64,000 nt of DNA, taken from contig QPGO01000039.1 in the NCBI GenBank assembly GCA_008632985.1, positions 1 to 64,000 of the forward strand. Reading direction: 5' to 3'. Below, in pieces: positions 1 through 64,000 of the stretch (within the stretch, counting starts at the first letter, position 1; every line of letters starts with the position of its first letter). The position numbers and the translations under genes are program-made. This stretch comes from Psammoneis japonica. Lineage: Eukaryota. The notes beneath the pieces were generated by a model. That model did not search any database and was not told the DNA's origin. It saw only the letters and a list, made by a program, of their open reading frames with translations.

Positions 1-737
1 AGAACAAGAACCAACGGAACCCACAAAAGATCAAGTTGAGTCTAAACCAACCACACATGAAAAAGGATGCTGCAGCCCATGGCCCAAAAGGTCAATCATG
101 TGAACATTGTCATGGAACATCCCACACTCCAGGAATGTCCATTTGGCACCATTCAAAAGAGCACCCAAAAAACATGCTCCAGGATGCACAAGGAGCAACA
201 AGAGACAGAGCATTGAAAGGAGCTCACAACATCTCTTTTTGAGAGAGAGAAAGAACAGCTTTCATTTGCCAATCGTTCAATGAAGGCAGCACTTCAAAAT
301 TCAGCTTTCTTCAAAGCCATTTTGTGTGCATGGCAACCACAGGTAAAAAGTGTCATCTCCTTGGTTGCTGGCTTGGCATCACAACATGGGGAATGCCCGA
401 TGCTGCATTGCACATGTGCAGTGTCTGACTGTACCCGTCTTGACTGACTTTGACACCCATGTTCCTCTCACTCCGTCCAGAGTATGGAGTGCTTGGCAAC
501 AGGAAGCAAACCTCGTCTGTTCCTTCTGACTTTCTCTAGAGCCTGGAGAGCTCGGCACCATGAGAAGTTGACAGTCACAACAAGGCGATTTGTCGGCCGC
601 AATGGACGGATATTGCGCGTTGTGATGTTCGGTTGACAGGCAAGATTTTAAAAAAAATGGCATCATGCCAACAAACAGAAGGCGCTCAAAGAAACTTCAA
701 ACGAAATAATTATCGAGCCCTACACATTACACTCGTT

Positions 738-2508
738 TCACAAGCTGTGCCCGCAGTAGAATTTTTTTCTCTGTTTCGTGTCTATGTTTTGAAAAGCGAG
801 TGCCAAAACAAAAACAACAACAACACAGAGTTTCTTCAATAGGCATCGCATTCGCCCAACTTTCCGAACATTCGGGCGCTGAATGGAACATTGATAACAA
901 CCAACACTCAAAGGAATCGTCACTAGCACTGACGGAACCACCAAGGCAAGAAAGGCCTTCCATGAAAGGCTTGGTCGAGGTACTGGTGTGCTCCATGCAA
1001 GATTGGAGTTCAAGGAGAGCACCAAAGAAATAAACATCCAATCATATGGGCTGGCATACGGAAAGGTGGCAGCCAACATGTATGCTGCGTTCAAACTGGA
1101 CGTGGCCATTGCCAATAGCGCCACAGCAAAGGCCGTATTGTACAAGCAACTTGGTTCCGAGAATTGCTCAGCACAATCAGACAGAAGAGCACTCACTAGC
1201 CGCGCTTGTAGCCCTGTATCACTTACGGAACTCGTCAACACCATCTGCCCAACAATGTTGATAACAAGTGCATAGTCAATGCGAGTCAGGATAGATGATT
1301 CACGTCCGAGTTATACCACGAATCATGCACCATCAAGAGCGCAGCAATCAAAAGGCACACAGTAAGGATATCAAATCCAAGAAAGTAGCATGCTGTCATG
1401 AGAAGAAGGGCTCGTTGATGCAGATTGCGACACTGACATGCAAAACTCAAAACGCCAGCAAAGCCATCATGGCCATGGATACTGCGGTATCGACAACTTG
1501 GAACGCTTGCAGTACTGTTGCAACAACTAAGAGTAATACAGCCAGAATAAATGAAACATGCAATGGATTCAACCTGTTGGAGTCCTGAGGAGTTTCGGTT
1601 CCGCCAACGTCAGTATCAACTTGTTCTTGACATTCTGCTGGCGTTTCAATGCAGTCTTCAATGCTAACATCCGCTTCAGTATGGTCCTTGTCACTCACAG
1701 TGCAGTCAGCTTCTTGTAAGTCGTCAGCTCCCTCCTGTCCAGATAAGCCTGCATAGGCTGTACTATTTGCTCGCTCCGCTGCTTGAGTATCGTCAGGAAA
1801 GCTTCGCTCCTGTAACCAAATTGCAAACATGTAAATTGCAAGTGCAGCCGCAGTAGGCAGCCACTTGTTGCCATAAAATTCCAGAAAGCTAAAATCGTCA
1901 TAGGCCACAGTCGCAAGCAAGAAATTAGACAAGTTTCCGGTCATGGAAAGAGTCGCTCCCAATGTCGTTCCCGCAAGAATAGCGAGTTTTTTGGAGAGAA
2001 GCTGCTGCTGACCGGGGGCGGTTTCAAAGACATATGTAACGAGCATTAAAGCTGAGTAGTCTCCCAAAACAAACGTGATGGCAAACGCCAGCAGCATAAC
2101 AATGAGACTTTGATACAGCGGCCTGGGAGTAGAACTCAGAAGAACATCCTTGACCCAAGAGTCGCCGTGTTTTTGAATGTGAGCAACAACTACAAGGTTC
2201 CCAAACATAAGTAGCAAGGGCTCGACAATAATACCACGACCCGCATCAAAATGTGGACCCTCATTCAAAAACGCCAAGACACGTCGCCAGGCAACCATAA
2301 TCATGGCTCCCATGAGCGAAGCAATGGCTGCGTATTCTTTTCTTTTCCTTTGCAAAAGACGGACTGACAACAGAGCAACAACATAGAGAATCGCGACCGA
2401 CCAGGCCCCAGCGACCGAGAACTGATCCGAAACATTAATGTGGACATAGTCTCCACCGTAAAGCGAGCGATTCGTCATTGTCATTGTCTTCTTATGGAAC
2501 TTGGGCAT
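738..2508 (-). CDS. Probable ArsB/NhaD (CitMHS)-family permease, Lsi2 silicon-efflux-transporter-like; frame broken around 1280-1450
   Basis: ORF 1447-2532 is multi-TM with LGATLSMTGNLSNFLLA (cf. the Lsi2/ArsB S..GN..N loop). The downstream frame reads ILTRIDYALVINIVGQMVLTSSVSDTG, like the Lsi2 C-terminal half (ORF 738-1244). The halves need a frameshift or intron to join. Confidence 0.55.
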
Positions 2509-2759
2509 CGGTATCAACAACACTGCAAACAATCAGCGCTCCGTCCGAAGGCCATCACGACTCACGACATCAGCTAAAATGGCGGATATGATAAATGTGA
2601 AAACCAGTCATGAAATCTTTTCAATGATGCTTGCATGCGCCGGGAGTACTGTCCTCACTATCAGTGTCAGTTTAACGTGCTGTCGATCCAAATGTTTTTG
2701 TCTATCCGTCATCTGTTTTTCACCGTTTTGTTCTCATTCTTTGAAATTCAACCTTGACA

Positions 2760-4500
2760 CCAGCTACAACAGCTGCCATCGTAACACAGCTTAGCTTGCT
2801 GTCAGACTGTCCAAAAGGATGCCTCAACTGTCAAGCTGCATTGAAGCAACCACAATGATTGGCTTGTTGTCTTTGACACAAAAGCGCCAAACAAAAGGGT
2901 GGTCAAATCGGGACAACAGCCTTCTCAACCTCAAGGAGATCAGCTGCCCAATGTGCTGGCCCCACCTGTGCATTCTGTCCCACCACAAGTGCACAAGTTG
3001 GCCAGGAGCAGCAACAAAGACAGAGAAAAAGCTGGCGTGTGAGACGGCCACACCAAGGTGACTGCTTTGAGCCTGTGGAAGAAGCCAACTTTGCTGCTTG
3101 CGGTCAGGGGGGGGGGGGGGGGACAGCTGCTGTCATGTTGTTGCAACCCAGCACCACAAATCCCCCAGTCTGACAGGTCTCAGTGGTGTCTGAGCACAAC
3201 GCTCCTGTGGCGAAGGTCCGCCACTGTCAACGTATTCCAGCCCCAGGTGATGCACAAAACGACGATCAATTTTGAACATGAATTGTGCGCCTCTCGTGCG
3301 TGGAGCATTTGCACACAAAACACTAAAAGGGAGGGTTTTTTATGGGTGTCTAGAGTGTGAACATTTAACCATTTTTTTCATTGGTGCACATGTTCTCATG
3401 GGATGTGATGCATCAAAAACTCCCTCAGTGGACTCAACGCTGATTGTGCATCAGTGCATTGCGCGCAGAGATTTGCATGCAGGTGGAAGGCATTCCAGAG
3501 AGCATCGTAGAAAAATCATTTGTTGTGACATCAGAATGACAGCAACAACTTCACTGAAAATCATTTGTTGTGTCACAACTCGTTCGTTGCAATGAAAAAC
3601 ATGTGTTGCACAAAAACAATGACGCTGCAACACCCACACAAGTCTTGTCAGTGTTGCAAAACATTTGTGTTTGGATGAATCTATGCTTTTGGCAGAGAAA
3701 GCTTGATCGCAAGTTGGGGACCATGCAAAAATTGTGCAAATGTCATTTTTGTGCACGGTTTGGTTCACGTGCAGCTGGAACACATGTCTGTCATGCAACT
3801 GTGGCTTGCAAGAATCTGGACACACGCAAATTGCAACCATGCCTCCACTTTACCAAGCAGCTCTTGCAGGGTGTCAACACCACCACCATGGGATGATGTG
3901 GCTGCTCCTGGTGATGCACTCTTCTGGCTCATTTTGACCAATGTTTTCTGAGCTCCAAGGATGCAAACTGGGCAACTGGTGCAGACCACAGCTGCAAAAG
4001 TCTTTTGTCCACCTGGCAACACAACAGGTGCACAATGGATGGAGTTGACCTGCCTGCTTGTTTCCAATGCACTCATTTCCTTTGTGACAACACAATCAGA
4101 CAAGCTTGGTCTGGTGCGCACTTTGCCAGGTCAGTGCGGTGTTTGTCTTAGAAAGAGCCAGATCTGCTTGGTTTTCATTCAACAAAGAACACTGCACATG
4201 CTGCAGCATTTTAGACCTGCACTTGTTCTTTTGCGAGGCATCAAGAAAGAAGAAAAAGACATTGAAAATGGGTCAGAGAGAGCCTGCAAAGGAAACAGCA
4301 GTGATGACATCCAAACTCAATGCTGTTTGGTGGCGTGCAGCAACCATCCTTTGCCAATGCATCAAGTGCACCAGACAAGTGACCATGCATCATTCCCTGC
4401 CAGAGAATTATGGTGTGACAAATCTGTTGCCCAAGCTCCACTCCATTTAGGCAAGTTGCGATTGCTGCGTCCAGGCTGCGGTCGAGGGCTTGTTGAGTGA
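2760..4500. repeat. Eroded repeat block (CpG- and TpA-depleted, TG/CA-rich)
   Basis: Almost no TA or CG dinucleotides. Overlapping ORFs are Cys/His-rich and nearly Tyr-free. Contains a TIR element. Confidence 0.7.
3229..3788. mobile_element. Degenerate non-autonomous TIR element (MITE-like), 4-bp TSD TGTC
   Basis: Left end aacgtattccagccccaggtgatg, right end tcacgtgcagctggaacacatgtc. TGTC at 3225-3228 and 3789-3792. The TIR resembles the other elements in the window. Confidence 0.55.
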
Positions 4501-4555
4501 TGTTGCAGCCTGCACAACAGCTCTACTGGGCTGCCTCTCTCGGCTTTTTACTAGT

Positions 4556-6150
4556 TTACTTCTCTTCTACAGTTTCTTCCTTGTCCCCATCGTCACCATC
4601 TGAATCTAGAAAGACATCACCGAAGCAAGCTTTCCACCCGTCAACTCCCATGGCAAGCTCTTCATCTGTGAGTAAGCAGCCATCTAAAATGTCTTGAACA
4701 ACACTGTGCTTCATTCCTTGTCAATGAATACAATTTCCTGTCGACGATCTCCAAAGGGAGCCACGAAATTCTTGCAAAGCTTGGTCTGTTCCTCTTGTGT
4801 TCCTTGCCATGCTTTGGCTTCTAGCACATGCCAGATTCCAGGAGACTCTACCGTCACCATGTTTCCAGCCTGACTGACAAAACCTTGCAAATCATGTGAA
4901 TTTGCCATCCAAACACAACCCTTGCTGCGTAAGACGTTACCAATCTCCTTGATGCGTAGAACCTTCTTTTCTGCAGCTTCTTTTTGTACCTCCACGATTC
5001 GAGCTTCTTCATCTTGTGATTTTTGCGCTTCAACTTGTTCAGGATCAAGCTTTGGTCGTTTCGACTCAGGTTCATTGGTATTCACTTCTTTTTCGTCCTC
5101 TTCGATCTCTCCGTCTGTCTCTTCTCCATCGTCTTCGCGATTCGCAAAAACAAAGTACTTTTCTTGAAAGGCCTTGTGGTATCGAATCGGATGGAAAGGG
5201 CGACGAGCTTGATACAAGAAGGAGTTTATACCATACTTCTCTTCGTGACGAGTCTTTGCGATCTTCTTGGAAGCCAGCATGACTTGGGACTTGCCAGAGT
5301 CAATGGTTCGGGCTCGGCGGCAGCAGGGAGGCTCTCCCCGCGCTTTCGATGCCTTGCAGCAGCTCTTTTCCTCCTGACTGCTATTCTTCAAGTAGGCAAC
5401 AGCAGGAACAAATCCTTTGGTAAAAAAGGACTCTGGTAGAAAGTCCCCAGTGTGAATCACGTCTGCCAACGGCACCGCGCTATTGGTACACGTTACAATC
5501 TTGGCATTTCGTTCATTGAGCAAACCAATTTGAGTCTTGATCTCCACGAGCTGTTGGTCATTGACCAAGTCCAGCTTGTTTAGGACAATCACGTTGGAGT
5601 ACTCAATTTGTTCCACCATGATCTGAGGCAAGGTTTGCTTGGAAGAATTACCATCTAGCGTTGGCAAGAACTCAGATGCATCAACAACAGTCACACAGGT
5701 ATCCAAGCGAGCAACGTCATACAACACAATCTTTTCAGCGTGGGCTTGGTCATGATCATGATCATCCTCGCACGGCGCAAAGAGCTTGGCAATCTCCAAA
5801 GGTTCAGAGACGCCAGAAGCCTCAATAATCAAGTAATTGAACTTCTTTAGCTTGGCCAGTTCAACAATTTGTTCCACCAAATCGCTTTGCAAAGTGCAGC
5901 AGACGCAACCATTCTGCATGGCAATCACCTCTTCACTCTGAATGAGACCCGTTGATTCGATAAGAGATTCATCGATATTCAGCTCCGCCATGTCATTTAC
6001 AATCACTGCGCATTTGAATGGTTTGTCGTCGGCGGCGGCGTGTTTTTCTTGCAGAATATGACGAAGAAGAGTCGTCTTTCCGGCTCCGAGAAAACCACCA
6101 ATCAAGGTTGTGGCAAGTCGCTCGTCTATCTTTTCGGGTTCGACGGACAT
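4556..6150 (-). CDS. COG0523/CobW-family (G3E) metallochaperone GTPase, ZNG1/ZCRP-A-like
   Basis: GFLGAGKTT Walker A, GCVCC metal motif, IIEASG Walker B, NKLD, and CobW_C motifs RRPFHP, LRSKG, PFGDRRQEIVFI. Adding one G near 4720 (attgacaa -> attggacaa) gives IGQGMKHSVVQDILDGCLLTDEE... ending at TAA 4556-4558. Confidence 0.9.
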
Positions 6151-6834
6151 TATATTCGACTTCTCTCTTTCGCAAAATGCATTGAAGGTCCACAGAGGAA
6201 GCACTTGTGTTTAAAATGGATAACGCAAGCAACACAACGCCTCGTTGAAGTGCTGGAAACTGGAAGTGCAATTTTTTGTGGCTGAGTATCTGCCGAGGCT
6301 CTTTACGTCAGGCTCTTTCGAAAATCAAAGGCTCTTTTGTGTGTGTTTGTACTGGGTACGTGTCACAGACCACATTAGAGGGAAATGGACAGACGCTCCA
6401 ACCAGGAGAGCAAGCAAGCAATCGTAAGCAATAAGCAAGCTGGAAGCACTCTCTCTCCAGTTTTCTCCTCTTTGGAATGGACGGAACAGTTCTGTGTGCC
6501 AACCAGTGACGAGAAGCTCTGTTGAACTCTACAAGGCGGCACCTTTCCCTTGCCATTCATGGCTGCCCTTTGACCTTGACTGATCCATTGCACAGGGCAC
6601 CGTCGTGCCCATGTTCACCAAGTTGCAAGGCTCAATAAAGGACCAAACGCAAGCGGAGCGAGCCGTTCAAAGAACAGATCCATCATTTTTGGGTCTTCAA
6701 GAATGTTCAGAGATCACAGGTGTGTGAGGCAGTGTCACATGTTGAGAAAGCAACGCAGTCATGATATTAAATCCGATTGGTCGAACTTGCTTGCATAGAG
6801 CTATGCACGACTTTGGTCTCACCAAAGAAAACCA

Positions 6835-8669
6835 TCACGTAGTTTTTGATGACTTCAGCCCATTGTCAGATCCTTGTTCAATCTTGCTCAAGTCTGCCAC
6901 AATGTTTGGATGAGTTGATTCTACTGTTTCAACAACCGGAGACTCGCCAATAGAATTGTTTGTATTGGGGGCCATGGACGACCTGGCAAGAAAGGTGGTG
7001 GTCGCCTCTTCGGTACTTCTGGTGCGACAGGAACAGCAACGCTTGTCACGGCAATACCGTACACACCGTGGCCGTGCATAAGCGATAAAATTTGTAAAGC
7101 CTTGAATGGGAGCAACAAACATAGCAACACAAAGGAAACCGTATCGATAATAGAGACCGGCATCAATCAAGACAATTACAACCAGAATGGGCCAAGACAA
7201 GTAAAAGCACATGAGATACCAAAATCCTTGCCAAAACACCTGACGACGTATCCTTTGCGCGTTGGATGTCATGGAATATGATTCGGTTGCTCGTTGTTGA
7301 TGATACACCTTGATATAAATGTGAACAGTAATGACTGTCGCAAAGAAAATCACAATGCAAATGGGAATCACGAGGAACACAAGACGCTCGGTATCTCCAG
7401 GAATGTAACACATGACGACATCTGCGTCATATTTCGGAATGCCAGCTAGCGCTAAACCCAGACCGAGCGCTAGCGGCGGTCCAAACAGGGCCCAATTAAA
7501 GCGAACGATTCGGTTTTCCTTCCAGCCATAGGATATGACGAGGTTGTAGTAGATTGCAAGAGACAGGTTCAAGAATGGAGACGTGAAGCCAAATTGAATG
7601 AAAAAGCCCTGTGCCGTGCACGTGGCGTCGTTGCCCCGAGCACCATACACGTTGGTGTCTGCTGGCATTGGTAAAGTTGTCAAAGACCAAGCCACGGAGG
7701 CCAAGCAGTCAATACAGCTCATGGTCAAAAGTAGATAGTGTTGCGTTGTCCGTTCACTCTTGGCTTTGCTGCAGATGCTAGAAATAATATACAACGATCC
7801 CTGATATCAAAGCAAACAGAAAGCTGTAAGTTCAAAGGGCGAGTTGAACGTTCATCTCAAAATATCCAAACCACAATGCTGGAAAAGAGTAAGAGCAGAG
7901 ACGGACTTACGAAAAATGACATTGCCGCTGATATCCGGGGTAACCAAGCAAGGATAGCTTGTCGCCGATTGATTTCGGAGGAAGAACATCCACAAAAGAA
8001 GCCCGCAGCTTGATCTTGCCTACAGGAAAGTGTATCATCGTCTACCAATTGAAAGATTGCGCTCTCGACAAGTTCGCACGTGGGATTTTCATAATGCCAA
8101 TGCTTTGCATCCAACGTCAAGTCTGTAGCATATTGTGGCCTGCTCACGTTTTCTCCGTTTGTGCAAAAATGACAAGCATTCTCTCGTATCGGGCACCCAC
8201 ACAGCGGGCCAACAATTTGTGCCTCGAAACATTTTGAGTCGTTGGCCGCAATTGAATGTAAATAGGCATCAAAGATTTCGCAAGTTGGAACGATGCCGTC
8301 AAAGTTGCTTGCCAGAAAGACAAGTTGCTTGTCGAGTCGTGTCGGGATGCTGCCGTCCACGCAGAGTCGGCAAGAGTCCTCAGGTACAGGACAACCACAT
8401 AGTGTGCTAATGTTTTTACATTCTTTAGAGTCCATCTCCAGTGTTGAAGCATACGCATCAAGCATGGAACAATTCTGTACGGGTACGGGCCAAGCTAACG
8501 CGAGCTCCTTGGAGGAAAATGCAATAATTGATGAATCATCTGCTCCGCTGAGACAGAGAGTGCAAGTCTCATTGTTTGCAATGGCAAACGTGTTTAGCGC
8601 ACTTAGCACCACAAACATACGAAATAGATGCCAAGAGGTATGAGAGATGCTTGAGTTTGACTCCATCAT
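6835..8669 (-). CDS. 7TM GPCR-like protein with Cys-rich N-terminal ectodomain (2 exons)
   Basis: Signal-like N-terminus and three CxLC/FC...TCE...CGC repeats. Phase-0 intron 7801-7910 (GTAAGT...ATCAG) joins AAMSFF to GSLYIISS. 7TM motifs CTAQGFFIQ, LSLAIYY, PIQGFTNFIAYARPR. Confidence 0.85.
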
Positions 8670-9224
8670 GGTCTCACTGTAGAGGCGACGAGATACGGAG
8701 ACACACGCAATGATTTCGATGATTTTGTTGCGGCGGGGGTTGATTGAGGTTGCATCTCGGGCATGAGTCACGAGTTTGAAGTTCCATGCAGTCTCGAGCA
8801 AAAAATGACATCATACATCTCATGTTGGATGGGATGCCGGCGGGCCGCGCCATCGTCTGGCTGCAGGAGGAGCCCAGTCGATGACACCGACAAGATTTCT
8901 ACTAGGTTGTAGACTGAATGATGCAATTCAAAATCTCATCCTCATTGAATTCATGCTGGAGAGTCTGCAGGAAGCTTGTCACAAGCTGACACAAACTTGG
9001 TGAGCAACTGCCATGGTTTTCACGAAGCTGCTGCCGGCTGGCTGCTGGAGTGACTTCGCCCCCCACAAAAAAACACGATGGAACCAGTGGCAAGAAAAGC
9101 ACTCTCATCATGTGCACTTTCTGCAAAGATGCTAAAAAAAACCTGCACAATGGTGCCCCACATTCTGGTGACTGTGCACTGTGTGCTGAAACTTCTTGCA
9201 CGCGGGACATTGCAGCGCAGATTT

Positions 9225-9495
9225 GATGGAGATTGTTGCTCAAAATTTGTGCATGAACTTGGGCACTTTGGCAGCCCTCCTGACAGATCCAGGTGGAGGC
9301 ACTGCCTTGCATCAAGATGTGCTTGATGGACAGCTGCACTGAGAGCACATGTGGCTGCACATGCCGCAAATTGTCAGCCACAACAAGCTGCTGGTGCTCT
9401 TTCCTTGGTGGAGATTTTGAGCGCTCATGCATGACAGACGGGTGGCTGGCGGGACAATGGCCAAGCAAGCACAGATGCTTTGCAGCTCTGTTTTT
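9225..9495 (+). pseudogene. Eroded relic of the 3' part of the GT8-like gene at 16160-17571
   Basis: tggcgggacaatggccaagcaagcacagatgctttgcag (about 9447-9485) aligns with tggcggggcagtggccgagtaagtataggtgttttgcag (about 17372-17410). An upstream ggagattgttg anchor is also shared. Confidence 0.7.
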
Positions 9496-9499
9496 GCCT

Positions 9500-10200
9500 C
9501 CATCGGGTCATTCCCAATGTTCTGGTGACTGGGGTCCTTGCCCTGCACTCTCTGCCTCATTTGCTTCTTGGCGCAGCAATCATCTGGGAACTTGGCAAAT
9601 GTGACAGTCTTGTTCTCTTTGTCTTCTTCACTTTCTTGTTGTGGTCATGCAGCTTGGCCTTGTGCCAGCACTCCAGCTCTTTTGGTTTGGCAGCCAGCCA
9701 TGTCTTCATTGGGCACATCACCATCGTGGGCAAACCTCTTGCATTTCATGTCTTCTGATGACCTTGCCAAATGCATTCCTTGCTCATGTTCCTTCTGCTT
9801 GCAATGGATGATTTTTTCCTTGATGTCTTCACATGTTCTTGCATTGCAAGCATTGCTGTTCAGTGATGAAAGGCAAAGCTTCATCTCATGCTGAAAGCTC
9901 CTCTTTTGGACAGTTTTCTTCTTGTTGCATGAAAACTTGTGGCCTTTGTCACCTCTGCCTTGGTTGCGGCCTTGGCCTCTGCCACTTGTTCTGCCTCTTT
10001 GTTTTCTGCCACACATGTGTTGTGCAGAGTTTTGATGTTGAGTGACTTTGTGAAGGTCAGTGTCTGTGAGTGCTGAGCACAGTGCCAGTGACTCCTTTGG
10101 GTGAACATTGAACCAGCAAGTCAAGGTCACCAAAAGGGAATCCTGTGAGCAGGCTTCCTGTGCTGCTTGTTGCACTTACCTTGGTTTCTTGTGGCAGCTG
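9500..10200 (-). mobile_element. Possible eroded Ty1/copia (CoDi-like) gag fragment
   Basis: RGRTSGRGQGRNQGRG followed by EMKL...TCEDIKEKIIHCKQKEHEQGMHLARSSEDM resembles diatom copia gag N-termini. Recognised from memory only. Confidence 0.4.
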
Positions 10201-10949
10201 TCAGAGGTGCACAAATTGTCTGTTGTTGTTTGCACATGTGCACTCAGACACACTCAGCATGTGCATGATGTCAAACTTGCCACCACAACATTCATCAATT
10301 CCCTGGAGATGAGACAGGCAGTGCAGACATGGTGATGCAAATGGTCTCAGCTGGCTCTCTACAATGCAGAGACATTGTCTGCAGACTGTCAAAAATGTGG
10401 GTGGCGCGGTGTGCAAGTCATTTCTGTGGGACACATTTCTCGCTGATTGAACAACCTGATTGGGACATGTCAGTGCAGTGGAGTTTGATGTGTCCACAAT
10501 GTGAAGGGGGGTTGCAACAACATTGGCATCAAAGAGACAATGATTGCAGATGCCGCTCCTTCAGCGCACATGGTGCTGCCTCCACTGATTGAGCCTTGGT
10601 CATTGTGTCAATGTGGGAAGGCACTGACACGCCTGCCACGGGAGAACAAAATGCCAACACAATCATTTTGATGGTTTCTGACATCACACCAGCTGTGGAG
10701 TGAGTCCTGTTTGGCGCAAGTGAGGACTGAGCAGCACACTGTGCACTGGCACACTGAGCCTGACCATCCGAATGCATGGCACTCATCAAAAACTTGACAA
10801 ATGACATTTTTGCTGCCATCCTGTCCTTTCGTGGGGAAAGGCAATGACGCACCAAATGCTGCCTGGGAAATTCATGCCTGCCGTGTTGAGTTCACACACC
10901 ATGATGAGCTTGTGCTCGTGTGATTTTTGCCATCATTTTGGTGGCTTGT

Positions 10950-12960
10950 GACACATCATGGACTTCAAAGTGACCAAGGAGTCCTGCTCCTGTCACCTTT
11001 GCTGGAGTGATTCTGAACTTGTCCGCACTGCTGGAAGGGATGACAAAAAGCTTGTCTCAATCATTGAAGTGAGGAACCCAGCAGCCACTGTGCACTTTGC
11101 CAAATCAGAGAAGCAGTGCAGCTTCAGTGAGGGGGCTTTTGACTTGGCCACCTGCCAAACAACAGATGATGTAATTCCTTGACATCAGCTGTTCCCTCCA
11201 CCATGACATCATCTCCTCCTTTCACAATTCTGATGACATGACATCTGCCTTGATTCCGACGGGTTCCAGTCCTAGGTGGGACTTTTTGTGACATTGGGCC
11301 CGTAGAATTCTACGTGCGAACTCCTTAGTAAAATTATTAAGCAATGGATATATGAATGATCGCCAACAGAAAAAGAGGCAATTTTGCGAACGTATCTCCT
11401 CCTCCACACTTGAAGTACATTCTTTACAGTATGCCCGGGTATATTCTTTAGACATTAAAGAATATACCCAGCGCATTTTTATTGACATAAGTGCAGATAA
11501 CAGAAAGCCTTCGGCTTCGCAAAACAGGCAGTGTGGAACAGTTTTTTATAATAGAACACGTAGAAATGTACGTGCGAAACATACGACGGATGATAAAAAA
11601 TAATTATGTCACAGTTCAGTAGTACGAGGTCCCACCTAGAGCTGGAACACGTCTTCCAATCTTTGGGCTTGCACAACTTTGGACTGCTGATTTCAGAAGG
11701 GAAGATGTTTTGCATCGCATTGCAAAATTCTTCTGGGACTTCACATTCATTCAGTCTCACCAGCTCACCAGCACAGTCAAATTCCAGAACCGGTTTCTCA
11801 AAAACAATTCTGCCTGCCATCAGACACAATCTTTTGTGAAGCATCAGAGTGCTTGTCTCACAACAAGAAAAGCAGTCTGCCTCAATCACCCACCCAAGAA
11901 AGGGCGGGTTCTTGTTCTTTCTGGCTGCATGGCAGCAAAGGGTCTTTGTTCCATTCACACCACAAGTTTCAACAAGCAGCTGCACAGCTCCCTCACTGAC
12001 AGTGGCATGTGTTGTGAAACCATTTTCTTCCATCACAAAGCTGTGCAGGTGTGTTTTTGCTGCAGGTGACCTTGTCCTGCTAGCAAATGGAAGTCAAGGA
12101 TGTCTCCAACTTTTGCCAAATCATTTGTGCTGTCCCCAGTCACTCTTTTGGTTTGATCTTTTGTGAAACACACCATCCAACATGCCAACTCACCAGCAAA
12201 GAAATGTTTTTGAGCGACGATTGTCTGATGGTGGATGCAAGTTTCAAGGTCCCAGCTCAATGTCTTTTTCAGGTGCTTGTCAGCTGTCTTTCATTGTTTC
12301 CCCCACTCTTTCTCAAAAACATCAGAGTTTTCAACAAACAGGGGGGATGCAGATCTGTCTTCATTCACAAACACTGCAAGCAATTGGTCTGAGGTCCATG
12401 AGTGTTGAGCAAAACAACTGTGGAGCCCCTTCTCTTGCATGTTTTTGAGCTCGTGTGATGCAACCGCTTGATCTTGTTTGAGACCACAAGGAATCCTGAC
12501 TGATTCATCCCTGCTTTCCACCAAATCTCAGCTGCTCCAAAGCCTCATTGCAGCCATCCCAAGTGACTCCATTGAGCACAAGTGCATCTGCATTGGTGCT
12601 TTTAATGGCATTGTCCAAGTCTTTTCTCTTGACAACTTGGTCCTCTTGGCAACCTGTCTGATCTGCAAAGACTTGCACTTTGTTGAACCCATTCTGGTCA
12701 AAATGGAACCACACAATTTGCTTCCCTTGTTTTGCCAAACACAGCAGTCATTTTGTGCCACAATGTTGATGACTTTCCTGCACCCAGCAGACCATGGATT
12801 AATCCCAGCACACTTGCCTTGGAAACTTGGTCAACATGATTGAGCAGTTCACAACACTGGCACAAAACAATGGAGCAATTGCTTTCATTTGTGTGGCCTG
12901 GTGCTGTCGTGTTTGGGAATGGGATGGACACAAAATCTTCATCTGACCTCTCTTTCACAG
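10950..12960 (-). pseudogene. Crinkler/CR-type NTPase + restriction-endonuclease-fold gene, eroded and MITE-disrupted
   Basis: Motifs in order: IHGLLGAGKSSTLW (P-loop), IVWFH, LVLNGV, KHFFAG..ACWM, NPPFLGWVIEAD, KPKDW|NQGRCHVI (WNQGGYD, split by the MITE), WQVAKSKAPSLKLHCF. Multiple stops and frameshifts. Confidence 0.7.
11258..11653 (+). mobile_element. Young MITE (396 bp), about 25-bp TIRs, 4-bp TSD TTCC
   Basis: gacgggttccagtcctaggtgggac ... gtcccacctagagctggaacacgtc. TTCC at 11254-11257 and 11654-11657. Retains TA and CG, unlike its flanks. Confidence 0.92.
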
Positions 12961-13583
12961 AAGCAACAGGGCTTGTCTCCCTTCCACTGTCCCTGCCATG
13001 CTTGCTGCCATGGTTTTAGAGGCTGTCATGGTCATCCCTCGCTGCTTGCACTTGCTCAACTCTCTTCTTCTTGGTCTGTCTCATGCTCATCTGGCCCTGA
13101 GTTCAAGTCAGTTGCGAAGTCCATCATTGACCACTCCCCAGCATTTGGAATGAACAAAATGCTCAAACACTGACAAATTGCATGCGTGCACAAAATTCAC
13201 ACATGCAGACCTCGGCAACAGTGTCTGAGCTCTTTCTCCCTCCCAGATTTTCAATGTGCTTTTAGTTCATTCAAGCTGGCTCAAAATGTTTTTTGCAAAT
13301 GTGTCAAAACATCAACAAGCATTGAACTCAACAAGAAGGTGGCACATTTCTCCCACCATTTGCAGCTGCCCTTTGACCTTGGCTGCTCTGTCACACCAGC
13401 TGCCTTCATGCCTGGGCTTGCCAAGTTGCGAAGGCTCAAGAAAGGACCAAACACATGTGGAGTGAGTGACTCAAAGAATTGATCTGTTGTTTTTGGGTCT
13501 CAAAGAACATCCAAAGGTGCGCTGCAGATGTGCAGGCCAGCTTCCTTGTGTGTCAAGCTTGTTTTGGCCTCGAACAAAAACCA

Positions 13584-14700
13584 TCACATTGTTTTTGATG
13601 ACTTCAGCCCATGGTCAGGTTCTTGCTCAATCATTCTCAAGTCCACCACAATGTTTGGATGAGTTGACTCTGCGGTTTTGACAACCAGGAGCTCACCAAC
13701 GGAATTGTTTGCATTGGGGGGCACAGATGGCCTGGCAAGAAAGACAGCGGTTGCCTCTTTGGTGCTGCTGGTGCAACAGGAACAGCAACGGTTGTCATGG
13801 AAATGCTGTGCACACCATGGCTGCAGGCTGCACCTTGTGAAATTTGTGAAGTCTTGAATGGGAGCAACAAACATGGCAACACAAAAGAAACTGCATGGGT
13901 GATGGAGCCAGCTTCAATCAAGACAATGACAACCAGGATGGGCCAAGACAAGCAAAAGCATGTGAGATGCCAAAATCCATGCCAAAACACCTGACAGTGC
14001 ATCTTTTGCACATTGGACATCATTGAACGTGGCTCAGTTGCTCGTTGTTGATGCACCTTGACGCAAATGTGTGAGCTGCAAATGACTGTCACAAACAAAA
14101 TCACAGTGCAAATGGGAGTCATGAGGTGCATTGTTGGATGCCTGGAATCTTTGGGAGCACAACACACAACAACATCTGCACCATGTTTTGTGGTGCCAGC
14201 CAGCACCAAACCCAAGCTGAGTGCAAGCGGCAGCCCAAAGAAGAAGACCCAGCCCAAGTGAACAATCCAGCCCTCTTTCCAGACACAGGGTGTGATGAGG
14301 TTGCAGCAGATTGCAAGAGACAGGCTCAAGAGTGGACGAGACATGAAGCCAAGTTGAGTGAAGAGCCCAGCGCTGTGCAAGTGGTGTTGTTGCCCCAAGC
14401 ACCACACACACCATTGTCTGCTGGTGCTGGCAAAGTTGTCAAAGACCAAGCCACGGAGGCCAAGCCGCCATCACAGCTCATGGTCAAAAGTGGGCAGCAT
14501 TGTGTTGTCCATCCACTCTTAGATTTTTGGCAGATGCTGGCAATGACACACAGCAAGCCCCAGCACTGAAACAAATGGAAAGCTTTGAGTTCAAAATGCA
14601 AGTGGAAAATTGTTCATCTCAAAGGCAAGCACATAAACCACAGCACTGGACCAGAACAACAACAGAGACAGACTTGCAAAAAATGACATTGCCGCTGACC
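13584..14700 (-). pseudogene. Eroded duplicate of the GPCR-like gene (7TM exon + intron; ectodomain deleted)
   Basis: Colinear with 6835-7930, with frameshifts and donor GTAAGT->GCAAGT. Flanking homology extends over about 13300-15185 versus about 6480-9130. Confidence 0.92.
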
Positions 14701-16159
14701 AAAAATGCATGAAATGGGTTCCAAGTCATGCAAGAGATGCTTGAGCTTGGCTCACTCATGTGGCTTCACTGCATTTGTGCTGTCCATCAGAAGTGCTGTT
14801 GGGCAAGACCTCTTCCCCATTGGTCATGAGCGCGAGTCATGAGTTCCAGGCTCCAGCCTCAAGCAACAACTGACATCATGTTGGGGGATGCTGGTGAGTC
14901 ATTCTCTGGCTGCAGGAGCCAGCCACACAATGACAAGATCTCCAGGTTTCAGATTGAGCGGTGTGGTTTCAAATCATCTCACCCACATCAATTTGTGCTG
15001 GAGCATCTGCAAGAAGCTTGTGAAAAGCCAAGACAAACTTGTCAAGCAAAGTTTTTTGGCGCATCACTTGCCCTTTTTTTTTGCACTGCCGCTGATGCCA
15101 GAGTGAAGTCTGCCCCCAGCACAAGAGCTGGATGGAAGCTGTGGCAAGAAAAGCACCCTCAGCATGTGTGCTTTCTGCAAAGTGGTGGAACATGAGCGCC
15201 GGCGCTCTGCACTCCCTGGCGACTGCATGTGGTGCTGCTCCTCCTGGAAAAACTGAAAGAGCAGAGCTTGCACATCACAGGGGGGTGCCCATCCAAACAA
15301 AGCTGCTGAGCATTGGCAAGACAGGCTCCTTGCAGCTGGAGCTCTGCCCAGCATTCATTTTCTTCAAAGGGGGCAGCGCCAGACTTCAAACTCAGTGGCA
15401 GCAGCAAGTGGTGTGCGATGCAAGGCTGGTGTGGCTTCTTTTTTGAAGAGAGAAAGAGGAAAAGAGGTTTTAGTCATGGCGGCCATTGGGGGTCACTGGG
15501 CTGGTGTGATCATGCCACGCAGACTCTGTGTGGCACGCAGCATGCAGCACACAGCACGCACCCTGTGGCCAAAACACACAACCACCAACCACCCACATGC
15601 ACTTTCTCGCACCTGGCAGCCATGGCACTCCTCTCCCAAAGAAGATCTCAAAATGTGTTGTTGTCGACAAAAACGCGCATGTCCCTGCGGCCGACGCCTG
15701 ACCACACACTTGTGATCGCACCGGCACCACTAATTCGTCGTAAAGGAACAGTGACAAACCCTTCTTGCATGCAAACATCATCTGCGTGAGCCATCCCCTT
15801 GACAAGCTCGTCTCACACAATCAAATGCTGTACAGGTGCCGTAGATGGAAACTTTATGTCGTAAAAAATCATTTAACAAAAGGGCAATGGTCAGGGAAAC
15901 CGAATGACTTATTGTGTTCCTGATCGCAATTAGTTCAATAAATTATTTATTTTTAAAGTATATATGTAGATTGAAAATGACTTATAGGATTTAGTTAAAG
16001 GCCCAGTCATTCTGAGATCACTTCCGCTGTCAAGACAAGCTCATTTATCGCCCCCCCCGGAGGATCGCGTCAAGCTGTGTCTGTGTCTCTCGTCTCTCAA
16101 CTCTCAACCTGTTCAAAAGGAAGGGACAACAAAAAACAACTGCTCTATTGTAAACCACC

Positions 16160-17571
16160 ATGTTGGGAAAAGGAAGGAAATGGGATTCAGTGTTGATCCT
16201 CCTCACGGCCACTGTGACTGTTTCTTTGTTTCAAATTTATGCTGGTACCTTGTCGTGTCTCAAACCAACACTAAGAGCTCCTCATGATGAGATCACTTCC
16301 ACTGCACACTCAACCCCGTCTCAGTTTGCGTATTGCTTCGTGATTGGTGGCGTCAATCTCGACAAGCCACTCAACTACAAGGGATACATTTACAACATCT
16401 TGGTTGCTTCAAAACTCTTCCACAAGTTTGGCTCTCAAGCCGACATTATTGCATACTTTCAGCTCAGTCCCTTTCAAACCAACAAGACTGCAACGGTTCT
16501 TCCGGACGCAGATGTACAGGCATTAGAAGCATTGAACGTACAGATTCGATACCTCGAACCCTCCAAAACAGAATCCTTTTATGAAACTCAGATGAACAAG
16601 TTTGAAATTCTCAAACTCGTAGAGTACAAGCGAGTGATTTTCATGGACGGCGATGTCATTCCAGTAACCAATCTCGATTTTTTGTTTCAATTGTCGGTTC
16701 GAGGATGGCTCAAGCCTAATCTTATCGTTGCCGATTTTGGGGGTCCCGCCAATGGAGGGTTTTTTATGCTTGCTCCCAAACACGGAGACTATGAGGAGAT
16801 TCAGAGAATTATTCAAGAGCGCGAAAGCAAGCCATGGAACGCGACTGAGGGGTTCGGTCATGTTATAGCTCGTCCCGACAAGTGGAAGTGTCGAGAGAAG
16901 GGAGGAAGAAAGTGGGACTTTTATGGTGGTGAATCAGATCAAGGTCTTTGTAAGTCCCTTGGAGCACTACTGCTTCTCTGTTGTACGTCAACCAAGAATT
17001 TTTGTGAATTGCTCACGATGTTTATCGCTTGACACAAGTGTATCATTGGACAAAATACACGAAGAAACAAGTAAGTATTGTGTTGGGCGATCGAGTTGAA
17101 AACTGGGGCACAGGAAACGGCACTGTCGCGAAGCTGCAACACAGCCTGTCCTATCCATTTGTCCTCGTTCAACCACCCAAAATTTCTGGAGATTGTTGGA
17201 AATTCATGTGTGAATTTAAACACTTCACTGGCCCTGACAAGCCGTGGATGAAGGCACCGCCTCATGCCAAGGCGCACTTACAGGATGATAGTGTTGAAAA
17301 CCTGTGGTGGCGCACGTTGCGAAACGTCAATCGCAAATTGAATCTTGGATTGGATTTTGAAAACTGGCAGTTGGCGGGGCAGTGGCCGAGTAAGTATAGG
17401 TGTTTTGCAGTCTGTTTGTTTTGGATTATTTCAAGAAGGAGTGTTTATGTTGTACTGACTCTTGTTGCAATTTCTGGGTTTGCAGCACTCGGACTGTACG
17501 CCACAGAGAACGACATTGTGAGAATGGTGGCGACGCGACAAGAAGCGTCCAGAAAAAATAAAAATGAGTAG
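16160..17571 (+). CDS. GT8-like (GT-A fold) glycosyltransferase, type II membrane, 3 exons
   Basis: N-terminal TM, KFEILKLVEYKRVIFMDGD (DxD), ANGGFFML, DQGLL.HW, HFTG.DKPW. Introns 16950-17038 and 17390-17485 (GT...AG) give a continuous frame. Confidence 0.85.
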
Positions 17572-18170
17572 TTATTTGTTCGCTGTCAGAGAAAATACTT
17601 GACAGAAACAGGTTACAGCTTTTTTTGCTTGATCGATGTCATGTGTTACCTGTACTGTCCAAAATTACACCTCTAACTTGTTGATGGAAGAAACTGCTGA
17701 ATGCTTTCAAGCATCCTGGTGACTCGACCTTGGTGTCTTTGTCTTTTGTACGTCATCTTCATCCGGAATAGCAAAGCACGCAGATCGATTTAGTCGAAAG
17801 CACAATACGTCCAACTCATTGTCAAAGTCGCCTTGGTTGATGCGTTTGCAAGAAATCTAAATTCTTGTCCTTGTACGGTGCCACTCACTCGATCGTCTTG
17901 AAAGGATGCTCTGGTAGGAAGGGGGAAACCTACGGTAGCGACATCTACCGTATGACCTGATATCCATCTAGACAAATCGAATGGAAGCGGCATATGCGAA
18001 GTCCTACGTATCGACAAGGTGGCATATCCAAGCGAAACGATGAGCCTTGGACATGAGATGGCACTACTACTAATCGATGTAGCATTGCGTTGTTAGTGGT
18101 GTTTGACAAAACCAACAACTCACTAAACATTATTTAATACTAACGTCCGCGCGATATCCCTTTATTCCGA

Positions 18171-21100
18171 TTAAACAAACGCACGGTACGGTCCACTTTC
18201 CTCCTCTTCGACTAAGGCGTTGGCGAATACAACCGTACCTTCGTGAAGAACACCTGAAACCTTGCATGGACGAAGCATGATTTTATCATAGACAACCATA
18301 TGGCCATTGATTATAGCTGAATCCATGATTGTTTCATCCCCGAATGTAACATAGGGAAAGTCGTAAACGCGATATCCAAAAAGTAGTGCCCGACCCTCGA
18401 ATTTCGCACCCAGAAACCGAACAACCCAATTGAAAAACGGAGTTCCCCAGAGCAAAGGCAAGAAAGACAAAGCCTGGAGTGCGGCAGTAGTACTCAAGCA
18501 AACCCCAAAGAGCGGCACACTCCAGGGCCCAGTTCTGTTGGTGGGTATCAAGTACGTTAGTCCCTGAAGCATCCGTAAATAAAAAACCCATAAGGCAGTT
18601 TGAACCGCAAACAGAAGCGCAAGCACTGGGATGGCAGTGGCCGACGACGGATTGAAAACTGACACCCACAGCTCATATGTTGGAATGAAGCTTGCAAAAA
18701 GTAGCACAAGCTGCAAAGCATATAGCCCGGCCACAACAGCTTCATCTTGAAGAACAGAGCAACGCGATGGCAACTTCAATGACTGATACAGGTGATCTCT
18801 AACAACGTTTCTTTTCACATGAGTGTGGGGCTCAATGACCGTTCTTGAAATAGAAACTCCGGGCTCAAAATGCACAAATGCGCCAACACTGCTCTCCTTC
18901 ACTTCACTTTGATGATAGCATCCGTCCTTCTTCGAACCAAATGCAGCGTTAGACATAAACGAACGTTTCACGCTTATCAGGTCAAGTTTCGACGGAGAGA
19001 ATTTGAACACGTAAAACTTCGAAAACACATCAATGTCCATCCCAAGCAGTTTGAAAAAGCAGTTCCAGATCCTCGAGTTGAGCGAAACTACAGATAGCGT
19101 AAAGATGCTAACTCGAAAGCGATAGTCGACGATCCAATCAGCGCCTGTGCGCAGAGTGCTCGTTTTCTGTCCTGCTTTTCGTCGGCCAATCAGCATCCAT
19201 TTCAGAGGAACGACCAAAGCCAACGAAAAGACCGAGTATAACAGAATAAGCAAAAACCAAAAGCTGAGACTGGCATAGCGCCAACTTGATTGAATGAGGA
19301 AATCCAGACACATTCGTCCGACAAAAAACAGTCCGGCGAATAAATAAAGTTCTACCAATAGCCAGCCCACTTTGATGATAGCGAGAGTTCCCCTGCCGCT
19401 AACTTGGGGCTGTGACGTATGGCCCGCATTGAATCCAGGGTTTCCCCTCACAACAGTGTTGTCACTTATTTGGGCTCCCTCAGGCACTACACACGAGTGC
19501 TCAACGTGCACGCCTGTTCCTACCCGGACTCCGGGACACAGCATTCCCTCGATATTGCTTTGCTTTCCAATGGAAATAGACCTGAATCGAAGCGTGGGTC
19601 CCGTGTCATCCTCCCAGGGCCCGAATCGCCGACATCGAATATCGTGATCAACGGAGACATCTTCCATAATTGCTACAAGATCAAACTCCCTCACGAAGGC
19701 ATTCAATTGCACAGAAGGGTGGATCTTGGCTCCCATGAACCAGTAGAACAACCACAAAAGTGGCGTTTCACGGACAAATTGCCCAATCCACGTCTCCCAA
19801 GTATGAACGGCTCTGTCGACCAACCACCATCTAACATACGTTATCGTGTGGTGTCTTATTTCTTCCTCACGATATCGACCAATCACTACCCATTTGGCAA
19901 CGATAACCGACAACGAAAAACTTAGCATCCAGGTAGGAATCACCAAGGGCAACCATACCCATCTAGCCTCGTTCCCGCCTGCATACTCAAAGATGAACAC
20001 AAAGCTGCTGCTTCGAGATAGAAGCTGGCCCATAAGATACGCGTGAACGGCGGATACGGCAAGAAGAAGTAGCAGCAGTGCCACACCCATTGCCTGCAAC
20101 AGCCCCAATGTAAAAGATGACACAACGAGAGAAGAACGCTGTTTCAGGCCCGAAAGTTTTGTTGGTAGAGGCGTGCCGCAATTTTCCGATATAAATGTTC
20201 TGAGTTCAGCAGGCGTCGGATAGAGCTCGAAACAATTTGGCGGGAGATCGACCGCAAGCTTATCCATTATGGATTGCTTTATTTGGACGGCAACCATGGA
20301 AGACAAACCCATTTCCTCCCACGTTTGCCCTGGTCCAAATGTATCTCCAAAGTAGCTCCTGATAATGTCATAGAGGGCTATGGGTATTGGATCCGTCGGC
20401 TGATTTGCAGTTTCCTTAACCGCAATTGCTCTCGTGTCCTTACTCTTGCTGGGACCTTGATATACGCAAAGGATGAATAAAGTACCATCATGGAGTTTTT
20501 CTCTCGTGGTACGCCTTCGGATCTTACCACTTGTCGTTTTCGGTATTGTCCTTTCCGCAATTGCTACAACATTTGATGGAATCAATCCTACCGCCTGAAC
20601 CACGGTCGAATGTACCAGCTTGCAAATTTCCAGTGCCATGTCAGCGCTTTTTTCCCTAATCTCAAAGACAATTTCTAATGTCCCATCTCCATCAGTGTCG
20701 TTGGAAGAAAAGGCCGCGACACAACCACCCCGGATGGCAGCCGATGATGTGTCCTGAACCACGTATTCAATATCTTGTGGGTAGTAGTTAACTCCTCCAA
20801 CAATAATCAAGTCTTTCATGCGGCCACAAATGAATAAGTAGTCATCTTGAAAGAAGGCAAGGTCTCCCGTACGAAGATAATCTGCATTGGAGTCGTCTTC
20901 AGCGATCCTTCCTTGGAAAGTCTCTCGTGACTTTTCTTCTTTGCCGAAATAGAAATTCCTTGTTGATGGTCCAGCTAGCCAAATCTCTCCTGTCTCTTCA
21001 TCGGTACATTCCGTACATGTCATGGGATCAACGATCTTGATGGTAAGAGAATGATGCATGTCCTTCCTCCAACCACTTGCTACCAAAGGTTGCTCCCCTG

Positions 21101-22917
21101 GAGTCCGTGGGGTCGACAGATGATACCCATGATAGGAGCAAACACCGACCACAGTTTCTGCGAGACCGTAAGCCGCAAGAAAGTACTCTTTGCGAAGTTT
21201 ATGCTCGGAAAGAGCCTCCAAGAAGAGGTCTCTTGTATCAGGCCGAACAGGTTCTGCGGCATTCGTCAGTCCGTGAATGCAAGATAGATCAAGATCTTGA
21301 ATCATGCGTCTTTGGCTTCTGCTTCCTTGCTTGGCTTCCATGTATTTGCGAGCCACCAGGCGATACGCAAAGTCAGGAGCCATGGCACCATGAGCACGGG
21401 TCTTTGATATCAACTGGAGCCAAAGCAAAGGTTTCTCTAAGAACGCAAGGGGCGACATCATGTGCTCGCGCCATCCTTTTACAAACGGCACCACATATGC
21501 ACAAACAAGCCCAGCGTCATGATACTGCGGCAGCCACGAGCATCCAATAAGATCTTCTGGATCTTTACCATCTGCTATAACCTTGCGGGTAATGTCGTCA
21601 CAAATTAGGATGATATTTGCAGATAGAGACGCAAATGATATAGCAACTCCTTTCGGTTCTCCTGTGCTCCCAGACGTGTACTGAAGGAAGGCACTTTTTT
21701 TTTCAGCCAATGGTTCCCGGGCAACATAAACGTTGTCAGCGACTGCCTATCGAGAGACGGCAACTTATCGGACGAAACACTTACCAATCCTCGGGTAGTA
21801 ACGTGGTCTCTTGGAACACTTTGTTCTCTCGCCATCCCATCAGGGCTCCTGCCAGTCTCTTGATTGTACCTCGTTTCCTCAAAAGTTTGTCGGTGATTTT
21901 GAACGGGACTGTTGAACACCAAAGATGTTTGCTCTTTGACTTTGGGTTAAGGCAATCAGCCGTTTTCAGCATGTTAATGGTCGAATCAGTTAGGATCAAA
22001 GCTGGATTGCAATCTTGAATGACGTTGTTGAGCTTTGTCAATGACTTGACGAGAGGAAGGCCTGGAGGATACACAAGAACTGCCGTCACACCAGCCCTTA
22101 AGCATCCTAGAAAGCAGGCGAAAAAATGAAGGCCAAAAAAGTAGCAGAGGATAACTCGATCACCTTTCTGAAGTCCCCATTCAGCTCGCAAGTGGTAAGC
22201 AATAACACCGGCGTCATGCCATAATTCGCCATAGGTGTAACTCTCTGTTTCATTGCCGTTCTTATCGTACCAAGAAGCATACACCTTGTCTTTCTTCCTC
22301 TTGAGAGTATCATTCACTAGTTCAAAGAATGGAATGTGTGTCCCTTCTTCGGTGGAGAACAAAGGGCCATTGTCTGTTGCTGAATCATCAGCAACTATCT
22401 CCTTTTGGGGAAACATGGAAGTTCCCCTCTTCTCACTTTGATCCCAACCATCTGATTCCTCCATTTTCTCGGGTTTCTCCTCGACTGCTTCCGCTGACGT
22501 TTCATCAGGTACAGCAGCTGATACGTCATTTACGGTCTGCTCTTCAAGGGCAACCAAGATAGTACCCTTTGCCTTTCGGACTTTCAAGGCACTAACGTCG
22601 GTTTCTTCCGTGACGACATGAGCTTCGCAGGCGACACAAAACGGAATATCCACCATTGGGGTTGCCGGTTTATCAAAGGATTCACCACCAGCTGACAAGT
22701 TGGATGTACTGGGTCCAGTCAAATCATTATCATTAGAATCGGTGCGTTTCACAAGAGACGTCGAACACGAAGGACAAACGGCAGTGTCGAGCATAACATA
22801 GCTCTCTGCCAGTTTCTCGTCAATCAACTGCTGAATAGCCTTCTTTCCCATGGGACCATCGTCACTTTCCTCCGATGACACCCGAGACAACGGCGGTGAA
22901 CTCGACACTTCCGCCAT
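18171..22917 (-). CDS. NRPS-like enzyme: N-terminal Zn ribbon + fatty acyl-AMP ligase-type A domain + carrier domain + Pls/PosA-type TM/hexapeptide C-terminal region
   Basis: Intron 21694-21784 joins PED to CAFLQYTSGSTGEPKG. A-domain motifs SWLPQYHDAGL, AYGLAE, YLRTGDLAF, GRMKDLII, PKTTSGKIRR. Carrier Ser in MGLSSM. Repeated TM + (M/L)GAK(I/F) beta-helix units. Confidence 0.88.
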
Positions 22918-23630
22918 GCTCTAAAAACACACTGTTGCAGCCAGAGAAGTGAGAAGGTGTGAAAAATGAAAAATGCATGATGTTAGCATGATATGACCAC
23001 CGTTATGCAATTTGAAACATGTTCTGCTGGTCGTGGATAGGGATGTTAGGAAAATATAAATTACCAAATACATATATACACCGAAACAGCTATTCACCAT
23101 GAAAAGTCGATAAACGATGGTTGATGTATGTAACAGTCAACTTCTGATAACATACGAAAATACACAAAACGGTTATTTGTTATTTGGTACAATTTTACGC
23201 ACATATATTATGTACGTAGAAAGAGTACCAACATTTATGTACATCATGGTCTATCATCTGTCAACACGCAAAGCCCGCCATAGACGCACGAAAATGCATT
23301 TTATGGTGATTTGCTCATTGCAACAGATGTTTGCATTGTAAATGTTACACACATGTCTGACTCTCGAATAAACAAGAACAAAGGGAAACAAAAACAGCCA
23401 TGGCTTTCAGCGGCCATGATGGTCCCCTCTTTTCAACCCTGTGGACAATTGAGGGGCATCATGAGGACCGCAGCATTCGACAGCTCCCCCACAGTCGACG
23501 ACCTGTGAGCCGCCCATGATGAAAAACAATTGCTGCAGTCTGTGGTGCACTTTTAAACTTCACCACATGGACTGCAGCTTTCAGAAGCAACAATTGCCCC
23601 ATTTTGTTCCCAATTTGATGCTGAGGACCA

Positions 23631-23883
23631 GGCCTGTTCCAGCCCCAGGTGATGAGCAATCCATCGCTCAAGAGGCCGATTTTCTGTGCAGTTTGGCAAA
23701 TTGAACTCCTTCAAATTTGATTGTTTCGAAAATCGAATGGTGAGTGCACACAAAAAAACATGAGTTTTGTGTGCACTCACCCTTCAACTTGGGAAAAACC
23801 TGAGTTCATTGCACCAAATGCAAAAATGGGCCAGCAGTGATGGGAGTCAAACCTGTCCGCATCACCTGGAGCTGGAACAGGCC
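23631..23883. mobile_element. MITE (253 bp), 24-bp TIRs, 4-bp TSD ACCA
   Basis: ggcctgttccagccccaggtgatg ... catcacctggagctggaacaggcc. ACCA at 23627-23630 and 23884-23887. Confidence 0.85.
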
Positions 23884-25973
23884 ACCATTTCTTTTCCTTT
23901 GTTGCACAAATCATTTCCCAGTTGTCAACCAGCACAAAACTGACAGTCATTGACATCAAGAAAGCAGCAGGAAAGGGTCCAAAGTGAGCGCCATTGTGGT
24001 GCTGATGTTTTTCTTGACTGGACTTCATCCGTTGCACACTTTGAGCCAAACAATGTTTGTGTGTGTTCCATGATGGTGCATTGGTGTGGTGAACATAAAT
24101 TGCTTGAGGAAAAATTGAGCTCTCATTCTGTGGCACCATTTGGCAACAACAGACCCAATGAATCTTCAGAAACGAGATGATGTGGGCACACACACATGAG
24201 ACCTCTTTGCATGTTTTCAGGTGGCGCGCTTCATGCAAAAATGATCTTTTTTTTGTGCGTGTGTGCACCCAAGTCTGGAGCAAGTCTAAAATGCCAAATC
24301 TAAAATTTGAAGTGCCATCACTCCTTTGCCAGCCAGGCTCACACTGCCTGACCCACATTTCCATGCACAGAAAAGTGTGGCAGAAGTTGAGGGGAAAAAT
24401 TCCAGGAGACTGGACACTGGGCCCTTTGCAAGCAAGGAGGGTCAACCCGGATTTCAAGTGTGTTGTGCCACCCGCCCACAGCATGTGCAGCAGAGCGGGC
24501 ACATGTCCAAGGATGGATCAAAAAGCAGAGTTCTGTTTTTGTGCAGGCTCGCCATTTTTGGAAAAAAGGATGCATTGCTCAAAATCATGCACACGTTTGC
24601 CAATTTAAAGATTTCAGCAACAGGCCCAACTTTGTCCACTCACAAGACATTGCAGAGTGTGGAGACTTTCACATGCACACATCTGCAGCAAAACAAGCAC
24701 CAACGGTTGTTGGCATTTCCTGGAAAGTTGTGGTGTCCACCACAAGCAGTGTGATTTTGGTGAGAACGATGATGGTCATTTGAGCTTGACAACAACTGCA
24801 CCAAATCTGACAATTGGTGCAACAAGTGTTTTGGGGGTGTGCTCAGAGGCACCACAAAACAACATGGGCCAAGTGCAAGAAAACAGCTGCAAAACCATGA
24901 GCTGTTTGGGAAAACACCTCTGCACCCAACCTCTCAGCACCACATGCTTCTCACCTGGGATAAAAACACATCAAAAATGCCCAAACAAATCTTGTTTTTC
25001 TCCTGAAACAAGCACATTCATTGTTGTCATTGATGACACAGACTGCACAAAATGCTGCAGTCTTCATTGTGTCATCAAATTTTCCATGAGGTTGAAAAAA
25101 GTGGGCCGTCATGGTCCCTGAAAGCCATGGCCATCATGGCTGTTTTGCTTGGTTTGAATTCCATCTGCAAGTTTTGCTTGCAAGAAGCCATTGATGTGGT
25201 CATTTCAATGAAATGTCTCAGATGTTTGACGCGTGATGAAAAAAATGGTTTTGAGCAAAAAGGGGCATGCGCGCACCACCCAAGTCTGGAACAAATCACA
25301 TGAAAGCCTTTTGTTTGTCTTTTCTCTGCTGACTCCCAAGAATGCAAAACATCTCTTGGCTTGCACAGGCACGTTTTTGGATTGGGTTGCCACTTTGCTC
25401 ACATTGCCCGGCGCTTCTTGGTGCGAGCTCATCCCTGGTCATTTTTCTGGTTTGATCAATGTGCGAGCTGCTTTGTTTTGAATGAAAGAAGAAAAGCATG
25501 GCTCTTCCTGAGATGTGCTCCAGTGCCAGGTAAAATGTGAGCAGGCAATTTTCCCACTTTTCTGGAGAGCAACAGAGGAGTCATTTGAAAATGTCGCAAG
25601 AGTCACAACCAACATTTTGCACAAGAAAAATGTCAAATCATGCAGAAATGCACACAAAGTGTTGCAAGAGGGTGGTTGGAGCTGCTGACTTTGCGGGAAC
25701 TCAGTTAAAATGTTGTCTGATCAAAGGCATTTTGACTTGCATGGCAAAGAGAAACACCTTTTCTGACCAGACAATGTTTCAACAAAATTTCCCAAGAACT
25801 TGACAACTTGAGTGCAGATGGGTTGACAGACTGATGACAATTGTTTCTGGTGCTCTTTTGCACAATTTCTTCACAATGACTCTGAGAGCTGCGATGACTC
25901 CTGTTGTTGTCAACAACTTGTCTTTTGTGTTGCTCAGCTCAAATGCACAGCACCCATGATGTTTGCAATTTTC

Positions 25974-27290
25974 GATGTGTTTTCATCCCAGGTGAGAAAC
26001 GCGCATGCGGAGGTGAGACGTTTCGTCTGTCCCTTTTCCGTCGCCGTGCTTTTTGTGCGAGCAAATCTGACTGGACTTTCCCCCGATTTTTCGTTTCTTC
26101 TTTCCACAGACATGTTTATTTTTGAAAAGCCAGCCGTCATTCTCATTGGTTGAAGGGTGCGCACAAGAAAAGCGCTGTCTCGAAAGCGGCATTTTTTGGA
26201 GTGAAACTGACAGCCATCTGCTTGTTGTTGTTGTTCTGGTGCATTTGAGAGACTGTTCTGCTGTTTCTTTCACCGAATCTGACTGCTTTGAAAGAATGTA
26301 CACATTGTTCATTGCACAAAGAGCTCATGCCAAAAAAGAACGGCGTTCTAACTCTGTCACTTGCATGAGAAAAATCGGGGGAACTGACTTCGCACGTGAT
26401 TTTTTTGCGCGATCGGCCATTTCAAAGATCGACTGATTTGTCGACCTGTGTGGGATGCTTGAGTGAACAAAACAATGGGATTGAAACAGCAGCGTCAAAG
26501 TTCAATGTGTGTCCAGCCATTGTGTGATTTGATGTGCCCAAGCAGAGTTAAAGATGAAATGTTGACAAAATTTCACCGCTCAAAATGACTGGTTCTATCT
26601 CAGAATAAAATAAAATGGCTGCAACACTGAGATGTCGCTAATGGTGTTGTTCTGCTTTACAATGATGAAACCAGCACACTTGCATCTGAGATTCTTTATC
26701 CTCACACACCCTCAAAACCGAACACACAACGATTCTCTTGTCGGCAGCGAAATCTGATGTTGTCGTGCGACCCAAAAGCGTCGTCCATGACGACAAAAGT
26801 GCAGACGATACATCACAAGAATCACAGCAACGTGTCACAGAAACATTCTTCGTTGTCAGCATCCGGTGTCAAGTGGATGGAGCAGCGCGTTGATGAGAAT
26901 CCTGCTTCGCAAGCTGAGGAAGAGAGAAAGAGGCATCAAAAATGTCATGAGTCAAAAGGCCATCCATGAGGCACAACAAAAAACAAAGATCAAATTTTCA
27001 ACCACATCATCGCATTGAGCGTTGTCTTGTTGACCTGTCTCAGCATTCTCACCTTCTCAGTCACAACATCCATTGGTGCAAGAATGGACGAGTTCATGGC
27101 GACGGCATGGTGCCATTTTCGGTTTGCGCGAATTGTGGTTTGTGGTTCGAGACATGGAAAAACATATTTTTACTGTCATGGAGCTCGTTTTTTACTAAGA
27201 TTTTTGGCACTTAATGTACGTCTCATGTAGAAACACGTAGAAAACCTCGTGATGTGTCCAAAAGTTTCTCACCCAGGATGAAAACACATC
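25974..27290. mobile_element. Non-autonomous TIR element (1317 bp), 27-bp TIRs, 4-bp TSD TTTC
   Basis: gatgtgttttcatcccaggtgagaaac ... gtttctcacccaggatgaaaacacatc. TTTC at 25970-25973 and 27291-27294. Subterminal CACGTAGAAA is shared with the 396-bp MITE. Confidence 0.85.
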
Positions 27291-27873
27291 TTTCGTGCAC
27301 CACACACTCACCACTTTCCACCTTGTGATGACAACATGATGCCATTTGGCCAAGCTTGCACACACTCTGTCAGAGCCACTTGTTTTTTTGCTCAGCACAG
27401 CAACTGCAAACTTGTGCTGGCCTTTTTTTTTGAAACTTTCACAAATCAAAAGTTTTGCGTGCTCTCTTTCCACTCAGGGCATTTCTCTGCTCCTCACATG
27501 CTGAAAGCAAGCCACGGACAAACAAGCTCATTGAATCTGCTGCATCTTAGCCAGTCACCTTGTTTTTGCTCTCTGACTCTTTTTATTGGATGGCAATTGG
27601 ATAGATGCTGTGGAGGGTGACGAACTGCCTGCCTGCCGGCAGCACGTGCGCGTGTGCGTGCGACGTTTATTTGTGGCGCGCGAGTTGTTGGTGGCGCTAG
27701 CAGTCGTGATTACGAGTGAGTCGTGAGTTCCGCAGCTTCCGTTGAACAACACGGCGTGGACAACACAAAACAATCTCAACGTTTCTCGTTACGGAGAGCG
27801 TGCGATGAGCAATAGGGCTTTGTCAATGACAATGGATGCAGTGGTGGAAAACACAAAGAAATACTATTTTACC

Positions 27874-28935
27874 ATGAGAAGCATTTTTCGACCAACGATC
27901 GTCACTGCGACCTTGACGTTGGTGCTTCTGGTCATCGCCTCTTGGGATAGCCCGTTCGAAAATGAGTACCATGAGAACGTGGTCACGGCTGGAAATCCTC
28001 CCAACAGTACCAATACGACACTTCCGCCGTTAATTTTGGTGTCGAGTCCCTGTTCTGGGAGTTCCTTTGTGATTAAGTTTGCACAGCAACTCGTCCGGCG
28101 GCATGTTGGAATCGACGCCTACATGATTGGGATGCGAGGGTTAGAGCACGAATATTTGGCCATTTCGAAATCGAGAGCAAACCCAAGTTATAACTACACA
28201 CTTGCCAAAACAGACAAGTATCTGGCTGGAAAGCAAATGGTGCTTAATGTGTATGGAAGCATATCTCGAAATTCATCTCAGGCAATGATTACCAAGTTGC
28301 TGCAAAACCACATTACTCCTGGAGTGGTCCCCGGATTGCAAGAATTGAATGCAAGATTTGTCTCGCTGTATCGACAGAATCTTCTTGAGAAGAGCATTTG
28401 TGGAATCAAGGATTGTTTTCTGGAGACAAAAGGACACTTTTCGGTGTTTGAGAACGGAACTCAGTCCCGACTTTGCTTTCTACGAAGAAAGCACCCAGAA
28501 CTCCGTATCCTTGGACGATTTGACATTCAGAATTATTCGAAGCAAATGGAGTCGATAATGCACAGCTATGGATGCAAAGAAGGCCTTAGGGATCCAAAAG
28601 TCAAGATCATGTTTGACAAGGAAATGCATTATAACGATCATGATGACAGCACGGAAAACTACCCTCGGTTGGCACTGGAGCGTCTCGAAGCATTCGAGTA
28701 CGCGGAACAAAACTCGCTCGAGTTCAATGCCAGTGTGGCTGACTGGAAACGTTTTTTGAAAGGTTGGGGGATTGAACCACGTGAAAACCTTATTTTAGAG
28801 GAAATGAGGATCCAAGGTATCAATGTCCGAAATCATTCGAAAGCGATGAATAGCATTTACAACAAGGACGAAGTAGCGGGCTTGTTTCAAAATGGGCGAG
28901 GCACGACAACGAATTTTGTGATTGGAAATGGATGA
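27874..28935 (+). CDS. Sulfotransferase-like type II membrane protein
   Basis: N-terminal TM, ILVSSPCSGSSF (PAPS 5'-PSB-like loop), FVSLYRQNLLE. Normal composition. The start could be upstream (27805). Confidence 0.6.
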   Translation: MRSIFRPTIVTATLTLVLLVIASWDSPFENEYHENVVTAGNPPNSTNTTLPPLILVSSPCSGSSFVIKFAQQLVRRHVGIDAYMIGMRGLEHEYLAISKSRANPSYNYTLAKTDKYLAGKQMVLNVYGSISRNSSQAMITKLLQNHITPGVVPGLQELNARFVSLYRQNLLEKSICGIKDCFLETKGHFSVFENGTQSRLCFLRRKHPELRILGRFDIQNYSKQMESIMHSYGCKEGLRDPKVKIMFDKEMHYNDHDDSTENYPRLALERLEAFEYAEQNSLEFNASVADWKRFLKGWGIEPRENLILEEMRIQGINVRNHSKAMNSIYNKDEVAGLFQNGRGTTTNFVIGNG

Positions 28936-29326
28936 TGGAGAAGCGTGGCATGAACGATGGCTCATTGTGAAGCGACGCTTGTGTCGAAACTACAGATGAA
29001 CTCATTCGCATCGCCATACACCACATCTACCTAGCAACTAATGCCAGCACCTAGAGAGCTCATCGGCGACCAATTGGCGCCATTCTGTCATTAGCTAACT
29101 GAAGATGGATTCTTCTCATGTTTATGATAACTACAGATTCAAATCTAGAGCAACGTAGAAGTAGCAGTCAACGGAAAGAGAACAACTGTAACGCAATCTG
29201 AACAAGGCCTGAGGCAAATTCACATCTATTTTTACAGCTTTCTTTTTCGGCAGTTTTAAAACACTCTATTCACGATTTCTTTGACATGTATGGAAGAGCA
29301 ACTCATTCATGCGGATATGGCCATCA

Positions 29327-30182
29327 TCAAGCATGACCCATAATGTTGTCAATGACCAGCGAGAAGCTGCAAAGCCTCCACATCCCAAGGCTGCCGCCTG
29401 AGGTCCTGATTTCGCCTGAAGAGCTGCACCTGTAATACAGCCACTTGCTACAGAGTTCCATACATCATGTGTACCACGATACTTTTCAACTAGACATTCC
29501 GATCCACCAAACACGCCTGTAATAAAGGCAAAGTTGCGACACCAGTACATGCTTTTGTCGGCTGTCGCTCTCATTGTGTTTTTCATTTGCTCTCGAAACG
29601 GCGCCTGTGGCACCTCCTTTCCACCCACCAGGTGACGGGCGGCGTCGCATCCGACATGGCTCCTAGAAAGACACCCATGAGCAATCCCATGACTCCTCCT
29701 CCAAATACTCCAATGGCCGCTTTGCCCGAGCAACTGTTGGATATCCACTAAAGTCTGGGGGGAGATTCTCACGAGCACCAGCCGTTGTAAACCAGGGTTG
29801 GAAATAGGGTAATTTCTGAATCGATAATTCTTCCAGACACGGGAACGGGTCGATGCAAGGCATTCTCGGGACGGTACCATTCCACGTCTTGTTTTGTCTC
29901 TCCCGACATGACGGTCTCATAAATGCTCTTGTGCTCGTATTTTAGAGGAATAACTTCTCTCACAATTACAGTATCCGACTTTTCACCACTTGATGATTCC
30001 TTCTCAATGATGGTTCGGGAAGGGGAAATGCCCTTGGCTGCTTCTGTGGCGACGCCATTGCCTAACAAAGAAGGGTGAAAAGCTCTGCCCCGCTGCTCGC
30101 TTTCACCGCTGTCATCACCTTTCGGCTCTCTCGAAGAGCGCCTAGGTATAGTAACACGACGGACGACGCACAGGTTTCGCAT
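29327..30182 (-). CDS. TIM22: Mitochondrial inner-membrane translocase TIM22 (several apparent -1 frameshifts)
   Basis: Across frames: SNSCSGKAAIGVFGGGVMGLLMGVFLGAMSD, RNFAFITGVFGGSECLVEKYRGTHDVWNSVASGCITGA, GPQAAALGCGGFAA(F)SLVID. The start is uncertain. Confidence 0.88.
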
Positions 30183-30209
30183 TTGATTGAAGAATCAAGA
30201 AGTGCCATC

Positions 30210-31290
30210 TCAAGCCGCCACTCTGAAAACATGAGGGGAGAGTGAACATGTCAATGTGAGATCCAAGATTGGCAGCACCATGTCACCAACCACCAGCACT
30301 TTCTGCAGAGCATTTCTTGAGCACCGCAGCTCTCTGCCCCACTTTTTTTCTCCTTTTGGACGTGGTGAGACATGTTGGCAGTTGGCAGAGGATACAACCT
30401 CGAAAAGAAACTCTGCAACCACCCAGAGAGGCTGGCAGCTGCAGGTGTGAAAGAAGAGCAGCTGAGGTGAAAATGTCAATCTGGTGTTGTCTTAGTGTCA
30501 CTTGCATCCAGACCCCCAACTGCCTGAGGTGCAGCAACCCAGTGACCCAGCTCTCTTCTTGACACGCGGTGAGTGCACACTCGAATGTCTGTCGTGAGGC
30601 TGAGCAAAAGCAAACAAAGTTGCCCCCCCAACATGTGATCACTGATTTGCCCAATGTTCTTTGACTGTGACAAGTGGTGCTGCCATGTGGGCCCCCCAGT
30701 CAGCACAACACATTGCAGGGAAAGGCAATCTCCTGAGAAACTTTTGAAGCACAGGACGAAATGATGCACCACACCACAACCTCAGAAGAGCGACCCTCCA
30801 AGAGCCAATCTTGAGATCATTGGAGCTTTCACAGCTGTCCAAAGTCAAGTAAAATGATCCTCACATGGAAAGTTTGTGGCCCTTCAAGGGGTCCAGAAGC
30901 TCGCTAAGGAGAACTGTGGTCAACAAAGAAAAAGTCAATGAGAATTTTGGGGCTGCACAACAAGTTTCTTCCATTCTTTGCTGCAGATCACATGCACTCA
31001 TGAAGGGTTTACAATGCAACAACTGGCAGCTGCACTTGGCACTGAGATTTGCTCTTCTTGAGCCGGGTTTGCTGTGCTGCTCCATGCACCAGTGCTTGGT
31101 TCCACGGCATGCAGAAGCGCTCCAGATGTTTTCAAACAATCAACTTGAAAGGGTTTGTCATGAGAAAAGTCCCCAGATAATTTGAAGCAAGCCTCGATCA
31201 TTTCCTGCAGTGCCCCCAGAGAACATGCTGTTTTGACATTGGTGAGGAGGCTACAACAGCACACAGCGTGGAGCTGGAGCAGATGTGATG
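30210..31290. repeat. Eroded repeat block
   Basis: TA/CG depletion; no credible ORF. Confidence 0.6.
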
Positions 31291-31621
31291 CTCTGTATGT
31301 GTTGGCTGATGGTGAGGATTAAAAGGAGGTACATAAATGACAACGTACGCTCTTCACACAACGTGACAGGTGTGATCAAACGCCGTCATTCTTCGAAGAG
31401 AGACTAAACGCTGAAGACAAGTGGTGGATAGAAGCGAGGAGAGTCGAAATAATCAGACACAAAATTTGCTTTAGATTGGGAGTCCACCAACAAACTAAAT
31501 GCCCGCATCACAGTAGTGAACCATACTGCTTCCTTCTAAAATAAATAGAGAGCAAGGCTTCTCTGGCTGAGATTCTACTCCTGCAATCTCGAATTTTCTC
31601 GAGCTTGCCAAAAAGGGAAAT

Positions 31622-32182
31622 CTACTCCTCCTTTGCACCCACAGGCATCAAGATATTGAAAATGTTGTACACAAAGTTGAAAGATGATGTTGTTATGCTG
31701 ATAATTCCTCCTGGAGTCCAACCTCTCCTCGTTACTTCAATGAATGACGTGAGTATTATCGTTGGCAAATCTTCGAATACATCTTCAAAGAGACTGAGGA
31801 ATTTCTTTGTGTCGAGATTCCGATCCAGACAACAGAAGAACTTGAGAAACACCCTCTTGAAAGCGTCGACGCAGCATACCTGTTTAGCCTTGGGATTCCC
31901 AGCCAAGGAGCAGTAAGTAATTAGCGTCATTAGAAACGTCAAGGTACTGACGATCGTGACCGCAAGCAGAGGCGCCAACAAATGTCGGTTGTCGTCCAAT
32001 ACATTGGGTTCGCCATCCGCGGTACGAGCGTAAGCGTTGTAAATTGTGTGCAAATAATACCAGTCGGACGACACATCGGCAAGCGAGTTGAAGACTGAAC
32101 TCGCGCCTGGGACCCATTTCTTGCGAAACTCAACCAAACAACCGGTCCTCGTTGCTGCATCGGGGTCATTTAGTGACGACAT
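31622..32182 (-). CDS. Small multi-pass membrane protein (D..SDW / EDLP motifs, XK-like)
   Basis: LADVSSDWYY, hydrophobic helices, FEDLPTIILT. Normal composition. Confidence 0.65.
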   Translation of the reverse strand: MSSLNDPDAATRTGCLVEFRKKWVPGASSVFNSLADVSSDWYYLHTIYNAYARTADGEPNVLDDNRHLLAPLLAVTIVSTLTFLMTLITYCSLAGNPKAKQVCCVDAFKRVFLKFFCCLDRNLDTKKFLSLFEDVFEDLPTIILTSFIEVTRRGWTPGGIISITTSSFNFVYNIFNILMPVGAKEE

Positions 32183-32559
32183 GTTTCTCGATGGCAATCC
32201 TTGGCGTTGCTGAAGGGAGACTAAATGTGAGAATGCTAATACAGAAAGACCAAGGCCACAGGTGCCATCCAGTGCTCTTGTTGTTGTTCTCCGTGCGTAT
32301 TTTTCTTGCAATCGCTAGTGGACAGCACCATCCGGGTGAAACGCCTTAGCCCTGCCAAGCCATGGAATGCCAACATTTCTCTTATTGAGAATACAGGTGA
32401 GACCACCAAACGTAAACGTAATACCTCGTAGAGTAAAACAAACCATCCGTTGGATCGATCGCCGATCGCCAACAATACAAGCGCTCTGCGGTTCAAAGTG
32501 TGAAGTGTGTGAACTGCGTGCAAAACGCTGACTATGCTGTGCAGGCGGCCAGACAGCCA

Positions 32560-34000
32560 AATCGCAACACTGCCAGCTAAATCACACATGAGGTTTGTCT
32601 CTTGAGCCCCCCCCCCCCCTCATTGGCTTTTGACCAAACAGCAGCATCAGAAGCAAGGCTGTCAGAAGCAGCAAGCTGTGAGTGCAAATGTGCTGGTCTT
32701 TGCCAGCAGCACCAGCCTTGCCACTGTCACATGTGCAACAAGAGGGTGGGCAGCAGCCCCGAGCAAAAGTGGTCTTTTGCTGCCCATGAAATGTGGCCTG
32801 GAGCAAAAGTGCAGAGTTGAGGGCTGCTTGCACAAACAAGCATGTGGCAAAGCAGCTGGCGGGTCTTGGAGTCAAGAGCCCAGCATGTGGGGTGCAACAT
32901 TTTGGTCTTTTGCTGCCTTTGAAATGTGGCCCAGATGTGTGCTTGTTGATGAGAGTGCACCAGCGGGCTTGGCACAATCATTTTTGCTGTGAGCTTCTTT
33001 TGTCAATGGGCACTGCCACAAAAGCCAAAAGAGCAGCAAAGTCAGGCACAGGACAAGAAGGCAGGAGAGCTTGGTTTGGCAAAGTGCAAAAACTTTGCTG
33101 CAGCAGGCAAAGCTTTGTCCAGATGATGCACTCTGGCCCCAGGTGGGGCAACACATGACACCAGGAGGCCTGCACACAAACTCTGCAATGAAGCCATTGT
33201 CTGGTGCTGAAGAAAACATCGATGGCTGCCAGCAGCCAAGAGGCAACTTTGTGATCAACTTCAAGTGCCCACAATGGAAACATGCTGTTTTTGGTGTGCT
33301 TGGCAGCTGCTTTTTTTACACTCAAAAATGTGACCAACTTGGCTTTGCTCTCAGAGAGGCAGTTGAGCCAGGCTCTGTTGGCTTTGCAAAACACAGTGTG
33401 CAGCATGCGTGAGAAACTTTTTTTGCAAAAGAGTGCGTGGGCACAGAAGTGTGCATGACTTTTGCAAGGAGCTCATGACAAAAAATGCACTCCACCACAT
33501 CCCAGCGACAGCCAGGTCCTGCCTGGAGCTTTTCTGTGGCACATTTCTCACACTTGCTTTGGCTCTGTGGCAGATGATCAGGGTGGCTGCACTCAACACC
33601 GGCAAGATGGCGAGTGACATGGCCACCTCACACAGCAGCTGGGATCCAGCTCACTGTCAACTGTGTGTCACTTTGACCAACAAATTTGCAAGTTTTGGGT
33701 TTTGCAGCTCTTTTGAGCCGCTTCTCTTGAGCTTGCTTTTTGCATGAAAGACACCTCTGCAAGGCTGTTTTCAGGAGACAGCCAAAATGAAACAACATCT
33801 GGGCTGCACATTCTTTGCAGACAAAGGAAAAGTTGGCTGCAAGCAATTTCCCACCATGATCTCACCCTGGCAAACCAAGCAGAACTCAATCGAATCTGCC
33901 TGGAAGTCTCCTGTGCGTGATGCACACAGCGAAAAGTGTTCGGTGACTGCGAACGCATGTCGAAACAACGGGGTGTGGGATGGGACCCCTTTTCTTTCAT
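32560..34000. repeat. Eroded repeat block
   Basis: TA/CG depletion, a poly-C tract near 32607 and an internal repeat ttttgctgcc..tgaaatgtggcc. Confidence 0.6.
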
Positions 34001-34131
34001 CCACCTCTCCACCACTTGCGCAGGCCCATGTGGACCGCGACTGCCCCCCGCGCGCGCAGCCAGGTGCCAAACTCTTGACAGACACCGCGCCAGAAGAATC
34101 TACAGTGCAGCACTGGCTATGCCACGACACC

Positions 34132-35475
34132 ATGGCGATGATTGGAAGTGCTGCTGTGCACAACAAGAGACTCAAATGCCATGTCAAACGGACCATACTT
34201 CTTGTAACATTGTGTGTCATGGTTGGCATAAAGTTTCTAGTCGACAATGAGCTGGTTCTGCCTTTTTTCTTGTCGAGAGAAGAAAGTAATGAAGTTTTTC
34301 GTCCCAACACCACACAACTCGTCGCTGATGAATTGCCTCGTTGGCTCCAAACGTACACGTCGTGGCATGCTTCTGAGCGATCCAATATAGATGCAAAATA
34401 TCTCGTGGCTTCCTGTGTGGATGCCCATTGTGGTGGCTTGGCGGATCGATTACGAAACATGCCGTTTTTGTTGTTGCTGGCTAATCGCACGCAGCGCATA
34501 CTCTTGATTTGGTGGACACGACCGTGTGGGTTGGAAGAATTCTTGGTGCCAAGCGGATTGTTGGATTGGAGAGTCAGTGGGACTGCTGCAATATCCAAGT
34601 GGGAACTCCTTACAAAAGCGAGACGAAAAGGCGCACCGTGGATTCATGGAAAATTATCGTCCAATCAAGTAATGAACTTGGTGGAAAACACACATGCATC
34701 GGAACAAATAATATTTTGTCAGTTGAGCATAGATCATTATCCTTATTTTGAAAGGCAGTACAACAGTGGCATGAATAATACTACAACAAACAACAACAAG
34801 CGACTCTTTGGAGATATTTTTCATGCCCTCTTTACTCCTTCACCTGGAGTGTTGAAACTGCTGCAATCGACCATGTCGGACCTTGGCCTTGTCGAGAATC
34901 ATTACGTGGCTGTCCACTTGCGAGCAAGATATCCTGCCCTGGTTGAAAACTATTACCATGCTACAAGTTCCACTCGACGAAGCGTGGATGCAGACGGCAT
35001 GTTGTGGCAAGGTAGAACCAAGGAGCTTGTAATCAACTCGTCCATGCATGCCATTGCATGTGCAAGTCAATTGGCACCAAACAATAACACTGCAGTCTAT
35101 TTTGCATCCGACACCAATCAAGCCATTCGACACGTTACAACGACAATACCAAGAGTTGTTGGAAAAGTGACGGATTCGGAACGCCATCATTTGGATCGCA
35201 ATGATTATCGAATTGCTGGATTCTTGTGGAGAACTCCACCCCGTGCATTTTATAACGTTTTTGTTGATCTACTTATTCTAAGCAAGGCAAAGTGCATAGC
35301 AATTGGACTCGGGGGATATGGAAAATTTGCAGCCATGATGGGTGGAGATCAATGTACCGTGCATCATCAGCAAATACCGTCCACTCCTGGCGATACATTT
35401 TCCGCACCATGTTGGCCAAAAGACGAAACGGGGTTTCAGAGGGAGAGGTTGGCTCTACAGATTGCTGACTTATGA
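34132..35475 (+). CDS. Fucosyltransferase-like (O-FucT/NodZ/GT23-like) type II membrane protein
   Basis: TM anchor, CGGLADRL, YVAVHLRARYP, VYFASDT, FVDLLILSKAKC..G.GGYG. The upstream ORF extension lies in eroded DNA. Confidence 0.75.
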   Translation: MAMIGSAAVHNKRLKCHVKRTILLVTLCVMVGIKFLVDNELVLPFFLSREESNEVFRPNTTQLVADELPRWLQTYTSWHASERSNIDAKYLVASCVDAHCGGLADRLRNMPFLLLLANRTQRILLIWWTRPCGLEEFLVPSGLLDWRVSGTAAISKWELLTKARRKGAPWIHGKLSSNQVMNLVENTHASEQIIFCQLSIDHYPYFERQYNSGMNNTTTNNNKRLFGDIFHALFTPSPGVLKLLQSTMSDLGLVENHYVAVHLRARYPALVENYYHATSSTRRSVDADGMLWQGRTKELVINSSMHAIACASQLAPNNNTAVYFASDTNQAIRHVTTTIPRVVGKVTDSERHHLDRNDYRIAGFLWRTPPRAFYNVFVDLLILSKAKCIAIGLGGYGKFAAMMGGDQCTVHHQQIPSTPGDTFSAPCWPKDETGFQRERLALQIADL

Positions 35476-35479
35476 ATCT

Positions 35480-35960
35480 ATGATGGATATTTTTAAAACA
35501 AAGATCATGTCATGTAAGTGTGAAAACCACCACCGAAGGTCCACCCTTGCTGGTAGCTTCAACAAGAGACCGAGTGTATACACTAGCATAACTAGGGACA
35601 TCAATATCTGCCCAAGAACTAGAGGTGCCACACCCGCCCAAGGTGTGTTTTCTGTGGAAGTTGCTGTTGGTTTCAGTGGCGAGTTTGTACGAGCGCTGCC
35701 ACAACTGCATCGTCTCCTTAGGACCTGAACGACACATCCCTTTCCTACTCAGCTTTCATCGAGAGCACGGTGGCCTGGGAGATCACGTTCATTCAAGAAT
35801 GCATCCTCGGCCATAAAGCCTCCTTCGATGTATGTCAGAGGCGGTGAATTTTGCATCAGCTATGCTCGTCATGAAGAGGCTTCCATGGCACATGGCGAGT
35901 TGGCGGCGTTGGGAGCAGCCGTTGCAAGGGTGACGATGAACATGATGGTGAAAGAGCTGA
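35480..35960. repeat. Dispersed ~0.5-kb repeat, copy A (homologous to 53450-54040)
   Basis: Shared blocks ccacccttgctggtag.ttcaacaagagac, cccgcccaaggt, gcgctgccacaac and agcacgg.ggcctgggagatc in the same order. Confidence 0.8.
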
Positions 35961-36199
35961 GGCTGACTTTGAAGTGAGCTTGTGCGAGTTTCTTGAATGT
36001 TAAGAACGATCTTACGAGAGAAGTCAATGGCTCTCAAGGTGTGTCTTCCTGCATCATCAGAGCACACGTTGCACCTGCTTTCTCACAGTGATGTTTTTCC
36101 CTTTTGCATTTTTAAAAATTCTGTGGTAGCTTTCCATCAGTTTGTCAGTGGTTAAGGAAACTACCTGGCAGTACGCGCGCGTGAGAAGTTCACGTGCGA

Positions 36200-36920
36200 C
36201 GTCACCCAGTGGCGCAGGGGGAGGGACGGACGCTGGGCAATGGTGGAACGGAGTCATGTGGGTGGGGAAGGGGATGGATTTCGAGTTGGGGTTTGATGTT
36301 TGCAATTGTAGTTTGGTGGAGCAGCGGGTGAGTTGGTCAGCGAGCGATTTGGTGGTCGCTGGGCTTGGGTTTTGCAGACCCCATTGTGGCGGTGTTGAGG
36401 AGTGGTGGGTCAGGCCAAAGCGTTCGGCAGAGATGGTTTGCCAAGTGGCGGAGGCAGCAGGGAGGATGGCAGACGGGGATTGTTGGGTGCAGGCATGTGC
36501 GGCATGGGCAGCTGGGTGTTGAAAACAAGTTTCGGTGTTCCAAGGTGGGGCGGGTGGAGCGGGTGTGGGGAGGTCTTGGTTGGCGCCAAAAAGGAGGCAG
36601 TGGGCGAAGCATCCTGGTGCTCCCAGGTGGTCAATGGCAAAGGGGATGAGGTGGATGCCAGCGTTGTTGAGAGCAGATGTAAGGGTTGCTTCATGTTGGG
36701 TCTCGTGGGTTCCGTTGAACTTCCGTTTTGTGCTCATGTGGTGTGCCTCGGTGTGAGGGTTGAGGGTGGGGGCAGGCAAGCCAGGAGCAGGCAATGGAGG
36801 AGGTTTGGGGACGGTGACGTCAATGGCAAGGTGTTGGTGGCCAAGGGGGGGATGCAGCAGAGGTGGCTGGAGCAAGTTGGATGCCTGCGTCAGCAGGGCA
36901 TTTGAGGGGGTGAATGAGGT
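36200..36920 (-). mobile_element. 3' restriction-like endonuclease segment of a CRE-like non-LTR retrotransposon (inverted)
   Basis: The minus strand reads KCPADAGI (eroded RPADVGI) ... HLAIDVTV ... LIPFAIDHLG. Confidence 0.75.
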
Positions 36921-38295
36921 GCGCCACCCTCACCACATGGGTCTGCACCCACTGCCCCGAGCGCCTTCGAGAATGGAAGCGCATCAAAGCTCAGGCGATT
37001 GAAGACAACACCGACCTGCAATCTTTCCACCAGCATCTCCAAGAGTGGAACCCCCAAGCACCATGTGTCCAGTGTGCCCGCACTGTGAATGGTCTCCACC
37101 AGAAAATGCTGCCACCCAAGACCTCCCTGAGGCAGTCTGAGCTCACCTGCGGGCCGAGCACAAAACCCCAGACCTGCGTTTCCTGCCACAAGACTTCCTC
37201 TCCCAAGCCAACCTGCACTCGTGCCACATCTGCAACTCCACCCACCACCTGCACCTCTGCCCTGGCGACCTGCGCAACCACATCGCCCACCACAACCCCC
37301 CTTGCACCGAAGCAAACTCTGCTCTCAAGGCCACACACCTGCCCCATGGCACCGCCTGACCCGCCACACTGCAGTGGCTCCACGCCGTTGAGCTTGCACC
37401 CCCGCCCTTTCATGCCTCCACATGCCGCAAGCCATCTCCCTCCACACTCCGTGAAGTCTTCACAGCACTGCATCACACCCTCACCTGGATCATCGAATCC
37501 ACCAAACCCCTGCAACTCGACTCCGACACCTCCGCCCCACCCCATGAATGCACGTCCACACCCTTCTGGAAGTTGCTCCTTCTCTTTGAAGCACTCATCC
37601 TCGCTCCGCCTTGCCGCTCCCCCACCGCAAATCCCAAACGCCACCCGTCTGCCTCCTCCATTCCCTCCACATGCCTCAAACTCTTCCGACAAGGACGCAC
37701 CCGCAAACTGTGCGATGCAACATGCACCAACACCCAACACTCCGCTCCCAATGCCCATGCCCCTGACTTCTCCGCTGCCACTTGCTGCCACACAGCTCAA
37801 GCATCCGCAGACGCCGACAACTTGGGCGCGGCATGCCGCCGAGTCACCTCTGGCCTCCCAGTCACCACCATTGATGACACCCGCCTCCAGCTCATCCACA
37901 AACTGCACCCGCCCCGCGCACCACACCCACCCCAAGCACCCACCACCAACACACGACACCCTGCACCTCCCCCATCCCCTCCGTGCATCACCGACGACCA
38001 CCTCCTTGCCGCCCTCAGCAAATGCAAACCTGGCACCGCCGCCGGCCCATGCGCTGACTCCACCAACCTCCTCAAAGGCTGTGCTCTCTACAAAACCAGC
38101 ACCCCCACACAGCCACAACTCCGCCCGCACCTTGCCACCTTCAAAGAATTCCTGACAATCATCCAAACCAACTCCGCCCCTCCTGACATCCAGCCACTTG
38201 TCGCCACCAAGTGCTTCGTGGCACTCCACAAAGACCCTGCCAACCTTGACAAGCTCTGACCTGTTGGCTGCGGCACTGCCGTCTGACGCACAGCC

Positions 38296-38689
38296 GACGC
38301 GTTCCAGCCCCAGGTGGGAGCTCACAGTGCTGACGTGTGACACAATTGTTTTTTTCATCCATCGCATGTTTCGCGTGTGCATTTCTACGTGTGATCTTCC
38401 AAAAAATTGTTCCAGATTCGCCATTTTGTGAAACCCCAAACGTTCCATCCAATGAAATTGTGGGAACATTGATGTGCCCAGTGCATTCTTCAATGTCTGA
38501 AGAATGTGCTGCGCTGAGCAAAAAATGATGCACTTCAATCATGGATGAGTTTGTGCACTCGCAAAATTGCCTCATTTTCTGTTGGCGATCATTGATGTGT
38601 CAATTGCCTGACAATTTTACTGCGGAGCTCACACGCAGAATTCTGCGGGCCCATGTCACACGGATTCCCACCTGCGTCTGGAACGCATC
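38296..38689 (-). mobile_element. MITE, same family as 11258-11653, reverse orientation, TSD AGCC
   Basis: gacgcgttccagccccaggtgggag ... ttcccacctgcgtctggaacgcatc. AGCC at 38292-38295 and 38690-38693. Confidence 0.9.
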
Positions 38690-39129
38690 AGCCAGCACCC
38701 TCACCATGAATGCCTCCTCCCCAATGAACAATTTGGCATGGGCATTAAAGGTGGCCTTGACTGCCTCATGCACGCCACTCACGCTAACATCGAACGCTGC
38801 CTCAACAACACCATGCCAACCCATGCCTTCCTTGCTCTCAACCTCTCCAACTTCAACAAATGCTCACACGACACCTGTCGCGAGCTCCTCAACAACATGC
38901 CCGCCTTCAAACACCTCACCCCCATCTTCGACCTGCACTGCAACACACCAAACACGTGCTGGCACCATGATCCCAACGGCCTCTGGAGCTCCTTTCCCCA
39001 ACCCGAAGGATTCTCCCAGGGATGCCCACTCGCCCCTCCATTTTCTGCCTCAGTCCTCAGTGTTGTCCTCAAACAACTCAACGCTGAACTCTGCCAACGC
39101 CTCCCATCCTCCAATGTCACATCAACTGC

Positions 39130-39519
39130 GATGCGTTCCAGCCCCAGGTGGGACTCCGTGTGACATTGGGCCCGCAGAATTCCACGTGCGAGCTCTGCAG
39201 TGCAAGAATTTAATTGATGGATGTGTTTGTCTTCAACATCAAATGAACGGCCAAGTTTGTGGTGCAATCATGCCTCTTGCCACTCAATGTTTTTGCAAAT
39301 TTGCCTGCCCTGCGCAATTCTTAAGACATTGTAGAATCGCGCTGCAACAAAAAATGTCAAAAGTTGTTGGACGGATCGCTCAATGAGTGCACCGTAAAAT
39401 GACACAAAACATCAAAAAAATCACGTAGAAATCCATGTGCGCAACATACGACGAGATTCAAAAAACCATCGATGTCACAGTTCAGCAGTGCGAGGTCCCA
39501 CCTGGACCTGGAACACGTC
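39130..39519 (+). mobile_element. MITE related to 11258-11653 (shared ends, different core), TSD CTGC
   Basis: gatgcgttccagccccaggtgggac ... gtcccacctggacctggaacacgtc. CTGC at 39126-39129 and 39520-39523. Confidence 0.9.
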
Positions 39520-40989
39520 CTGCCTCCCTCATCAATGACACCAGCATTTGGCTTCCATGCACCGAACTGCCGTGGTTCCCAAACCGCCTCGAGGAATTGG
39601 GACCTCAACACAGCGTCCGCCTCAATCGCTCCAAGACACACATGCTCACCTTGATTGCCAGCACCAGCCCCCTGCCAAACCTGTCCCCAGCAAGTGCCGA
39701 CGCCCTCCACCAAGCCCTGCACTTCCTTGACCCCACTGACGATCCCACCCTGCACCCCAAAATCACCACTGGCCTCCGCTTCCTCGGCCAACCCATTGGC
39801 AGCCCCACCTTCGCCCGCACCTGCCTCGAACAAAAAGCCAACACCTTCCGCACCAACCTCGACAGACTCTCCTCACACCTCCACGACACTCAAACAAAAA
39901 GCTCCCTCTTCCGCACCTGTGCCATCCCGTCACTCCCACACCTCCCAGTGTCTGATGTCTGCTTCAATTTCAACCCAGACAACCCACAACCCCTTTCTTC
40001 CTGGACCTCACCGTTCCAACAGGAGGTCCAACGTCACTGCGATGCCTGCCTGCAACATCTTACAGTGCAACCACTGCCACTGCCATCACACGCCATGCTC
40101 CTCACCCACCTCCCCGCATCCTCCGGCAGCATTGGTTGCCGATCAACATCAGCCTCCACCATCCCCTTTCTCGTCTCCCAACTCGCTCGTTCCTTTCGAT
40201 GCGCAACACGCGGACCGACCACAGGCCAGGACAGCCCCCTCAAGCTCCCACCTTTCTGCGCTTGCTCCCTCCGCACCTGGGCCACCTCCCGCCACCCCTT
40301 GCGCCTCTGTCAAGTCTTTCGACACTGTGGCAAAGCTGACACACACACCCTTGACCCCCCCCACCTTCCCTGAAAGCCTTCGTCAAAACACACCCGCTCC
40401 ACAACCTTTCACACACCCTTTGTCATGCACACTGCAACCGCACGCTCAAAGACCTCCACCTGCATGGACCATCGCACGTCACCCATGTGCTCCCATCCCT
40501 TCTCTCTCCACTCACAAGTCTCACACTCCATTCACTTGCTTGCACACCACCCCAACAATGCCTGAAACCTGAGCAGCTCCGCCTCATGCTCCAACGCAAA
40601 TTGCAGCTCCCCATCTTTGCGGCTCCCCATCTCACCTCACCAACCCGACTCCACCCCTTGCCCCTCTTGCCAGGGCACCATTGATCCATGCGGGTGCACG
40701 TGGAGAGGAGGACATGTCAACTGTCACAGTCAAGCATTTTCATGCTGTGGGATCTGACCCCCTGTCCCATCAGGAAATTGTGTTTCATTGTGAAACAGTC
40801 GCCCATTTTCCAAATGAGAGTGCCCACCCTCTGTCCCCACAAAACCTGCAAATAAAAATTGTTTGTGTTGCAAACATTCTGTTTTGTCACTTGAATTTAA
40901 TTCAAATGACGCTGGCAGAGACAACAACATGTGAGTTTGCAGCAGCAACTGCAGCTCTCTTTGTCAAAGTGCTGCTGCTGGCAGCCACC

Positions 40990-41470
40990 TCATTCATTGC
41001 CAAAAAGTGCAGAACATGTTCTTGTGAGAGTGCAGTGTGGATGAAGCAACACAACCAACAGGAACGGCAATGTGGGCTTGCCAGTGGATCTGGTGCCACT
41101 GGTTCTGGAGCAGGCAAGTTTGTGGCAGGAGAGCTGCTGTTCCATGATCTGAACTGCCGTTGCTCTAATCTGCCTCATTCATTGTAAAAAAGTGCAGAAC
41201 ACATTGTGAGAGCACAGTGCAGAATGCAGATGAACCAACACAGCCCATGGGAATGGCAACACAGACTTGCCAGAGCATCTGATGCCGCTGATTGGAGCAG
41301 ATGAGTTTGCAGCTCAAGTGCCATTGCTCTGATCCATCCACCTTGTTCATTGCCAAGGTGCAAAGCAAATTGTGAGAGTGTGATGTGGACAAACTAACAC
41401 AACCAATGGGAGCCACAACATGGGCTTGCCGGTGCATTTGGCACCGCCAATTCTGGAGCAACATGGATGT
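40990..41470. repeat. Three eroded tandem units of about 175-185 bp
   Basis: Recurring ttgtgagag...caacaca...ttgcc...tggagca at about 41020, 41203 and 41370. Confidence 0.65.
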
Positions 41471-41559
41471 CGGTGTGTGGTGTGCGACGTCAAGCACCCA
41501 GCTCCACCCAAAAAAAAAACACAGAAAGAAAGCGTGTGACTGAGCAAAAAATGTCTCAA

Positions 41560-42350
41560 GTGCCACAGAATGCACTTGCCAGAATGGCTGTGGGAACAAG
41601 CACTGCCAGCATCTGTGCCACTCTGTGCAAGGCACTGCACAAAGGACAAAGTCACATGGCAATGACTTGGTTCACCCCGCCCTCCCATGCTGCGGACGGC
41701 TCATCGACAACACATTTGGAGCATGGAAAAGAAACAGCAGAGAGACTTGGGAAGCTTTTTTAAAAAATGATGAGCTCAAAAACTCAGACATCCTCCACTG
41801 GGTTGCCTCCCCACTTTTACAGTCTTTCTGGATCTGGACAAAAATTGGAGAAGAAAGATGCAATGACAGCGAATGCATCAAAATCCAATGAACCTCTTTT
41901 GTGCATGCCTTGTTTTGTGAGTGTCATTTGTGGTGTGCACCATTTTGTGCGTGTGATTCTGAGAGCTGTGGGAACAAGCACTGCCTGCAGTTTTTCTGGA
42001 TCTGGGCACAAAAATTGGAGAAGACAGATGCATTTTCAGCGAGTGCATCAAAAACCAATGAACCTCTTTTTGTGCATGCCTTGTTTGAAGAGTGTCATTT
42101 GTGGTGACTTTTGCAATGACTTGGATGCAAAAACTCTGACTTGCAATGATTCTGGGTGCAAAACTCTGACATGCGCAATTTGCCAATGCTGCAGAAAAGT
42201 TTGTGACATGCGTGCACTCAACAACATGCCAGAGCATGGCACTCCAGATGATGATTCTTTGACATGGCAGATTTGTGACAGCACACTCATGATCACAAAA
42301 CTCAAGCAATGCCCCAACAAAAACTGTCTTTGCCAACCAGAAGGACAGCA
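41560..42350 (+). mobile_element. Eroded Penelope-like RT relic with an internal ~170-bp duplication
   Basis: MAVGTSTASICATL (GTAMG), RLIDNTFGAW (RFIDDIFGIW), FLDL, KPMNLFLCMP (KPMNLYLYIP). 41820-41936 is duplicated at 41988-42106. Confidence 0.7.
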
Positions 42351-42559
42351 GGTCTCACCACATGGGTTGGGGTCAGTGGCAGGGGTTGTTGATTTGCAGA
42401 TTTTGCAACCACACATGCAATCCACGTGAATCACAATGGCGCACTCTCTCATTTTTGGATTTTGGGAAGAGGACATGCTGTTGTGAAGTGTGCAGAAAAT
42501 TGAGCATGGAAACAAATGCTGAAAATGTGGCAGACCAACAGGCTGTGCAAATCTGGGAA

Positions 42560-45500
42560 ACATGAAGACAAAGTTAAGATGAGGGTGGGTCACGTGTGCA
42601 TGCGAAGCAGACCACACACATGCAAAGACCCACACACACAAGTGGGAAGGACAAAAACAAAACCATGTTCAAACTGATGACTGTCAAAAGGAAACCAAAC
42701 CATGAATTTTGACATCAATTGAGTTGAGCATTGTGTGCATTTTGTTGAAGCTTGTGCAAGAAAAGGCAACAAGACATCAGATGAAATGCACAAAACAGCT
42801 GCATTTTGTTGAGCACTTTTGATGGCATTTTTCAAATTTTGATTGTTGACAATTTCAATGGTGCACATTCCAAAATTTACAAAGGAAAGTGGGAGCCACC
42901 ATGTTGCAGCCTCTGATGCATGTGGGGGTGCACAATGCCAGAAAATCTTGCTCAGTGTTGCCATGGCCACCAAATGAAGACCATGAATTTTTTTGTCAAG
43001 AGAAGCAAGGAAAGTGGGGCAATGTAAAAGCCAAAAACATGGGTGCTCCTCTTGAGCTGGCGACTCTTGAGGTGGGCACAAACACAATCTTCTGACACTG
43101 GTCATGCTGCCTCTTGCCTCATTTTGGCTGTCTTGTTGGGGTGAAGGCTGCAGTGTTGACAAGAAAGCAGCCAGCCTTCTGCACTGCACTGACAAGCATG
43201 CCACTGGCTCAATGTGGCAATGCTTTAAATTGATCACAAGTTTGCAGCAACTGCTGGTGGCACCAATGCTCCAAGTTGGCAAAATGCACAAGGTGCTGAT
43301 GCCCCAAGAAGAGCATTTCTGCAGTGCATTTTTGGTTTTCTCTGCAGCTCAGAAGCTTCTTTTTGTTTCTCATGCAGCAGGTGGAAGAGTGGGAGACATT
43401 TGAAGACTTTCAGGTTGAGCACCATCTTCTCTTGAACATCAAATGGTCCCCCCCCCAGCTCCCAACTTCACAAACAAGCTGAACATTGGACACAACTGCC
43501 CATCACTGTTGCCAAACTTTGTGGCATTTGCAGACAGCTTTGCGCGCACATCATCCTTGCCTCTTCAGTTTTCTCACACTGCAGGCAATCCTCCAAATGC
43601 ACCCAAGTCAAGAGCCATTCTCTCCTTCTTCCTGGGTGCACCTGAGCAGTGCATGCTGTTGCACATGTGCAAGGCAGTGCTTTCTCATGATTCAGGATGT
43701 CAAGTGCTGGGATGCCCCACACTGTCAACAAGGCACAATCTGCCACAGATTGTGCACCTCAGCTCACTGTTCTGAGTGTGCAAGGTGCCCCCATGATCAT
43801 TTCTTTGGACAACTCCTCTGGCTGGGCCTGCACAGCAGTTGCCCCCTTGTTTTGTTTTCTGCTCTTGTTTGACAAAACACTGGTTGACCAGTGGTGCGTG
43901 CTGGCACTCTTTGTGCTTCACATTCTTGCACTCATTGTTTGAGCACACAAGCTTCTTCTGCACTTTCTGTTTTGAATGTGGTGCGCTTCCACTTGGCACA
44001 GTGTGTGCAACAGTTGAGATTGCACATCACATCCAAAGACCGACTGTGTGCAGGACTTGCCCATGCAGCTGCACATGCTGCAGTGCATGTGGCAAAGGCT
44101 GCAGCAGCCAGAGTTCCACTCCATGGACCCCCCTCACCCAAATCCATGTCCCCTGCACTGAAAATGAGCACACCACACCACCAAGTGTCTGATGTGCTCG
44201 CAACTCCACTGTTGCACTTGTTTCTGGATTTTGTTTGCTTCTGGTGGGCTTCTTCTGAATGGACGCCACACAAGCACTCTGTCATCTGGCTGAACTTGAC
44301 CATGACATTTGCTGTTGTGTCTGCTTGTTTGGTGCACAGTTCACAAATGTTGAGACATCCAGTTGCTGAGTCAATCATTGTGCTGTGACCACCCACAATT
44401 GCAGAGCAGAGAGCAGCCATGTCTTTTTTAAGTTGCATCCAATTTTGTTGAGCCCAGTCATGTCTGTGCACAGGATGGTCTCACAAAGATTGTTTCAGCT
44501 GGCTTTTCTCACACCTTTCCATGACACGGTGCCCAGCATTTTGTTGTCTGGCAGACATGCACTCAGCACACATGGAATGCACCACAGACCTTGATCCAAG
44601 CCAACAGAAGGGCTGTGCAATGGGCATTTCAGCACATGTCTCTCACACAGGTGACACACCAGCTGCTCACAGCACCACTCAGTTGGGAGAACCTGCAATG
44701 ACTGAAGCATGATGATTTTGTTCTTTTGCAGCATGCCAGCTGTTGTGAAGACACTCTCCCCCACAAACACATGCAGGCCTTCACACTGAACTCAATGGCC
44801 TCAACTTTAGAGCAAAGCACCAGCAGTGTGCCACTCTGACTGACCAAATGACCCAAACACTCTGCTGGCTGGGTCTGACAAAAATGTGACTTCGCTGCAC
44901 TGACTTCTGGGCCTGCATTCTGCACATGCTGCTGCAAGAGAAGAAGATCTGATTTTTGCAGTGATCTTCACAAGCGCCCTTCACAAGCACCCTTCATCAC
45001 ACAAAAAGGTCATCTGAGTGTGCTCACATGAGTGCCACATCTTCAAATGATTCTGGCATTTTTTCTCCTGAAATGTGCCTGGTGAGCTGTGTCATGGTCC
45101 TGTGTGCAACACCTGCATTTTGTTGTTCCTCCATTTGGAGCATGTGAGGAGCATGCAGAGCTTGCAGCTGTTGCTGTTCAAGCGGATGTGAGATGACATC
45201 CCACACTCAAATCCAGCAATGCAGAGCCAGCACAAAGCCTTCCAACTTTTGCAGCATGTCTTGCACATGAGGCATCCGATGTGGCAATTGCTCATTCCAC
45301 TCATCAAGCTCCCTGAAGTCATTGACGAGTTGGGCGGTTGAGCCTTTCTTTGGTGCCACAAAGGATGGAGCTGCCATCTGACCATCTGCTGGGAACAGCT
45401 GGCGCATTTTAGAACCCCTGTGTGCACAAGAAGGCACTCAATCACTTCTCTGTCTTTGTGCGCCCACAGCACTTTGCACAGATTGCAGTGGCATGGACTG

Positions 45501-46100
45501 GTGCCCACTTTCAGCTGGGGCACAGAGCAGGGCTCTCCTTTTCACTCACATGAGGTGACATCAAATGAGAGTTCACACCTTTTCAACAACTCCATTAGCT
45601 TGACTTTCTTGTTGTCATTTGCCATTTGCCCCCATGCCACCTCTTTGTGCATTGCATGCTTCATCAAGGCATGAGGGTGTGTGCTGCTGCTTGGCATTCA
45701 AGATGCACAAAATTCTGTCACTTTTGGATGACAGAGGCTCCGGATTTTGAAGGAAATGGGGTCTCTCTGTTGCAGCATCTGTGCCCCTCATTGGCACTTC
45801 CTTGCTGCTGGCCTTTGGCCATTCTGCGGCTTTTTCAGACAGCATGACACATCCAGAGCACTCCAGCTGTCCTCGACCAATGTGATGACATCATCTCACA
45901 GCTGCTCAAGTTTGCATTGTGCAAGCAAGCTTGTGTGAGCTCTGCAGCTTTGGAGGACTCAAGCAACTTAAATTCAATGGCATGTGCTGCCACAAAAAAT
46001 GAGCTCATTGCATGCATGGCTTTGCAGACAGAGGTTGCAGCGTCAGTTGTTGAGCAAAGTTTTGCTGGCGCTGTTGTCCAGTGGTGCCTCAATTGCCCTG
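42560..46100 (-). mobile_element. Eroded Ty3/gypsy pol relic
   Basis: AAPSFVAPKKGSTAQLVNDFRELD...MPHVQDMLQKLEGF (RT) and AGPEVSAAKSHFCQ...ECLGH. Weak integrase-like stretch near 42750-42950. Boundaries are approximate. Confidence 0.75.
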
Positions 46101-46719
46101 GTTTTGCCTTTGCCGCGCAGCTGTGCTTGAAAAGTGACTGGCTCTTCACACGCACCTGCAGAAAAGTGCAGCAAAACGAAGCTCACACGTGGAGTTGTCG
46201 CTGTCTCCCGCACGAGAGCTGTGCTGCGGGCGGTGTGCAAGCGGCGCACTCGGCACTCTTGTGTGTGCCCTTTCACAAAAGCTTTTTCTTCAATGGGGGC
46301 ATTTGAAAAGAGCAGGCAGCTCAATCTCATCGTCATTGTTCTTTTGAAAAATCCATCAACTGGAGCTTCAAGAAAGACACGGGGTTTCTCTGGTTGACCC
46401 TGAGTTCAAGCCTCGAGAGCCCCTGGTGCTCCATTGCCAAACTGGCGTCTGCGACACAGGGCCAGCTGAAGGTCCTCCCACCAATGGCTGGACCGCAGAA
46501 AGCTCCCTCTGAAAAATGTCTGCACCACCTGCTGGAGAGAGCACCAGAGAGTGCTGGCAGGGCCCTGCCTCACCAGTGCTTGCTCAGAGCTGTGAGAGGT
46601 GCACATCCCCACTCTCTCCAGCAGAGTGGCCAGCAGCAGAGACACACCCTTGAGCAAAGCCCCGGCCAGGGTGCGTCACTCACGATGTCCGGCCGAGCCG
46701 AAGTTCGCATCAGACAACA

Positions 46720-47470
46720 TGCAATTTCCGTTGAAGAAAACATTGGCTGCTCAAACAACATGTGATGCAGCTTGCGTTGCGGGACTGGTGGCATGCATGC
46801 ACTGTACAAGACTGCCATGCATGCCCGCCCAACACCATACAGAGTGCCGCACGGATAAACTTCTTCGCCACGAAGAATTATTTAACGAACAACATTCATC
46901 CGAAAAGACTTCTGATTGGCGGAAAGAACAAAATATTTAAAAAAGCATTATGTGCACAAACTCTGGCAGTCTTGGAAGACACTTCTTCGCCACATAGAAT
47001 CATTTAAAACAAGATTCATCCGAGAAAAGACTTCTGATTGGTGGAAAGAGCAAAATCTCCGTTGAAGAAAATATTAGTTACACAATTGTGATATAAGTCT
47101 CCTTTCTATCGGGGTGATGTTGAATCTTCCACGTAAGAATCCATTAGAGCACCAAAATTTTGTGCACGGAACAGATGGGGTCACGGAAAGGAGGGTGCGC
47201 GACAAGATTCGACATTACATTTCCAGTTGTGTGAAGAACAAAATTACCGTTGTAGAAAATATTAGCTACACAAAGGTAATACAAATTCTCCGTTCTATCA
47301 TGCATGTTCTTCATTCAAGGAATGTCTGAACAAAGAGTTCTCCGTTGTTGACTGTAGTATCAAAATTCTTTGCACGATTCGTCCTGTTTTATGTTAGATA
47401 TTAATATACAAATATATTTGACAATAGATCTCTCCGTTGTGAAAAATATTAGCCCGTTGTGAAACCATTT
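46720..47470. repeat. AT-rich array of short degenerate repeats
   Basis: ccgttg...aaaatattag at 47059, 47247 and 47434 (about 187-bp spacing), with an eroded copy at 46728. A ~77-bp direct repeat lies at about 46859 and 46981. Confidence 0.7.
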
Positions 47471-47929
47471 TTGCTCATAAAATGTGATACAAATTTGACA
47501 TTATCGCCCACAATGTATTTCGAAATTTTTGAGAGTCCCGGGAGCTTCCACGATAAAGATCAAAATAACATCTTTGACGTCTGGTGTGCCAGTCAAGATT
47601 TCGTCGATGCGCAACACGAGCCAAAAATCCCTCATACGTACTACGTACATTCCGCTCTCACAATTTCACGGCATTTCATCAGCACAAGAAGTTGTGGTTG
47701 ACGAGTTGAACTACCGGTAAACAGGTGAAGGGTGAGTAAGAGCTACTGTTAACATGCTTGTAGTCACGTCAAAATGGCTTTGCCTTCGTATTGGGTGTCG
47801 AGTTGTACACGAAGCAATCGTTTCGCTCTTTCCATCGCTCGCGATGTTTCGTTGCCATGATTACGCCCATTTGTCCTCTTCTACTGTGTCTTGCTTGTAC
47901 ACATGCGCCGAAGACTATCACGTGAATGA

Positions 47930-48415
47930 GTAGATCGAAGGCGTCGAGGCTCCATGTGTCGTTGGAGGCGTCGTTCGTATCAGTGTCTGCACAGTGTTGC
48001 GAAGTTTTTCCCGTGGCGGTCCGTTCTTTTCGCGCTTTTCCGTCGCTCGCGAATCTCTTTAGTTCCTGTGGTTGGTCCCCCACCCCCACCCATTTCTCCA
48101 TGTGCAGGTCGAAGGCGTCCTAGCTAGCTCCCTGTGTCGTTGGAGACGTCGTTCTTGCCTTAATGCGCAGTGTTGCTGAGTGCTTATCGTGCGGTAGCCT
48201 CTTGTTCCGGGATGAAAAGATATGTTGGATCTTCGAATACGTCGACTCTCCAGACTGAATTCGTACACTTCCTGAGGCGTCCTATCTCCTTGTATCGTTG
48301 GAGACGTCGTCCACGCCATTGTACACTGCACAGAGTTGCGAATTGGTTGTACCGGTACCGGCTGTGGTCCGGGATGAAAAGATATCTTCGAATAGGTCGA
48401 CTCACCAGACATACC
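47930..48415. repeat. CpG-rich tandem repeat (~165-175-bp period) upstream of the collagen-like gene
   Basis: aggcgtc...tcgttggag.cgtcgt occurs three times; tccgggatgaaaagatat...gtcgactc.ccagac occurs twice. Confidence 0.75.
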
Positions 48416-48604
48416 GTCACGCACATGAGCTCGCGCCGCGCATCGCTGTCTGTCTGCTATCCGCGCTTAGCCATTTTTGATTCTCGACGATATCGCATGA
48501 TCACCATGACGATGTGTTTGTTCGTCCCTTAATCGCTGAACCTATGTCCCGCTCAGTCACTCACGCTATTTTTGGATGTCTCTCGCCGCGCTTACAGAAT
48601 CATC

Positions 48605-51026
48605 ATGAAAGTGCTTCACGTTGCGCTTTTCGCGCTCATGGCAGCCCCGCTGCAGGGTGCTGAGACAGCTGGCCTTCGTGGAACGGGTCCGCAAAACAAC
48701 AGTCGCTTGCTTGCGCAGCACTTTGACAGTGTGAGCGTGGCAGGCTCGATCCATGGCTGTGTCGTAAACAACAAGCATGTTCGCTTTGTCGATAGTGCTG
48801 AGGGTTGCAACGCCTACGAACACTACGTGCACTTGAGTGCTTCTGATCTTAGTGGAGAAATCAGTCAGCCTCAAGAGAAGACAGGCATCCGTGGAATCGC
48901 TATGCAGTACGCTCGCCTTTTCACTAGTCGCCGTCATCTTGGACAGGCGTCACCCTCGGTATCGCATTCAGGTCCCTCGGAATCGCATTCAGGTTCGGGA
49001 CCAGTGAGTTTACGGGAGATGTTGTTCGTGTCTGTATGACGAGTGAGAAGTACATTCGCATGGTCATGTCTTCAAGCGCGTGCAGCTCTTCGGAAACCTA
49101 CATCAGCTGGGAAGTAGACGGAGAGACAGGCGACGACGGAAAGGATGGTAAAGACGGAAAGGATGGTAAAGACGGGAAGGACGGCCTTGACGGAAGGATG
49201 GTAAAGACGGAAAGAAGGGACCAAGAGGAGATGCCGGCCGTGATGGAAAGGACGGCAAAGATGGAAGGGATGGTATCGATGGAAAGGATGGGAAAAATGG
49301 AAGGGACGGCCGAAACGGCAGAGACGGAAGGGACGGCCGAGACGGCAGGAACGGAATGGACGGCCGAGACGGCTCAAGTGGCTCGAACGGTGACCACGGA
49401 GATGACGGCAGAGACGGCAGGCACGGATTCAATGGAAGGGACGGAAGAAGCGGAAGAGACGGCGTGGATGGCGCGGATGGAAAGGATGGCACGGACGGCA
49501 AGGATGGCAAAGATGGCAAGGACGGAACGGATGGTAAGGACGCCACCGATGGAAAAGACGGAAAAGACGGTACAGACGGCAAGGACGGCAAGGACGGCCA
49601 AGACGGCCAGAACGGCAAGGATGGAACGGACGGCAAAGATGGTGTCGACGGAAAGGACGGCCAGGATGGCCAGCACGGCCAGGATGGCAAGGACGGCTCC
49701 GACGGAAAGGACGGTACCGACGGAAAGGACGGCAAGGACGGAAAGGACGGTTCAGACGGAAAGGATGGTACTGATGGCCAACATGGCCAGGATGGCCAGC
49801 ACGGCAAGGATGGATCGGACGGAACGGATGGCAAAGACGGCACCGACGGAAAGGACGGCGTTGACGGAAAGGACGGTAAAGACGGTACCGATGGCAAGGA
49901 CGGCAAGGACGGTCAGGATGGCCAGCACGGCCAGGACGGCCAGGATGGCCAGCACGGCCAGGACGGTCAGCATGGTAAGGATGGTACAGACGGAAAGGAC
50001 GGTACCGACGGAAAGGACGGCACCGATGGCCAGCACGGCCAGGATGGCCAGCACGGCAAGGACGGAACGGATGGCAAAGATGGCGTCGACGGAAAGGATG
50101 GCACTGACGGTAAGGACGGCAAAGATGGAACGGATGGTAAGGATGGACAGGACGGACAGAATGGTCAGCACGGCCAAGATGGCCAGCATGGCCAGGATGG
50201 CAAGGACGCCACCGACGGAAAGGACGGTAAAGACGGAAAGGACGGTTCCGACGGAACAGATGGTAAAGACGGAAAGGACGGTACCGATGGTGAGGACGGC
50301 CAGGATGGTCAGCACGGCAAAGACGGAAAGGACGGCACGGATGGCAAAGATGGCGTCGATGGAAAAGATGGTGTTGATGGAAAGGACGGCAAAGATGGCA
50401 GTGACGGCACCGACGGAAAGGACGGTACCGATGGCCAGCACGGCAAGGATGGCAGTGATGGTACCGACGGCAAGGACGGCCAAGACGGCCAGAACGGCAA
50501 GGACGGAACGGATGGCAAAGATGGCGTCGACGGCAAGGACGGTCAGGACGGTCAGCACGGCCAGGACGGTCAGCATGGCAAGGACGGCTCCGATGGAAAG
50601 GATGGTACCGACGGAAAGGACGGTGCAGATGGAGAGGACGGTGCAGATGGAAAGGACGGTGTCGACGGCAAGGACGGCAAGGATGGCAAGGACGGCAAGG
50701 ATGGTAAGGACGGCAAGGATGGCGTTGACGGCACACATGGCGTTGACGGCAAAGATGGCGTTGATGGAAAGGACGGCAAGGATGGCGAGGACGGCAAGGA
50801 TGGTGAGGACGGCAAGGATGGCAAGGACGGCAAGGATGGCAAGGATGGCAAGGACGGATCGGATGGTAAAGATGGCACCGACGGAAAGGATGGAAAGCAT
50901 GGCAAAGATGGCGTCGACGGCATGGACGGTGAAGATGGTGTCGACGGAAAGGACGCCGTCGCTATGTCTCCCAGCGAGGATTCGCCTGAAGAATCGCCCA
51001 AGTTCTCGCCCAGTCATTCACGTTAG
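48605..51026 (+). CDS. Secreted collagen-like protein with about 200 Gly-X-Y triplets (GKD/GTD/GQD/GQH/GVD)
   Basis: Signal peptide MKVLHVALFALMAAPLQG. G-X-Y run about 49117-50955 with one -1 frameshift near 49194. The link between the N-terminal ORF and the repeat region (intron or frameshift) is unresolved. Confidence 0.8.
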
Positions 51027-51329
51027 GGACTCAGTGTTCATTTTATAGGAAGAAAAGCTGCTGCGAGGATTCAGGAAGACTTCTAGCTATCTTAGAAATA
51101 CAGTAGCAACAGAATTACATGCACGCTCTACCCGTTTTTTCCCGTAGTGTCATGCAGTGTTCGTGTTCGCTCTCTCGTGGATTCGCGGGAGTAGCAGGTA
51201 AAATTGTCGTCGCCTTTAAGCATGAGAGCAGCACATGCACAAGGTTCCCCGAGCCAAGTGTGTCAACGCTGTACATCAGTGTACCGGTAAGCTGCATCTG
51301 TGATGGCATAAGAAATGTTGCACAAATCT

Positions 51330-53450
51330 CTGCCCAAGGATGAGTGGACCTGCTTTGGTTTCAGTCAACTGATTGCTTGACACGCAAGCAACAACAATGA
51401 GAAAATGGGTGCACGTGAACGAAACAGCCACACCACCCCAAGCTGCCATTGTGGGCAGTTTTTGCAAGCAGCTCAAACTGCACCAATTCCGAGCTTGAAT
51501 TGCAAACGGAGCAGAGTGTTGGCAACTGCACTGATGCAAATGGAGCCGAGTGTTGGCAACTGTGCTGATGCACCTGCGAAGCCCTGCTTTCATCATGAAC
51601 AGGGCGGCAGTCTGGAATCTGGAAAATGGCCTGGAAAATGGTTTGAGTCAATGGAGAGCTGGAGCATTCTCTGTCACACACATGTGCGATTTCTTTTTTT
51701 TTGCTGTTCTTCAGCACTTGTCCTTGTTGTTTTTATCTAGCAGCCTTTCAACCCAGCTGTCAAGCCACTGGGATCTCACAACCTTGTGTCTTGTTTCTGG
51801 CTCTGTGCTTTGCTTCAGCACCAAGTGATGTCTGCCACCACACTTGAGACTGAAGATGCGGTGTCATCTCTGGGGGTGACATCCATTGCCCCAAGGCTTT
51901 GGCTCAAGGCCACCTGCATGGGTGGTTTTGCTGCGGATGCCATTGTGAAATCAACGCAGCAGCAACTTGGCAATCCTTTTTGCTCACTCCCAGTTGTGAG
52001 ATGAGCAGGAAAATTGACGGGGTTTCAGAGGGCGATGTTGGCTGACAGATTGCTGAGACACACCACACACGGCAGCTGGGGTGCAATTCACAGAAGCAAA
52101 AATGTGCATCGTGTGAACTTGCATCCTGGAATTGCACAGACAAATTTTGCTTGAGCACGAGAGTTTGAAAATGCCCCTCTGCAAAAAACCATCTGCCTCT
52201 GAGAGTTTGACGTTGTCCTCAAGATGACTCCAGGGCTTCTGTTGCTGTGCCAAAACATTTCTTGTCAGCAAATGTCCCAGCATTTTGCTGCAAAAGTTGT
52301 TGGTTGCCAGAGTGTCGCTGCAGCCAAGAAAGCATGCTTGCTGGATCAACATGGCTGCAGTCAACAAGCACCCAACTGAGTGTTGTGAAGCATGGATGAT
52401 TTGTGTCTCGTGGAAGAAATGTGACAAATGAAGCCACTGCAGTGTCGCCAAGTGCCTTGCCACCAAGGAAAGCTGCCAATGCCGCTCCATGTCGCCCCCC
52501 ATTGCACCACTGTGGAAGCATTTTCTGCCCATTTAAAGCTGCTGGACTTGCGCACAACTTTGATGACCAAGTTTGCAAAAACTGGCAATTGACAATCATC
52601 TCCAGCTCATTTGTTCTGCCCAAAGCATTCAGAAGCCAGCGCAACTCAGAGCTGCTGTCCAACCATGTCTCATGTGCACACCAGCAAACAACATTGTGGT
52701 GCACAAGGAGCAAAGCAAGCACAAATTACAACAAGAAACACACCAGCACTAGAGTGAGTGCATGACAGAATGCCGAAGGGCAATGATGACAACAATGTGA
52801 AAGACACCCTGAGCACCAGTGACTGTGACAACATGAGCACCAGCAAAAGAGAATGAGAGGCAGATCTCAGAGAGATCTGCTGGTCTGTCCAAGAGGTCTG
52901 GTCATCATCCATGTGTGCTCTGTCAATCACACGACAGGCAGACTGACACTGCATCGACAAAACAACAATTCTTCTGAAACAAAGACAGCGCCATTGCAAT
53001 GTGACAACAACAAAAAACACATGGCTTGATGTCACTGCTCACAACTTCATCTTCGCTCTTTCTCAATCAACTCATCAACCACTTGCTTGGCATTCAATGT
53101 CAACAAATTGATCTCAAGCAGAACATGCCGCAGAAAAGAAAAATGCACAAATGCCAAAGTGTTCAACAGAGGCCACACCACAGCCCTCATCACCTCAGCA
53201 CATTGCGGCCAAGCTTTGTCTGATGGGTCATTCATTGTTGCCTTTGGATGCATCTCAAAATGACAATTGTGGAAGTGGCGCAAGGTGTTTTGTGTCAGTT
53301 TTCTGCAATCAATGCACACGAAATTTCAGGAAAAAAAACGCATGTCTCAAAGGGCAGGTCGGCATTTGTCAGCTGCAATTTTTTAGGGGTAAAAAAGGGC
53401 GAACCCAAAATTACATCCCTTCGCCACGAGCACGACGGGTCTGACTGATG
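51330..53450. repeat. Eroded repeat block
   Basis: TA/CG depletion; content not identifiable. Confidence 0.6.
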
Positions 53451-54040
53451 AATCCATGATGGATGTTTCATAAAGATTGAGCATGTCATGTGCACAAAAT
53501 TCATTGATCTGAAAGTTACAATGTGACCAAAACACCACTGAGAGTTCCACCCTTGCTGGTAGATTCAACAAGAGACACAATGCACACTCTAACATAACTG
53601 GGGACCCAAGGACTTGAGGTGCGGACCTTCACATCCACCCCCGCCCAAGGTACGGAGCTGCCGCTAAGCTGTAAGTGTTGCTTCTTGCTTGACAAGAATG
53701 AGGCTGACCTGGGAATCAGAAACTTCACGGAACTTGCTGTTGGTTCCCATGGTGAGTTTGTTGCACATAATGGCGCTGCCACAACGGCATAATTGAGCTG
53801 TTCATTCTTCTCTTCATTGTTTTACGACGTGAACAACACCTCCCCATCCTTCTTGATTGGGGAGCTTGCGCTCTCCGCTTTCATTGAAAGCACGGCGGCC
53901 TGGGAGATCGTTGTTCACGACAGCATCATCGGCTACAAGTCTCCTACATTACACGTCAAAGGCGGTGAAGAGGCATCGCACATGGTGAAGTTGTTCGAGA
54001 CGGCGTTGGGAGTAGACGGTGCAAAGGTGGCATTGCAATT
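53450..54040. repeat. Dispersed ~0.5-kb repeat, copy B (homologous to 35480-35960)
   Basis: Same colinear blocks as copy A. Confidence 0.8.
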
Positions 54041-54076
54041 CAAATTGGTTTGTCAAAGAAACGAAAATGTCTCAAA

Positions 54077-57000
54077 TCAGAGGGGCTTTGATCCTGTGGC
54101 CAAACTTCTTTCGATATCCCATGACGGACGTTTGGCAGCCAGTTGATCTACTTTCCGCGGACATCCCCATCGACGGTAAAGTGACAAAGCCTCATCAAGG
54201 TATGCATCAGATTTAGCAATGTCTCCAGAGCGTGCCATGCAAACAGCAGCGCGTTCACATGCCATTGCTTGATTTTGGACAAGACCCATCCTTTGAGAAA
54301 AGGCAATTGACATTTCAAACTTCTCCATTGCCTCATTCGTGCGCCCACCAGCAAAAGCTAACTCTGCTTCCAAGTGGGCAATCCAATGAGTAAGCACCGT
54401 TGGCGCTGTTTCTGAATAAGCTCGAAGCTTGCGGATGCTTAATTTTGCACCTCGAATGTCCGGTGGACTAACAACCAAACGCGTCAGCGCTCTATAGAAT
54501 AATTCCATGTACACCAAAGAAGCAGCCATGTTGGGCGCTTCTAGTTGTTCGGAATCTTTCAGCAACAACAAAGCCATGTCAAACCTGTTGTCATTAAAAG
54601 CAAGAACTGCCTTGAACATGTTTATCATCTTTATCACGAGGAAATTGCCGTGCATTTTTGCTTTGTCGATAGCTTCCGCCTCATTCATAAACTCCCCTGT
54701 GAGAACCAAGGGTGATTCTACTTTGCCGACAAGATTCGCGGTTGCTTGTATTACAGGTGCGAACAAAAATAGAATGACATCTTGTTTGTATCGTATGAGA
54801 TGCTTGTACATTTCAACACTACGCTCGTAACAACGATCGAGCGCTTCGCCGGTCCAGAATCGATAACTGACTTCGAGTCCTTGAGCTAGTAAAGCGTACT
54901 AAGCAAAGAAAGAAATTCGTTTCAGAACGTTTTCAATGGCTACAGAAGCGTGACACAGCAAAACAGATGGCTCACCTCAATATCACCCGTATCAAAACTG
55001 GTCCGCTGGGAAGACTCTAGACGACTTACAAAAGTCCTCGGTGAATCATGCCACGGCGCCACAAAGGAGTTGTATATAGTGTAGACGCGCCCTGACCACT
55101 GTCTGGCATTGAAGCTGTCCACCACGCGCAAAGCAAGTTGTCCAAGCCGCAACCCCTGTTGTATTCTGCCAACTGCACACGTGTAACTCGCATAAAAGGC
55201 TAGACTAACTGCACTCATCCCAGTGACGCCGTGTTTGATAGACATTTGCACTGATTTGTAAGTAAGAAGCAACGCCCTTGGATCCCCGCTCCAGAACAAG
55301 TACGAGTACAGCAAATTACACAGTCGCATGGCTGCAAGCTTGTTTGGATCGGTCATTGGCGGGAGACGCAAGAACCCCCGATCTGTCAACTTTGAAAGCC
55401 GGCGTTTCGTTCGGGCATGTTCAATAAGCATCGTTGTAACACTGAAACGTCGAAGCGGTGTTCCAAGTTTTTCAAGTACGACGAGCCCTTCGCGGACAGC
55501 CTCGTTAAGCTGGTGTTGAGTCCCAAGAGCATACACATGCGTCGTATGAGCGTCAAGCGTATCTTCAAATGAACGAGCATTGTCAAAGACCTCGTTCGAG
55601 AGCACTTCCAGTCGATCAAAATCGGCACGAACGTAGGAGAGCTCTGCCGCAGCATTAACAAGCTGAAGGCAAAGGTGATAGCTGGTTTTCCATCGATAAT
55701 CCCCGAGGAGTGCCAACCCCTTGTCAATAAACGAGCCAGCATCTTCAAAGTTTGACGCGGCAACCAGCCGCTTCCCGGAACGAAGACAAAGTGCCGCAAC
55801 ATGATTTCGTTCCGTCTGAGACGAAATAAGTTCGGTTGCCACAGTCAGCTGGCTCGTGACCAACAATACCTTGGCTTCCAGCTCCTCTTCACTCATTCGT
55901 GTTCGGAGCGCTCGACCAATGGAAAGATGAAATGCAGCCTTTTCATGTTCAGGAATCAATTCGTATGACGCTTGTTGTATTCTATCGTGCGCAAAGCCCC
56001 AGAGATTCTCATCCTCCGACGAGGACGATTTCTTGCGTGTCAAAATGCCTCTCTTGCAGCAAGATTCAAGAATATCGTCAACGAGCATATCACTCGATAC
56101 CCCATTAGGGGCAGCGATATAGACCAACGACTTTGAGCTAAACTCAACACCTAGACATGCCGCAGCTTTGATTAGCTCTTGAGTATCCCGAGGCAACCTC
56201 CGTAACTTTGCAATCACAAACTGCACAATGTCGCCTTTTTCATGGTTCGCCTTGTCACTGTCGACTGCCGTTTCCTCTTTATCATATTGCCACGCACCAT
56301 TGTTGCAACTTATCCTGCCTTCTAGCAGCATATTGACCAGCCACTCCTTCATGAAAAAGAAATTGCCTCCTGTCTGTTGGAAAACAACCCGAGCCAAAGA
56401 TCTGGAGTCTGCATTCGGGAAAACAATGTTCATTAGGTATGCTTCTACTTCTGACATGACCAGATTGGAAACAATCACGTCTTGGATTGCAATTTGTCGA
56501 GACAAATCTCGAATAAACAGAGACAGCTCATGATTGGAGTCCACAATGCGGCATGCTCCAACAAGCACGAGACGCCCATTACAACGAGTCACGTCCGAGA
56601 CAAGCAAATCACGAATCGTTTCATAGTCGCCCTTGACGGCCCACTGTAAATCATCGAGAAAGAGCACAGCCGGTCCGTGTTGTTTCGACACGGCTGCGAC
56701 AAAACGCAAAAAGGCTTGTCGGGACCGAGCCTTGACCACCGTCATGTCATCTTCCTGTGATGTTCTTTGCACCGTGTTCTGATCAAACAAACCGCTCAGC
56801 CACGGCATCATTTTTACCAAATACTTTGCGTCCTCTGCATCAATGTCGAGAGATCGCTTTTCCATAAATAGTCGACTACTCGTTTTGTAAAAGGCTGCAG
56901 CTACCGCATCTTGAGATGATTGCTGGTACTGATCAAACTTTCCCTGCAAAAATATACCACCCTGTTGCTCAACAAGACTCTGAAGCGATGATGCAAGTAT

Positions 57001-57159
57001 CGTCTTGCCAGTTCCAGATTCTCCCGAAATCAAAAGAAATCGTTGTTGTTCTTTCTCTAGAACATTTGTGTAGTAGTCTCGCAAAGCGTCAATGTGATCG
57101 GATCGTCCAAAGGTCCCGTCTGCAAGCTGCTCAATTGCTTTCTGATTCTGCTCGTGCAT
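54077..57159 (-). CDS. COG3899-type AAA_16 ATPase with helical/TPR-like C-terminus (2 exons)
   Basis: FGR, ISGESGTGKT, GKFDQY, VLFLDDLQWA, TGGNFFF, AACLG, FAHDRIQQASY. Phase-0 intron 54899-54975 joins GDIE to YALLAQ. The 5' end may extend further. Confidence 0.88.
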
Positions 57160-57399
57160 AATATACTGTATCTTCCGTCGTTCCTGGCTAGTTGAATGGC
57201 ATCCTTAAACGCAGACGATGCTTTTGAAGAGATGTCTTTGAACAGAAGGGCTTGAAACGTCAGATAGATGAGATGATGATGAGTTGATGATGCGACGACA
57301 GTGCGTTCTTGTTGAGAGTGATAATGCGGGCACCGGGCGGGGCACAGACGACCTGAGCCAGGGGGTGAGCGCGTGCATGCTGTTCATTCTCAGAGATGG

Positions 57400-58620
57400 A
57401 ATGATTGGTTGTGACAGCTGTGAAACAATGAGCAAGGAATGACACAGAAAGGAACAAAGGGGTGCCAGACAATGGGTCACTGTGCTTGTTGATGCCACTG
57501 CACACAAGTGAACAAGCCAGCCAGCTGCAGGTGCTCACATCTTTGTTCTCTTGTTGTCATCAGCAGCAGAGACAAAACACAGAGGAATCATGTCAGCAAA
57601 ACAAGCTTGTTGTGGCAAGCCAGATTCAAGGCAAAGCTGCTGAGACACACAAGAAAATGAAGGAATTGTCAAGAAAGTCTGCCACAGCTGCGACAGATGA
57701 CAGCAAGAAGCGCGCATGTTTTGGCCTTGTGTGGGTGCAAGCAACAAAGCATTAAGCTGAGATTCACATGCCTTGAGAAACAAAGTTTGGTTTTTTGTGG
57801 TGATGCCTGGCAGTGGGGGTCAAGCCTTGAGAGCAATGAGCACAGAGGAGGTGCAGAAAACAAGGTGCGCGAGCTGACAGCCACTGTCTGGCACAGTGTG
57901 TGCTCTGTGCTGGCAAAGCAGTGAGACCATGCAGGCCCCACATGCACCATGCTGTGTGGGTGCTGCACTGGCATTGACGTGCTGCATGACAGAAGCATGG
58001 GGGGTTTCCATGTGGCACAATGACTTGGGCATTTCAGACAAAAACCAAGGAAGCAACCTTGTGCATGGATGCAAGTGTGTTTTGATTGGCCATCAATGCA
58101 AGCATGAAACTTTGGTGCACTTGCAATCCAAAATGCAAGCCAATGAGAGAGAACTCGCACAATTCCTTCTCACGTTGCTCCATTTTTGTGGAGACAAGCC
58201 AGCACCCGACAGTCTCTGCACATGGCTTTTGAGAACCTCCTGCTGTTTTTGTCACCTGATGGCACACAATGCACTTGTGAACTCTGGTTCTTGGTGGCTC
58301 ATGGCTGCTTGCTTTTTGTTCTGTGAAAATCACACCTCTGCTGCTGCAAAGCCAAACATGATGAAAGACTCACCTTTTCGGCAAACGACAGAGGCCTCGA
58401 GGTGGCGGCCTGTTGTCATGCCACAGGAGGGCACACAGCTTGCAACAACCCAGAATTGAAAGGTTTTTGAACACATTTATTGGCATGTGCAATTGTGTCT
58501 TTGTCCTCGGCACTGCATTTTGCAACATGAGAATTTGGAACGAATCATCGAGAATCCAACTGTGCCTGTGTGTCGTCAGTTGATGATGCATTGCGCATTA
58601 CGTTTTCATTGCGCACTGCG
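57400..58620. repeat. Eroded repeat block
   Basis: TA/CG depletion. Confidence 0.6.
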
Positions 58621-58668
58621 ACAGAGTGGGGCACGATGGCCTGAGTGCCCATGCGGTACGAACACACC

Positions 58669-59817
58669 ATGTCTTCGTCAGTCCATAGAACAAAAAGACC
58701 CACCGTCTACCATGTGCTGGATGTGTGGGCGATTCCGCCAGAAGTCTACAAAATTGCAGACAAGCAAGAGCGTGCTCGCGTTATTCACAGATTGATTCGA
58801 TCTTCTACCACCAAACCCCTCGGATTGGACAAGGAGATTGCTCCCATATCATTTGCGGATCATGCCATGGTCTTATTCGGGTTGTTTTTATGCATGGGAG
58901 GTCCTCTTTTATGGATATACTGCAGCATGTATTGGCTACTTTTGGGATCACCGTCGTTTTCGTTCCTGTTGCGATTTGCCCACGTTGCCGCTGCGTACTG
59001 TGTATTGGCATTTCATCCCTTACCATCAAGAGATTCGGGCTTTATACACGACTTTATGACCAGCCGATTCACGCTTGCTCTCTACAAGTACTTCACCTAT
59101 CGATTTGTCTGGACAGATGATGCCCTAGAACATATTGTCGAATACATCAAAACGAAGGAACAATGTTTTATCGGCGCAGGTCCTCCTCATGGAGTGCTTC
59201 CCTTCGCCAACCTTCTCAGTGTTCCCGCCATAAACACGGTGCTAGGAGTCGACTTTGTGGGGACTCCCGCTCCCATTGTGTTTTCAACGCCCTTTTTACG
59301 CTACATGACCATGTATCCGTTGGTCAGTGTCGACAAAAAGTCCATGCTTTCCGTCTTGCAAACAGAGCACAAAAATGTTGGCGTCGTCCCGGATGGCATT
59401 GCTGGGATATTCCGCCAATCCCGTGATCGAGAGGTTGTAGCCTTGGCCGATCGCATGGGAATTGCCAAGTTGGCTTGTTCGTATGAAAACATTGCGATAA
59501 TGCCAGCGTACTCGTTCAACAACACGGGTGTCTTCTCGTCGTGGTGGGATCCCTGGCACGTGATGGAACGGATCAGTCGCAAACTCAAGGCATCCATCTT
59601 TTTCTATTGGGGACGGCTTTACATGCCCATTCCTCATCGTGTTCCCATCGCCATGGTGTTTGGAGATCTAGTCGTGCCGCCGGAAACAACAACGAAACCG
59701 CCCACACAGGAAGAAATCGCAGCCGTTCACAAGCAACTGCTGGACTCGATTCGTGATTGCTATGAGAATTTCAAAGAGTCATTAGGGTTTAAAGATAAGG
59801 AGTTGCAATTTGTTTAG
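58669..59817 (+). CDS. DGAT2/MGAT-family acyltransferase
   Basis: Two N-terminal TMs, YKYF, PPHGVLP (HPHG variant), VVPDGIAGIF, RMGIAKLA, PAYSF, GR..PIP..P...VFG. Confidence 0.9.
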   Translation: MSSSVHRTKRPTVYHVLDVWAIPPEVYKIADKQERARVIHRLIRSSTTKPLGLDKEIAPISFADHAMVLFGLFLCMGGPLLWIYCSMYWLLLGSPSFSFLLRFAHVAAAYCVLAFHPLPSRDSGFIHDFMTSRFTLALYKYFTYRFVWTDDALEHIVEYIKTKEQCFIGAGPPHGVLPFANLLSVPAINTVLGVDFVGTPAPIVFSTPFLRYMTMYPLVSVDKKSMLSVLQTEHKNVGVVPDGIAGIFRQSRDREVVALADRMGIAKLACSYENIAIMPAYSFNNTGVFSSWWDPWHVMERISRKLKASIFFYWGRLYMPIPHRVPIAMVFGDLVVPPETTTKPPTQEEIAAVHKQLLDSIRDCYENFKESLGFKDKELQFV

Positions 59818-60059
59818 CGCATCAAAACTTGCGGTTCAGATAGGGATCAGCTTTTCCTTCGACTCAAAGCTAATCGAAGGTACTGTATCGCACCGCATTC
59901 GCTAGCCCTTCTTTGTTTTTCAGATTCAAGGTCATCCTCCATGATCACTGTAATAGACAGTAAAAGTTTCTTCTAGATTATAAGCCTTTGTTTTACACCT
60001 ATTGGAGCATCATATTGGTGATTTCAGTAGAGTTGCGCTCTCTCAAGGAAAAAAAAAAA

Positions 60060-62700
60060 ACGAGGAACAATGCAGAAAGTGCATGTCTGTGAGGACAAAG
60101 TGATGCATTCCATGAACATGAAATCTCCGCCACTAGCCATTGCCACATTGTCAGGAAGAAATCACAATAGCCAAAGGGCAAAATTCAATGATTTTCTTCT
60201 GTCATTCAGCAGGGACCAACCAACGAGTGTCCTTCTTACATGTCAGCTGCCAGTGTCAACATGAGTTGGTGGCATGAAAATGATGTCACCATTTTCTCTC
60301 CCACTTCCAATGAAAAACCCTTGCAGTCTCATCAATGCACTGTTCCAACTGGACTTCCTTTGGAAGGTGCTGCAGGCTCTCACCACCAGGTTCTTCCACT
60401 GTCATAAAAAAAATGCTCATCCAACCTGTCCATTTTCTGAAAATGCCATGCCAAAATGCTGGAAGCCTTCTTGGTGTCTTGAATTTCTTGTGTGGTGAGA
60501 TCTGACCAAGAATGTGCCACACTTTGCTCATCAACATGCTCCAAAGCCATTGCAGCAGCAGGCAATGCAGCTCTTGTTGGTGCTGCTACACATGCCACTG
60601 GTGCAACAGGGAAAGGATGATTGTCGTTGACACTTTGAAATGACTGGTTTTTGGTGCCACATTTGTTGCATCCCTCAGCATCATCGACACAGCCAAAGTC
60701 TGCTTCCAAATTTATCTTTCACAAACAAAAGACAAATCAGCTTGAAATCAAACTCCCCTCAGGTCATCTTGTGCACTCGGTGATGGCACAATTTCCGTGT
60801 GATTCTGGTGTTTTGCTGGCAACCATGTGATCACTTGACAGAGGAGGTCCCCAACACAGAGGCACAGCCACAGGTGAGGATGCATGTGGGAGACTGACCA
60901 GTTTTTGTAGGAGCCTGTGAGTCAGGGGGCTGATGCGACAGAGACCAACAAAATGCGCTGACATGGCTCTCTGTCAAGTGATCCTGCACTGAGAACATGT
61001 TTTTCCTGCAAGACCAGTGGAAGATGTCATTTTTCCCTGCAAGACCAGTGGAAGATGTCATTGTCAATGGCACTGGTGCTCTTTGATTGGGTGTCATTTC
61101 ATGGGTCTGCTTCTTCATGTGTGCATTGCAGATCTGCTGCATTCATTTTTAGTTGGGCATCTCTGTGTGTTTTTTCACATTTGTGCATTCATTTTGCCAA
61201 CCTGCACAGTCTTGCAGCAATCAATTGTGATTGAACTCTGCAACGTCACATGCCAGTGACATGCACAATGTTGTTGCCAACAGCATGTCTGGGAACCACC
61301 ACTGGACATTGACAGCTTTTCTTGAGCTTCAATGCCAGACTGCGTGCAGATTGCTGTGCTTTCAAAATGACCCTCAGCTTTCAAAACAACATGCACATCA
61401 CTCACTCTGGCTGGGAATGTGATGGCTGGCTCCTGGAATGCTGGTGTGTTGCTGCTTGGCTCTGCATCAGGAATCAGCCAAATTTGTCAAAGTCAGATGT
61501 GATGGTTCTGATGATTGGAGTGAGACAAATTTCAAATTTTGGCTCCCCTCCTGTGTGCCAAGTTCCCGTGCAGCTTCTGCTCAACTGATCATCTGGCAAT
61601 TGCAACTCCAGAGTTTCTGCTGTGCACAATTGGGCTGGCAGTTTGGCAGCTGCACAAGTTGAAGGATCAAGGAAAACATGGAGGATGATCTCATTTCCAT
61701 GGAAAAAGAGCACGTGCTCTCCTCTCTTTGCAATGCTTCATGAAGCTTGTTGTGTGACGCGTGCTTTGGTCTGACATGCCCCAGCTCCAGCTCCAAACCT
61801 GGCAGTCTGGCGCATTTGTTTGAACTTGAGAACAAAGTGTGGGTGTGCCAAACCTGGCAGTCTGGTGCATTTGTTTGGACTTGAGAACAAAGTGTGGATG
61901 TGTTTGATGGGTGATTTGGGTCTGGTGGTTGAAGTGGCAAAACCAACCACTGCTGTCAATGATTTTTGCAACAGCGATGATGACAGCAACAGCAATGAAA
62001 AACCAACAAAGTTGTTTGTGATGCAGGTGCAAAAGACAGCAAATGAAAAGTTTTGTTGACAATGATGACAAAGTGCTGTTTTCATGCATGCTGTCACAGC
62101 TCTGCACAGGCAACATGGAGAAGCCAAGAGCAACCGCTCACTGTCAGGCATCAGAAATGACACCTTGCAGTCACTGCCTTCAAAGCAACAAACTCCAAAT
62201 GCTGTTGACAACACTCCAATGAACAGCTGAGTGCTGGAAAAATTCAAAAGACTGCTTTTGCCATTTTCCAAGATAAAATGTGTGAGTTTTCTGAAATGGA
62301 CCCTGGTGCTGACTGCCAGCCACTGTCTCAGTGTTGACCTCACAGTGTGCTCTCATCAAGACTTTGGGAGCAGCATGAGAGCCTTTCAACAGCTCAAGGA
62401 CAACAACCAACACAGATGCTAAGAACAAATTACAGCTGCAAATGGCTGGATTTAATTAAAGAAGCACTGGAGCCAGCCGTTGGCTTGGAATGTCACAATT
62501 TTTCGTTCTAAGGAGGAGGCGCTCATGAACAACATTGCATTGACCTTGCCCGTCAAGTCAGTGAAGAATGTGCCCACCCTTGTTCACTCAAAGACAGACA
62601 GCAACAGGGGAGATGGTACAAAGACAAAAACAAGATTTCCAACACCACCTCACAATGACAAGAATGGCCACAAATCTCATTGAGTCACCATGCAGACAAG
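60060..62700. repeat. Eroded repeat block with short internal tandem duplications
   Basis: TA/CG depletion. About 31-bp duplication near 61000-61062 and about 55-bp duplication near 61793-61903. Confidence 0.6.
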
Positions 62701-62959
62701 AAGTTAACGGTCGTGACTTAATTTTTCAAATTTCAAATGATGTAAACTAACTACGACATGCCGAGTAATTTGTATTAATATTTAAAACATTAATTCATGT
62801 GTGTTCGATGAAAAATTCGCACCAAGAAGGATGAGGGAAAAAAAGAAAAATCACATGATGTACCCTATGTCACTTTCTTCCTATCGTGCACTTGCATGCG
62901 CCGCATTCCTTATCCTGTCATTCTGAGAAGCAAAGGAACGAGTCATCTGTATCTTTGTC

Positions 62960-63442
62960 ATGAAGATTCTTTTCCGTTTGTTGTTGTTGTTGTTGTTGTT
63001 TTCCTCTGCGGTCGGAGCAGGCGAACCGAAAAGCACACAGAAAGGAGGGAAAAAAAGCAGTGCTGTCGCGTCGTGCCCTACCGCATGCGACGATGAGTGT
63101 CCGGCCGCATGCGACGATGTGATTGAAGAAAAGCAGGTGACGTGCCGAGTGAAACAAAATGTTGGTCTAACTCTGGGCAGAACTGCCACCGTCGGATCGA
63201 GTGTGCAAACGCCTTTTGTAAAATGCGACTCGGACGAGGTCGTTGTTTCCTACTTTTGTTCGACAAACATCTTCAACAATGGGTGGGTTCCCATTGCGGC
63301 TGATACCTCATCACCAGCTGTTGGCATAAGCATACTCGACGCTGTGAGTTGCAAATTCCGTCGTGTGCTGGACGTGAACGATGGACAAGATGGGAGAGGG
63401 CAAGTTCGGGTTACTTGCTGCTCCGGAATCATTGGAATTTGA
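62960..63442 (+). CDS. Small secreted Cys-rich protein, function unknown
   Basis: Strong signal peptide, CPTACDDECPAACDD repeat, further Cys and a C-terminal VTCC. Normal composition. Confidence 0.75.
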   Translation: MKILFRLLLLLLLFSSAVGAGEPKSTQKGGKKSSAVASCPTACDDECPAACDDVIEEKQVTCRVKQNVGLTLGRTATVGSSVQTPFVKCDSDEVVVSYFCSTNIFNNGWVPIAADTSSPAVGISILDAVSCKFRRVLDVNDGQDGRGQVRVTCCSGIIGI

Positions 63443-63527
63443 AGAAATCAACAAGTATCTACACACTACTTAAAATCTAATCTATGTGCTATAGAAGCCT
63501 ACGAGTTCTCTCTATTGAAGAGTGGGC

Positions 63528-64000
63528 GCTAGGAGTCGACTTTGTAGGGACGCCCGCTCCTATTGTATTTTCAACGCCCTTCTTACGCTACATGACCATG
63601 TATCCGTTGGTCAGTGTCGACAAAAAGTCCATGCTTTCCGTCTTGCAAACAGAGCACAAAAATGTTGGCGTCGTCCCGGATGGCATTGCTGGGATATTCC
63701 GCCAATCCCGTGATCGAGAGGTTGTAGCCCTGGCCGATCGCATGGGAATTGCCAAGTTGGCTTGTTCGTATGAAAACATTGCGATAATGCCAGCGTACTC
63801 GTTCAATAACACGGGTGTCTTCTCGTCGTGGTGGGATCCCTGGCACGTGATGGAACGCATCAGTCGCAAACTCAAGGCATCCATCTTTTTCTATTGGGGA
63901 CGGTTTTACCTGCCCATTCCTCATCGTGTTCCCATCGCCATGGTGTTTGGGGATCTAGTCGTGCCGCCTGAAACAACAACGAAACCGCCCACACAGGAAG
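63528..64000 (+). pseudogene. 5'-truncated near-identical copy of the DGAT2 gene (runs off the window)
   Basis: Matches 59241-59713 with 12 substitutions in 473 bp by my manual count and no indels. Lacks the TM and PPHG region. In-frame ATG at 63484. Confidence 0.85.

Follow-up and report, generated by a model that had tools for sequence, protein, structure and literature searches.

A sharp-edged mosaic of TpA- and CpG-depleted DNA in Psammoneis japonica, with evidence favouring region-targeted mutation

A two-state mosaic at the locus

The window analyzed here, a stretch of 64,000 nt from Psammoneis japonica (GCA_008632985.1 QPGO01000039.1:1-64000), holds CitMHS-like and CobW-like genes, two copies of a weakly 7tm_2-like gene (7TM-like below), two copies of a DAGAT gene segment and several MITE copies, set among blocks strongly depleted of TA and CG that we call erased (Table 1). 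Dinucleotide counts over the entire window gave 1327 TA (observed/expected, o/e, 0.31) and 2323 CG (o/e 0.62), with TG and CA at o/e 1.53 and 1.47. When the window was segmented with a two-state dinucleotide HMM, 13 erased blocks alternated with 13 normal ones. Erased DNA totals 29,781 bp, nearly half of the window, and contains 85 TA (o/e 0.04), with o/e 0.27 for CG, 1.89 for TG and 1.74 for CA and a GC content of 0.50; in the normal blocks, which total 34,219 bp, TA stands at o/e 0.52, CG at 0.95 and GC content at 0.47. Across 128 non-overlapping 500-bp sub-windows, TA o/e was bimodal (BIC 17.6 for one Gaussian vs -71.9 for two, with means 0.05 and 0.49), and 42 of the 128 held at most two TA, against a maximum of 3 in 100 homogeneous Markov chain simulations. 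TA o/e and CG o/e were correlated (Spearman 0.76; 2x2 table 47/13/3/65, Fisher 2e-19), and the 25 edges had 2-lnL support intervals 17-301 bp wide, with a median of 82.

These results confirm that the mosaic, with its bimodal TA content and abrupt edges as claimed in a preliminary description, is real, and the blocks listed there agree with those of the HMM to about 30-280 bp. A block given as 8900-15830 is indeed erased, but it is not continuous, since a normal island of 401 bp lies inside it, and its edge placed near 15830 exists but falls at 15663 (support 15627-15688). Similarly, the block given as 23330-27620 is erased at both ends, but not in the intermediate stretch between them, where TA is low and CG is retained.

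Table 1. Blocks and features of the window (o/e values; HMM, block from the segmentation)
Feature	Position	Strand	Remarks
Erased block	1-431		HMM; TA 0.07, CG 0.14
Erased block between CitMHS-like and CobW-like genes	2794-4524		TA 0.10, CG 0.32
Live copy A, weakly 7tm_2-like gene	6494-8913	-	TA/CG normal
Erased block	8914-11252		HMM; first 270 bp homologous to flank of duplicate B
Erased paralogue of normal 17187-17432	9227-9514		Inside erased block 8914-11252
Unmutated MITE island, normal state	11253-11653		TA 0.98
Erased block with duplicate B and its upstream flank	11654-15663		HMM
Duplicate B of 7TM-like gene, erased	13299-15235		DNA-level alignment to copy A
Erased block	23373-25967		HMM
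Inverted-repeat arms	23325-23526 and 24999-25205		82% identical in R/Y code
Intermediate block	25968-27250		TA 0.19, CG 0.96
Erased block	27251-27584		HMM
Erased block	30180-31295		HMM
Erased block with erased MITE copy 33124-33530	32536-33930		HMM
Erased blocks	36359-39313 and 39474-46837		HMM; 39314-39473 between them scored normal
GC-rich erased stretch	36359-40500		TA-free, CG 0.5-0.9
Erased MITE copy inside 36359-40500	38296-38691	-	
Erased MITE copy inside 36359-40500	39089-39531	+	
Largest fully erased stretch	40501-46837		TA 0.0-0.1, CG 0.03-0.6
Erased block	51317-53319		HMM
Erased block	57375-58529		HMM
DAGAT gene segment, normal	59238-59713	+	97.3% identical to 63525-64000
Erased block between the two DAGAT copies	60068-62420		HMM

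Independent k-mer contigs confirm that the erased sequence is real and at present of single-copy k-mer depth: X1 contigs with depths of 55-66 agree with the erased blocks to within 0-8 differences each, and a genic contig of 5,318 bp has the same depth (58.8) and no window-versus-read differences. Among the differences listed for 8914-15663, 16 of 23 set TA or CG against TG/CA; window-versus-read differences may be alleles or assembly errors, and mutation is possibly still going on.

The many Tyr-poor, Cys/His-rich false ORFs of the erased DNA are explained, as had been suggested, by loss of TAA and TAG, which together occur 2.1 times per kb in erased and 15.5 times per kb in normal DNA. ORFs of at least 70 aa number 8.2 vs 4.9 per kb, and their residues differ accordingly (Tyr 0.13% erased vs 2.21% normal, Cys 6.3 vs 3.5, His 5.4 vs 3.6). 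The claim that unrelated sequence classes are affected holds for MITE copies and host-gene duplicates, both of which are erased, but the gypsy, PLE and non-LTR labels could not be reproduced. Reverse-transcriptase, integrase and transposase domains were absent from all 243 stop-to-stop ORFs of at least 70 aa in the erased blocks, from the two largest blocks when read through in all six frames and from 25801-27401; no Pfam domain was found in the intermediate block or in six frames of the largest fully erased stretch, and no TE or viral protein domain in any of these searches.

Direction, context and order of the changes

The direction of change was read from five alignments of normal with erased paralogues, with normal copy A of the 7TM-like gene as reference for its duplicate. 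Among 140 aligned TA sites, 57 had become CA and 50 TG (107/140) and five were kept, so that both strands were affected about equally, without strand runs; among 122 aligned CG sites, 44 had become TG and 42 CA (86/122) and 27 were kept. The main gene pair differs by 184 transitions vs 44 transversions, with an excess at YpR steps, and is 93.5% identical in R/Y code vs 79% in nucleotides. TG-to-CA flips were also seen, at 16 of the 178 sites of this pair, which is above a rough expectation.

The outcome at TA depends on the neighboring bases. With purines on both sides, CA outnumbered TG by 23 to 11, and with pyrimidines on both sides TG outnumbered CA by 12 to 3 (Fisher 0.004). A competition model in which the A of T-A-N mutates gave relative rates of 1, 2.9, 0.7 and 1.8 for a following A, C, G and T (LRT p=0.009; Y over R 35:14), showing that the mutated A favors a 3' pyrimidine (T-A-Y), while CG decay had no flank effect in the same five alignments (p=1). 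The tetranucleotides that survive agree with this preference: TTAA is found 16 times in erased vs 54 times in normal DNA (ratio 0.30) and CTAA 23 vs 104 times (0.22), and counts for ATAT, GTAC and ATAC are 0 vs 93, 1 vs 108 and 2 vs 183. Because TA is palindromic, a mutated A before a pyrimidine and a mutated T after a purine are the same events, which these data cannot separate.

Regions of CG loss lie within those of TA loss. Low TA with CG kept was found in 13 of the 128 sub-windows, and the opposite kind in three, all of them straddling edges; one MITE copy has kept 2 of 32 TA vs 8 of 19 CG and a second 3 of 25 TA vs 12 of 18 CG, from which we conclude that TA goes first. Per site, TA is lost about 3-5 times faster than CG. 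The co-localization of the two depletions claimed earlier therefore stands as a correlation but is one-sided, as the TA-free stretch with much of its CG at 36359-40500 illustrates. CG decay reports on methylation only indirectly. That 13 sub-windows have lost TA but not CG, while the reverse is confined to three edge-straddlers, also means that CpG methylation alone cannot define the target. A flank effect confined to TA, together with losses that can be separated, suggests two processes.

We give a probability of roughly 60% to the reading that two region-targeted mutational processes, limited to gene-free stretches, shaped the mosaic, one acting faster at TpA and one more slowly at CpG. The faster would convert TpA to TpG or CpA (A:T to G:C) on either strand, favoring 5'-T-A-Y-3' with R-T-A-Y most sensitive, and the slower would be the usual decay of CpG to TpG/CpA that 5-methylcytosine deamination leads one to expect; between them they would push every pyrimidine-purine step to TG/CA and leave GC near 0.5. 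The TpA step would be enzymatic, most likely the work of a TadA/ADAT2-like deaminase acting on adenine, a chemistry that has also been proposed for Bigelowiella natans. It is possible, though unlikely, that with the same regional targeting both losses are instead driven by a TET/JBP-type dioxygenase that oxidizes 5-methylpyrimidines before a purine, such that T in R-T-A would become 5hmU/5fU, mispair with G and be read as C, 5mC in CpG being oxidized as well. 5-Formyluracil is mutagenic, the palindromy of TA hides which of the two bases is changed, and a change of T to C at TpG, with the new CpG then decaying, would account for the surplus of TG-to-CA flips; a single enzyme of this kind sits poorly, however, with a flank effect present for TA and absent for CG and with the separability of the two losses in 13 sub-windows.

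Duplicates, MITEs and the edges of genes

Duplicate B of the 7TM-like gene has lost all 48 aligned TA and 57 of 62 aligned CG, whereas the live copy A is unmutated and TA-normal outside its ORFs too, as the preliminary description had noted for this GPCR-like gene. The duplication occurred at the DNA level and includes intron-like and upstream DNA. The edge at 8913 falls within sequence homologous to the erased duplicate, and thus marks neither a limit of homology nor one of insertion. Erasure of the flank of copy A after the duplication is weakly suggested: discordant TG/CA sites number 9/43 vs 3/33, a difference short of significance, and eight CG-versus-TG/CA sites point the same way. The DAGAT duplicates lie 4.3 kb from each other and share 97.3% identity over at least 476 bp; both are normal and serve as a control against duplication-triggered mutation.

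Inside erased DNA, a many-copy MITE of 368 bp, with inverted words at its two ends (11272-11282 and 11629-11639), is unmutated, and its island has a summed read depth of 27,000-35,000 vs about 60 in the flanks; summed depth is also high, about 8,000-9,000, at 25968-27250. Elsewhere three MITE copies are erased. The intact MITE means that location alone is insufficient at any moment and that an argument from age or episodic activity is needed. Some edges coincide with element termini, namely those of the MITE island and the edge at 23372 near the inverted-repeat arm starting at 23325, so that element-wise targeting is possible for some blocks. In relation to genes, the ends of normal blocks lie at a median distance of about 260 bp from long ORFs (112-497 bp in 13 of 18 cases), and gene-adjacent non-coding DNA has a normal TA content, with o/e 0.7-0.9 across 17751-18500 and 0.64-0.71 across 47001-47750.

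This evidence favors region-targeted mutation over RIP-like pairing, as had been argued before. RIP of Neurospora and other fungi changes C to T at CpA (or another CpN), raising the content of TpA and of AT; duplicates of at least about 400 bp and at least 80% identity set it off, and it mutates both copies, acts premeiotically and involves a RID/DIM-2-type methyltransferase. Dense transitions that kill repeats and sharply bounded, skewed blocks beside normal genes are common to RIP and this window. Had duplicates here paired and been mutated over their duplicated length, the blocks being unique now through divergence, then the inactivated repeats and the erased duplicates (copy B, the three MITE copies and 9227-9514) would be accounted for, and the unmutated MITE, at 368 bp, lies near the length minimum for RIP in Neurospora. 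We nevertheless regard such homology-triggered mutation as improbable: only one of the 7TM-like pair is affected, the near-identical, linked DAGAT copies and a MITE family of very high summed depth are untouched, erasure beside copy A begins within the homologous segment and not at its end, and the chemistry is opposite, with TpA destroyed rather than made and GC at 0.50 vs 0.47 rather than AT raised.

Region-targeted mutation, by comparison, would act without regard to sequence homology, rewriting a silent region whole (MITE copies, duplicated host genes with their flanks and unclassifiable spacer) and sparing transcription units with 100-500 bp on either side; a recent insertion would remain intact until the process has had time. 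We infer that chromatin sets the spared or targeted state, the targeted state probably being silent chromatin, judging from the gene-free context and the CpG decay.

Editing before integration, in which ADAR- or APOBEC-like enzymes would have edited transcripts or cDNA that were then inserted, with the edges as insertion boundaries, would suit the edges at element ends (MITE island, inverted-repeat arm) and the change of A to G after U, a neighbor preference of ADAR cited in the B. natans preprint (bioRxiv 10.64898/2026.01.13.699255). It is very improbable, because the affected sequences include MITEs, which move as DNA, and a gene copied at the DNA level along with intron-like and upstream sequence, so that RNA is excluded as a general intermediate; moreover, the strands are about equally hit (57 CA vs 50 TG, without strand runs), the edge at 8913 is no insertion boundary and no retroelement domain was found in the domain searches described above. 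Least credible of all is the absence of targeted mutation, that is, an artefact of sequencing or assembly at modified bases, foreign DNA or a genome-wide bias with selected escapes: CG sites do make up a few of the differences between window and reads, and long-read consensus errors at methylated sites can imitate CG to TG/CA, but the erased sequence was recovered in independent k-mer contigs of about 60x, host sequence is seen in the paralogue alignments to have been converted site by site, and gene-side non-coding DNA retains TA and CG.

Relation to known systems

Methylated transposons undergo CpG decay through 5-methylcytosine deamination, and diatoms carry methylation and repressive histone marks on TEs. 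The CG changes seen here resemble such decay in affecting both strands (44 TG, 42 CA), in lacking a flank effect (p=1) and in being restricted to gene-free repeat DNA, but such decay covers only the CG half of the pattern, in which loss proceeds more slowly than at TA and stays within the reach of TA loss. Adenosine deaminases share with the TA half a change of A to G with an obligatory 5' T or U. ADAR hyperedits repeat dsRNA and prefers a 3' G; the natural site of TadA/ADAT2 is U33-A34 followed by C35 in tRNA-Arg, and TadA and early TadA-derived base editors favor a U-A-C context. The 3' pyrimidine preference (relative rates of 2.9 for C and 1.8 for T, vs 1 for A and 0.7 for G) is similar to the TadA context, and it also fits thymine modification in R-T-A. 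Unlike in ADAR editing, the target is chromosomal DNA including DNA transposons and a 3' G preference is not seen; RNA hyperediting of the ADAR type, which needs an RNA intermediate, was rejected on the MITEs and the DNA-level duplicate with its upstream DNA.

An aimed TpA mutation process has so far been described only once, in the unrelated alga B. natans, where NCLDV and virophage DNA integrated into the genome undergoes TpA-restricted hypermutation (Mettrop et al., bioRxiv 10.64898/2026.01.13.699255). According to that preprint, which also puts forward the adenine-deaminase hypothesis, TpA in a viral insert that is silent and present once mutates de novo to TpG/CpA at about 6e-7 per site per generation, and hypermutation reaches 100-1000 times the background rate. 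The TpA signature of P. japonica matches this account in being almost only A:T to G:C at TpA (107/140 TA to CA/TG), in its discrete regions with strong contrast to their neighbors (bimodal TA, 25 resolved edges), and in composition (genome-wide clusters of TpA-poor, CpA- and TpG-rich windows in B. natans). Targets in B. natans can be single-copy and silent, and its clusters are enriched in transposon-like and unannotatable sequence; here the erased blocks are at present at single-copy k-mer depth, one copy of a gene pair is spared, and MITE copies are hit, but so are host-gene duplicates. The differences are that the host here is a stramenopile-like alga and B. natans a rhizarian, of a different supergroup; that erasure is saturated (TA o/e 0.04 vs rho 0.45 in the B. 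natans NCLDV region); that MITEs and host-gene duplicates are affected and the spaces between genes tiled; that CpG decay, which we read as a second, separable process, runs alongside (86/122 CG to TG/CA); and that de novo mutation was measured there, while ours is read from standing sequence alone. New here are the preference for T-A-Y, the nested order in which CG loss follows TA loss, the 3-5 times rate gap, the normal blocks that hug ORFs, the edge within DNA homologous to an erased duplicate, the unmutated state of a 97%-identical gene duplicate and of a many-copy MITE, and the support from k-mer contigs; the first two are absent from the available part of the preprint, which is without the words 'CpG', 'trinucleotide', 'flanking' and 'diatom'.

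Quite tentatively, and with the balance of probability against it, the shared signature may point to a heterochromatin-coupled DNA-editing defence common to distant SAR lineages (Rhizaria and stramenopiles), built on a T-A-Y adenine deaminase or a thymine oxidase. Such an enzyme would be recruited to silent regions and rewrite everything in them, unique host DNA included, several times faster than CpG decays, and its editing would halt no more than one or two nucleosomes away from active genes. If this is true, it would be a functional analogue of RIP, homology-independent and opposite in direction, and a major, hitherto unrecognized force on the composition of algal genomes.

Two compositional states and their support in the reads

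The whole-window averages (TA observed/expected 0.31, TG/CA 1.5) describe TA-poor DNA but mask two states. When dinucleotide transitions were modelled with a two-state HMM, 13 blocks (29,781 bp in total, with 85 TA) fell into an erased state, in which TA o/e is 0.04, CG 0.27, TG 1.89, CA 1.74 and GC content 0.50, and 13 blocks (34,219 bp) into a normal state with TA 0.52, CG 0.95, TG/CA 1.23-1.24 and GC content 0.47. The erased blocks listed in the preliminary description are the same as those of the HMM, with offsets of about 30-280 bp. Across 128 non-overlapping windows of 500 bp, TA o/e was bimodal as that description had predicted (BIC -71.9 for two Gaussians with means 0.05 and 0.49, against 17.6 for one), and its proposed co-localisation of TA and CG depletion was found as well (Spearman 0.76; Fisher 2e-19), with CG loss nested within TA loss. 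In 42 of the 128 windows there were at most two TA, compared to a maximum of three such windows in 100 simulations of a homogeneous Markov chain. The two-state mosaic is confirmed, far beyond chance. Likelihood support intervals of the 25 state edges are 17-301 bp wide (median 82), a sharpness that is the limit set by the density of informative dinucleotides.

To check the reads behind the erased sequence, three DNA runs of one sample were compared over 8001-28000, with k-mer contigs built from one of them (run X1). Over the erased stretches 8001-9868, 10213-11285, 11626-14461, 14436-15310 and 23956-25869 the word depth of these contigs is 55-66, and each contig differs from the window at 0-8 letters; a genic contig (17373-22690, 5,318 bp) has an equal depth of 58.8 and zero differences. 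The erased sequence is thus borne by accurate reads at single-copy depth, and a consensus artefact at modified bases is ruled out; since X1 may be the assembly's own source run, the comparison is a check of read accuracy and not an independent biological replication. Between 8914 and 15663, the differences listed between the window and X1 number at least 23, among them at least six of TA versus TG/CA, at least ten of CG versus TG/CA and at least seven other changes, and the segregating TA sites among them lie mostly in the resistant contexts TTAA, GTAA and CTAG. The TA and CG differences are a hint of continuing activity, although they may be alleles or assembly errors, and the contrast with the genic contig is confounded because genes are under selection. 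Two erased contigs (23956-25869) likewise have no differences.

The loss of TA has consequences for annotation that the preliminary description had anticipated. Erased DNA has 2.1 TAA or TAG per kb, compared to 15.5 in normal DNA, and 8.2 ORFs of at least 70 amino acids per kb, compared to 4.9; these ORFs differ in Tyr (0.13% versus 2.21%), Cys (6.3% versus 3.5%) and His (5.4% versus 3.6%). TA erasure therefore accounts for the many false ORFs, which are free of Tyr and rich in Cys and His, and for the failure to find domains in such DNA. Because the characteristic changes between normal and erased pair members are all transitions, we recoded the window into purines and pyrimidines (R/Y) and repeated the self-search. 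In the main pair, which aligns segments of a live 7TM-like gene (copy A, 6810-7932) and its erased duplicate (copy B, 13561-14699), identity was 93.5% in R/Y code and only 79% in nucleotides, and additional copies of a 400-bp element surfaced. R/Y recoding before BLAST is a practical annotation route for such genomes, uncovering homology masked by hypermutation.

Two substitution processes in erased DNA

Self-comparison of the window yielded pairs with one normal and one erased member, from which the direction of change can be read. Taking the normal copy of the main pair as reference, its 47 TA sites became 21 CA, 17 TG and 9 other, with none kept, and its 52 CG sites became 24 CA, 20 TG and 3 other, with five kept; transitions outnumber transversions 184 to 44. 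Over five normal/erased alignments, 140 TA sites gave 57 CA, 50 TG and 28 other (5 kept), and 122 CG sites gave 44 TG, 42 CA and 9 other (27 kept). The CA and TG outcomes indicate that the two strands are affected about equally, and we found no strand-coordinated runs of CA or TG (P>0.05 in 10 of 11 runs tests, with P=0.048 in one CG test). The main pair (here 6828-7931 against 13577-14698) also has double transitions, TG to CA or CA to TG, at 16 of 178 sites, exceeding the rough expectation from background transitions via TA or CG; these may reflect T to C changes that occur at a low level at TpG once DNA is erased.

TA loss and CG loss are two processes, not one. Thirteen of the 128 windows, mainly in 26001-27500 and 37501-40500, are TA-poor with CG kept, and the opposite pattern is limited to three windows, every one straddling an edge. 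Within single elements TA is lost before CG: one MITE copy retains 2 of 32 TA and 8 of 19 CG, another 3 of 25 and 12 of 18, and the oldest-looking copy 0 of 28 and 1 of 14. From the logarithms of the kept fractions, we infer a per-site rate of TA loss about 3-5 times that of CG, based on small counts.

The TA process also depends on flanking bases. In the five alignments, TA with purines on both sides became CA 23 times and TG 11 times, and TA with pyrimidines on both sides 3 and 12 times, respectively (Fisher 0.004 for the purine/pyrimidine contrast), with no flank effect for CG sites in the same alignments (p=1). When the two adenines of every TA are modelled as competing for the mutation, the relative rates for 5'-T-A*-N-3' (A*, the mutated adenine) are 2.9 for C, 1.8 for T, 1 for A and 0.7 for G (likelihood-ratio p=0.009), and a 3' pyrimidine wins over a purine 35:14. 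Surviving TA follow the same order, with erased/normal count ratios of 0.30 for TTAA and 0.22 for CTAA, and counts of 0 versus 93 for ATAT, 1 versus 108 for GTAC and 2 versus 183 for ATAC. Their flanks (52% 5' T, 47% 3' A) are unlike those of TG/CA in the same DNA (28% and 31%), so the survivors are not merely new TA arising from TG or CA. These alignments give T-A-Y, equivalent to R-T-A, as the extended motif of the TA process, and it resembles the natural U-A-C site of TadA/ADAT2. As TA is palindromic, 'A before pyrimidine' and 'T after purine' denote the same events and the sequence cannot reveal the chemistry, for which a thymine-oxidation route is an alternative.

What is erased and what is spared

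Selected features of the window
Feature	Position	Strand	State	Description
Duplicate of 7TM-like gene (copy B)	13299-15235		erased	DNA-level duplicate including upstream region
Paralogue of DNA downstream of GT8 gene	9227-9514		erased	counterpart at 17187-17432
Island	11253-11653		normal	401 bp; a MITE bounded by 11-base inverted words (11272-11282, 11629-11639)
Decayed MITE copies	33124-33530; 38296-38691 (-); 39089-39531		erased	
Inverted-repeat arms	23325-23526 and 24999-25205			~200 bp; 82% identical in R/Y code
High-depth repeat	25968-27250			summed read depth about 8,000-9,000; TA o/e 0.19, CG 0.96
Large gene	18171-22917	-		AMP-binding, DIP2-like AMP and phosphopantetheine-binding domains; two long ORFs
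Collagen-like repeat gene candidate	49036-51048	+		long ORF; 9/18/126-bp tandem repeats
DAGAT gene segments	59238-59713 and 63525-64000			97.3% identical over at least 476 bp; 4.3 kb apart

A long ORF is present in all normal blocks but three short ones, and most of these ORFs could be assigned to a Pfam family (CitMHS, CobW, a weak match to 7tm_2, GT8, an AMP-binding/PP-binding protein, Tim17, AAA_16 and DAGAT). Eighteen edges have a long ORF on their normal side; they lie -143 to 2199 bp from the end of that ORF (median about 260), 13 of them at 112-497 bp. Gene-adjacent non-coding DNA has normal TA o/e (0.7-0.9 at 17751-18500, 0.64-0.71 at 47001-47750), so the erased state is not just a property of non-coding DNA. 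The large gene is predicted to be NRPS-like or acyl-activating, and its split into two ORFs is probably due to an intron. The gene candidate with tandem repeats looks like one for a collagen-like protein, with GAC GGC AAG-type units that place Gly at every third codon in one frame, GC of 0.6, a strongly purine-rich plus strand and no Pfam hit. The GC-rich block 36359-40500 was considered as its erased copy and rejected, having no BLASTP match, no TRF array and a lag-9 autocorrelation of 0.04-0.09 versus 0.50; its R/Y similarity to the collagen-like gene is attributed to purine/pyrimidine skew. The CobW-like protein has a best match of 58% identity and named matches at 49-53%, including diatoms, a raphidophyte, a bolidophyte, a labyrinthulid and a green alga, a spread that does not single out diatoms; three loci found with it in metagenome contigs (two shorter than 2 kb, one only 25% identical) are unusable for a comparison of composition.

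Among the proposed targets, MITEs and a host gene were borne out by the three decayed MITE copies and the 7TM-like duplicate. The retroelement labels were not reproduced, as none of 243 erased-block ORFs matches a transposon or retroelement domain in Pfam, and six-frame translations (X at stops) of the two largest erased blocks and of the high-depth block 25801-27401 contained no such domain. The sole domain hits of this search, FAM76, HNH_5 and Ilm1, are weak chance matches below cut-offs. Because MITEs are hit and the gene duplicate retains non-coding DNA, an RNA or cDNA intermediate is ruled out as a general route. The six frames of the high-depth repeat likewise gave no Pfam match; this family may be young and have gone through TA but not yet CG loss, or alternatively may descend from a partly erased master copy. 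An erased block has the inverted-repeat arms at its left end; they are probably a decayed foldback or TIR element.

Four results bear on whether the process is triggered by homology or by region. In the 7TM-like pair only one member is mutated, the live copy having normal TA throughout. Both DAGAT (diacylglycerol acyltransferase) segments are normal despite the erased block between them, and at 4 of the 13 places where they differ one has TA and the other TG/CA; they represent a recent tandem duplication of part of a gene, the second copy running off the window end. The island contains a 368-bp MITE (11272-11639), possibly flanked by a TA duplication, whose summed read depth of 27,000-35,000 (versus about 60 in the flanks) is not a copy number; the family is nonetheless plainly abundant and for the most part free of mutation, with three decayed copies elsewhere in the window. 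A homology trigger would be expected to mutate the live copy, the DAGAT pair and the island MITE, all of which are spared; homology pairing is effectively excluded as the trigger. The edge at 8913, 112 bp upstream of the copy A ORF, lies within copy A/B homology that spans 8608-9184 in copy A (score 329.5, compared to at most 39.5 in 30 shuffles) and is therefore neither a duplication end nor an insertion boundary. Upstream of it, where both copies are erased, 9 of 43 TG/CA sites are discordant (3 of 33 in the normal part, not a significant difference) and CG is still present in one copy at eight sites, which may point to independent erasure of the flanks after duplication.

The best reading is a target set by region that spares genes. 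The preliminary description had preferred a chromatin or methylation domain over RIP-like pairing (RIP, repeat-induced point mutation), and this interpretation is partly supported: its rejection of pairing stands given the single copy hit, the spared DAGAT pair and the edge at 8913, chromatin or methylation may set the target, and CpG methylation alone cannot define it. A model of silencing that is seeded on elements and spreads over some hundreds of bases fits no worse than one of domains alone, with edges coinciding with element ends at the island itself and at the inverted-repeat arm start 23325, beside the edge at 23372. As the island is unmutated inside an erased block, location there does not suffice at every point in time; either the insertion postdates the erasure or the process acts in episodes.

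Relation to known mutators

ADAR-type editing fails on the DNA-only targets found here. Like RIP, the process kills repeats and leaves sharp blocks, but it is unlike RIP on every testable feature, namely the direction of change, the equal treatment of both copies and the dependence on duplication. The CG half would be ordinary decay of putatively methylated CpG. The TA half has the same signature as a process in Bigelowiella natans, found here in a different supergroup and saturated. According to the text of that preprint (10.64898/2026.01.13.699255), nearly every de novo mutation is an A to G or T to C change, and all of these fall at TpA; they arise at about 6e-7 per site per generation and are limited to a single-copy, transcriptionally silent NCLDV insert and a virophage insert. 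Genome-wide, 124 clusters of TpA-poor, CpA+TpG-rich windows are described, with an ADAT2-like candidate enzyme, and the authors infer from their lines that the process is episodic (10.64898/2026.01.13.699255). The preprint's text has nothing on CpG, flanking or trinucleotide context, or diatoms, and its supplements may hold flank data. A full-text literature search did not find the pattern for diatoms or other stramenopiles.

We file this finding with the kind described in B. natans, to which the window adds the extended motif, the way in which TA and CG loss are nested and how their rates compare, and the geometry of the edges. The parameters are testable: a T-A-Y motif, TA loss some 3-5 times as fast as CpG decay, edges 100-500 bp from genes and independence from duplication. 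In the literature searched, this 2026 preprint on a chlorarachniophyte is so far the sole description of a local A:T to G:C mutator at TpA, and the saturated end-state of that process in a stramenopile-like (ochrophyte-like) alga suggests that it is widespread and old.

Follow-up and report, generated by a model that had tools for sequence, protein, structure and literature searches.

Hypermutation specific to TpA has been reported once before, in one species and in a preprint of 2026. In mutation-accumulation lines of the alga Bigelowiella natans, TpA turns into TpG or CpA in silent viral insertions: according to the main text of the preprint, 230 of the 231 mutations in two such insertions, one of them single-copy, consisted of A>G/T>C, without exception at TpA (bioRxiv 10.64898/2026.01.13.699255). 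The same text describes a signature called from Illumina reads, further targets in the form of 124 small clusters with Rho_TpA of at most 0.43, and a main target that still holds 3.3% TpA among its dinucleotides (10.64898/2026.01.13.699255). The terms CpG, 5mC, trinucleotide, flank and context do not occur in it. Our literature search, which covered few subscription journals, returned this preprint as the only account of TpA-removing hypermutation.

Fungal repeat-induced point mutation (RIP) requires duplication and mutates both copies. Its changes are C:G>T:A, mainly at CpA, and they create TpA (abstract of the RIPCAL paper). Here we analyse one stretch of 64,000 nt, the window, to which all counts and readings below refer. 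A previous, sequence-only reading of the window had described a dead gene copy eroded at TA and CG and had called the underlying system undescribed, a label that the TpA>TpG/CpA changes measured in B. natans remove (bioRxiv 10.64898/2026.01.13.699255). This kind of mutation is already described in B. natans; what we report goes much further and concerns another, alga-like eukaryote.

Results

Tracts free of TA and CG alternate with genes

Segmentation on TA alone separated 11 normal tracts from 11 tracts practically free of TA and CG, which make up 30,304 bp or 47% of the window. These eroded tracts carry no strand assignment:

1 to 343: eroded tract cut by the window edge, TA O/E 0.04, CG O/E 0.12
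2793 to 4408: eroded tract, TA 0.09, CG 0.31, with a MITE copy, largely eroded, at about 3233-3790
8911 to 11272: eroded tract, TA 0.03, CG 0.22, containing a gene fragment at 9242-9488
11638 to 15730: eroded tract, 8 TA in 4093 bp, TA 0.03, CG 0.22
23370 to 26548: eroded tract, TA 0.05, CG 0.40
30153 to 31177: eroded tract, TA 0.08, CG 0.30
32579 to 34100: eroded tract, TA 0.01, CG 0.26
36173 to 46804: largest eroded tract, TA 0.05, CG 0.39
51310 to 53383: eroded tract, TA 0.04, CG 0.31
57323 to 58598: eroded tract, TA 0.02, CG 0.31
60238 to 62419: eroded tract, TA 0.04, CG 0.13

Together they hold 83 TA in 30.3 kb (O/E 0.04), against 1924 predicted by base composition and 1020 expected at the O/E of normal tracts, and chance is thus excluded. 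Their CG O/E is 0.31, and the O/E of CpA/TpG goes up to 1.79 where that of TpA goes down to 0.04. Tract by tract, TA O/E ranges from 0.01 to 0.09 in the 11 eroded tracts and from 0.43 to 0.99 in the 11 normal ones, and CG O/E stays at or below 0.40 in 11/11 eroded tracts and at or above 0.75 in 11/11 normal ones (p=8e-5). In tracts longer than 1 kb the asymmetry between TG and CA never exceeds +/-0.12, which gives no hint that either the transcribed or the replicated strand matters.

The normal tracts match the genes, together with 200-400 bp of UTR-like flank, and alternate with the eroded ones. One might then suppose that a uniform bias against TA and CG affects the whole genome and that genes retain both through purifying selection only, all the more since TA O/E in gene tracts is only 0.53. 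Yet CG O/E in the same tracts is 0.92, with the UTR-like flanks, and the TA contrast with eroded DNA is about 13-fold with sharp borders. Introns of gene tracts are normal too: three of them have 16 TA in 300 bp (O/E 0.62-0.75), although the sole support of two is a contig that is probably a paralogue, because it differs from the window by 6-15%. Finally, a non-coding MITE-like element described below is intact. We therefore consider a uniform bias very improbable.

The eroded material includes a dead receptor gene copy, a second gene fragment, MITE copies and a LINE-like relic, but is mostly anonymous. The LINE-like reading, at 39.4-40.4 kb, comes from motifs recognised by eye. Because DNA free of TA lacks TAA and TAG stops, it yields long spurious ORFs, and the 30 kb of eroded DNA contain 161 ORFs of 90 aa or more. 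No Pfam domain was found in 149 of the 150 that were scanned, so no TE or viral origin is demonstrable for these tracts. The remaining one has a weak match to Ilm1 (E=0.003), which we judged spurious. For most of the eroded DNA, a comparison reduced to purines and pyrimidines still gives no partner within the window. None of the window's 14 main ORFs has a deaminase domain, and no gene for an oxidase of the kind considered below lies there either.

A dead receptor copy gives the direction of change

One comparison between normal and eroded DNA involves a receptor gene and its copy:

6436 to 9200, minus strand: live gene for a 7TM receptor (weak Pfam 7tm_2 match, spliced contig, 21 homologues)
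7800 to 7909, minus strand: confirmed intron of the live gene (joint 7799>7910 in read set X2; 5 TA, 3 CG)
13272 to 15272, minus strand: dead, truncated copy of the receptor gene (78% identity to 6436-9200)

The spliced X2 contig covers 6823-7799 and 7910-8702 of the live gene, which from about 8911 onward is eroded itself. X2, under the label 'DNA?', looks like cDNA, with contigs on the gene tracts that leave out 7800-7909 and 17390-17485. Between 1 and 20000 none lies on an eroded tract, an absence of cover that is no evidence of silence.

The dead copy sits within the eroded tract 11638-15730. Local alignment of 6400-9200 with 13200-15300, counting blocks of at least 20 nt, gave 20 blocks with 1456 nt at 78.2% identity, the homology extending over 6436-9200 and 13272-15272. 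The copy lacks about 700 bp of exon 1, its 14699-14829 being the only match to the live 7932-8760. None of the 44 live TA sites is kept (19 became CA, 17 TG and 8 something else), and only 5 of the 64 CG sites are (27 CA, 25 TG). The pair also shows 14 CA>TG and 15 TG>CA double changes, and indels; transitions number 244 and transversions 74. The counterpart of the intron, at 14559-14676, has 1 TA and 0 CG. All 17 aligned Tyr codons are altered in the dead copy, to Cys in 10 cases, His in 6 and Arg in 1.

We polarised these changes with 16 outgroup homologues. Over 110 non-synonymous codon differences the outgroups agree with the live copy 85 times and with the dead one 8 times, with 17 ties; for changes that remove TA they side with the live copy in 23 cases and with the dead one in 1, with 6 ties. 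The changes are those of the dead copy. On this pair, the sequence-only reading was right about the directional erosion of both TA and CG into TG/CA and about conserved Tyr giving way to Cys or His. The sequence pairs it quoted (7534-7560 with 14291-14317, 7053-7071 with 13802-13820) and the decayed splice donor (GTAAGT>GCAAGT, about 7903-7908 against 14672-14677, minus strand) are correct. The dual directional erosion also supports its proposal that, apart from CpG decay, some further activity drives A:T>G:C at TpA.

Seven metagenome loci encode 7TM homologues at 35-41% identity. The two long contigs among them (7.6 and 16 kb, apparently from one organism) contain no tract free of TA and CG: their TA O/E is 0.62-0.68, their CG O/E 0.87-0.91, and none of their 500-bp bins is depleted (lowest TA O/E 0.36, lowest CG O/E 0.57). 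These relatives are too distant to judge the trait lineage-wide.

Erosion in the window is independent of duplication

Further copies allow the same comparison, and one duplicate serves as a control:

11257 to 11650, plus strand: MITE-like element, intact and bounded by terminal inverted repeats (TA O/E 0.99, 33 TA)
38300 to 38653, minus strand: eroded MITE copy, inverted (2/30 TA and 7/16 CG kept)
39129 to 39506, plus strand: eroded MITE copy, direct (3/24 TA and 10/14 CG kept)
59238 to 59713, plus strand, and 63525 to 64000: duplicated segment of a DAGAT gene (at least 476 bp, 97% identity, 13 differences)

The intact MITE is surrounded by eroded DNA and belongs to a multi-copy family, found on many contigs with differing flanks in X1, a set of public DNA contigs. 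Its summed word depth in X1, 27,000-35,000, is not a copy number and indicates many copies only. Erosion is graded among the MITE copies, and the two eroded ones at 38300-38653 and 39129-39506 differ in how they resolve a given TA: where the normal element has GGATATATG, for example, one of them reads GGATGTGTT and its counterpart TGACACATC. This discordance polarises the changes in the same direction as the outgroups do. The gene at 17199-17413 has an eroded fragment at 9242-9488 that keeps 0/6 TA and 1/8 CG. Over the four normal/eroded pairs, 5 of 104 TA sites are kept, 35 are now TG, 45 CA and 19 other, and of 103 CG sites 23 are kept and 70 are TG or CA. The source copies (6436-8910, 17199-17413 and 11257-11650) all have normal composition.

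The sequence-only reading took erosion to be repeat-directed, i.e. triggered by duplication itself, as in RIP but with a different chemistry. It is true that all alignable pairs (receptor copy, 9242-9488 and MITEs) are duplicates by definition and that other eroded DNA might consist of ancient repeats past recognition. Yet the DAGAT duplicate is untouched, with normal composition in both copies, and one member of the multi-copy MITE family is intact whereas others are eroded. The source copy of each pair is untouched, whereas RIP would have mutated both. The 47% of the window that is eroded is mostly anonymous and mostly partnerless in the window, its scanned ORFs are nearly devoid of Pfam families, and its word depth in X1 (55.8-66.1) is like that of genes (58.2-64.2). 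One target in B. natans is single-copy as well, according to the preprint. A trigger by repeats thus deserves very little credence, and this part of the earlier claim finds no support. Among the 13 differences between the DAGAT copies, 4 are TA<>TG/CA with the TA in the 63.5-kb copy, too few to interpret.

Loss of TA follows a flank rule and outpaces loss of CG

Residual TA relative to CA+TG in eroded tracts is 0.0022 at RTAY, 0.0106 in mixed contexts and 0.028 at YTAR (chi2 p=2e-15), against 0.32, 0.23 and 0.165 in normal tracts. This amounts to a depletion of about 140-fold at RTAY and about 6-fold at YTAR. Sites of mixed context resolve unevenly, RTAR giving CA 18 times and TG 8 times, and YTAY giving TG 8 times and CA twice (26 vs 10, p=0.011). 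The fraction of A>G is 0.59 at TAC, 0.41 at TAT and 0.30 at TAA/TAG, against 0.13-0.24 at VAY and 0.06-0.11 at VAR. The motif of TA loss is A>G at 5'-TAY-3' or, equivalently, T>C at 5'-RTA-3'; the erosion is context-specific, as proposed earlier.

Loss of TA is faster than loss of CG and separable from it. Equilibrium ratios imply rates of about 41-43 times the background transition rate for TA and about 6-8 times for CG. The MITE copies keep 5/54 TA vs 17/30 CG; the C-rich LINE-like relic at 36.9-41 kb has TA near 0 with CG O/E of about 0.5-0.7, and at 41-46 kb both are lost. These data bear on the idea that a single DNA deaminase acting on A and C removes TA and CG alike, 5mC being uninvolved. 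Amphioxus ADAT2 is said to edit both bases in DNA (cited in 10.64898/2026.01.13.699255), and TA-poor and CG-poor tracts are the same in 11/11 cases. But the two losses are uncoupled in the younger tracts (MITE copies and 36.9-41 kb), and flanks affect CG weakly and in the direction opposite to TA. Besides, C>T outside CpG is not raised, ranging from 0.03 at TCC through 0.05 at TCT and 0.13 at TCA to 0.18 at CCT, against 0.28-0.40 at NCG. A dual deaminase is in our opinion quite unlikely.

Contigs from the read sets

X1, which shares its sample with the likely source of the assembly, reproduces the eroded sequence almost exactly, for instance with 6 substitutions and 3 gaps over 11626-14461. 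If modified T and C were misread in DNA that truly retains TA and CG, both palindromic dinucleotides would appear as TG or CA, as expected of strand-specific miscalls, and the run platforms are unrecorded. Nevertheless, X1 contigs, built from a single run, show the same tracts. Against X1 and X2 alike, the window has single-base indels at 859 and 903, an indication that data types differ and that neither read set is just a copy of the assembly. Miscalls fit poorly with the transversions, indels and deletion of the dead copy or with the graded erosion of MITEs, and the B. natans signature came from Illumina reads, as the preprint states. Such an artefact is extremely unlikely.

Recent changes seem to concentrate in eroded DNA. 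Among 40 listed differences between window and X1, out of 197, 33/8414 are in eroded DNA vs 7/7594 elsewhere (4.3x, p=1e-4). Of the 33 listed eroded differences, 24 involve TA or CG, and among the listed differences at least 5 of 23 residual TA sites differ between window and X1. This last count is indirect evidence for a raised rate of new mutations, which in B. natans was measured in real time and was episodic among lines.

The assumption that the window comes from a diatom is unconfirmed: its best protein relatives are at most 58% identical, and a single-gene tree places its organism outside the diatom+raphidophyte clade. The organism is other than B. natans (TpA 6.0% vs 2.1%, best protein identity 58%).

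Discussion

We think it likely that a regional and context-specific process turns TpA into TpG/CpA in all DNA outside gene units, together with CpG decay. The pattern is what slow decay of non-genic DNA would leave; it does not match a system triggered by repeats. Substrates would comprise gene fragments, MITEs, the LINE-like relic and anonymous spacer, with the dead receptor copy as just one case. Erosion appears to be slow and ongoing, with no single burst: newly inserted DNA would keep its TA, whereas older copies would lose first their TA and then their CG. In the oldest tracts an equilibrium may have been reached, in which newly formed TA or CG is rapidly driven on to TG or CA, a turnover that would explain the double changes between CA and TG in the receptor pair. 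We infer that eroded tracts are transcriptionally silent, cytosine-methylated chromatin. The contrast between normal and eroded DNA could equally arise if the process were the genome-wide default and transcribed units were protected from it.

The CG half of the process is presumably ordinary 5mC deamination. It resembles CpG decay by this route in that CG goes symmetrically to TG and CA (27 CA, 25 TG of 64) at about 6-8 times background and is confined to non-genic tracts; such decay would account for the CG half only. Unlike with APOBEC/AID, C>T is not enriched at TC or WRC. For the TA half, adenosine deaminases acting on polynucleotides offer a comparison. The native site of TadA is UAC and, to our knowledge, A34 of tRNAs is always preceded by U33. 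The best context here, TAC, resembles this site, and A>G after a 5' U/T would be a trait in common with TadA/ADAT2 and with ADAR, which prefers an upstream U (Discussion of bioRxiv 10.64898/2026.01.13.699255). In their known roles, however, these enzymes act on RNA. It is possible that an ADAT2/TadA-like enzyme deaminates adenine to inosine in DNA. Since TA is palindromic, oxidation of thymine followed by mispairing with G would leave an identical footprint, but this seems unlikely.

The process is of the same kind as the TpA hypermutation of B. natans, as described in the main text of the preprint. Both consist of A>G/T>C at TpA (here 80/104 TA sites became TG or CA and 5 were kept), affect certain nuclear regions only (here 11 eroded vs 11 normal tracts) and leave, in the long term, low TpA with high CpA+TpG. 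Neither requires repetition, as seen here at the scale of the window from the spared duplicate and MITE and from equal word depth. Unlike in B. natans, where the targets are of viral or foreign origin, erosion has here struck a host gene copy, a host gene fragment, MITEs and anonymous spacer, and 47% of the window is at TA O/E 0.04. Compared with the main text of the preprint, co-erosion of CG and the TAY rule are peculiar to the present case. The likeness to RIP concerns the outcome, since in both cases targeted transitions inactivate non-essential or invading DNA and leave a dinucleotide footprint. Unlike in RIP, TpA is destroyed and A:T>G:C dominates at TA, no duplication is needed and source copies are spared.

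The window provides the end state of such a process, a near-complete loss of TA over about half of the DNA adjoining intact genes. In addition it contains a time series, formed by a MITE family with both intact and eroded members and by a dated gene duplicate. The TAY motif narrows the search for the enzyme and can be checked in the published list of B. natans mutations. The coincidence of TA loss with CpG loss suggests guidance by methylated or silent chromatin, and the targeting of host-derived DNA argues for chromatin state, not foreign origin. For annotation, the long spurious ORFs of TA-free DNA are a matter of caution.

One might go further and speculate that editing is constitutive and guided by chromatin, with A>G at TAY outside transcription units adding to CpG methylation until half of the genome is free of TA and CG; we give this slightly less than an even chance. 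If true, the eroded half would lack TAA and TAG stops as well as TATA boxes and TA target sites. Since B. natans belongs to Rhizaria, TpA editing would then be a widespread and ancient means of genome defence or genome shaping across distant eukaryotes.

Results

Direction of change in the dead receptor copy

The sequence-only reading had proposed that the dead duplicate of a 7TM receptor gene lost TA and CG toward TG and CA relative to its live source. The sequences it quoted from both copies read exactly as given, and the erosion was borne out by alignment and polarised by outgroups. Local alignment of 6400-9200 with 13200-15300 delimits the homologous spans:

6436-9200 (-), live 7TM copy
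13272-15272 (-), dead copy

The dead copy lacks ~700 bp of exon 1, and live positions 7932-8760 have a counterpart in 14699-14829 only. Substitutions were counted in 20 ungapped blocks, each 20 nt or longer (1456 nt in total, 78.2% identity). None of the 44 live TA survives in the dead copy (19 became CA, 17 TG, 8 other), and 5/64 CG do (27 became CA, 25 TG). From live to dead, transitions number 244 (A>G 68, T>C 66, G>A 57, C>T 53), against 74 transversions. The splice donor of the confirmed intron 7800-7909 changed from GTAAGT to GCAAGT. Double changes occur at 29 of 249 sites (CA>TG 14, TG>CA 15), as predicted if TA and CG are unstable intermediates.

The exon at 6835-7806 (-) has 21 database homologues, 16 of which were aligned as outgroups. 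Across 110 non-synonymous codon differences these support the live copy at 85 and the dead copy at 8, and 17 are ties; TA-removing differences divide 23, 1 and 6 in the same order. The dead copy retains Tyr at none of the 17 aligned Tyr codons (Cys 10, His 6, Arg 1), and at 11 of these sites at least 10 outgroup sequences have Tyr. A second test, free of outgroups, used one intact and two eroded copies of a MITE-like family: the two eroded copies lost the same TA in different ways, one to TG and one to CA (GGATATATG to GGATGTGTT and TGACACATC). Independent decay from a TA ancestor is the sole route to such discordant outcomes.

Extent of the erosion

The dual erosion of TA and CG is window-scale, reaching well beyond this pseudogene. 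Composition in 1-kb bins is a mosaic. A two-state HMM given only TA positions, with parameters that we set (0.035 versus 0.0015 TA per bp), delimits 11 TA-poor tracts covering 30,304 bp, 47% of the window. They hold 83 TA where base composition predicts 1924 (observed/expected, O/E, 0.04), and the remaining 33,695 bp hold 1234 (O/E 0.53). CG played no part in the segmentation; its O/E does not exceed 0.40 in any of the 11 poor tracts and is 0.75 or higher in every one of the 11 normal tracts (p=8e-5), or 0.31 versus 0.92 overall. In poor tracts CA/TG rise to O/E 1.79 and GC to 1.27, and AT drops to 0.82.

Normal tracts match genes (CitMHS-like, CobW, 7TM, GT8-like, AMP-binding/DIP2-like, collagen-like repeat protein, STAND NTPase, DAGAT). 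Since TAA and TAG need TA, eroded DNA is rich in long stop-free frames on both strands, with 161 ORFs 90 aa or longer; no recognisable gene was found there, 149 of the 150 ORFs scanned having no Pfam family. ORF-based annotation would mis-call these frames as genes. Eroded derivatives were sought by comparing the window with itself in a purine/pyrimidine alphabet.

Eroded derivatives and mobile elements in the window
9242-9488, fragment derived from the gene at 17199-17413; keeps 0/6 TA and 1/8 CG
11257-11650, intact copy of a MITE-like family of ~390 bp; family TIRs GTTCCAG..CTAGGTGGGAC / GTCCCACCTAG..CTGGAAC
~3233-3790, 38300-38653 (inverted) and 39129-39506, eroded MITE copies, from the self-comparison
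36900-41000, C-rich tract, LINE-like relic as judged by eye; C 35-45%, TA almost absent, CG O/E 0.5-0.7

The fragment at 9242-9488 has again lost its splice donor (GTAAGT>GCAAGC). By eye, the translation of 39429-40370 has motifs resembling those in the C-terminal region of non-LTR reverse transcriptases, with no Pfam match; upstream of the relic, 36057-36929 is G-rich with the opposite skew.

The eroded tracts also appear in contigs from a public DNA read run (X1); one match of 2839 bp, for example, covers 11626-14461 and departs from the window by 6 substitutions and 3 gaps. At 859 and 903, X1 and a second run (X2) agree against the window in single-base indels, as expected of long-read assembly, so that the read sets, though from the same sample, are probably another data type. 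Public contigs have single-base insertions relative to the window at 859, 903, 1302 and 1462, and also at 12073, 12849 and 12882; these are likely assembly indel errors, breaking the CitMHS-like frame (ORFs 738-1310 and 1447-2532). Among the 40 of 197 window-X1 differences listed, eroded DNA accounts for 33 (over 8414 bp) and normal DNA for 7 (over 7594 bp), a 4.3-fold difference in density (p=1e-4). Of the 33, 24 have TA (9) or CG (15) on one side, and at least 5 of 23 residual TA sites differ. These 40 of 197 differences fit continuing hypermutability.

Gene units, duplication and age

X2 is recorded as 'DNA?'. On 1-20000 its contigs lie on three gene tracts and leave out introns 7800-7909, 16950-17043 and 17390-17485, which have GT..AG borders. 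X2 thus behaves like cDNA and is probably a transcriptome data set. Its contig on the 16-17 kb gene is 6-15% divergent from the window, hence probably the transcript of a paralogue. The three introns hold 16 TA in 300 bp (O/E 0.62-0.75), whereas the dead-copy counterpart of intron 7800-7909 has 1 TA and 0 CG. Normal composition therefore belongs to the gene unit and not to coding constraint. Normal tracts reach 200-400 bp past the ends of X2 contigs. The long ORF at 48928-51048 (+), ~170 nine-base units encoding Gly-X-Y-like repeats with a weak Pfam Collagen match, has a high GC content, a strongly positive GC skew and CG O/E ~1.2.

The process had also been proposed to be repeat-directed, which these data do not support. 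The DAGAT duplicate (59238-59713 / 63525-64000; at least 476 bp, 13 differences, 97% identity) is normal in both copies. The intact MITE has 33 TA (O/E 0.99) although it lies inside an eroded tract, and its family has very many copies: 1791 X1 contigs were placed on 20 kb, many loose contig ends fall at this MITE, and very many contigs match it with differing flanks. In every normal/eroded pair the source copy is uneroded, and X1 word depth is 55.8-66.1 on eroded DNA versus 58.2-64.2 on genes. As to the DAGAT gene itself (58645-59817), its 3' half was copied 4.3 kb downstream, homology beginning abruptly at 59238/63525 and the second copy running past the window edge.

Eroded MITEs keep 5/54 TA and 17/30 CG at 7.7% background transitions, and old tracts have TA O/E 0.02-0.04 and CG O/E 0.1-0.2. 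This graded series, from intact MITE to old tracts, points to slow decay with age once a sequence lies outside a gene unit. The MITE copies, intact to heavily TA-eroded, form a natural time series.

Sequence signature

In old tracts (CA+TG)/(2xTA) is 41-43 and (CA+TG)/(2xCG) is 6-8. If these tracts are at equilibrium, the ratios crudely estimate how fast TA and CG are lost relative to their creation by ordinary transitions, assuming equal influx rates and ignoring transversions. Residual TA per CA+TG in poor tracts is 0.0022 at RTAY, 0.0106 at mixed flanks and 0.028 at YTAR (chi2 p=2e-15), versus 0.32, 0.23 and 0.165 in normal tracts, i.e. depletion of ~144-, ~21- and ~6-fold. In normal/eroded pairs RTAR sites have T altered (CA 18, TG 8) and YTAY sites A altered (TG 8, CA 2), together 26 versus 10 (p=0.011). 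Both results place the edited A in 5'-TAY-3', which is equivalent to an edited T in 5'-RTA-3'. A weaker excess of A>G at VAY (0.13-0.24 versus 0.06-0.11 at VAR; V, not T) accounts for the AT deficit and GC excess of poor tracts. No strand skew of TG/CA was seen. The flank effect on CG loss is weak and opposite to that on TA (0.104 versus 0.064), and CG loss lags behind TA loss both in younger tracts and in the relic at 36.9-41 kb, which argues for two mechanisms at work in the same tracts.

Discussion

The core idea of the sequence-only reading was right: alongside CpG decay, a second activity acts at TpA and changes A:T to G:C. The native site of TadA is UAC and, to our knowledge, tRNA A34 is always preceded by U33; by analogy with these contexts, adenine deamination would be the favoured chemistry of the TA half. 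Oxidised thymine (5hmU/5fU) pairing wrongly with G may be invoked instead, and would give the same footprint.

The process is not undescribed, as had been supposed. Our literature search for TpA-removing hypermutation returned one relevant work, which describes the same TpA signature in Bigelowiella natans (bioRxiv 10.64898/2026.01.13.699255). Its mutation-accumulation lines yielded 302 nuclear mutations, 231 of them within two integrated viral regions, one being a single-copy, transcriptionally silent 186-kb insertion of giant-virus origin. A>G/T>C changes at TpA made up 230 of the 231; the rate was ~6e-7 there versus 3.5e-10 elsewhere, and the hypermutation affected some lines only. The authors suggest that a DNA adenine deaminase resembling ADAT2 is responsible, and the text has no mention of CpG, 5mC, trinucleotide, flank or context (bioRxiv 10.64898/2026.01.13.699255).

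The present organism is other than B. natans, whose genome contains 6.0% TpA with few depleted clusters, against 2.1% TpA in this window. The closest protein identities for window genes are 58% and 59%, and in a single-gene tree the organism branches beside a diatom+raphidophyte clade without falling inside it, with support of 94/86, short of the star threshold of the tool. What is new here is the extreme and apparently constitutive extent of the process in a second lineage, together with its action on host-derived DNA, its co-occurrence with loss of CpG, and the TAY rule.

Follow-up and report, generated by a model that had tools for sequence, protein, structure and literature searches.

In the genome of the diatom Psammoneis japonica, the copies of a small transposable element lose their TpA dinucleotides approximately 9.5 times faster (95% interval 7–14) than their CpG dinucleotides, and very probably they do so through a targeted, enzyme-dependent mutation process. 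The element is a non-autonomous transposon with terminal inverted repeats (a MITE), which is present in several subfamilies and in hundreds of copies. A first-pass annotation of one stretch of this genome had proposed, from a few copies, that the TpA process is at least as fast as the loss of CpG; the counts presented here go well beyond that proposal.

The stretch, referred to here as the window, comprises positions 1–64000 of its contig in an assembly of 91.4 Mb and 597 contigs. It is a mosaic of genic DNA, with observed/expected (o/e) ratios of about 0.5–0.7 for TA and about 1 for CG, and of blocks with ratios of 0.01–0.05 for TA and 0.1–0.3 for CG. A long gene built of 9 bp repeats at 48928–51048, which encodes collagen-like G-K-D triplets (Pfam Collagen, E 9e-95) and has a frame shift near 49190, is uneroded for both TA and CG. 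The segments 59238–59537 and 63525–63824 are a recent duplication, 97% identical, uneroded and located in TA-rich DNA. A large gene on the minus strand (18171–22920), split over two frames, presumably resembles an acyl-AMP ligase with a carrier domain and membrane repeats.

Three MITE copies lie in the window, all with terminal inverted repeats and a 4 bp target duplication. The copy of subfamily A (396 bp, 11258–11653, plus strand), flanked by TTCC at 11254–11257 and 11654–11657, has lost 0 of 34 TA and 0 of 17 scored CG. It sits in a fully eroded block (10258–12653, no strand assigned), the flanks of which have a TA o/e of 0.03 and a CG o/e of 0.14–0.23. The earlier description of an uneroded copy inside an eroded block was accurate, as the 34 TA (o/e 0.99) are found between 1 kb flanks with two TA each (o/e 0.03). 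The copy of subfamily B (390 bp, 39130–39519, plus strand) has terminal inverted repeats of about 25 bp and CTGC on the plus strand at both 39126–39129 and 39520–39523; CTGC occurs only once in two further copies of its host element (L285 and L286), which confirms the insertion. Compared with its own subfamily, 21 of its 26 ancestral TA have become CA or TG and nine of its 28 CG have become TG or CA, and zero other substitutions were counted, with 12 polymorphic columns left out. The copy of subfamily C (394 bp, 38296–38689, minus strand, AGCC duplicated on both sides) keeps two of 30 consensus TA (23 are now CA or TG, five are other) and 15 of 26 CG; it represents a diverged branch and its background count is therefore inflated.

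The B and C copies are hosted by a decayed retrotransposon-like element on the plus strand (approximate limits 36300–40600; TA o/e 0.02–0.09, CG o/e 0.52–0.68), for which the RVT_1 match is weak and under the Pfam cut-off (E 0.026). In run X1, one contig links 36111 to 40694 with 31 other letters in between, and the depth of unique pieces inside this interval (27–38) is about half that of 35000–35255 (57). The host with both MITEs may be present in a single haplotype, or there may be a paralogous flank without the host. Positions 36120–36950 are a high-depth repeat that retains several TA near 36125–36175 and carries a motif like the subterminal repeat of the MITE; it is possibly another small element.

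The first-pass annotation had treated these copies as an age series in which TA disappears before CG. The strings that it quoted are indeed present at 11611–11653 and 39477–39519, where three TA differ (CA, TG and TG) and both CG are retained, and its comparison of the left ends, with two TA gone and the CG kept, also holds. This 43 nt segment gives too favourable a picture of the retention of CG, in view of the nine CG that the 39130 copy has lost overall. The copies do not form one series, since they belong to three different subfamilies (consensus identity 66.9% for A–B and 79.0% for A–C, with B and C similar at the ends only), and hence the 11258 copy is not the ancestor of the 39130 copy. 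Nor do the counts show the quoted pair to be young and old: the differences from consensus outside TA and CG number three in the TA-rich copy and zero in the eroded one. Of the three TA changes quoted, two lie within a pentamer for which the 31 near-intact B copies are polymorphic (11 with the ancestral form, five with the form of the 39130 copy and 15 with other forms), and these two may therefore descend from a donor that was already edited. The remaining site, in CTAG, is TA in 30 of these 31 copies and was thus changed in place.

To follow the process across the genome, copies were chosen by exact patterns lacking TA and CG, which gave 119 matches for A and 304 for B, and 0 for the reversed-pattern controls. 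The 100 A copies listed and the first 84 B copies listed were analysed, each together with roughly 1.5 kb of flanking DNA. A copy was excluded if it exceeded 6 gaps or 14 transversions; this removed 23 A and 17 B copies, which belong to other branches or are nested or truncated, and left 77 of 100 A and 67 of 84 B copies, in total 144 reporter copies, in a sample that by its exact-pattern picking favours less diverged copies. The elements measure 390–396 bp, and the two sides of the 4 bp duplication agree in 61 of the 77 A and 58 of the 67 B elements. TA-rich copies (12 for A and seven for B) supplied the ancestral state; in the B ancestor, six columns were reset and the 12 polymorphic columns were excluded. 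Similarity searches were also run, but as they return the best 40 of 1094–1610 candidates in order of similarity to the query, they are biased; a correlation between TA loss and flank CG, with a rho of 0.77 in the A top-match sample, all but vanished among the pattern-picked copies (rho 0.01) and was rejected. Column 89 of the A consensus (about window position 11347), which is neither TA nor CG, is hypervariable (G 43, A 19, C 13 and T 2 among the 77 copies), and its variation is independent of the other diagnostic columns. MITE copies of several subfamilies cluster or nest within 1–2 kb at L139, L153, L154, L201, L208, L233 and L239, much like the window pair at 38296 and 39130.

When the collected copies were scored, 75 of the 77 A and 62 of the 67 B copies proved to have lost a larger share of their TA than of their CG, far more than chance would give. 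Pooled over all copies, 1901 of 2592 TA and 246 of 1362 CG were lost in A, and 736 of 1724 TA and 167 of 1815 CG in B. Among unsaturated copies, defined by 15–85% TA loss, the losses were 742/1082 TA versus 65/573 CG in A (32 copies; hazard ratio TA : CG 9.6, bootstrap 7.6–12.6) and 443/772 TA versus 70/818 CG in B (30 copies; 9.5, bootstrap 7.0–14.2). Across successive erosion classes the ratio was 6.5, 7.9, 7.4, 11.4, 9.1 and 8.0 in A and 6.2, 24.5, 9.7, 11.2, 6.8 and 3.7 in B, where the outliers 24.5 and 3.7 rest on two CG events and on one copy, respectively. The idea that TpA is lost before CpG therefore survives as a large difference in rate but not as two phases, the ratio being approximately 6–11 in most classes; its rough constancy indicates that both processes run concurrently and that the apparent order is kinetic. 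Copies that have lost more TA also tend to have lost more CG (rho 0.72 and 0.71).

The background in the same unsaturated copies is low: C>T outside CpG was seen at 5/3872 positions in A and 7/3237 in B, A>G outside TA at 40/5184 and 34/4676 (0.7–0.8%), and transversions at 22/9056 and 24/7913 (0.24–0.30%). In relative terms only, the TA rate per strand is about 60–75 times that of non-TA A>G and 200–450 times that of non-CpG C>T. CpG decay is 20–45 times the non-CpG C>T rate in these copies, with C>T at NCG reaching 7.8–10.0% in A and 3.7–5.6% in B versus 0.0–1.2% elsewhere, and we infer that it reflects the deamination of 5-methylcytosine. In the diatom Phaeodactylum tricornutum, CG methylation of transposons, with DNMT5, has been reported (PMC9998398), and a mutation-accumulation study describes a 2.21-fold GC>AT bias with CG as the most mutable dinucleotide (PMC6604790). 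It has also been reported that methylated cytosine is not always hypermutable in algae (PMC11884799), which calls for caution about the 5-methylcytosine step.

Several findings fix the direction of the TpA change. At 34/34 sites in A and 21/26 sites in B, CA and TG are each present in at least two copies; as both are found at the same sites and TA is one step from each, TA is the ancestral state. A dead paralogue (13577–14698, minus strand) of an intact gene at 6828–7931, 76% alike, served as a polarity control: it keeps 0 of the 47 TA of the intact gene (20 are CA, 17 TG, three CG and seven other or gap) and 5 of its 54 CG, and so gives the same direction without any consensus. These genes lie in a tandem pair (6533–9128 and 13336–15182, 6.8 kb apart), of which the membrane-protein gene is intact and the other partner fully eroded. 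Among changed TA, with gaps left out, 1901 of 1924 in A and 736 of 749 in B became CA, TG or CG. Double hits to CG are rare (10 in A and eight in B, versus 1891 and 728 single hits), which indicates that one hit removes the substrate on both strands.

The copies have also eroded independently of each other. There were 64 patterns among 65 eroded A copies and 33 among 33 eroded B copies, so that the TA-less state is not a fixed consensus shared by a subfamily: eroded copies are nearly all unique, with both outcomes at all A sites and at most B sites. The proposal that erosion accumulates after insertion is upheld, and it proceeds copy by copy. Particularly telling are copies L017 (17/34 TA and 0/18 CG lost, 0 other changes), L026 (24/34 TA and 2/17 CG lost, 0 other changes) and L029 (26/34 TA lost), in which other changes number only 0–2. 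Near-identical eroded pairs are few (among them L125/L131, L097/L146 and L177/L178); transposition of partly edited donors has happened, but accounts for a minor share only.

Read as A-to-G, the target is 5'-TAY-3' in preference to TAR, with a weak spill-over to CAY, AAY and GAY. A>G rates were 49.4% at TAC and 44.4% at TAT versus 21.7% at TAA and 20.7% at TAG in A, and 27.4 and 32.0% versus 10.6 and 14.3% in B. In copies with less than 40% loss the gap is four-fold (TAY 44/491 versus TAR 7/323 in A; 68/946 versus 14/814 in B). With a 5' base other than T, NAY was changed at 153/5464 positions versus 30/6852 for NAR in A, and at 78/5290 versus 19/5021 in B; this weak 3' rule in the absence of a 5' T suggests one agent of graded specificity. 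Such a sharp context preference supports an enzyme better than rate alone would. Of the TA that remain, ATAT accounts for 0/590 in 110 kb of eroded flank versus 156/1808 in 20 kb of TA-rich window DNA (both strands), and TTAA is 5.8-fold enriched among those left in eroded flank. Retention at A sites was 0.36 for YTAR, 0.37 for YTAY, 0.29 for RTAR and 0.15 for RTAY; as YTAR is no better kept than YTAY, a longer context or structure matters, and site class explains the variation in part. The relation of site retention to the distance from CG is inconsistent between the subfamilies (rho 0.08 in A and -0.47 in B). Hits are distributed between the strands without clustering (chi2/df 60.6/69 in A and 29.1/37 in B), and same-strand runs of neighbouring hits were not above the permutation expectation (325/812 versus 335 expected in A; 113/218 versus 118 in B). 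A lost CpG at a distance of up to 15 bp did not raise TA loss (odds ratios 0.79 and 1.08).

How far a copy has eroded may depend on its age, on its position or on both. TA loss follows a neutral clock loosely (rho 0.45 in A and 0.31 in B), and singletons per kb, from intact to more than 85% eroded copies, were 0.86, 3.08, 1.56 and 5.56 in A and 2.27, 2.56, 2.47 and 7.07 in B; counts are small, and the clock clearly sets apart only the class with more than 85% loss. A floor of assembly errors or of donor-lineage changes could hide a true age order. Nearly all copies, intact or eroded, lie within TA-poor DNA. Near-intact copies are rare in TA-poor, CG-rich flanks (A 0/27 versus 8/50 elsewhere, p 0.045; B 2/19 versus 29/48, p 0.0003), although the thresholds for the flank classes were picked after the data had been seen and six settings gave p values of 0.007–0.19 in A and 0.0002–0.006 in B. 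CG-poor flanks were found for 7/8 intact versus 7/69 other copies in A (p 1e-5), a result that does not repeat in B (11/31 versus 9/36, p 0.43). The window pair, with 9 flank CG per kb around the intact copy and 41 around the eroded one, fits this association of near-intact copies with CG-poor flanks. Position may therefore set the erosion rate besides age, and these counts hint that some mark tied to CG governs how fast erosion proceeds locally; alternatively, flank and element may have eroded together, or insertion targets may have shifted over time. As a test of spreading into TA-rich flanks, flank TA was found to increase only slightly with distance from the MITE. Among mismatched target duplications, about 4/25 look like TA edits, as judged by eye.

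As to the chemistry, we consider the chances evenly balanced that adenine is deaminated to hypoxanthine, by an enzyme of the TadA/ADAT kind, inside silenced, methylated chromatin. The MITE thus serves as a built-in reporter of the mutation process. After insertion, each copy independently undergoes changes of TpA to TpG or CpA, at single bases and on either strand; this would take place within silenced and probably CG-methylated domains. A zinc-dependent TadA/ADAT-type deaminase would turn the adenine of TAY into hypoxanthine, which would be poorly repaired and copied as G, while CpG in these domains would decay ten times more slowly, giving the appearance of TpA first and CpG later; partly edited copies can still move and start new branches. 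Spontaneous deamination of adenine is slower than that of cytosine, and thus cannot outrun CpG decay. TadA-derived DNA editors have been reported to favour 5'-YAY (PMC10188366), with YAY preferred over YAR in engineered TadA editors (PMC12528748); this matches the 3' pyrimidine rule and supports the deaminase reading. Against a true YAY preference, CAY is no better a target than AAY in A (4.1/2.9% versus 4.3/2.0%). Amphioxus ADAT2, a natural DNA editor, is described as preferring GAA (PMC10354150), a context among the slowest here (0.5%), which counts against an ADAT2-like deaminase. Counting against deamination more generally, A>G and a T>C on the opposite strand look alike in sequence data, and same-strand clusters are absent, though runs might be left by an enzyme that uses single-stranded DNA.

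This symmetry of the two strands is what gives weight to thymine as the substrate, a reading that we regard as unlikely. Here an enzyme would modify T in 5'-RTA-3', for example to 5-hydroxymethyl- or 5-formyluracil, which would pair with G and yield T>C; oxidised T is known to miscode. T>C at RTA fits all counts as well as A>G at TAY, single and unclustered hits on two strands suit a mark written on double-stranded DNA, and the genome has several genes for DNMT4-like pyrimidine methyltransferases, but the literature searched gave no known T-modifying enzyme with a preference for RTA, and a genome search for TET/JBP (PF12851) gave no match, in a weak search in which no control genome matched either. 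Another adenine mark, such as methyl-adenine at TpA in silent domains that miscodes or is processed to G, would equally fit the strict requirement for TpA, the symmetry and the absence of clusters. The 6mA of other eukaryotes is of the ApT type, and since TAC is hit as often as TAT in both subfamilies, such a mark could not be ApT-type 6mA; we consider this reading quite improbable.

It is still harder to accept that error-prone patch synthesis, with the WA hot spot signature of a polymerase eta-like enzyme, produces A>G at TA during the repair of deaminated 5-methylcytosine or in late-replicating chromatin. The co-variation of TA and CG loss and the mildly raised AAY rate are in its favour, but AA contexts reach only 0.0–4.3% versus 10.6–49.4% for TA, there are about ten TA events per CpG event and no excess of them near lost CpG, same-strand tracts are absent and transversions are scarce. 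That there is no mutator, and that the TA-less copies go back to TA-less masters or lost their TA to selection or GC-biased conversion, is barely credible. Inheritance from edited donors did occur at a few sites, as seen in the B pentamer and in the patterns shared by near-identical pairs, but as the main cause it is refuted by the presence of both outcomes at the same sites, by the unique patterns, and by L017, L026 and L029, which lost half to three quarters of their TA almost without other change; a general GC bias is contradicted by the low rate of non-TA A>G in the same copies.

The genome was searched for candidate enzymes. Profile searches gave nine matches to PF00383 and five to PF14437, which include dCMP deaminase-like, TadA-like, ADAT2-like and other small deaminases, and two genes with an A_deamin domain (PF02137; L276 and L277). 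A TadA-like gene (L252) and an ADAT2-like gene (L255) are present, with putative activity on DNA. All of the genes found with these three profiles are apparently housekeeping genes, with no dedicated deaminase among them and none that could be singled out. An endonuclease V gene is present, which counts against poor repair of hypoxanthine; the lack of a genome match to PF02245 (methylpurine/hypoxanthine glycosylase) counts for it, although only 4/14 controls were positive, so that a missing MPG match is no proof of absence. PF00145 gave 27 matches, which include intact DNMT4-like C5-methyltransferase genes (L262, L263 and L269, one with a chromodomain frame upstream) and duplicated copies that are TA-eroded (L266–L268, on C297 and C301, with 4–6 TA per kb); the DNMT4 label follows resemblance to the genes in PMC9998398 and not a tree. 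For DNMT5 the same profile gave only partial matches and no confident identification.

A more far-reaching reading, which we put forward tentatively and with some doubt, is an 'inverse RIP' in diatoms: a natural DNA adenine editor that prefers TAY and is steered by CG methylation would erase TpA from whatever DNA enters marked chromatin, at ten times the speed with which the mark decays. It would be off where CpG is exhausted, and would spare insertions that arrive later in fully eroded blocks. If true, this would, together with the observations in B. natans, point to an old genome defence of the SAR lineage and to a source of a natural deoxyadenosine deaminase. Independently of this, the 144 polarised reporter copies set the rate at about 9.5 times that of CpG decay and establish the motif (TAY) and the single-hit mode, figures that make the hunt for the enzyme testable. 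A practical consequence is that diatom transposons will be badly misdated by divergence from consensus unless TA and CG sites are removed.

Genome defence by mutation in eukaryotes is known as C>T, in RIP, APOBEC editing and CpG decay. Like fungal RIP, which involves RID/DNMT4 and DIM-2, the process described here destroys repeats by one type of transition in a dinucleotide context, in a genome with DNMT4-like genes. RIP makes TpA from CpA, whereas here TpA is consumed and C>T at CpA is only 0.2–0.9%. Moreover, same-strand runs are absent, many near-identical copies are intact and, in the duplicated gene pair, the intact gene has not lost its TA. RIP was therefore rejected as the cause, given the opposite direction seen between the intact gene and its dead copy and the lack of strand runs. 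The decay of CpG in CG-methylated transposons, with CG>TG/CA well above other C>T, is a close parallel, but explains only the slower component and not the TpA loss. TadA and ADAT2 acting on DNA (ABE7.10, ABE8e-YA and amphioxus ADAT2/3) share the A>G outcome, and the engineered editors share the preference for a 3' pyrimidine; unlike these editors, the process here has a nearly obligatory 5' T, and C confers no advantage.

In the literature searched, which left most subscription papers outside its coverage, we found no report of TpA hypermutation in diatoms; a TpA-targeted process of this kind was found reported in only one unrelated alga, Bigelowiella natans, in a 2026 preprint (Mettrop et al., 10.64898/2026.01.13.699255). 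According to the preprint, two regions of integrated viral DNA change from AT to GC exclusively at TpA, with about 6e-7 events per site and generation, a local rate about 1000-fold above that of the rest of the genome; the activity is described for only some cell lines. TpA-poor windows are enriched for transposon domains, and the preprint suggests transposons as further targets and proposes an adenine deaminase (10.64898/2026.01.13.699255). The two systems have in common that A>G/T>C occurs almost only at TpA, on both strands and in silent or foreign DNA, and that it leaves TpA-poor blocks rich in TpG and CpA. The preference for a 3' pyrimidine and the spill-over to NAY are resolved here, whereas the main text on B. 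natans gives no flank preference, though its supplementary mutation table may. The organisms and the targets also differ, with integrated viruses in a rhizarian on one side, and a MITE, a retrotransposon-like element and a dead gene copy in a diatom, a stramenopile, on the other. Finally, unlike in B. natans as described in the preprint, erosion in P. japonica is near complete (TA o/e 0.02–0.03) and is paired with a decay of CpG at about a tenth of the rate.
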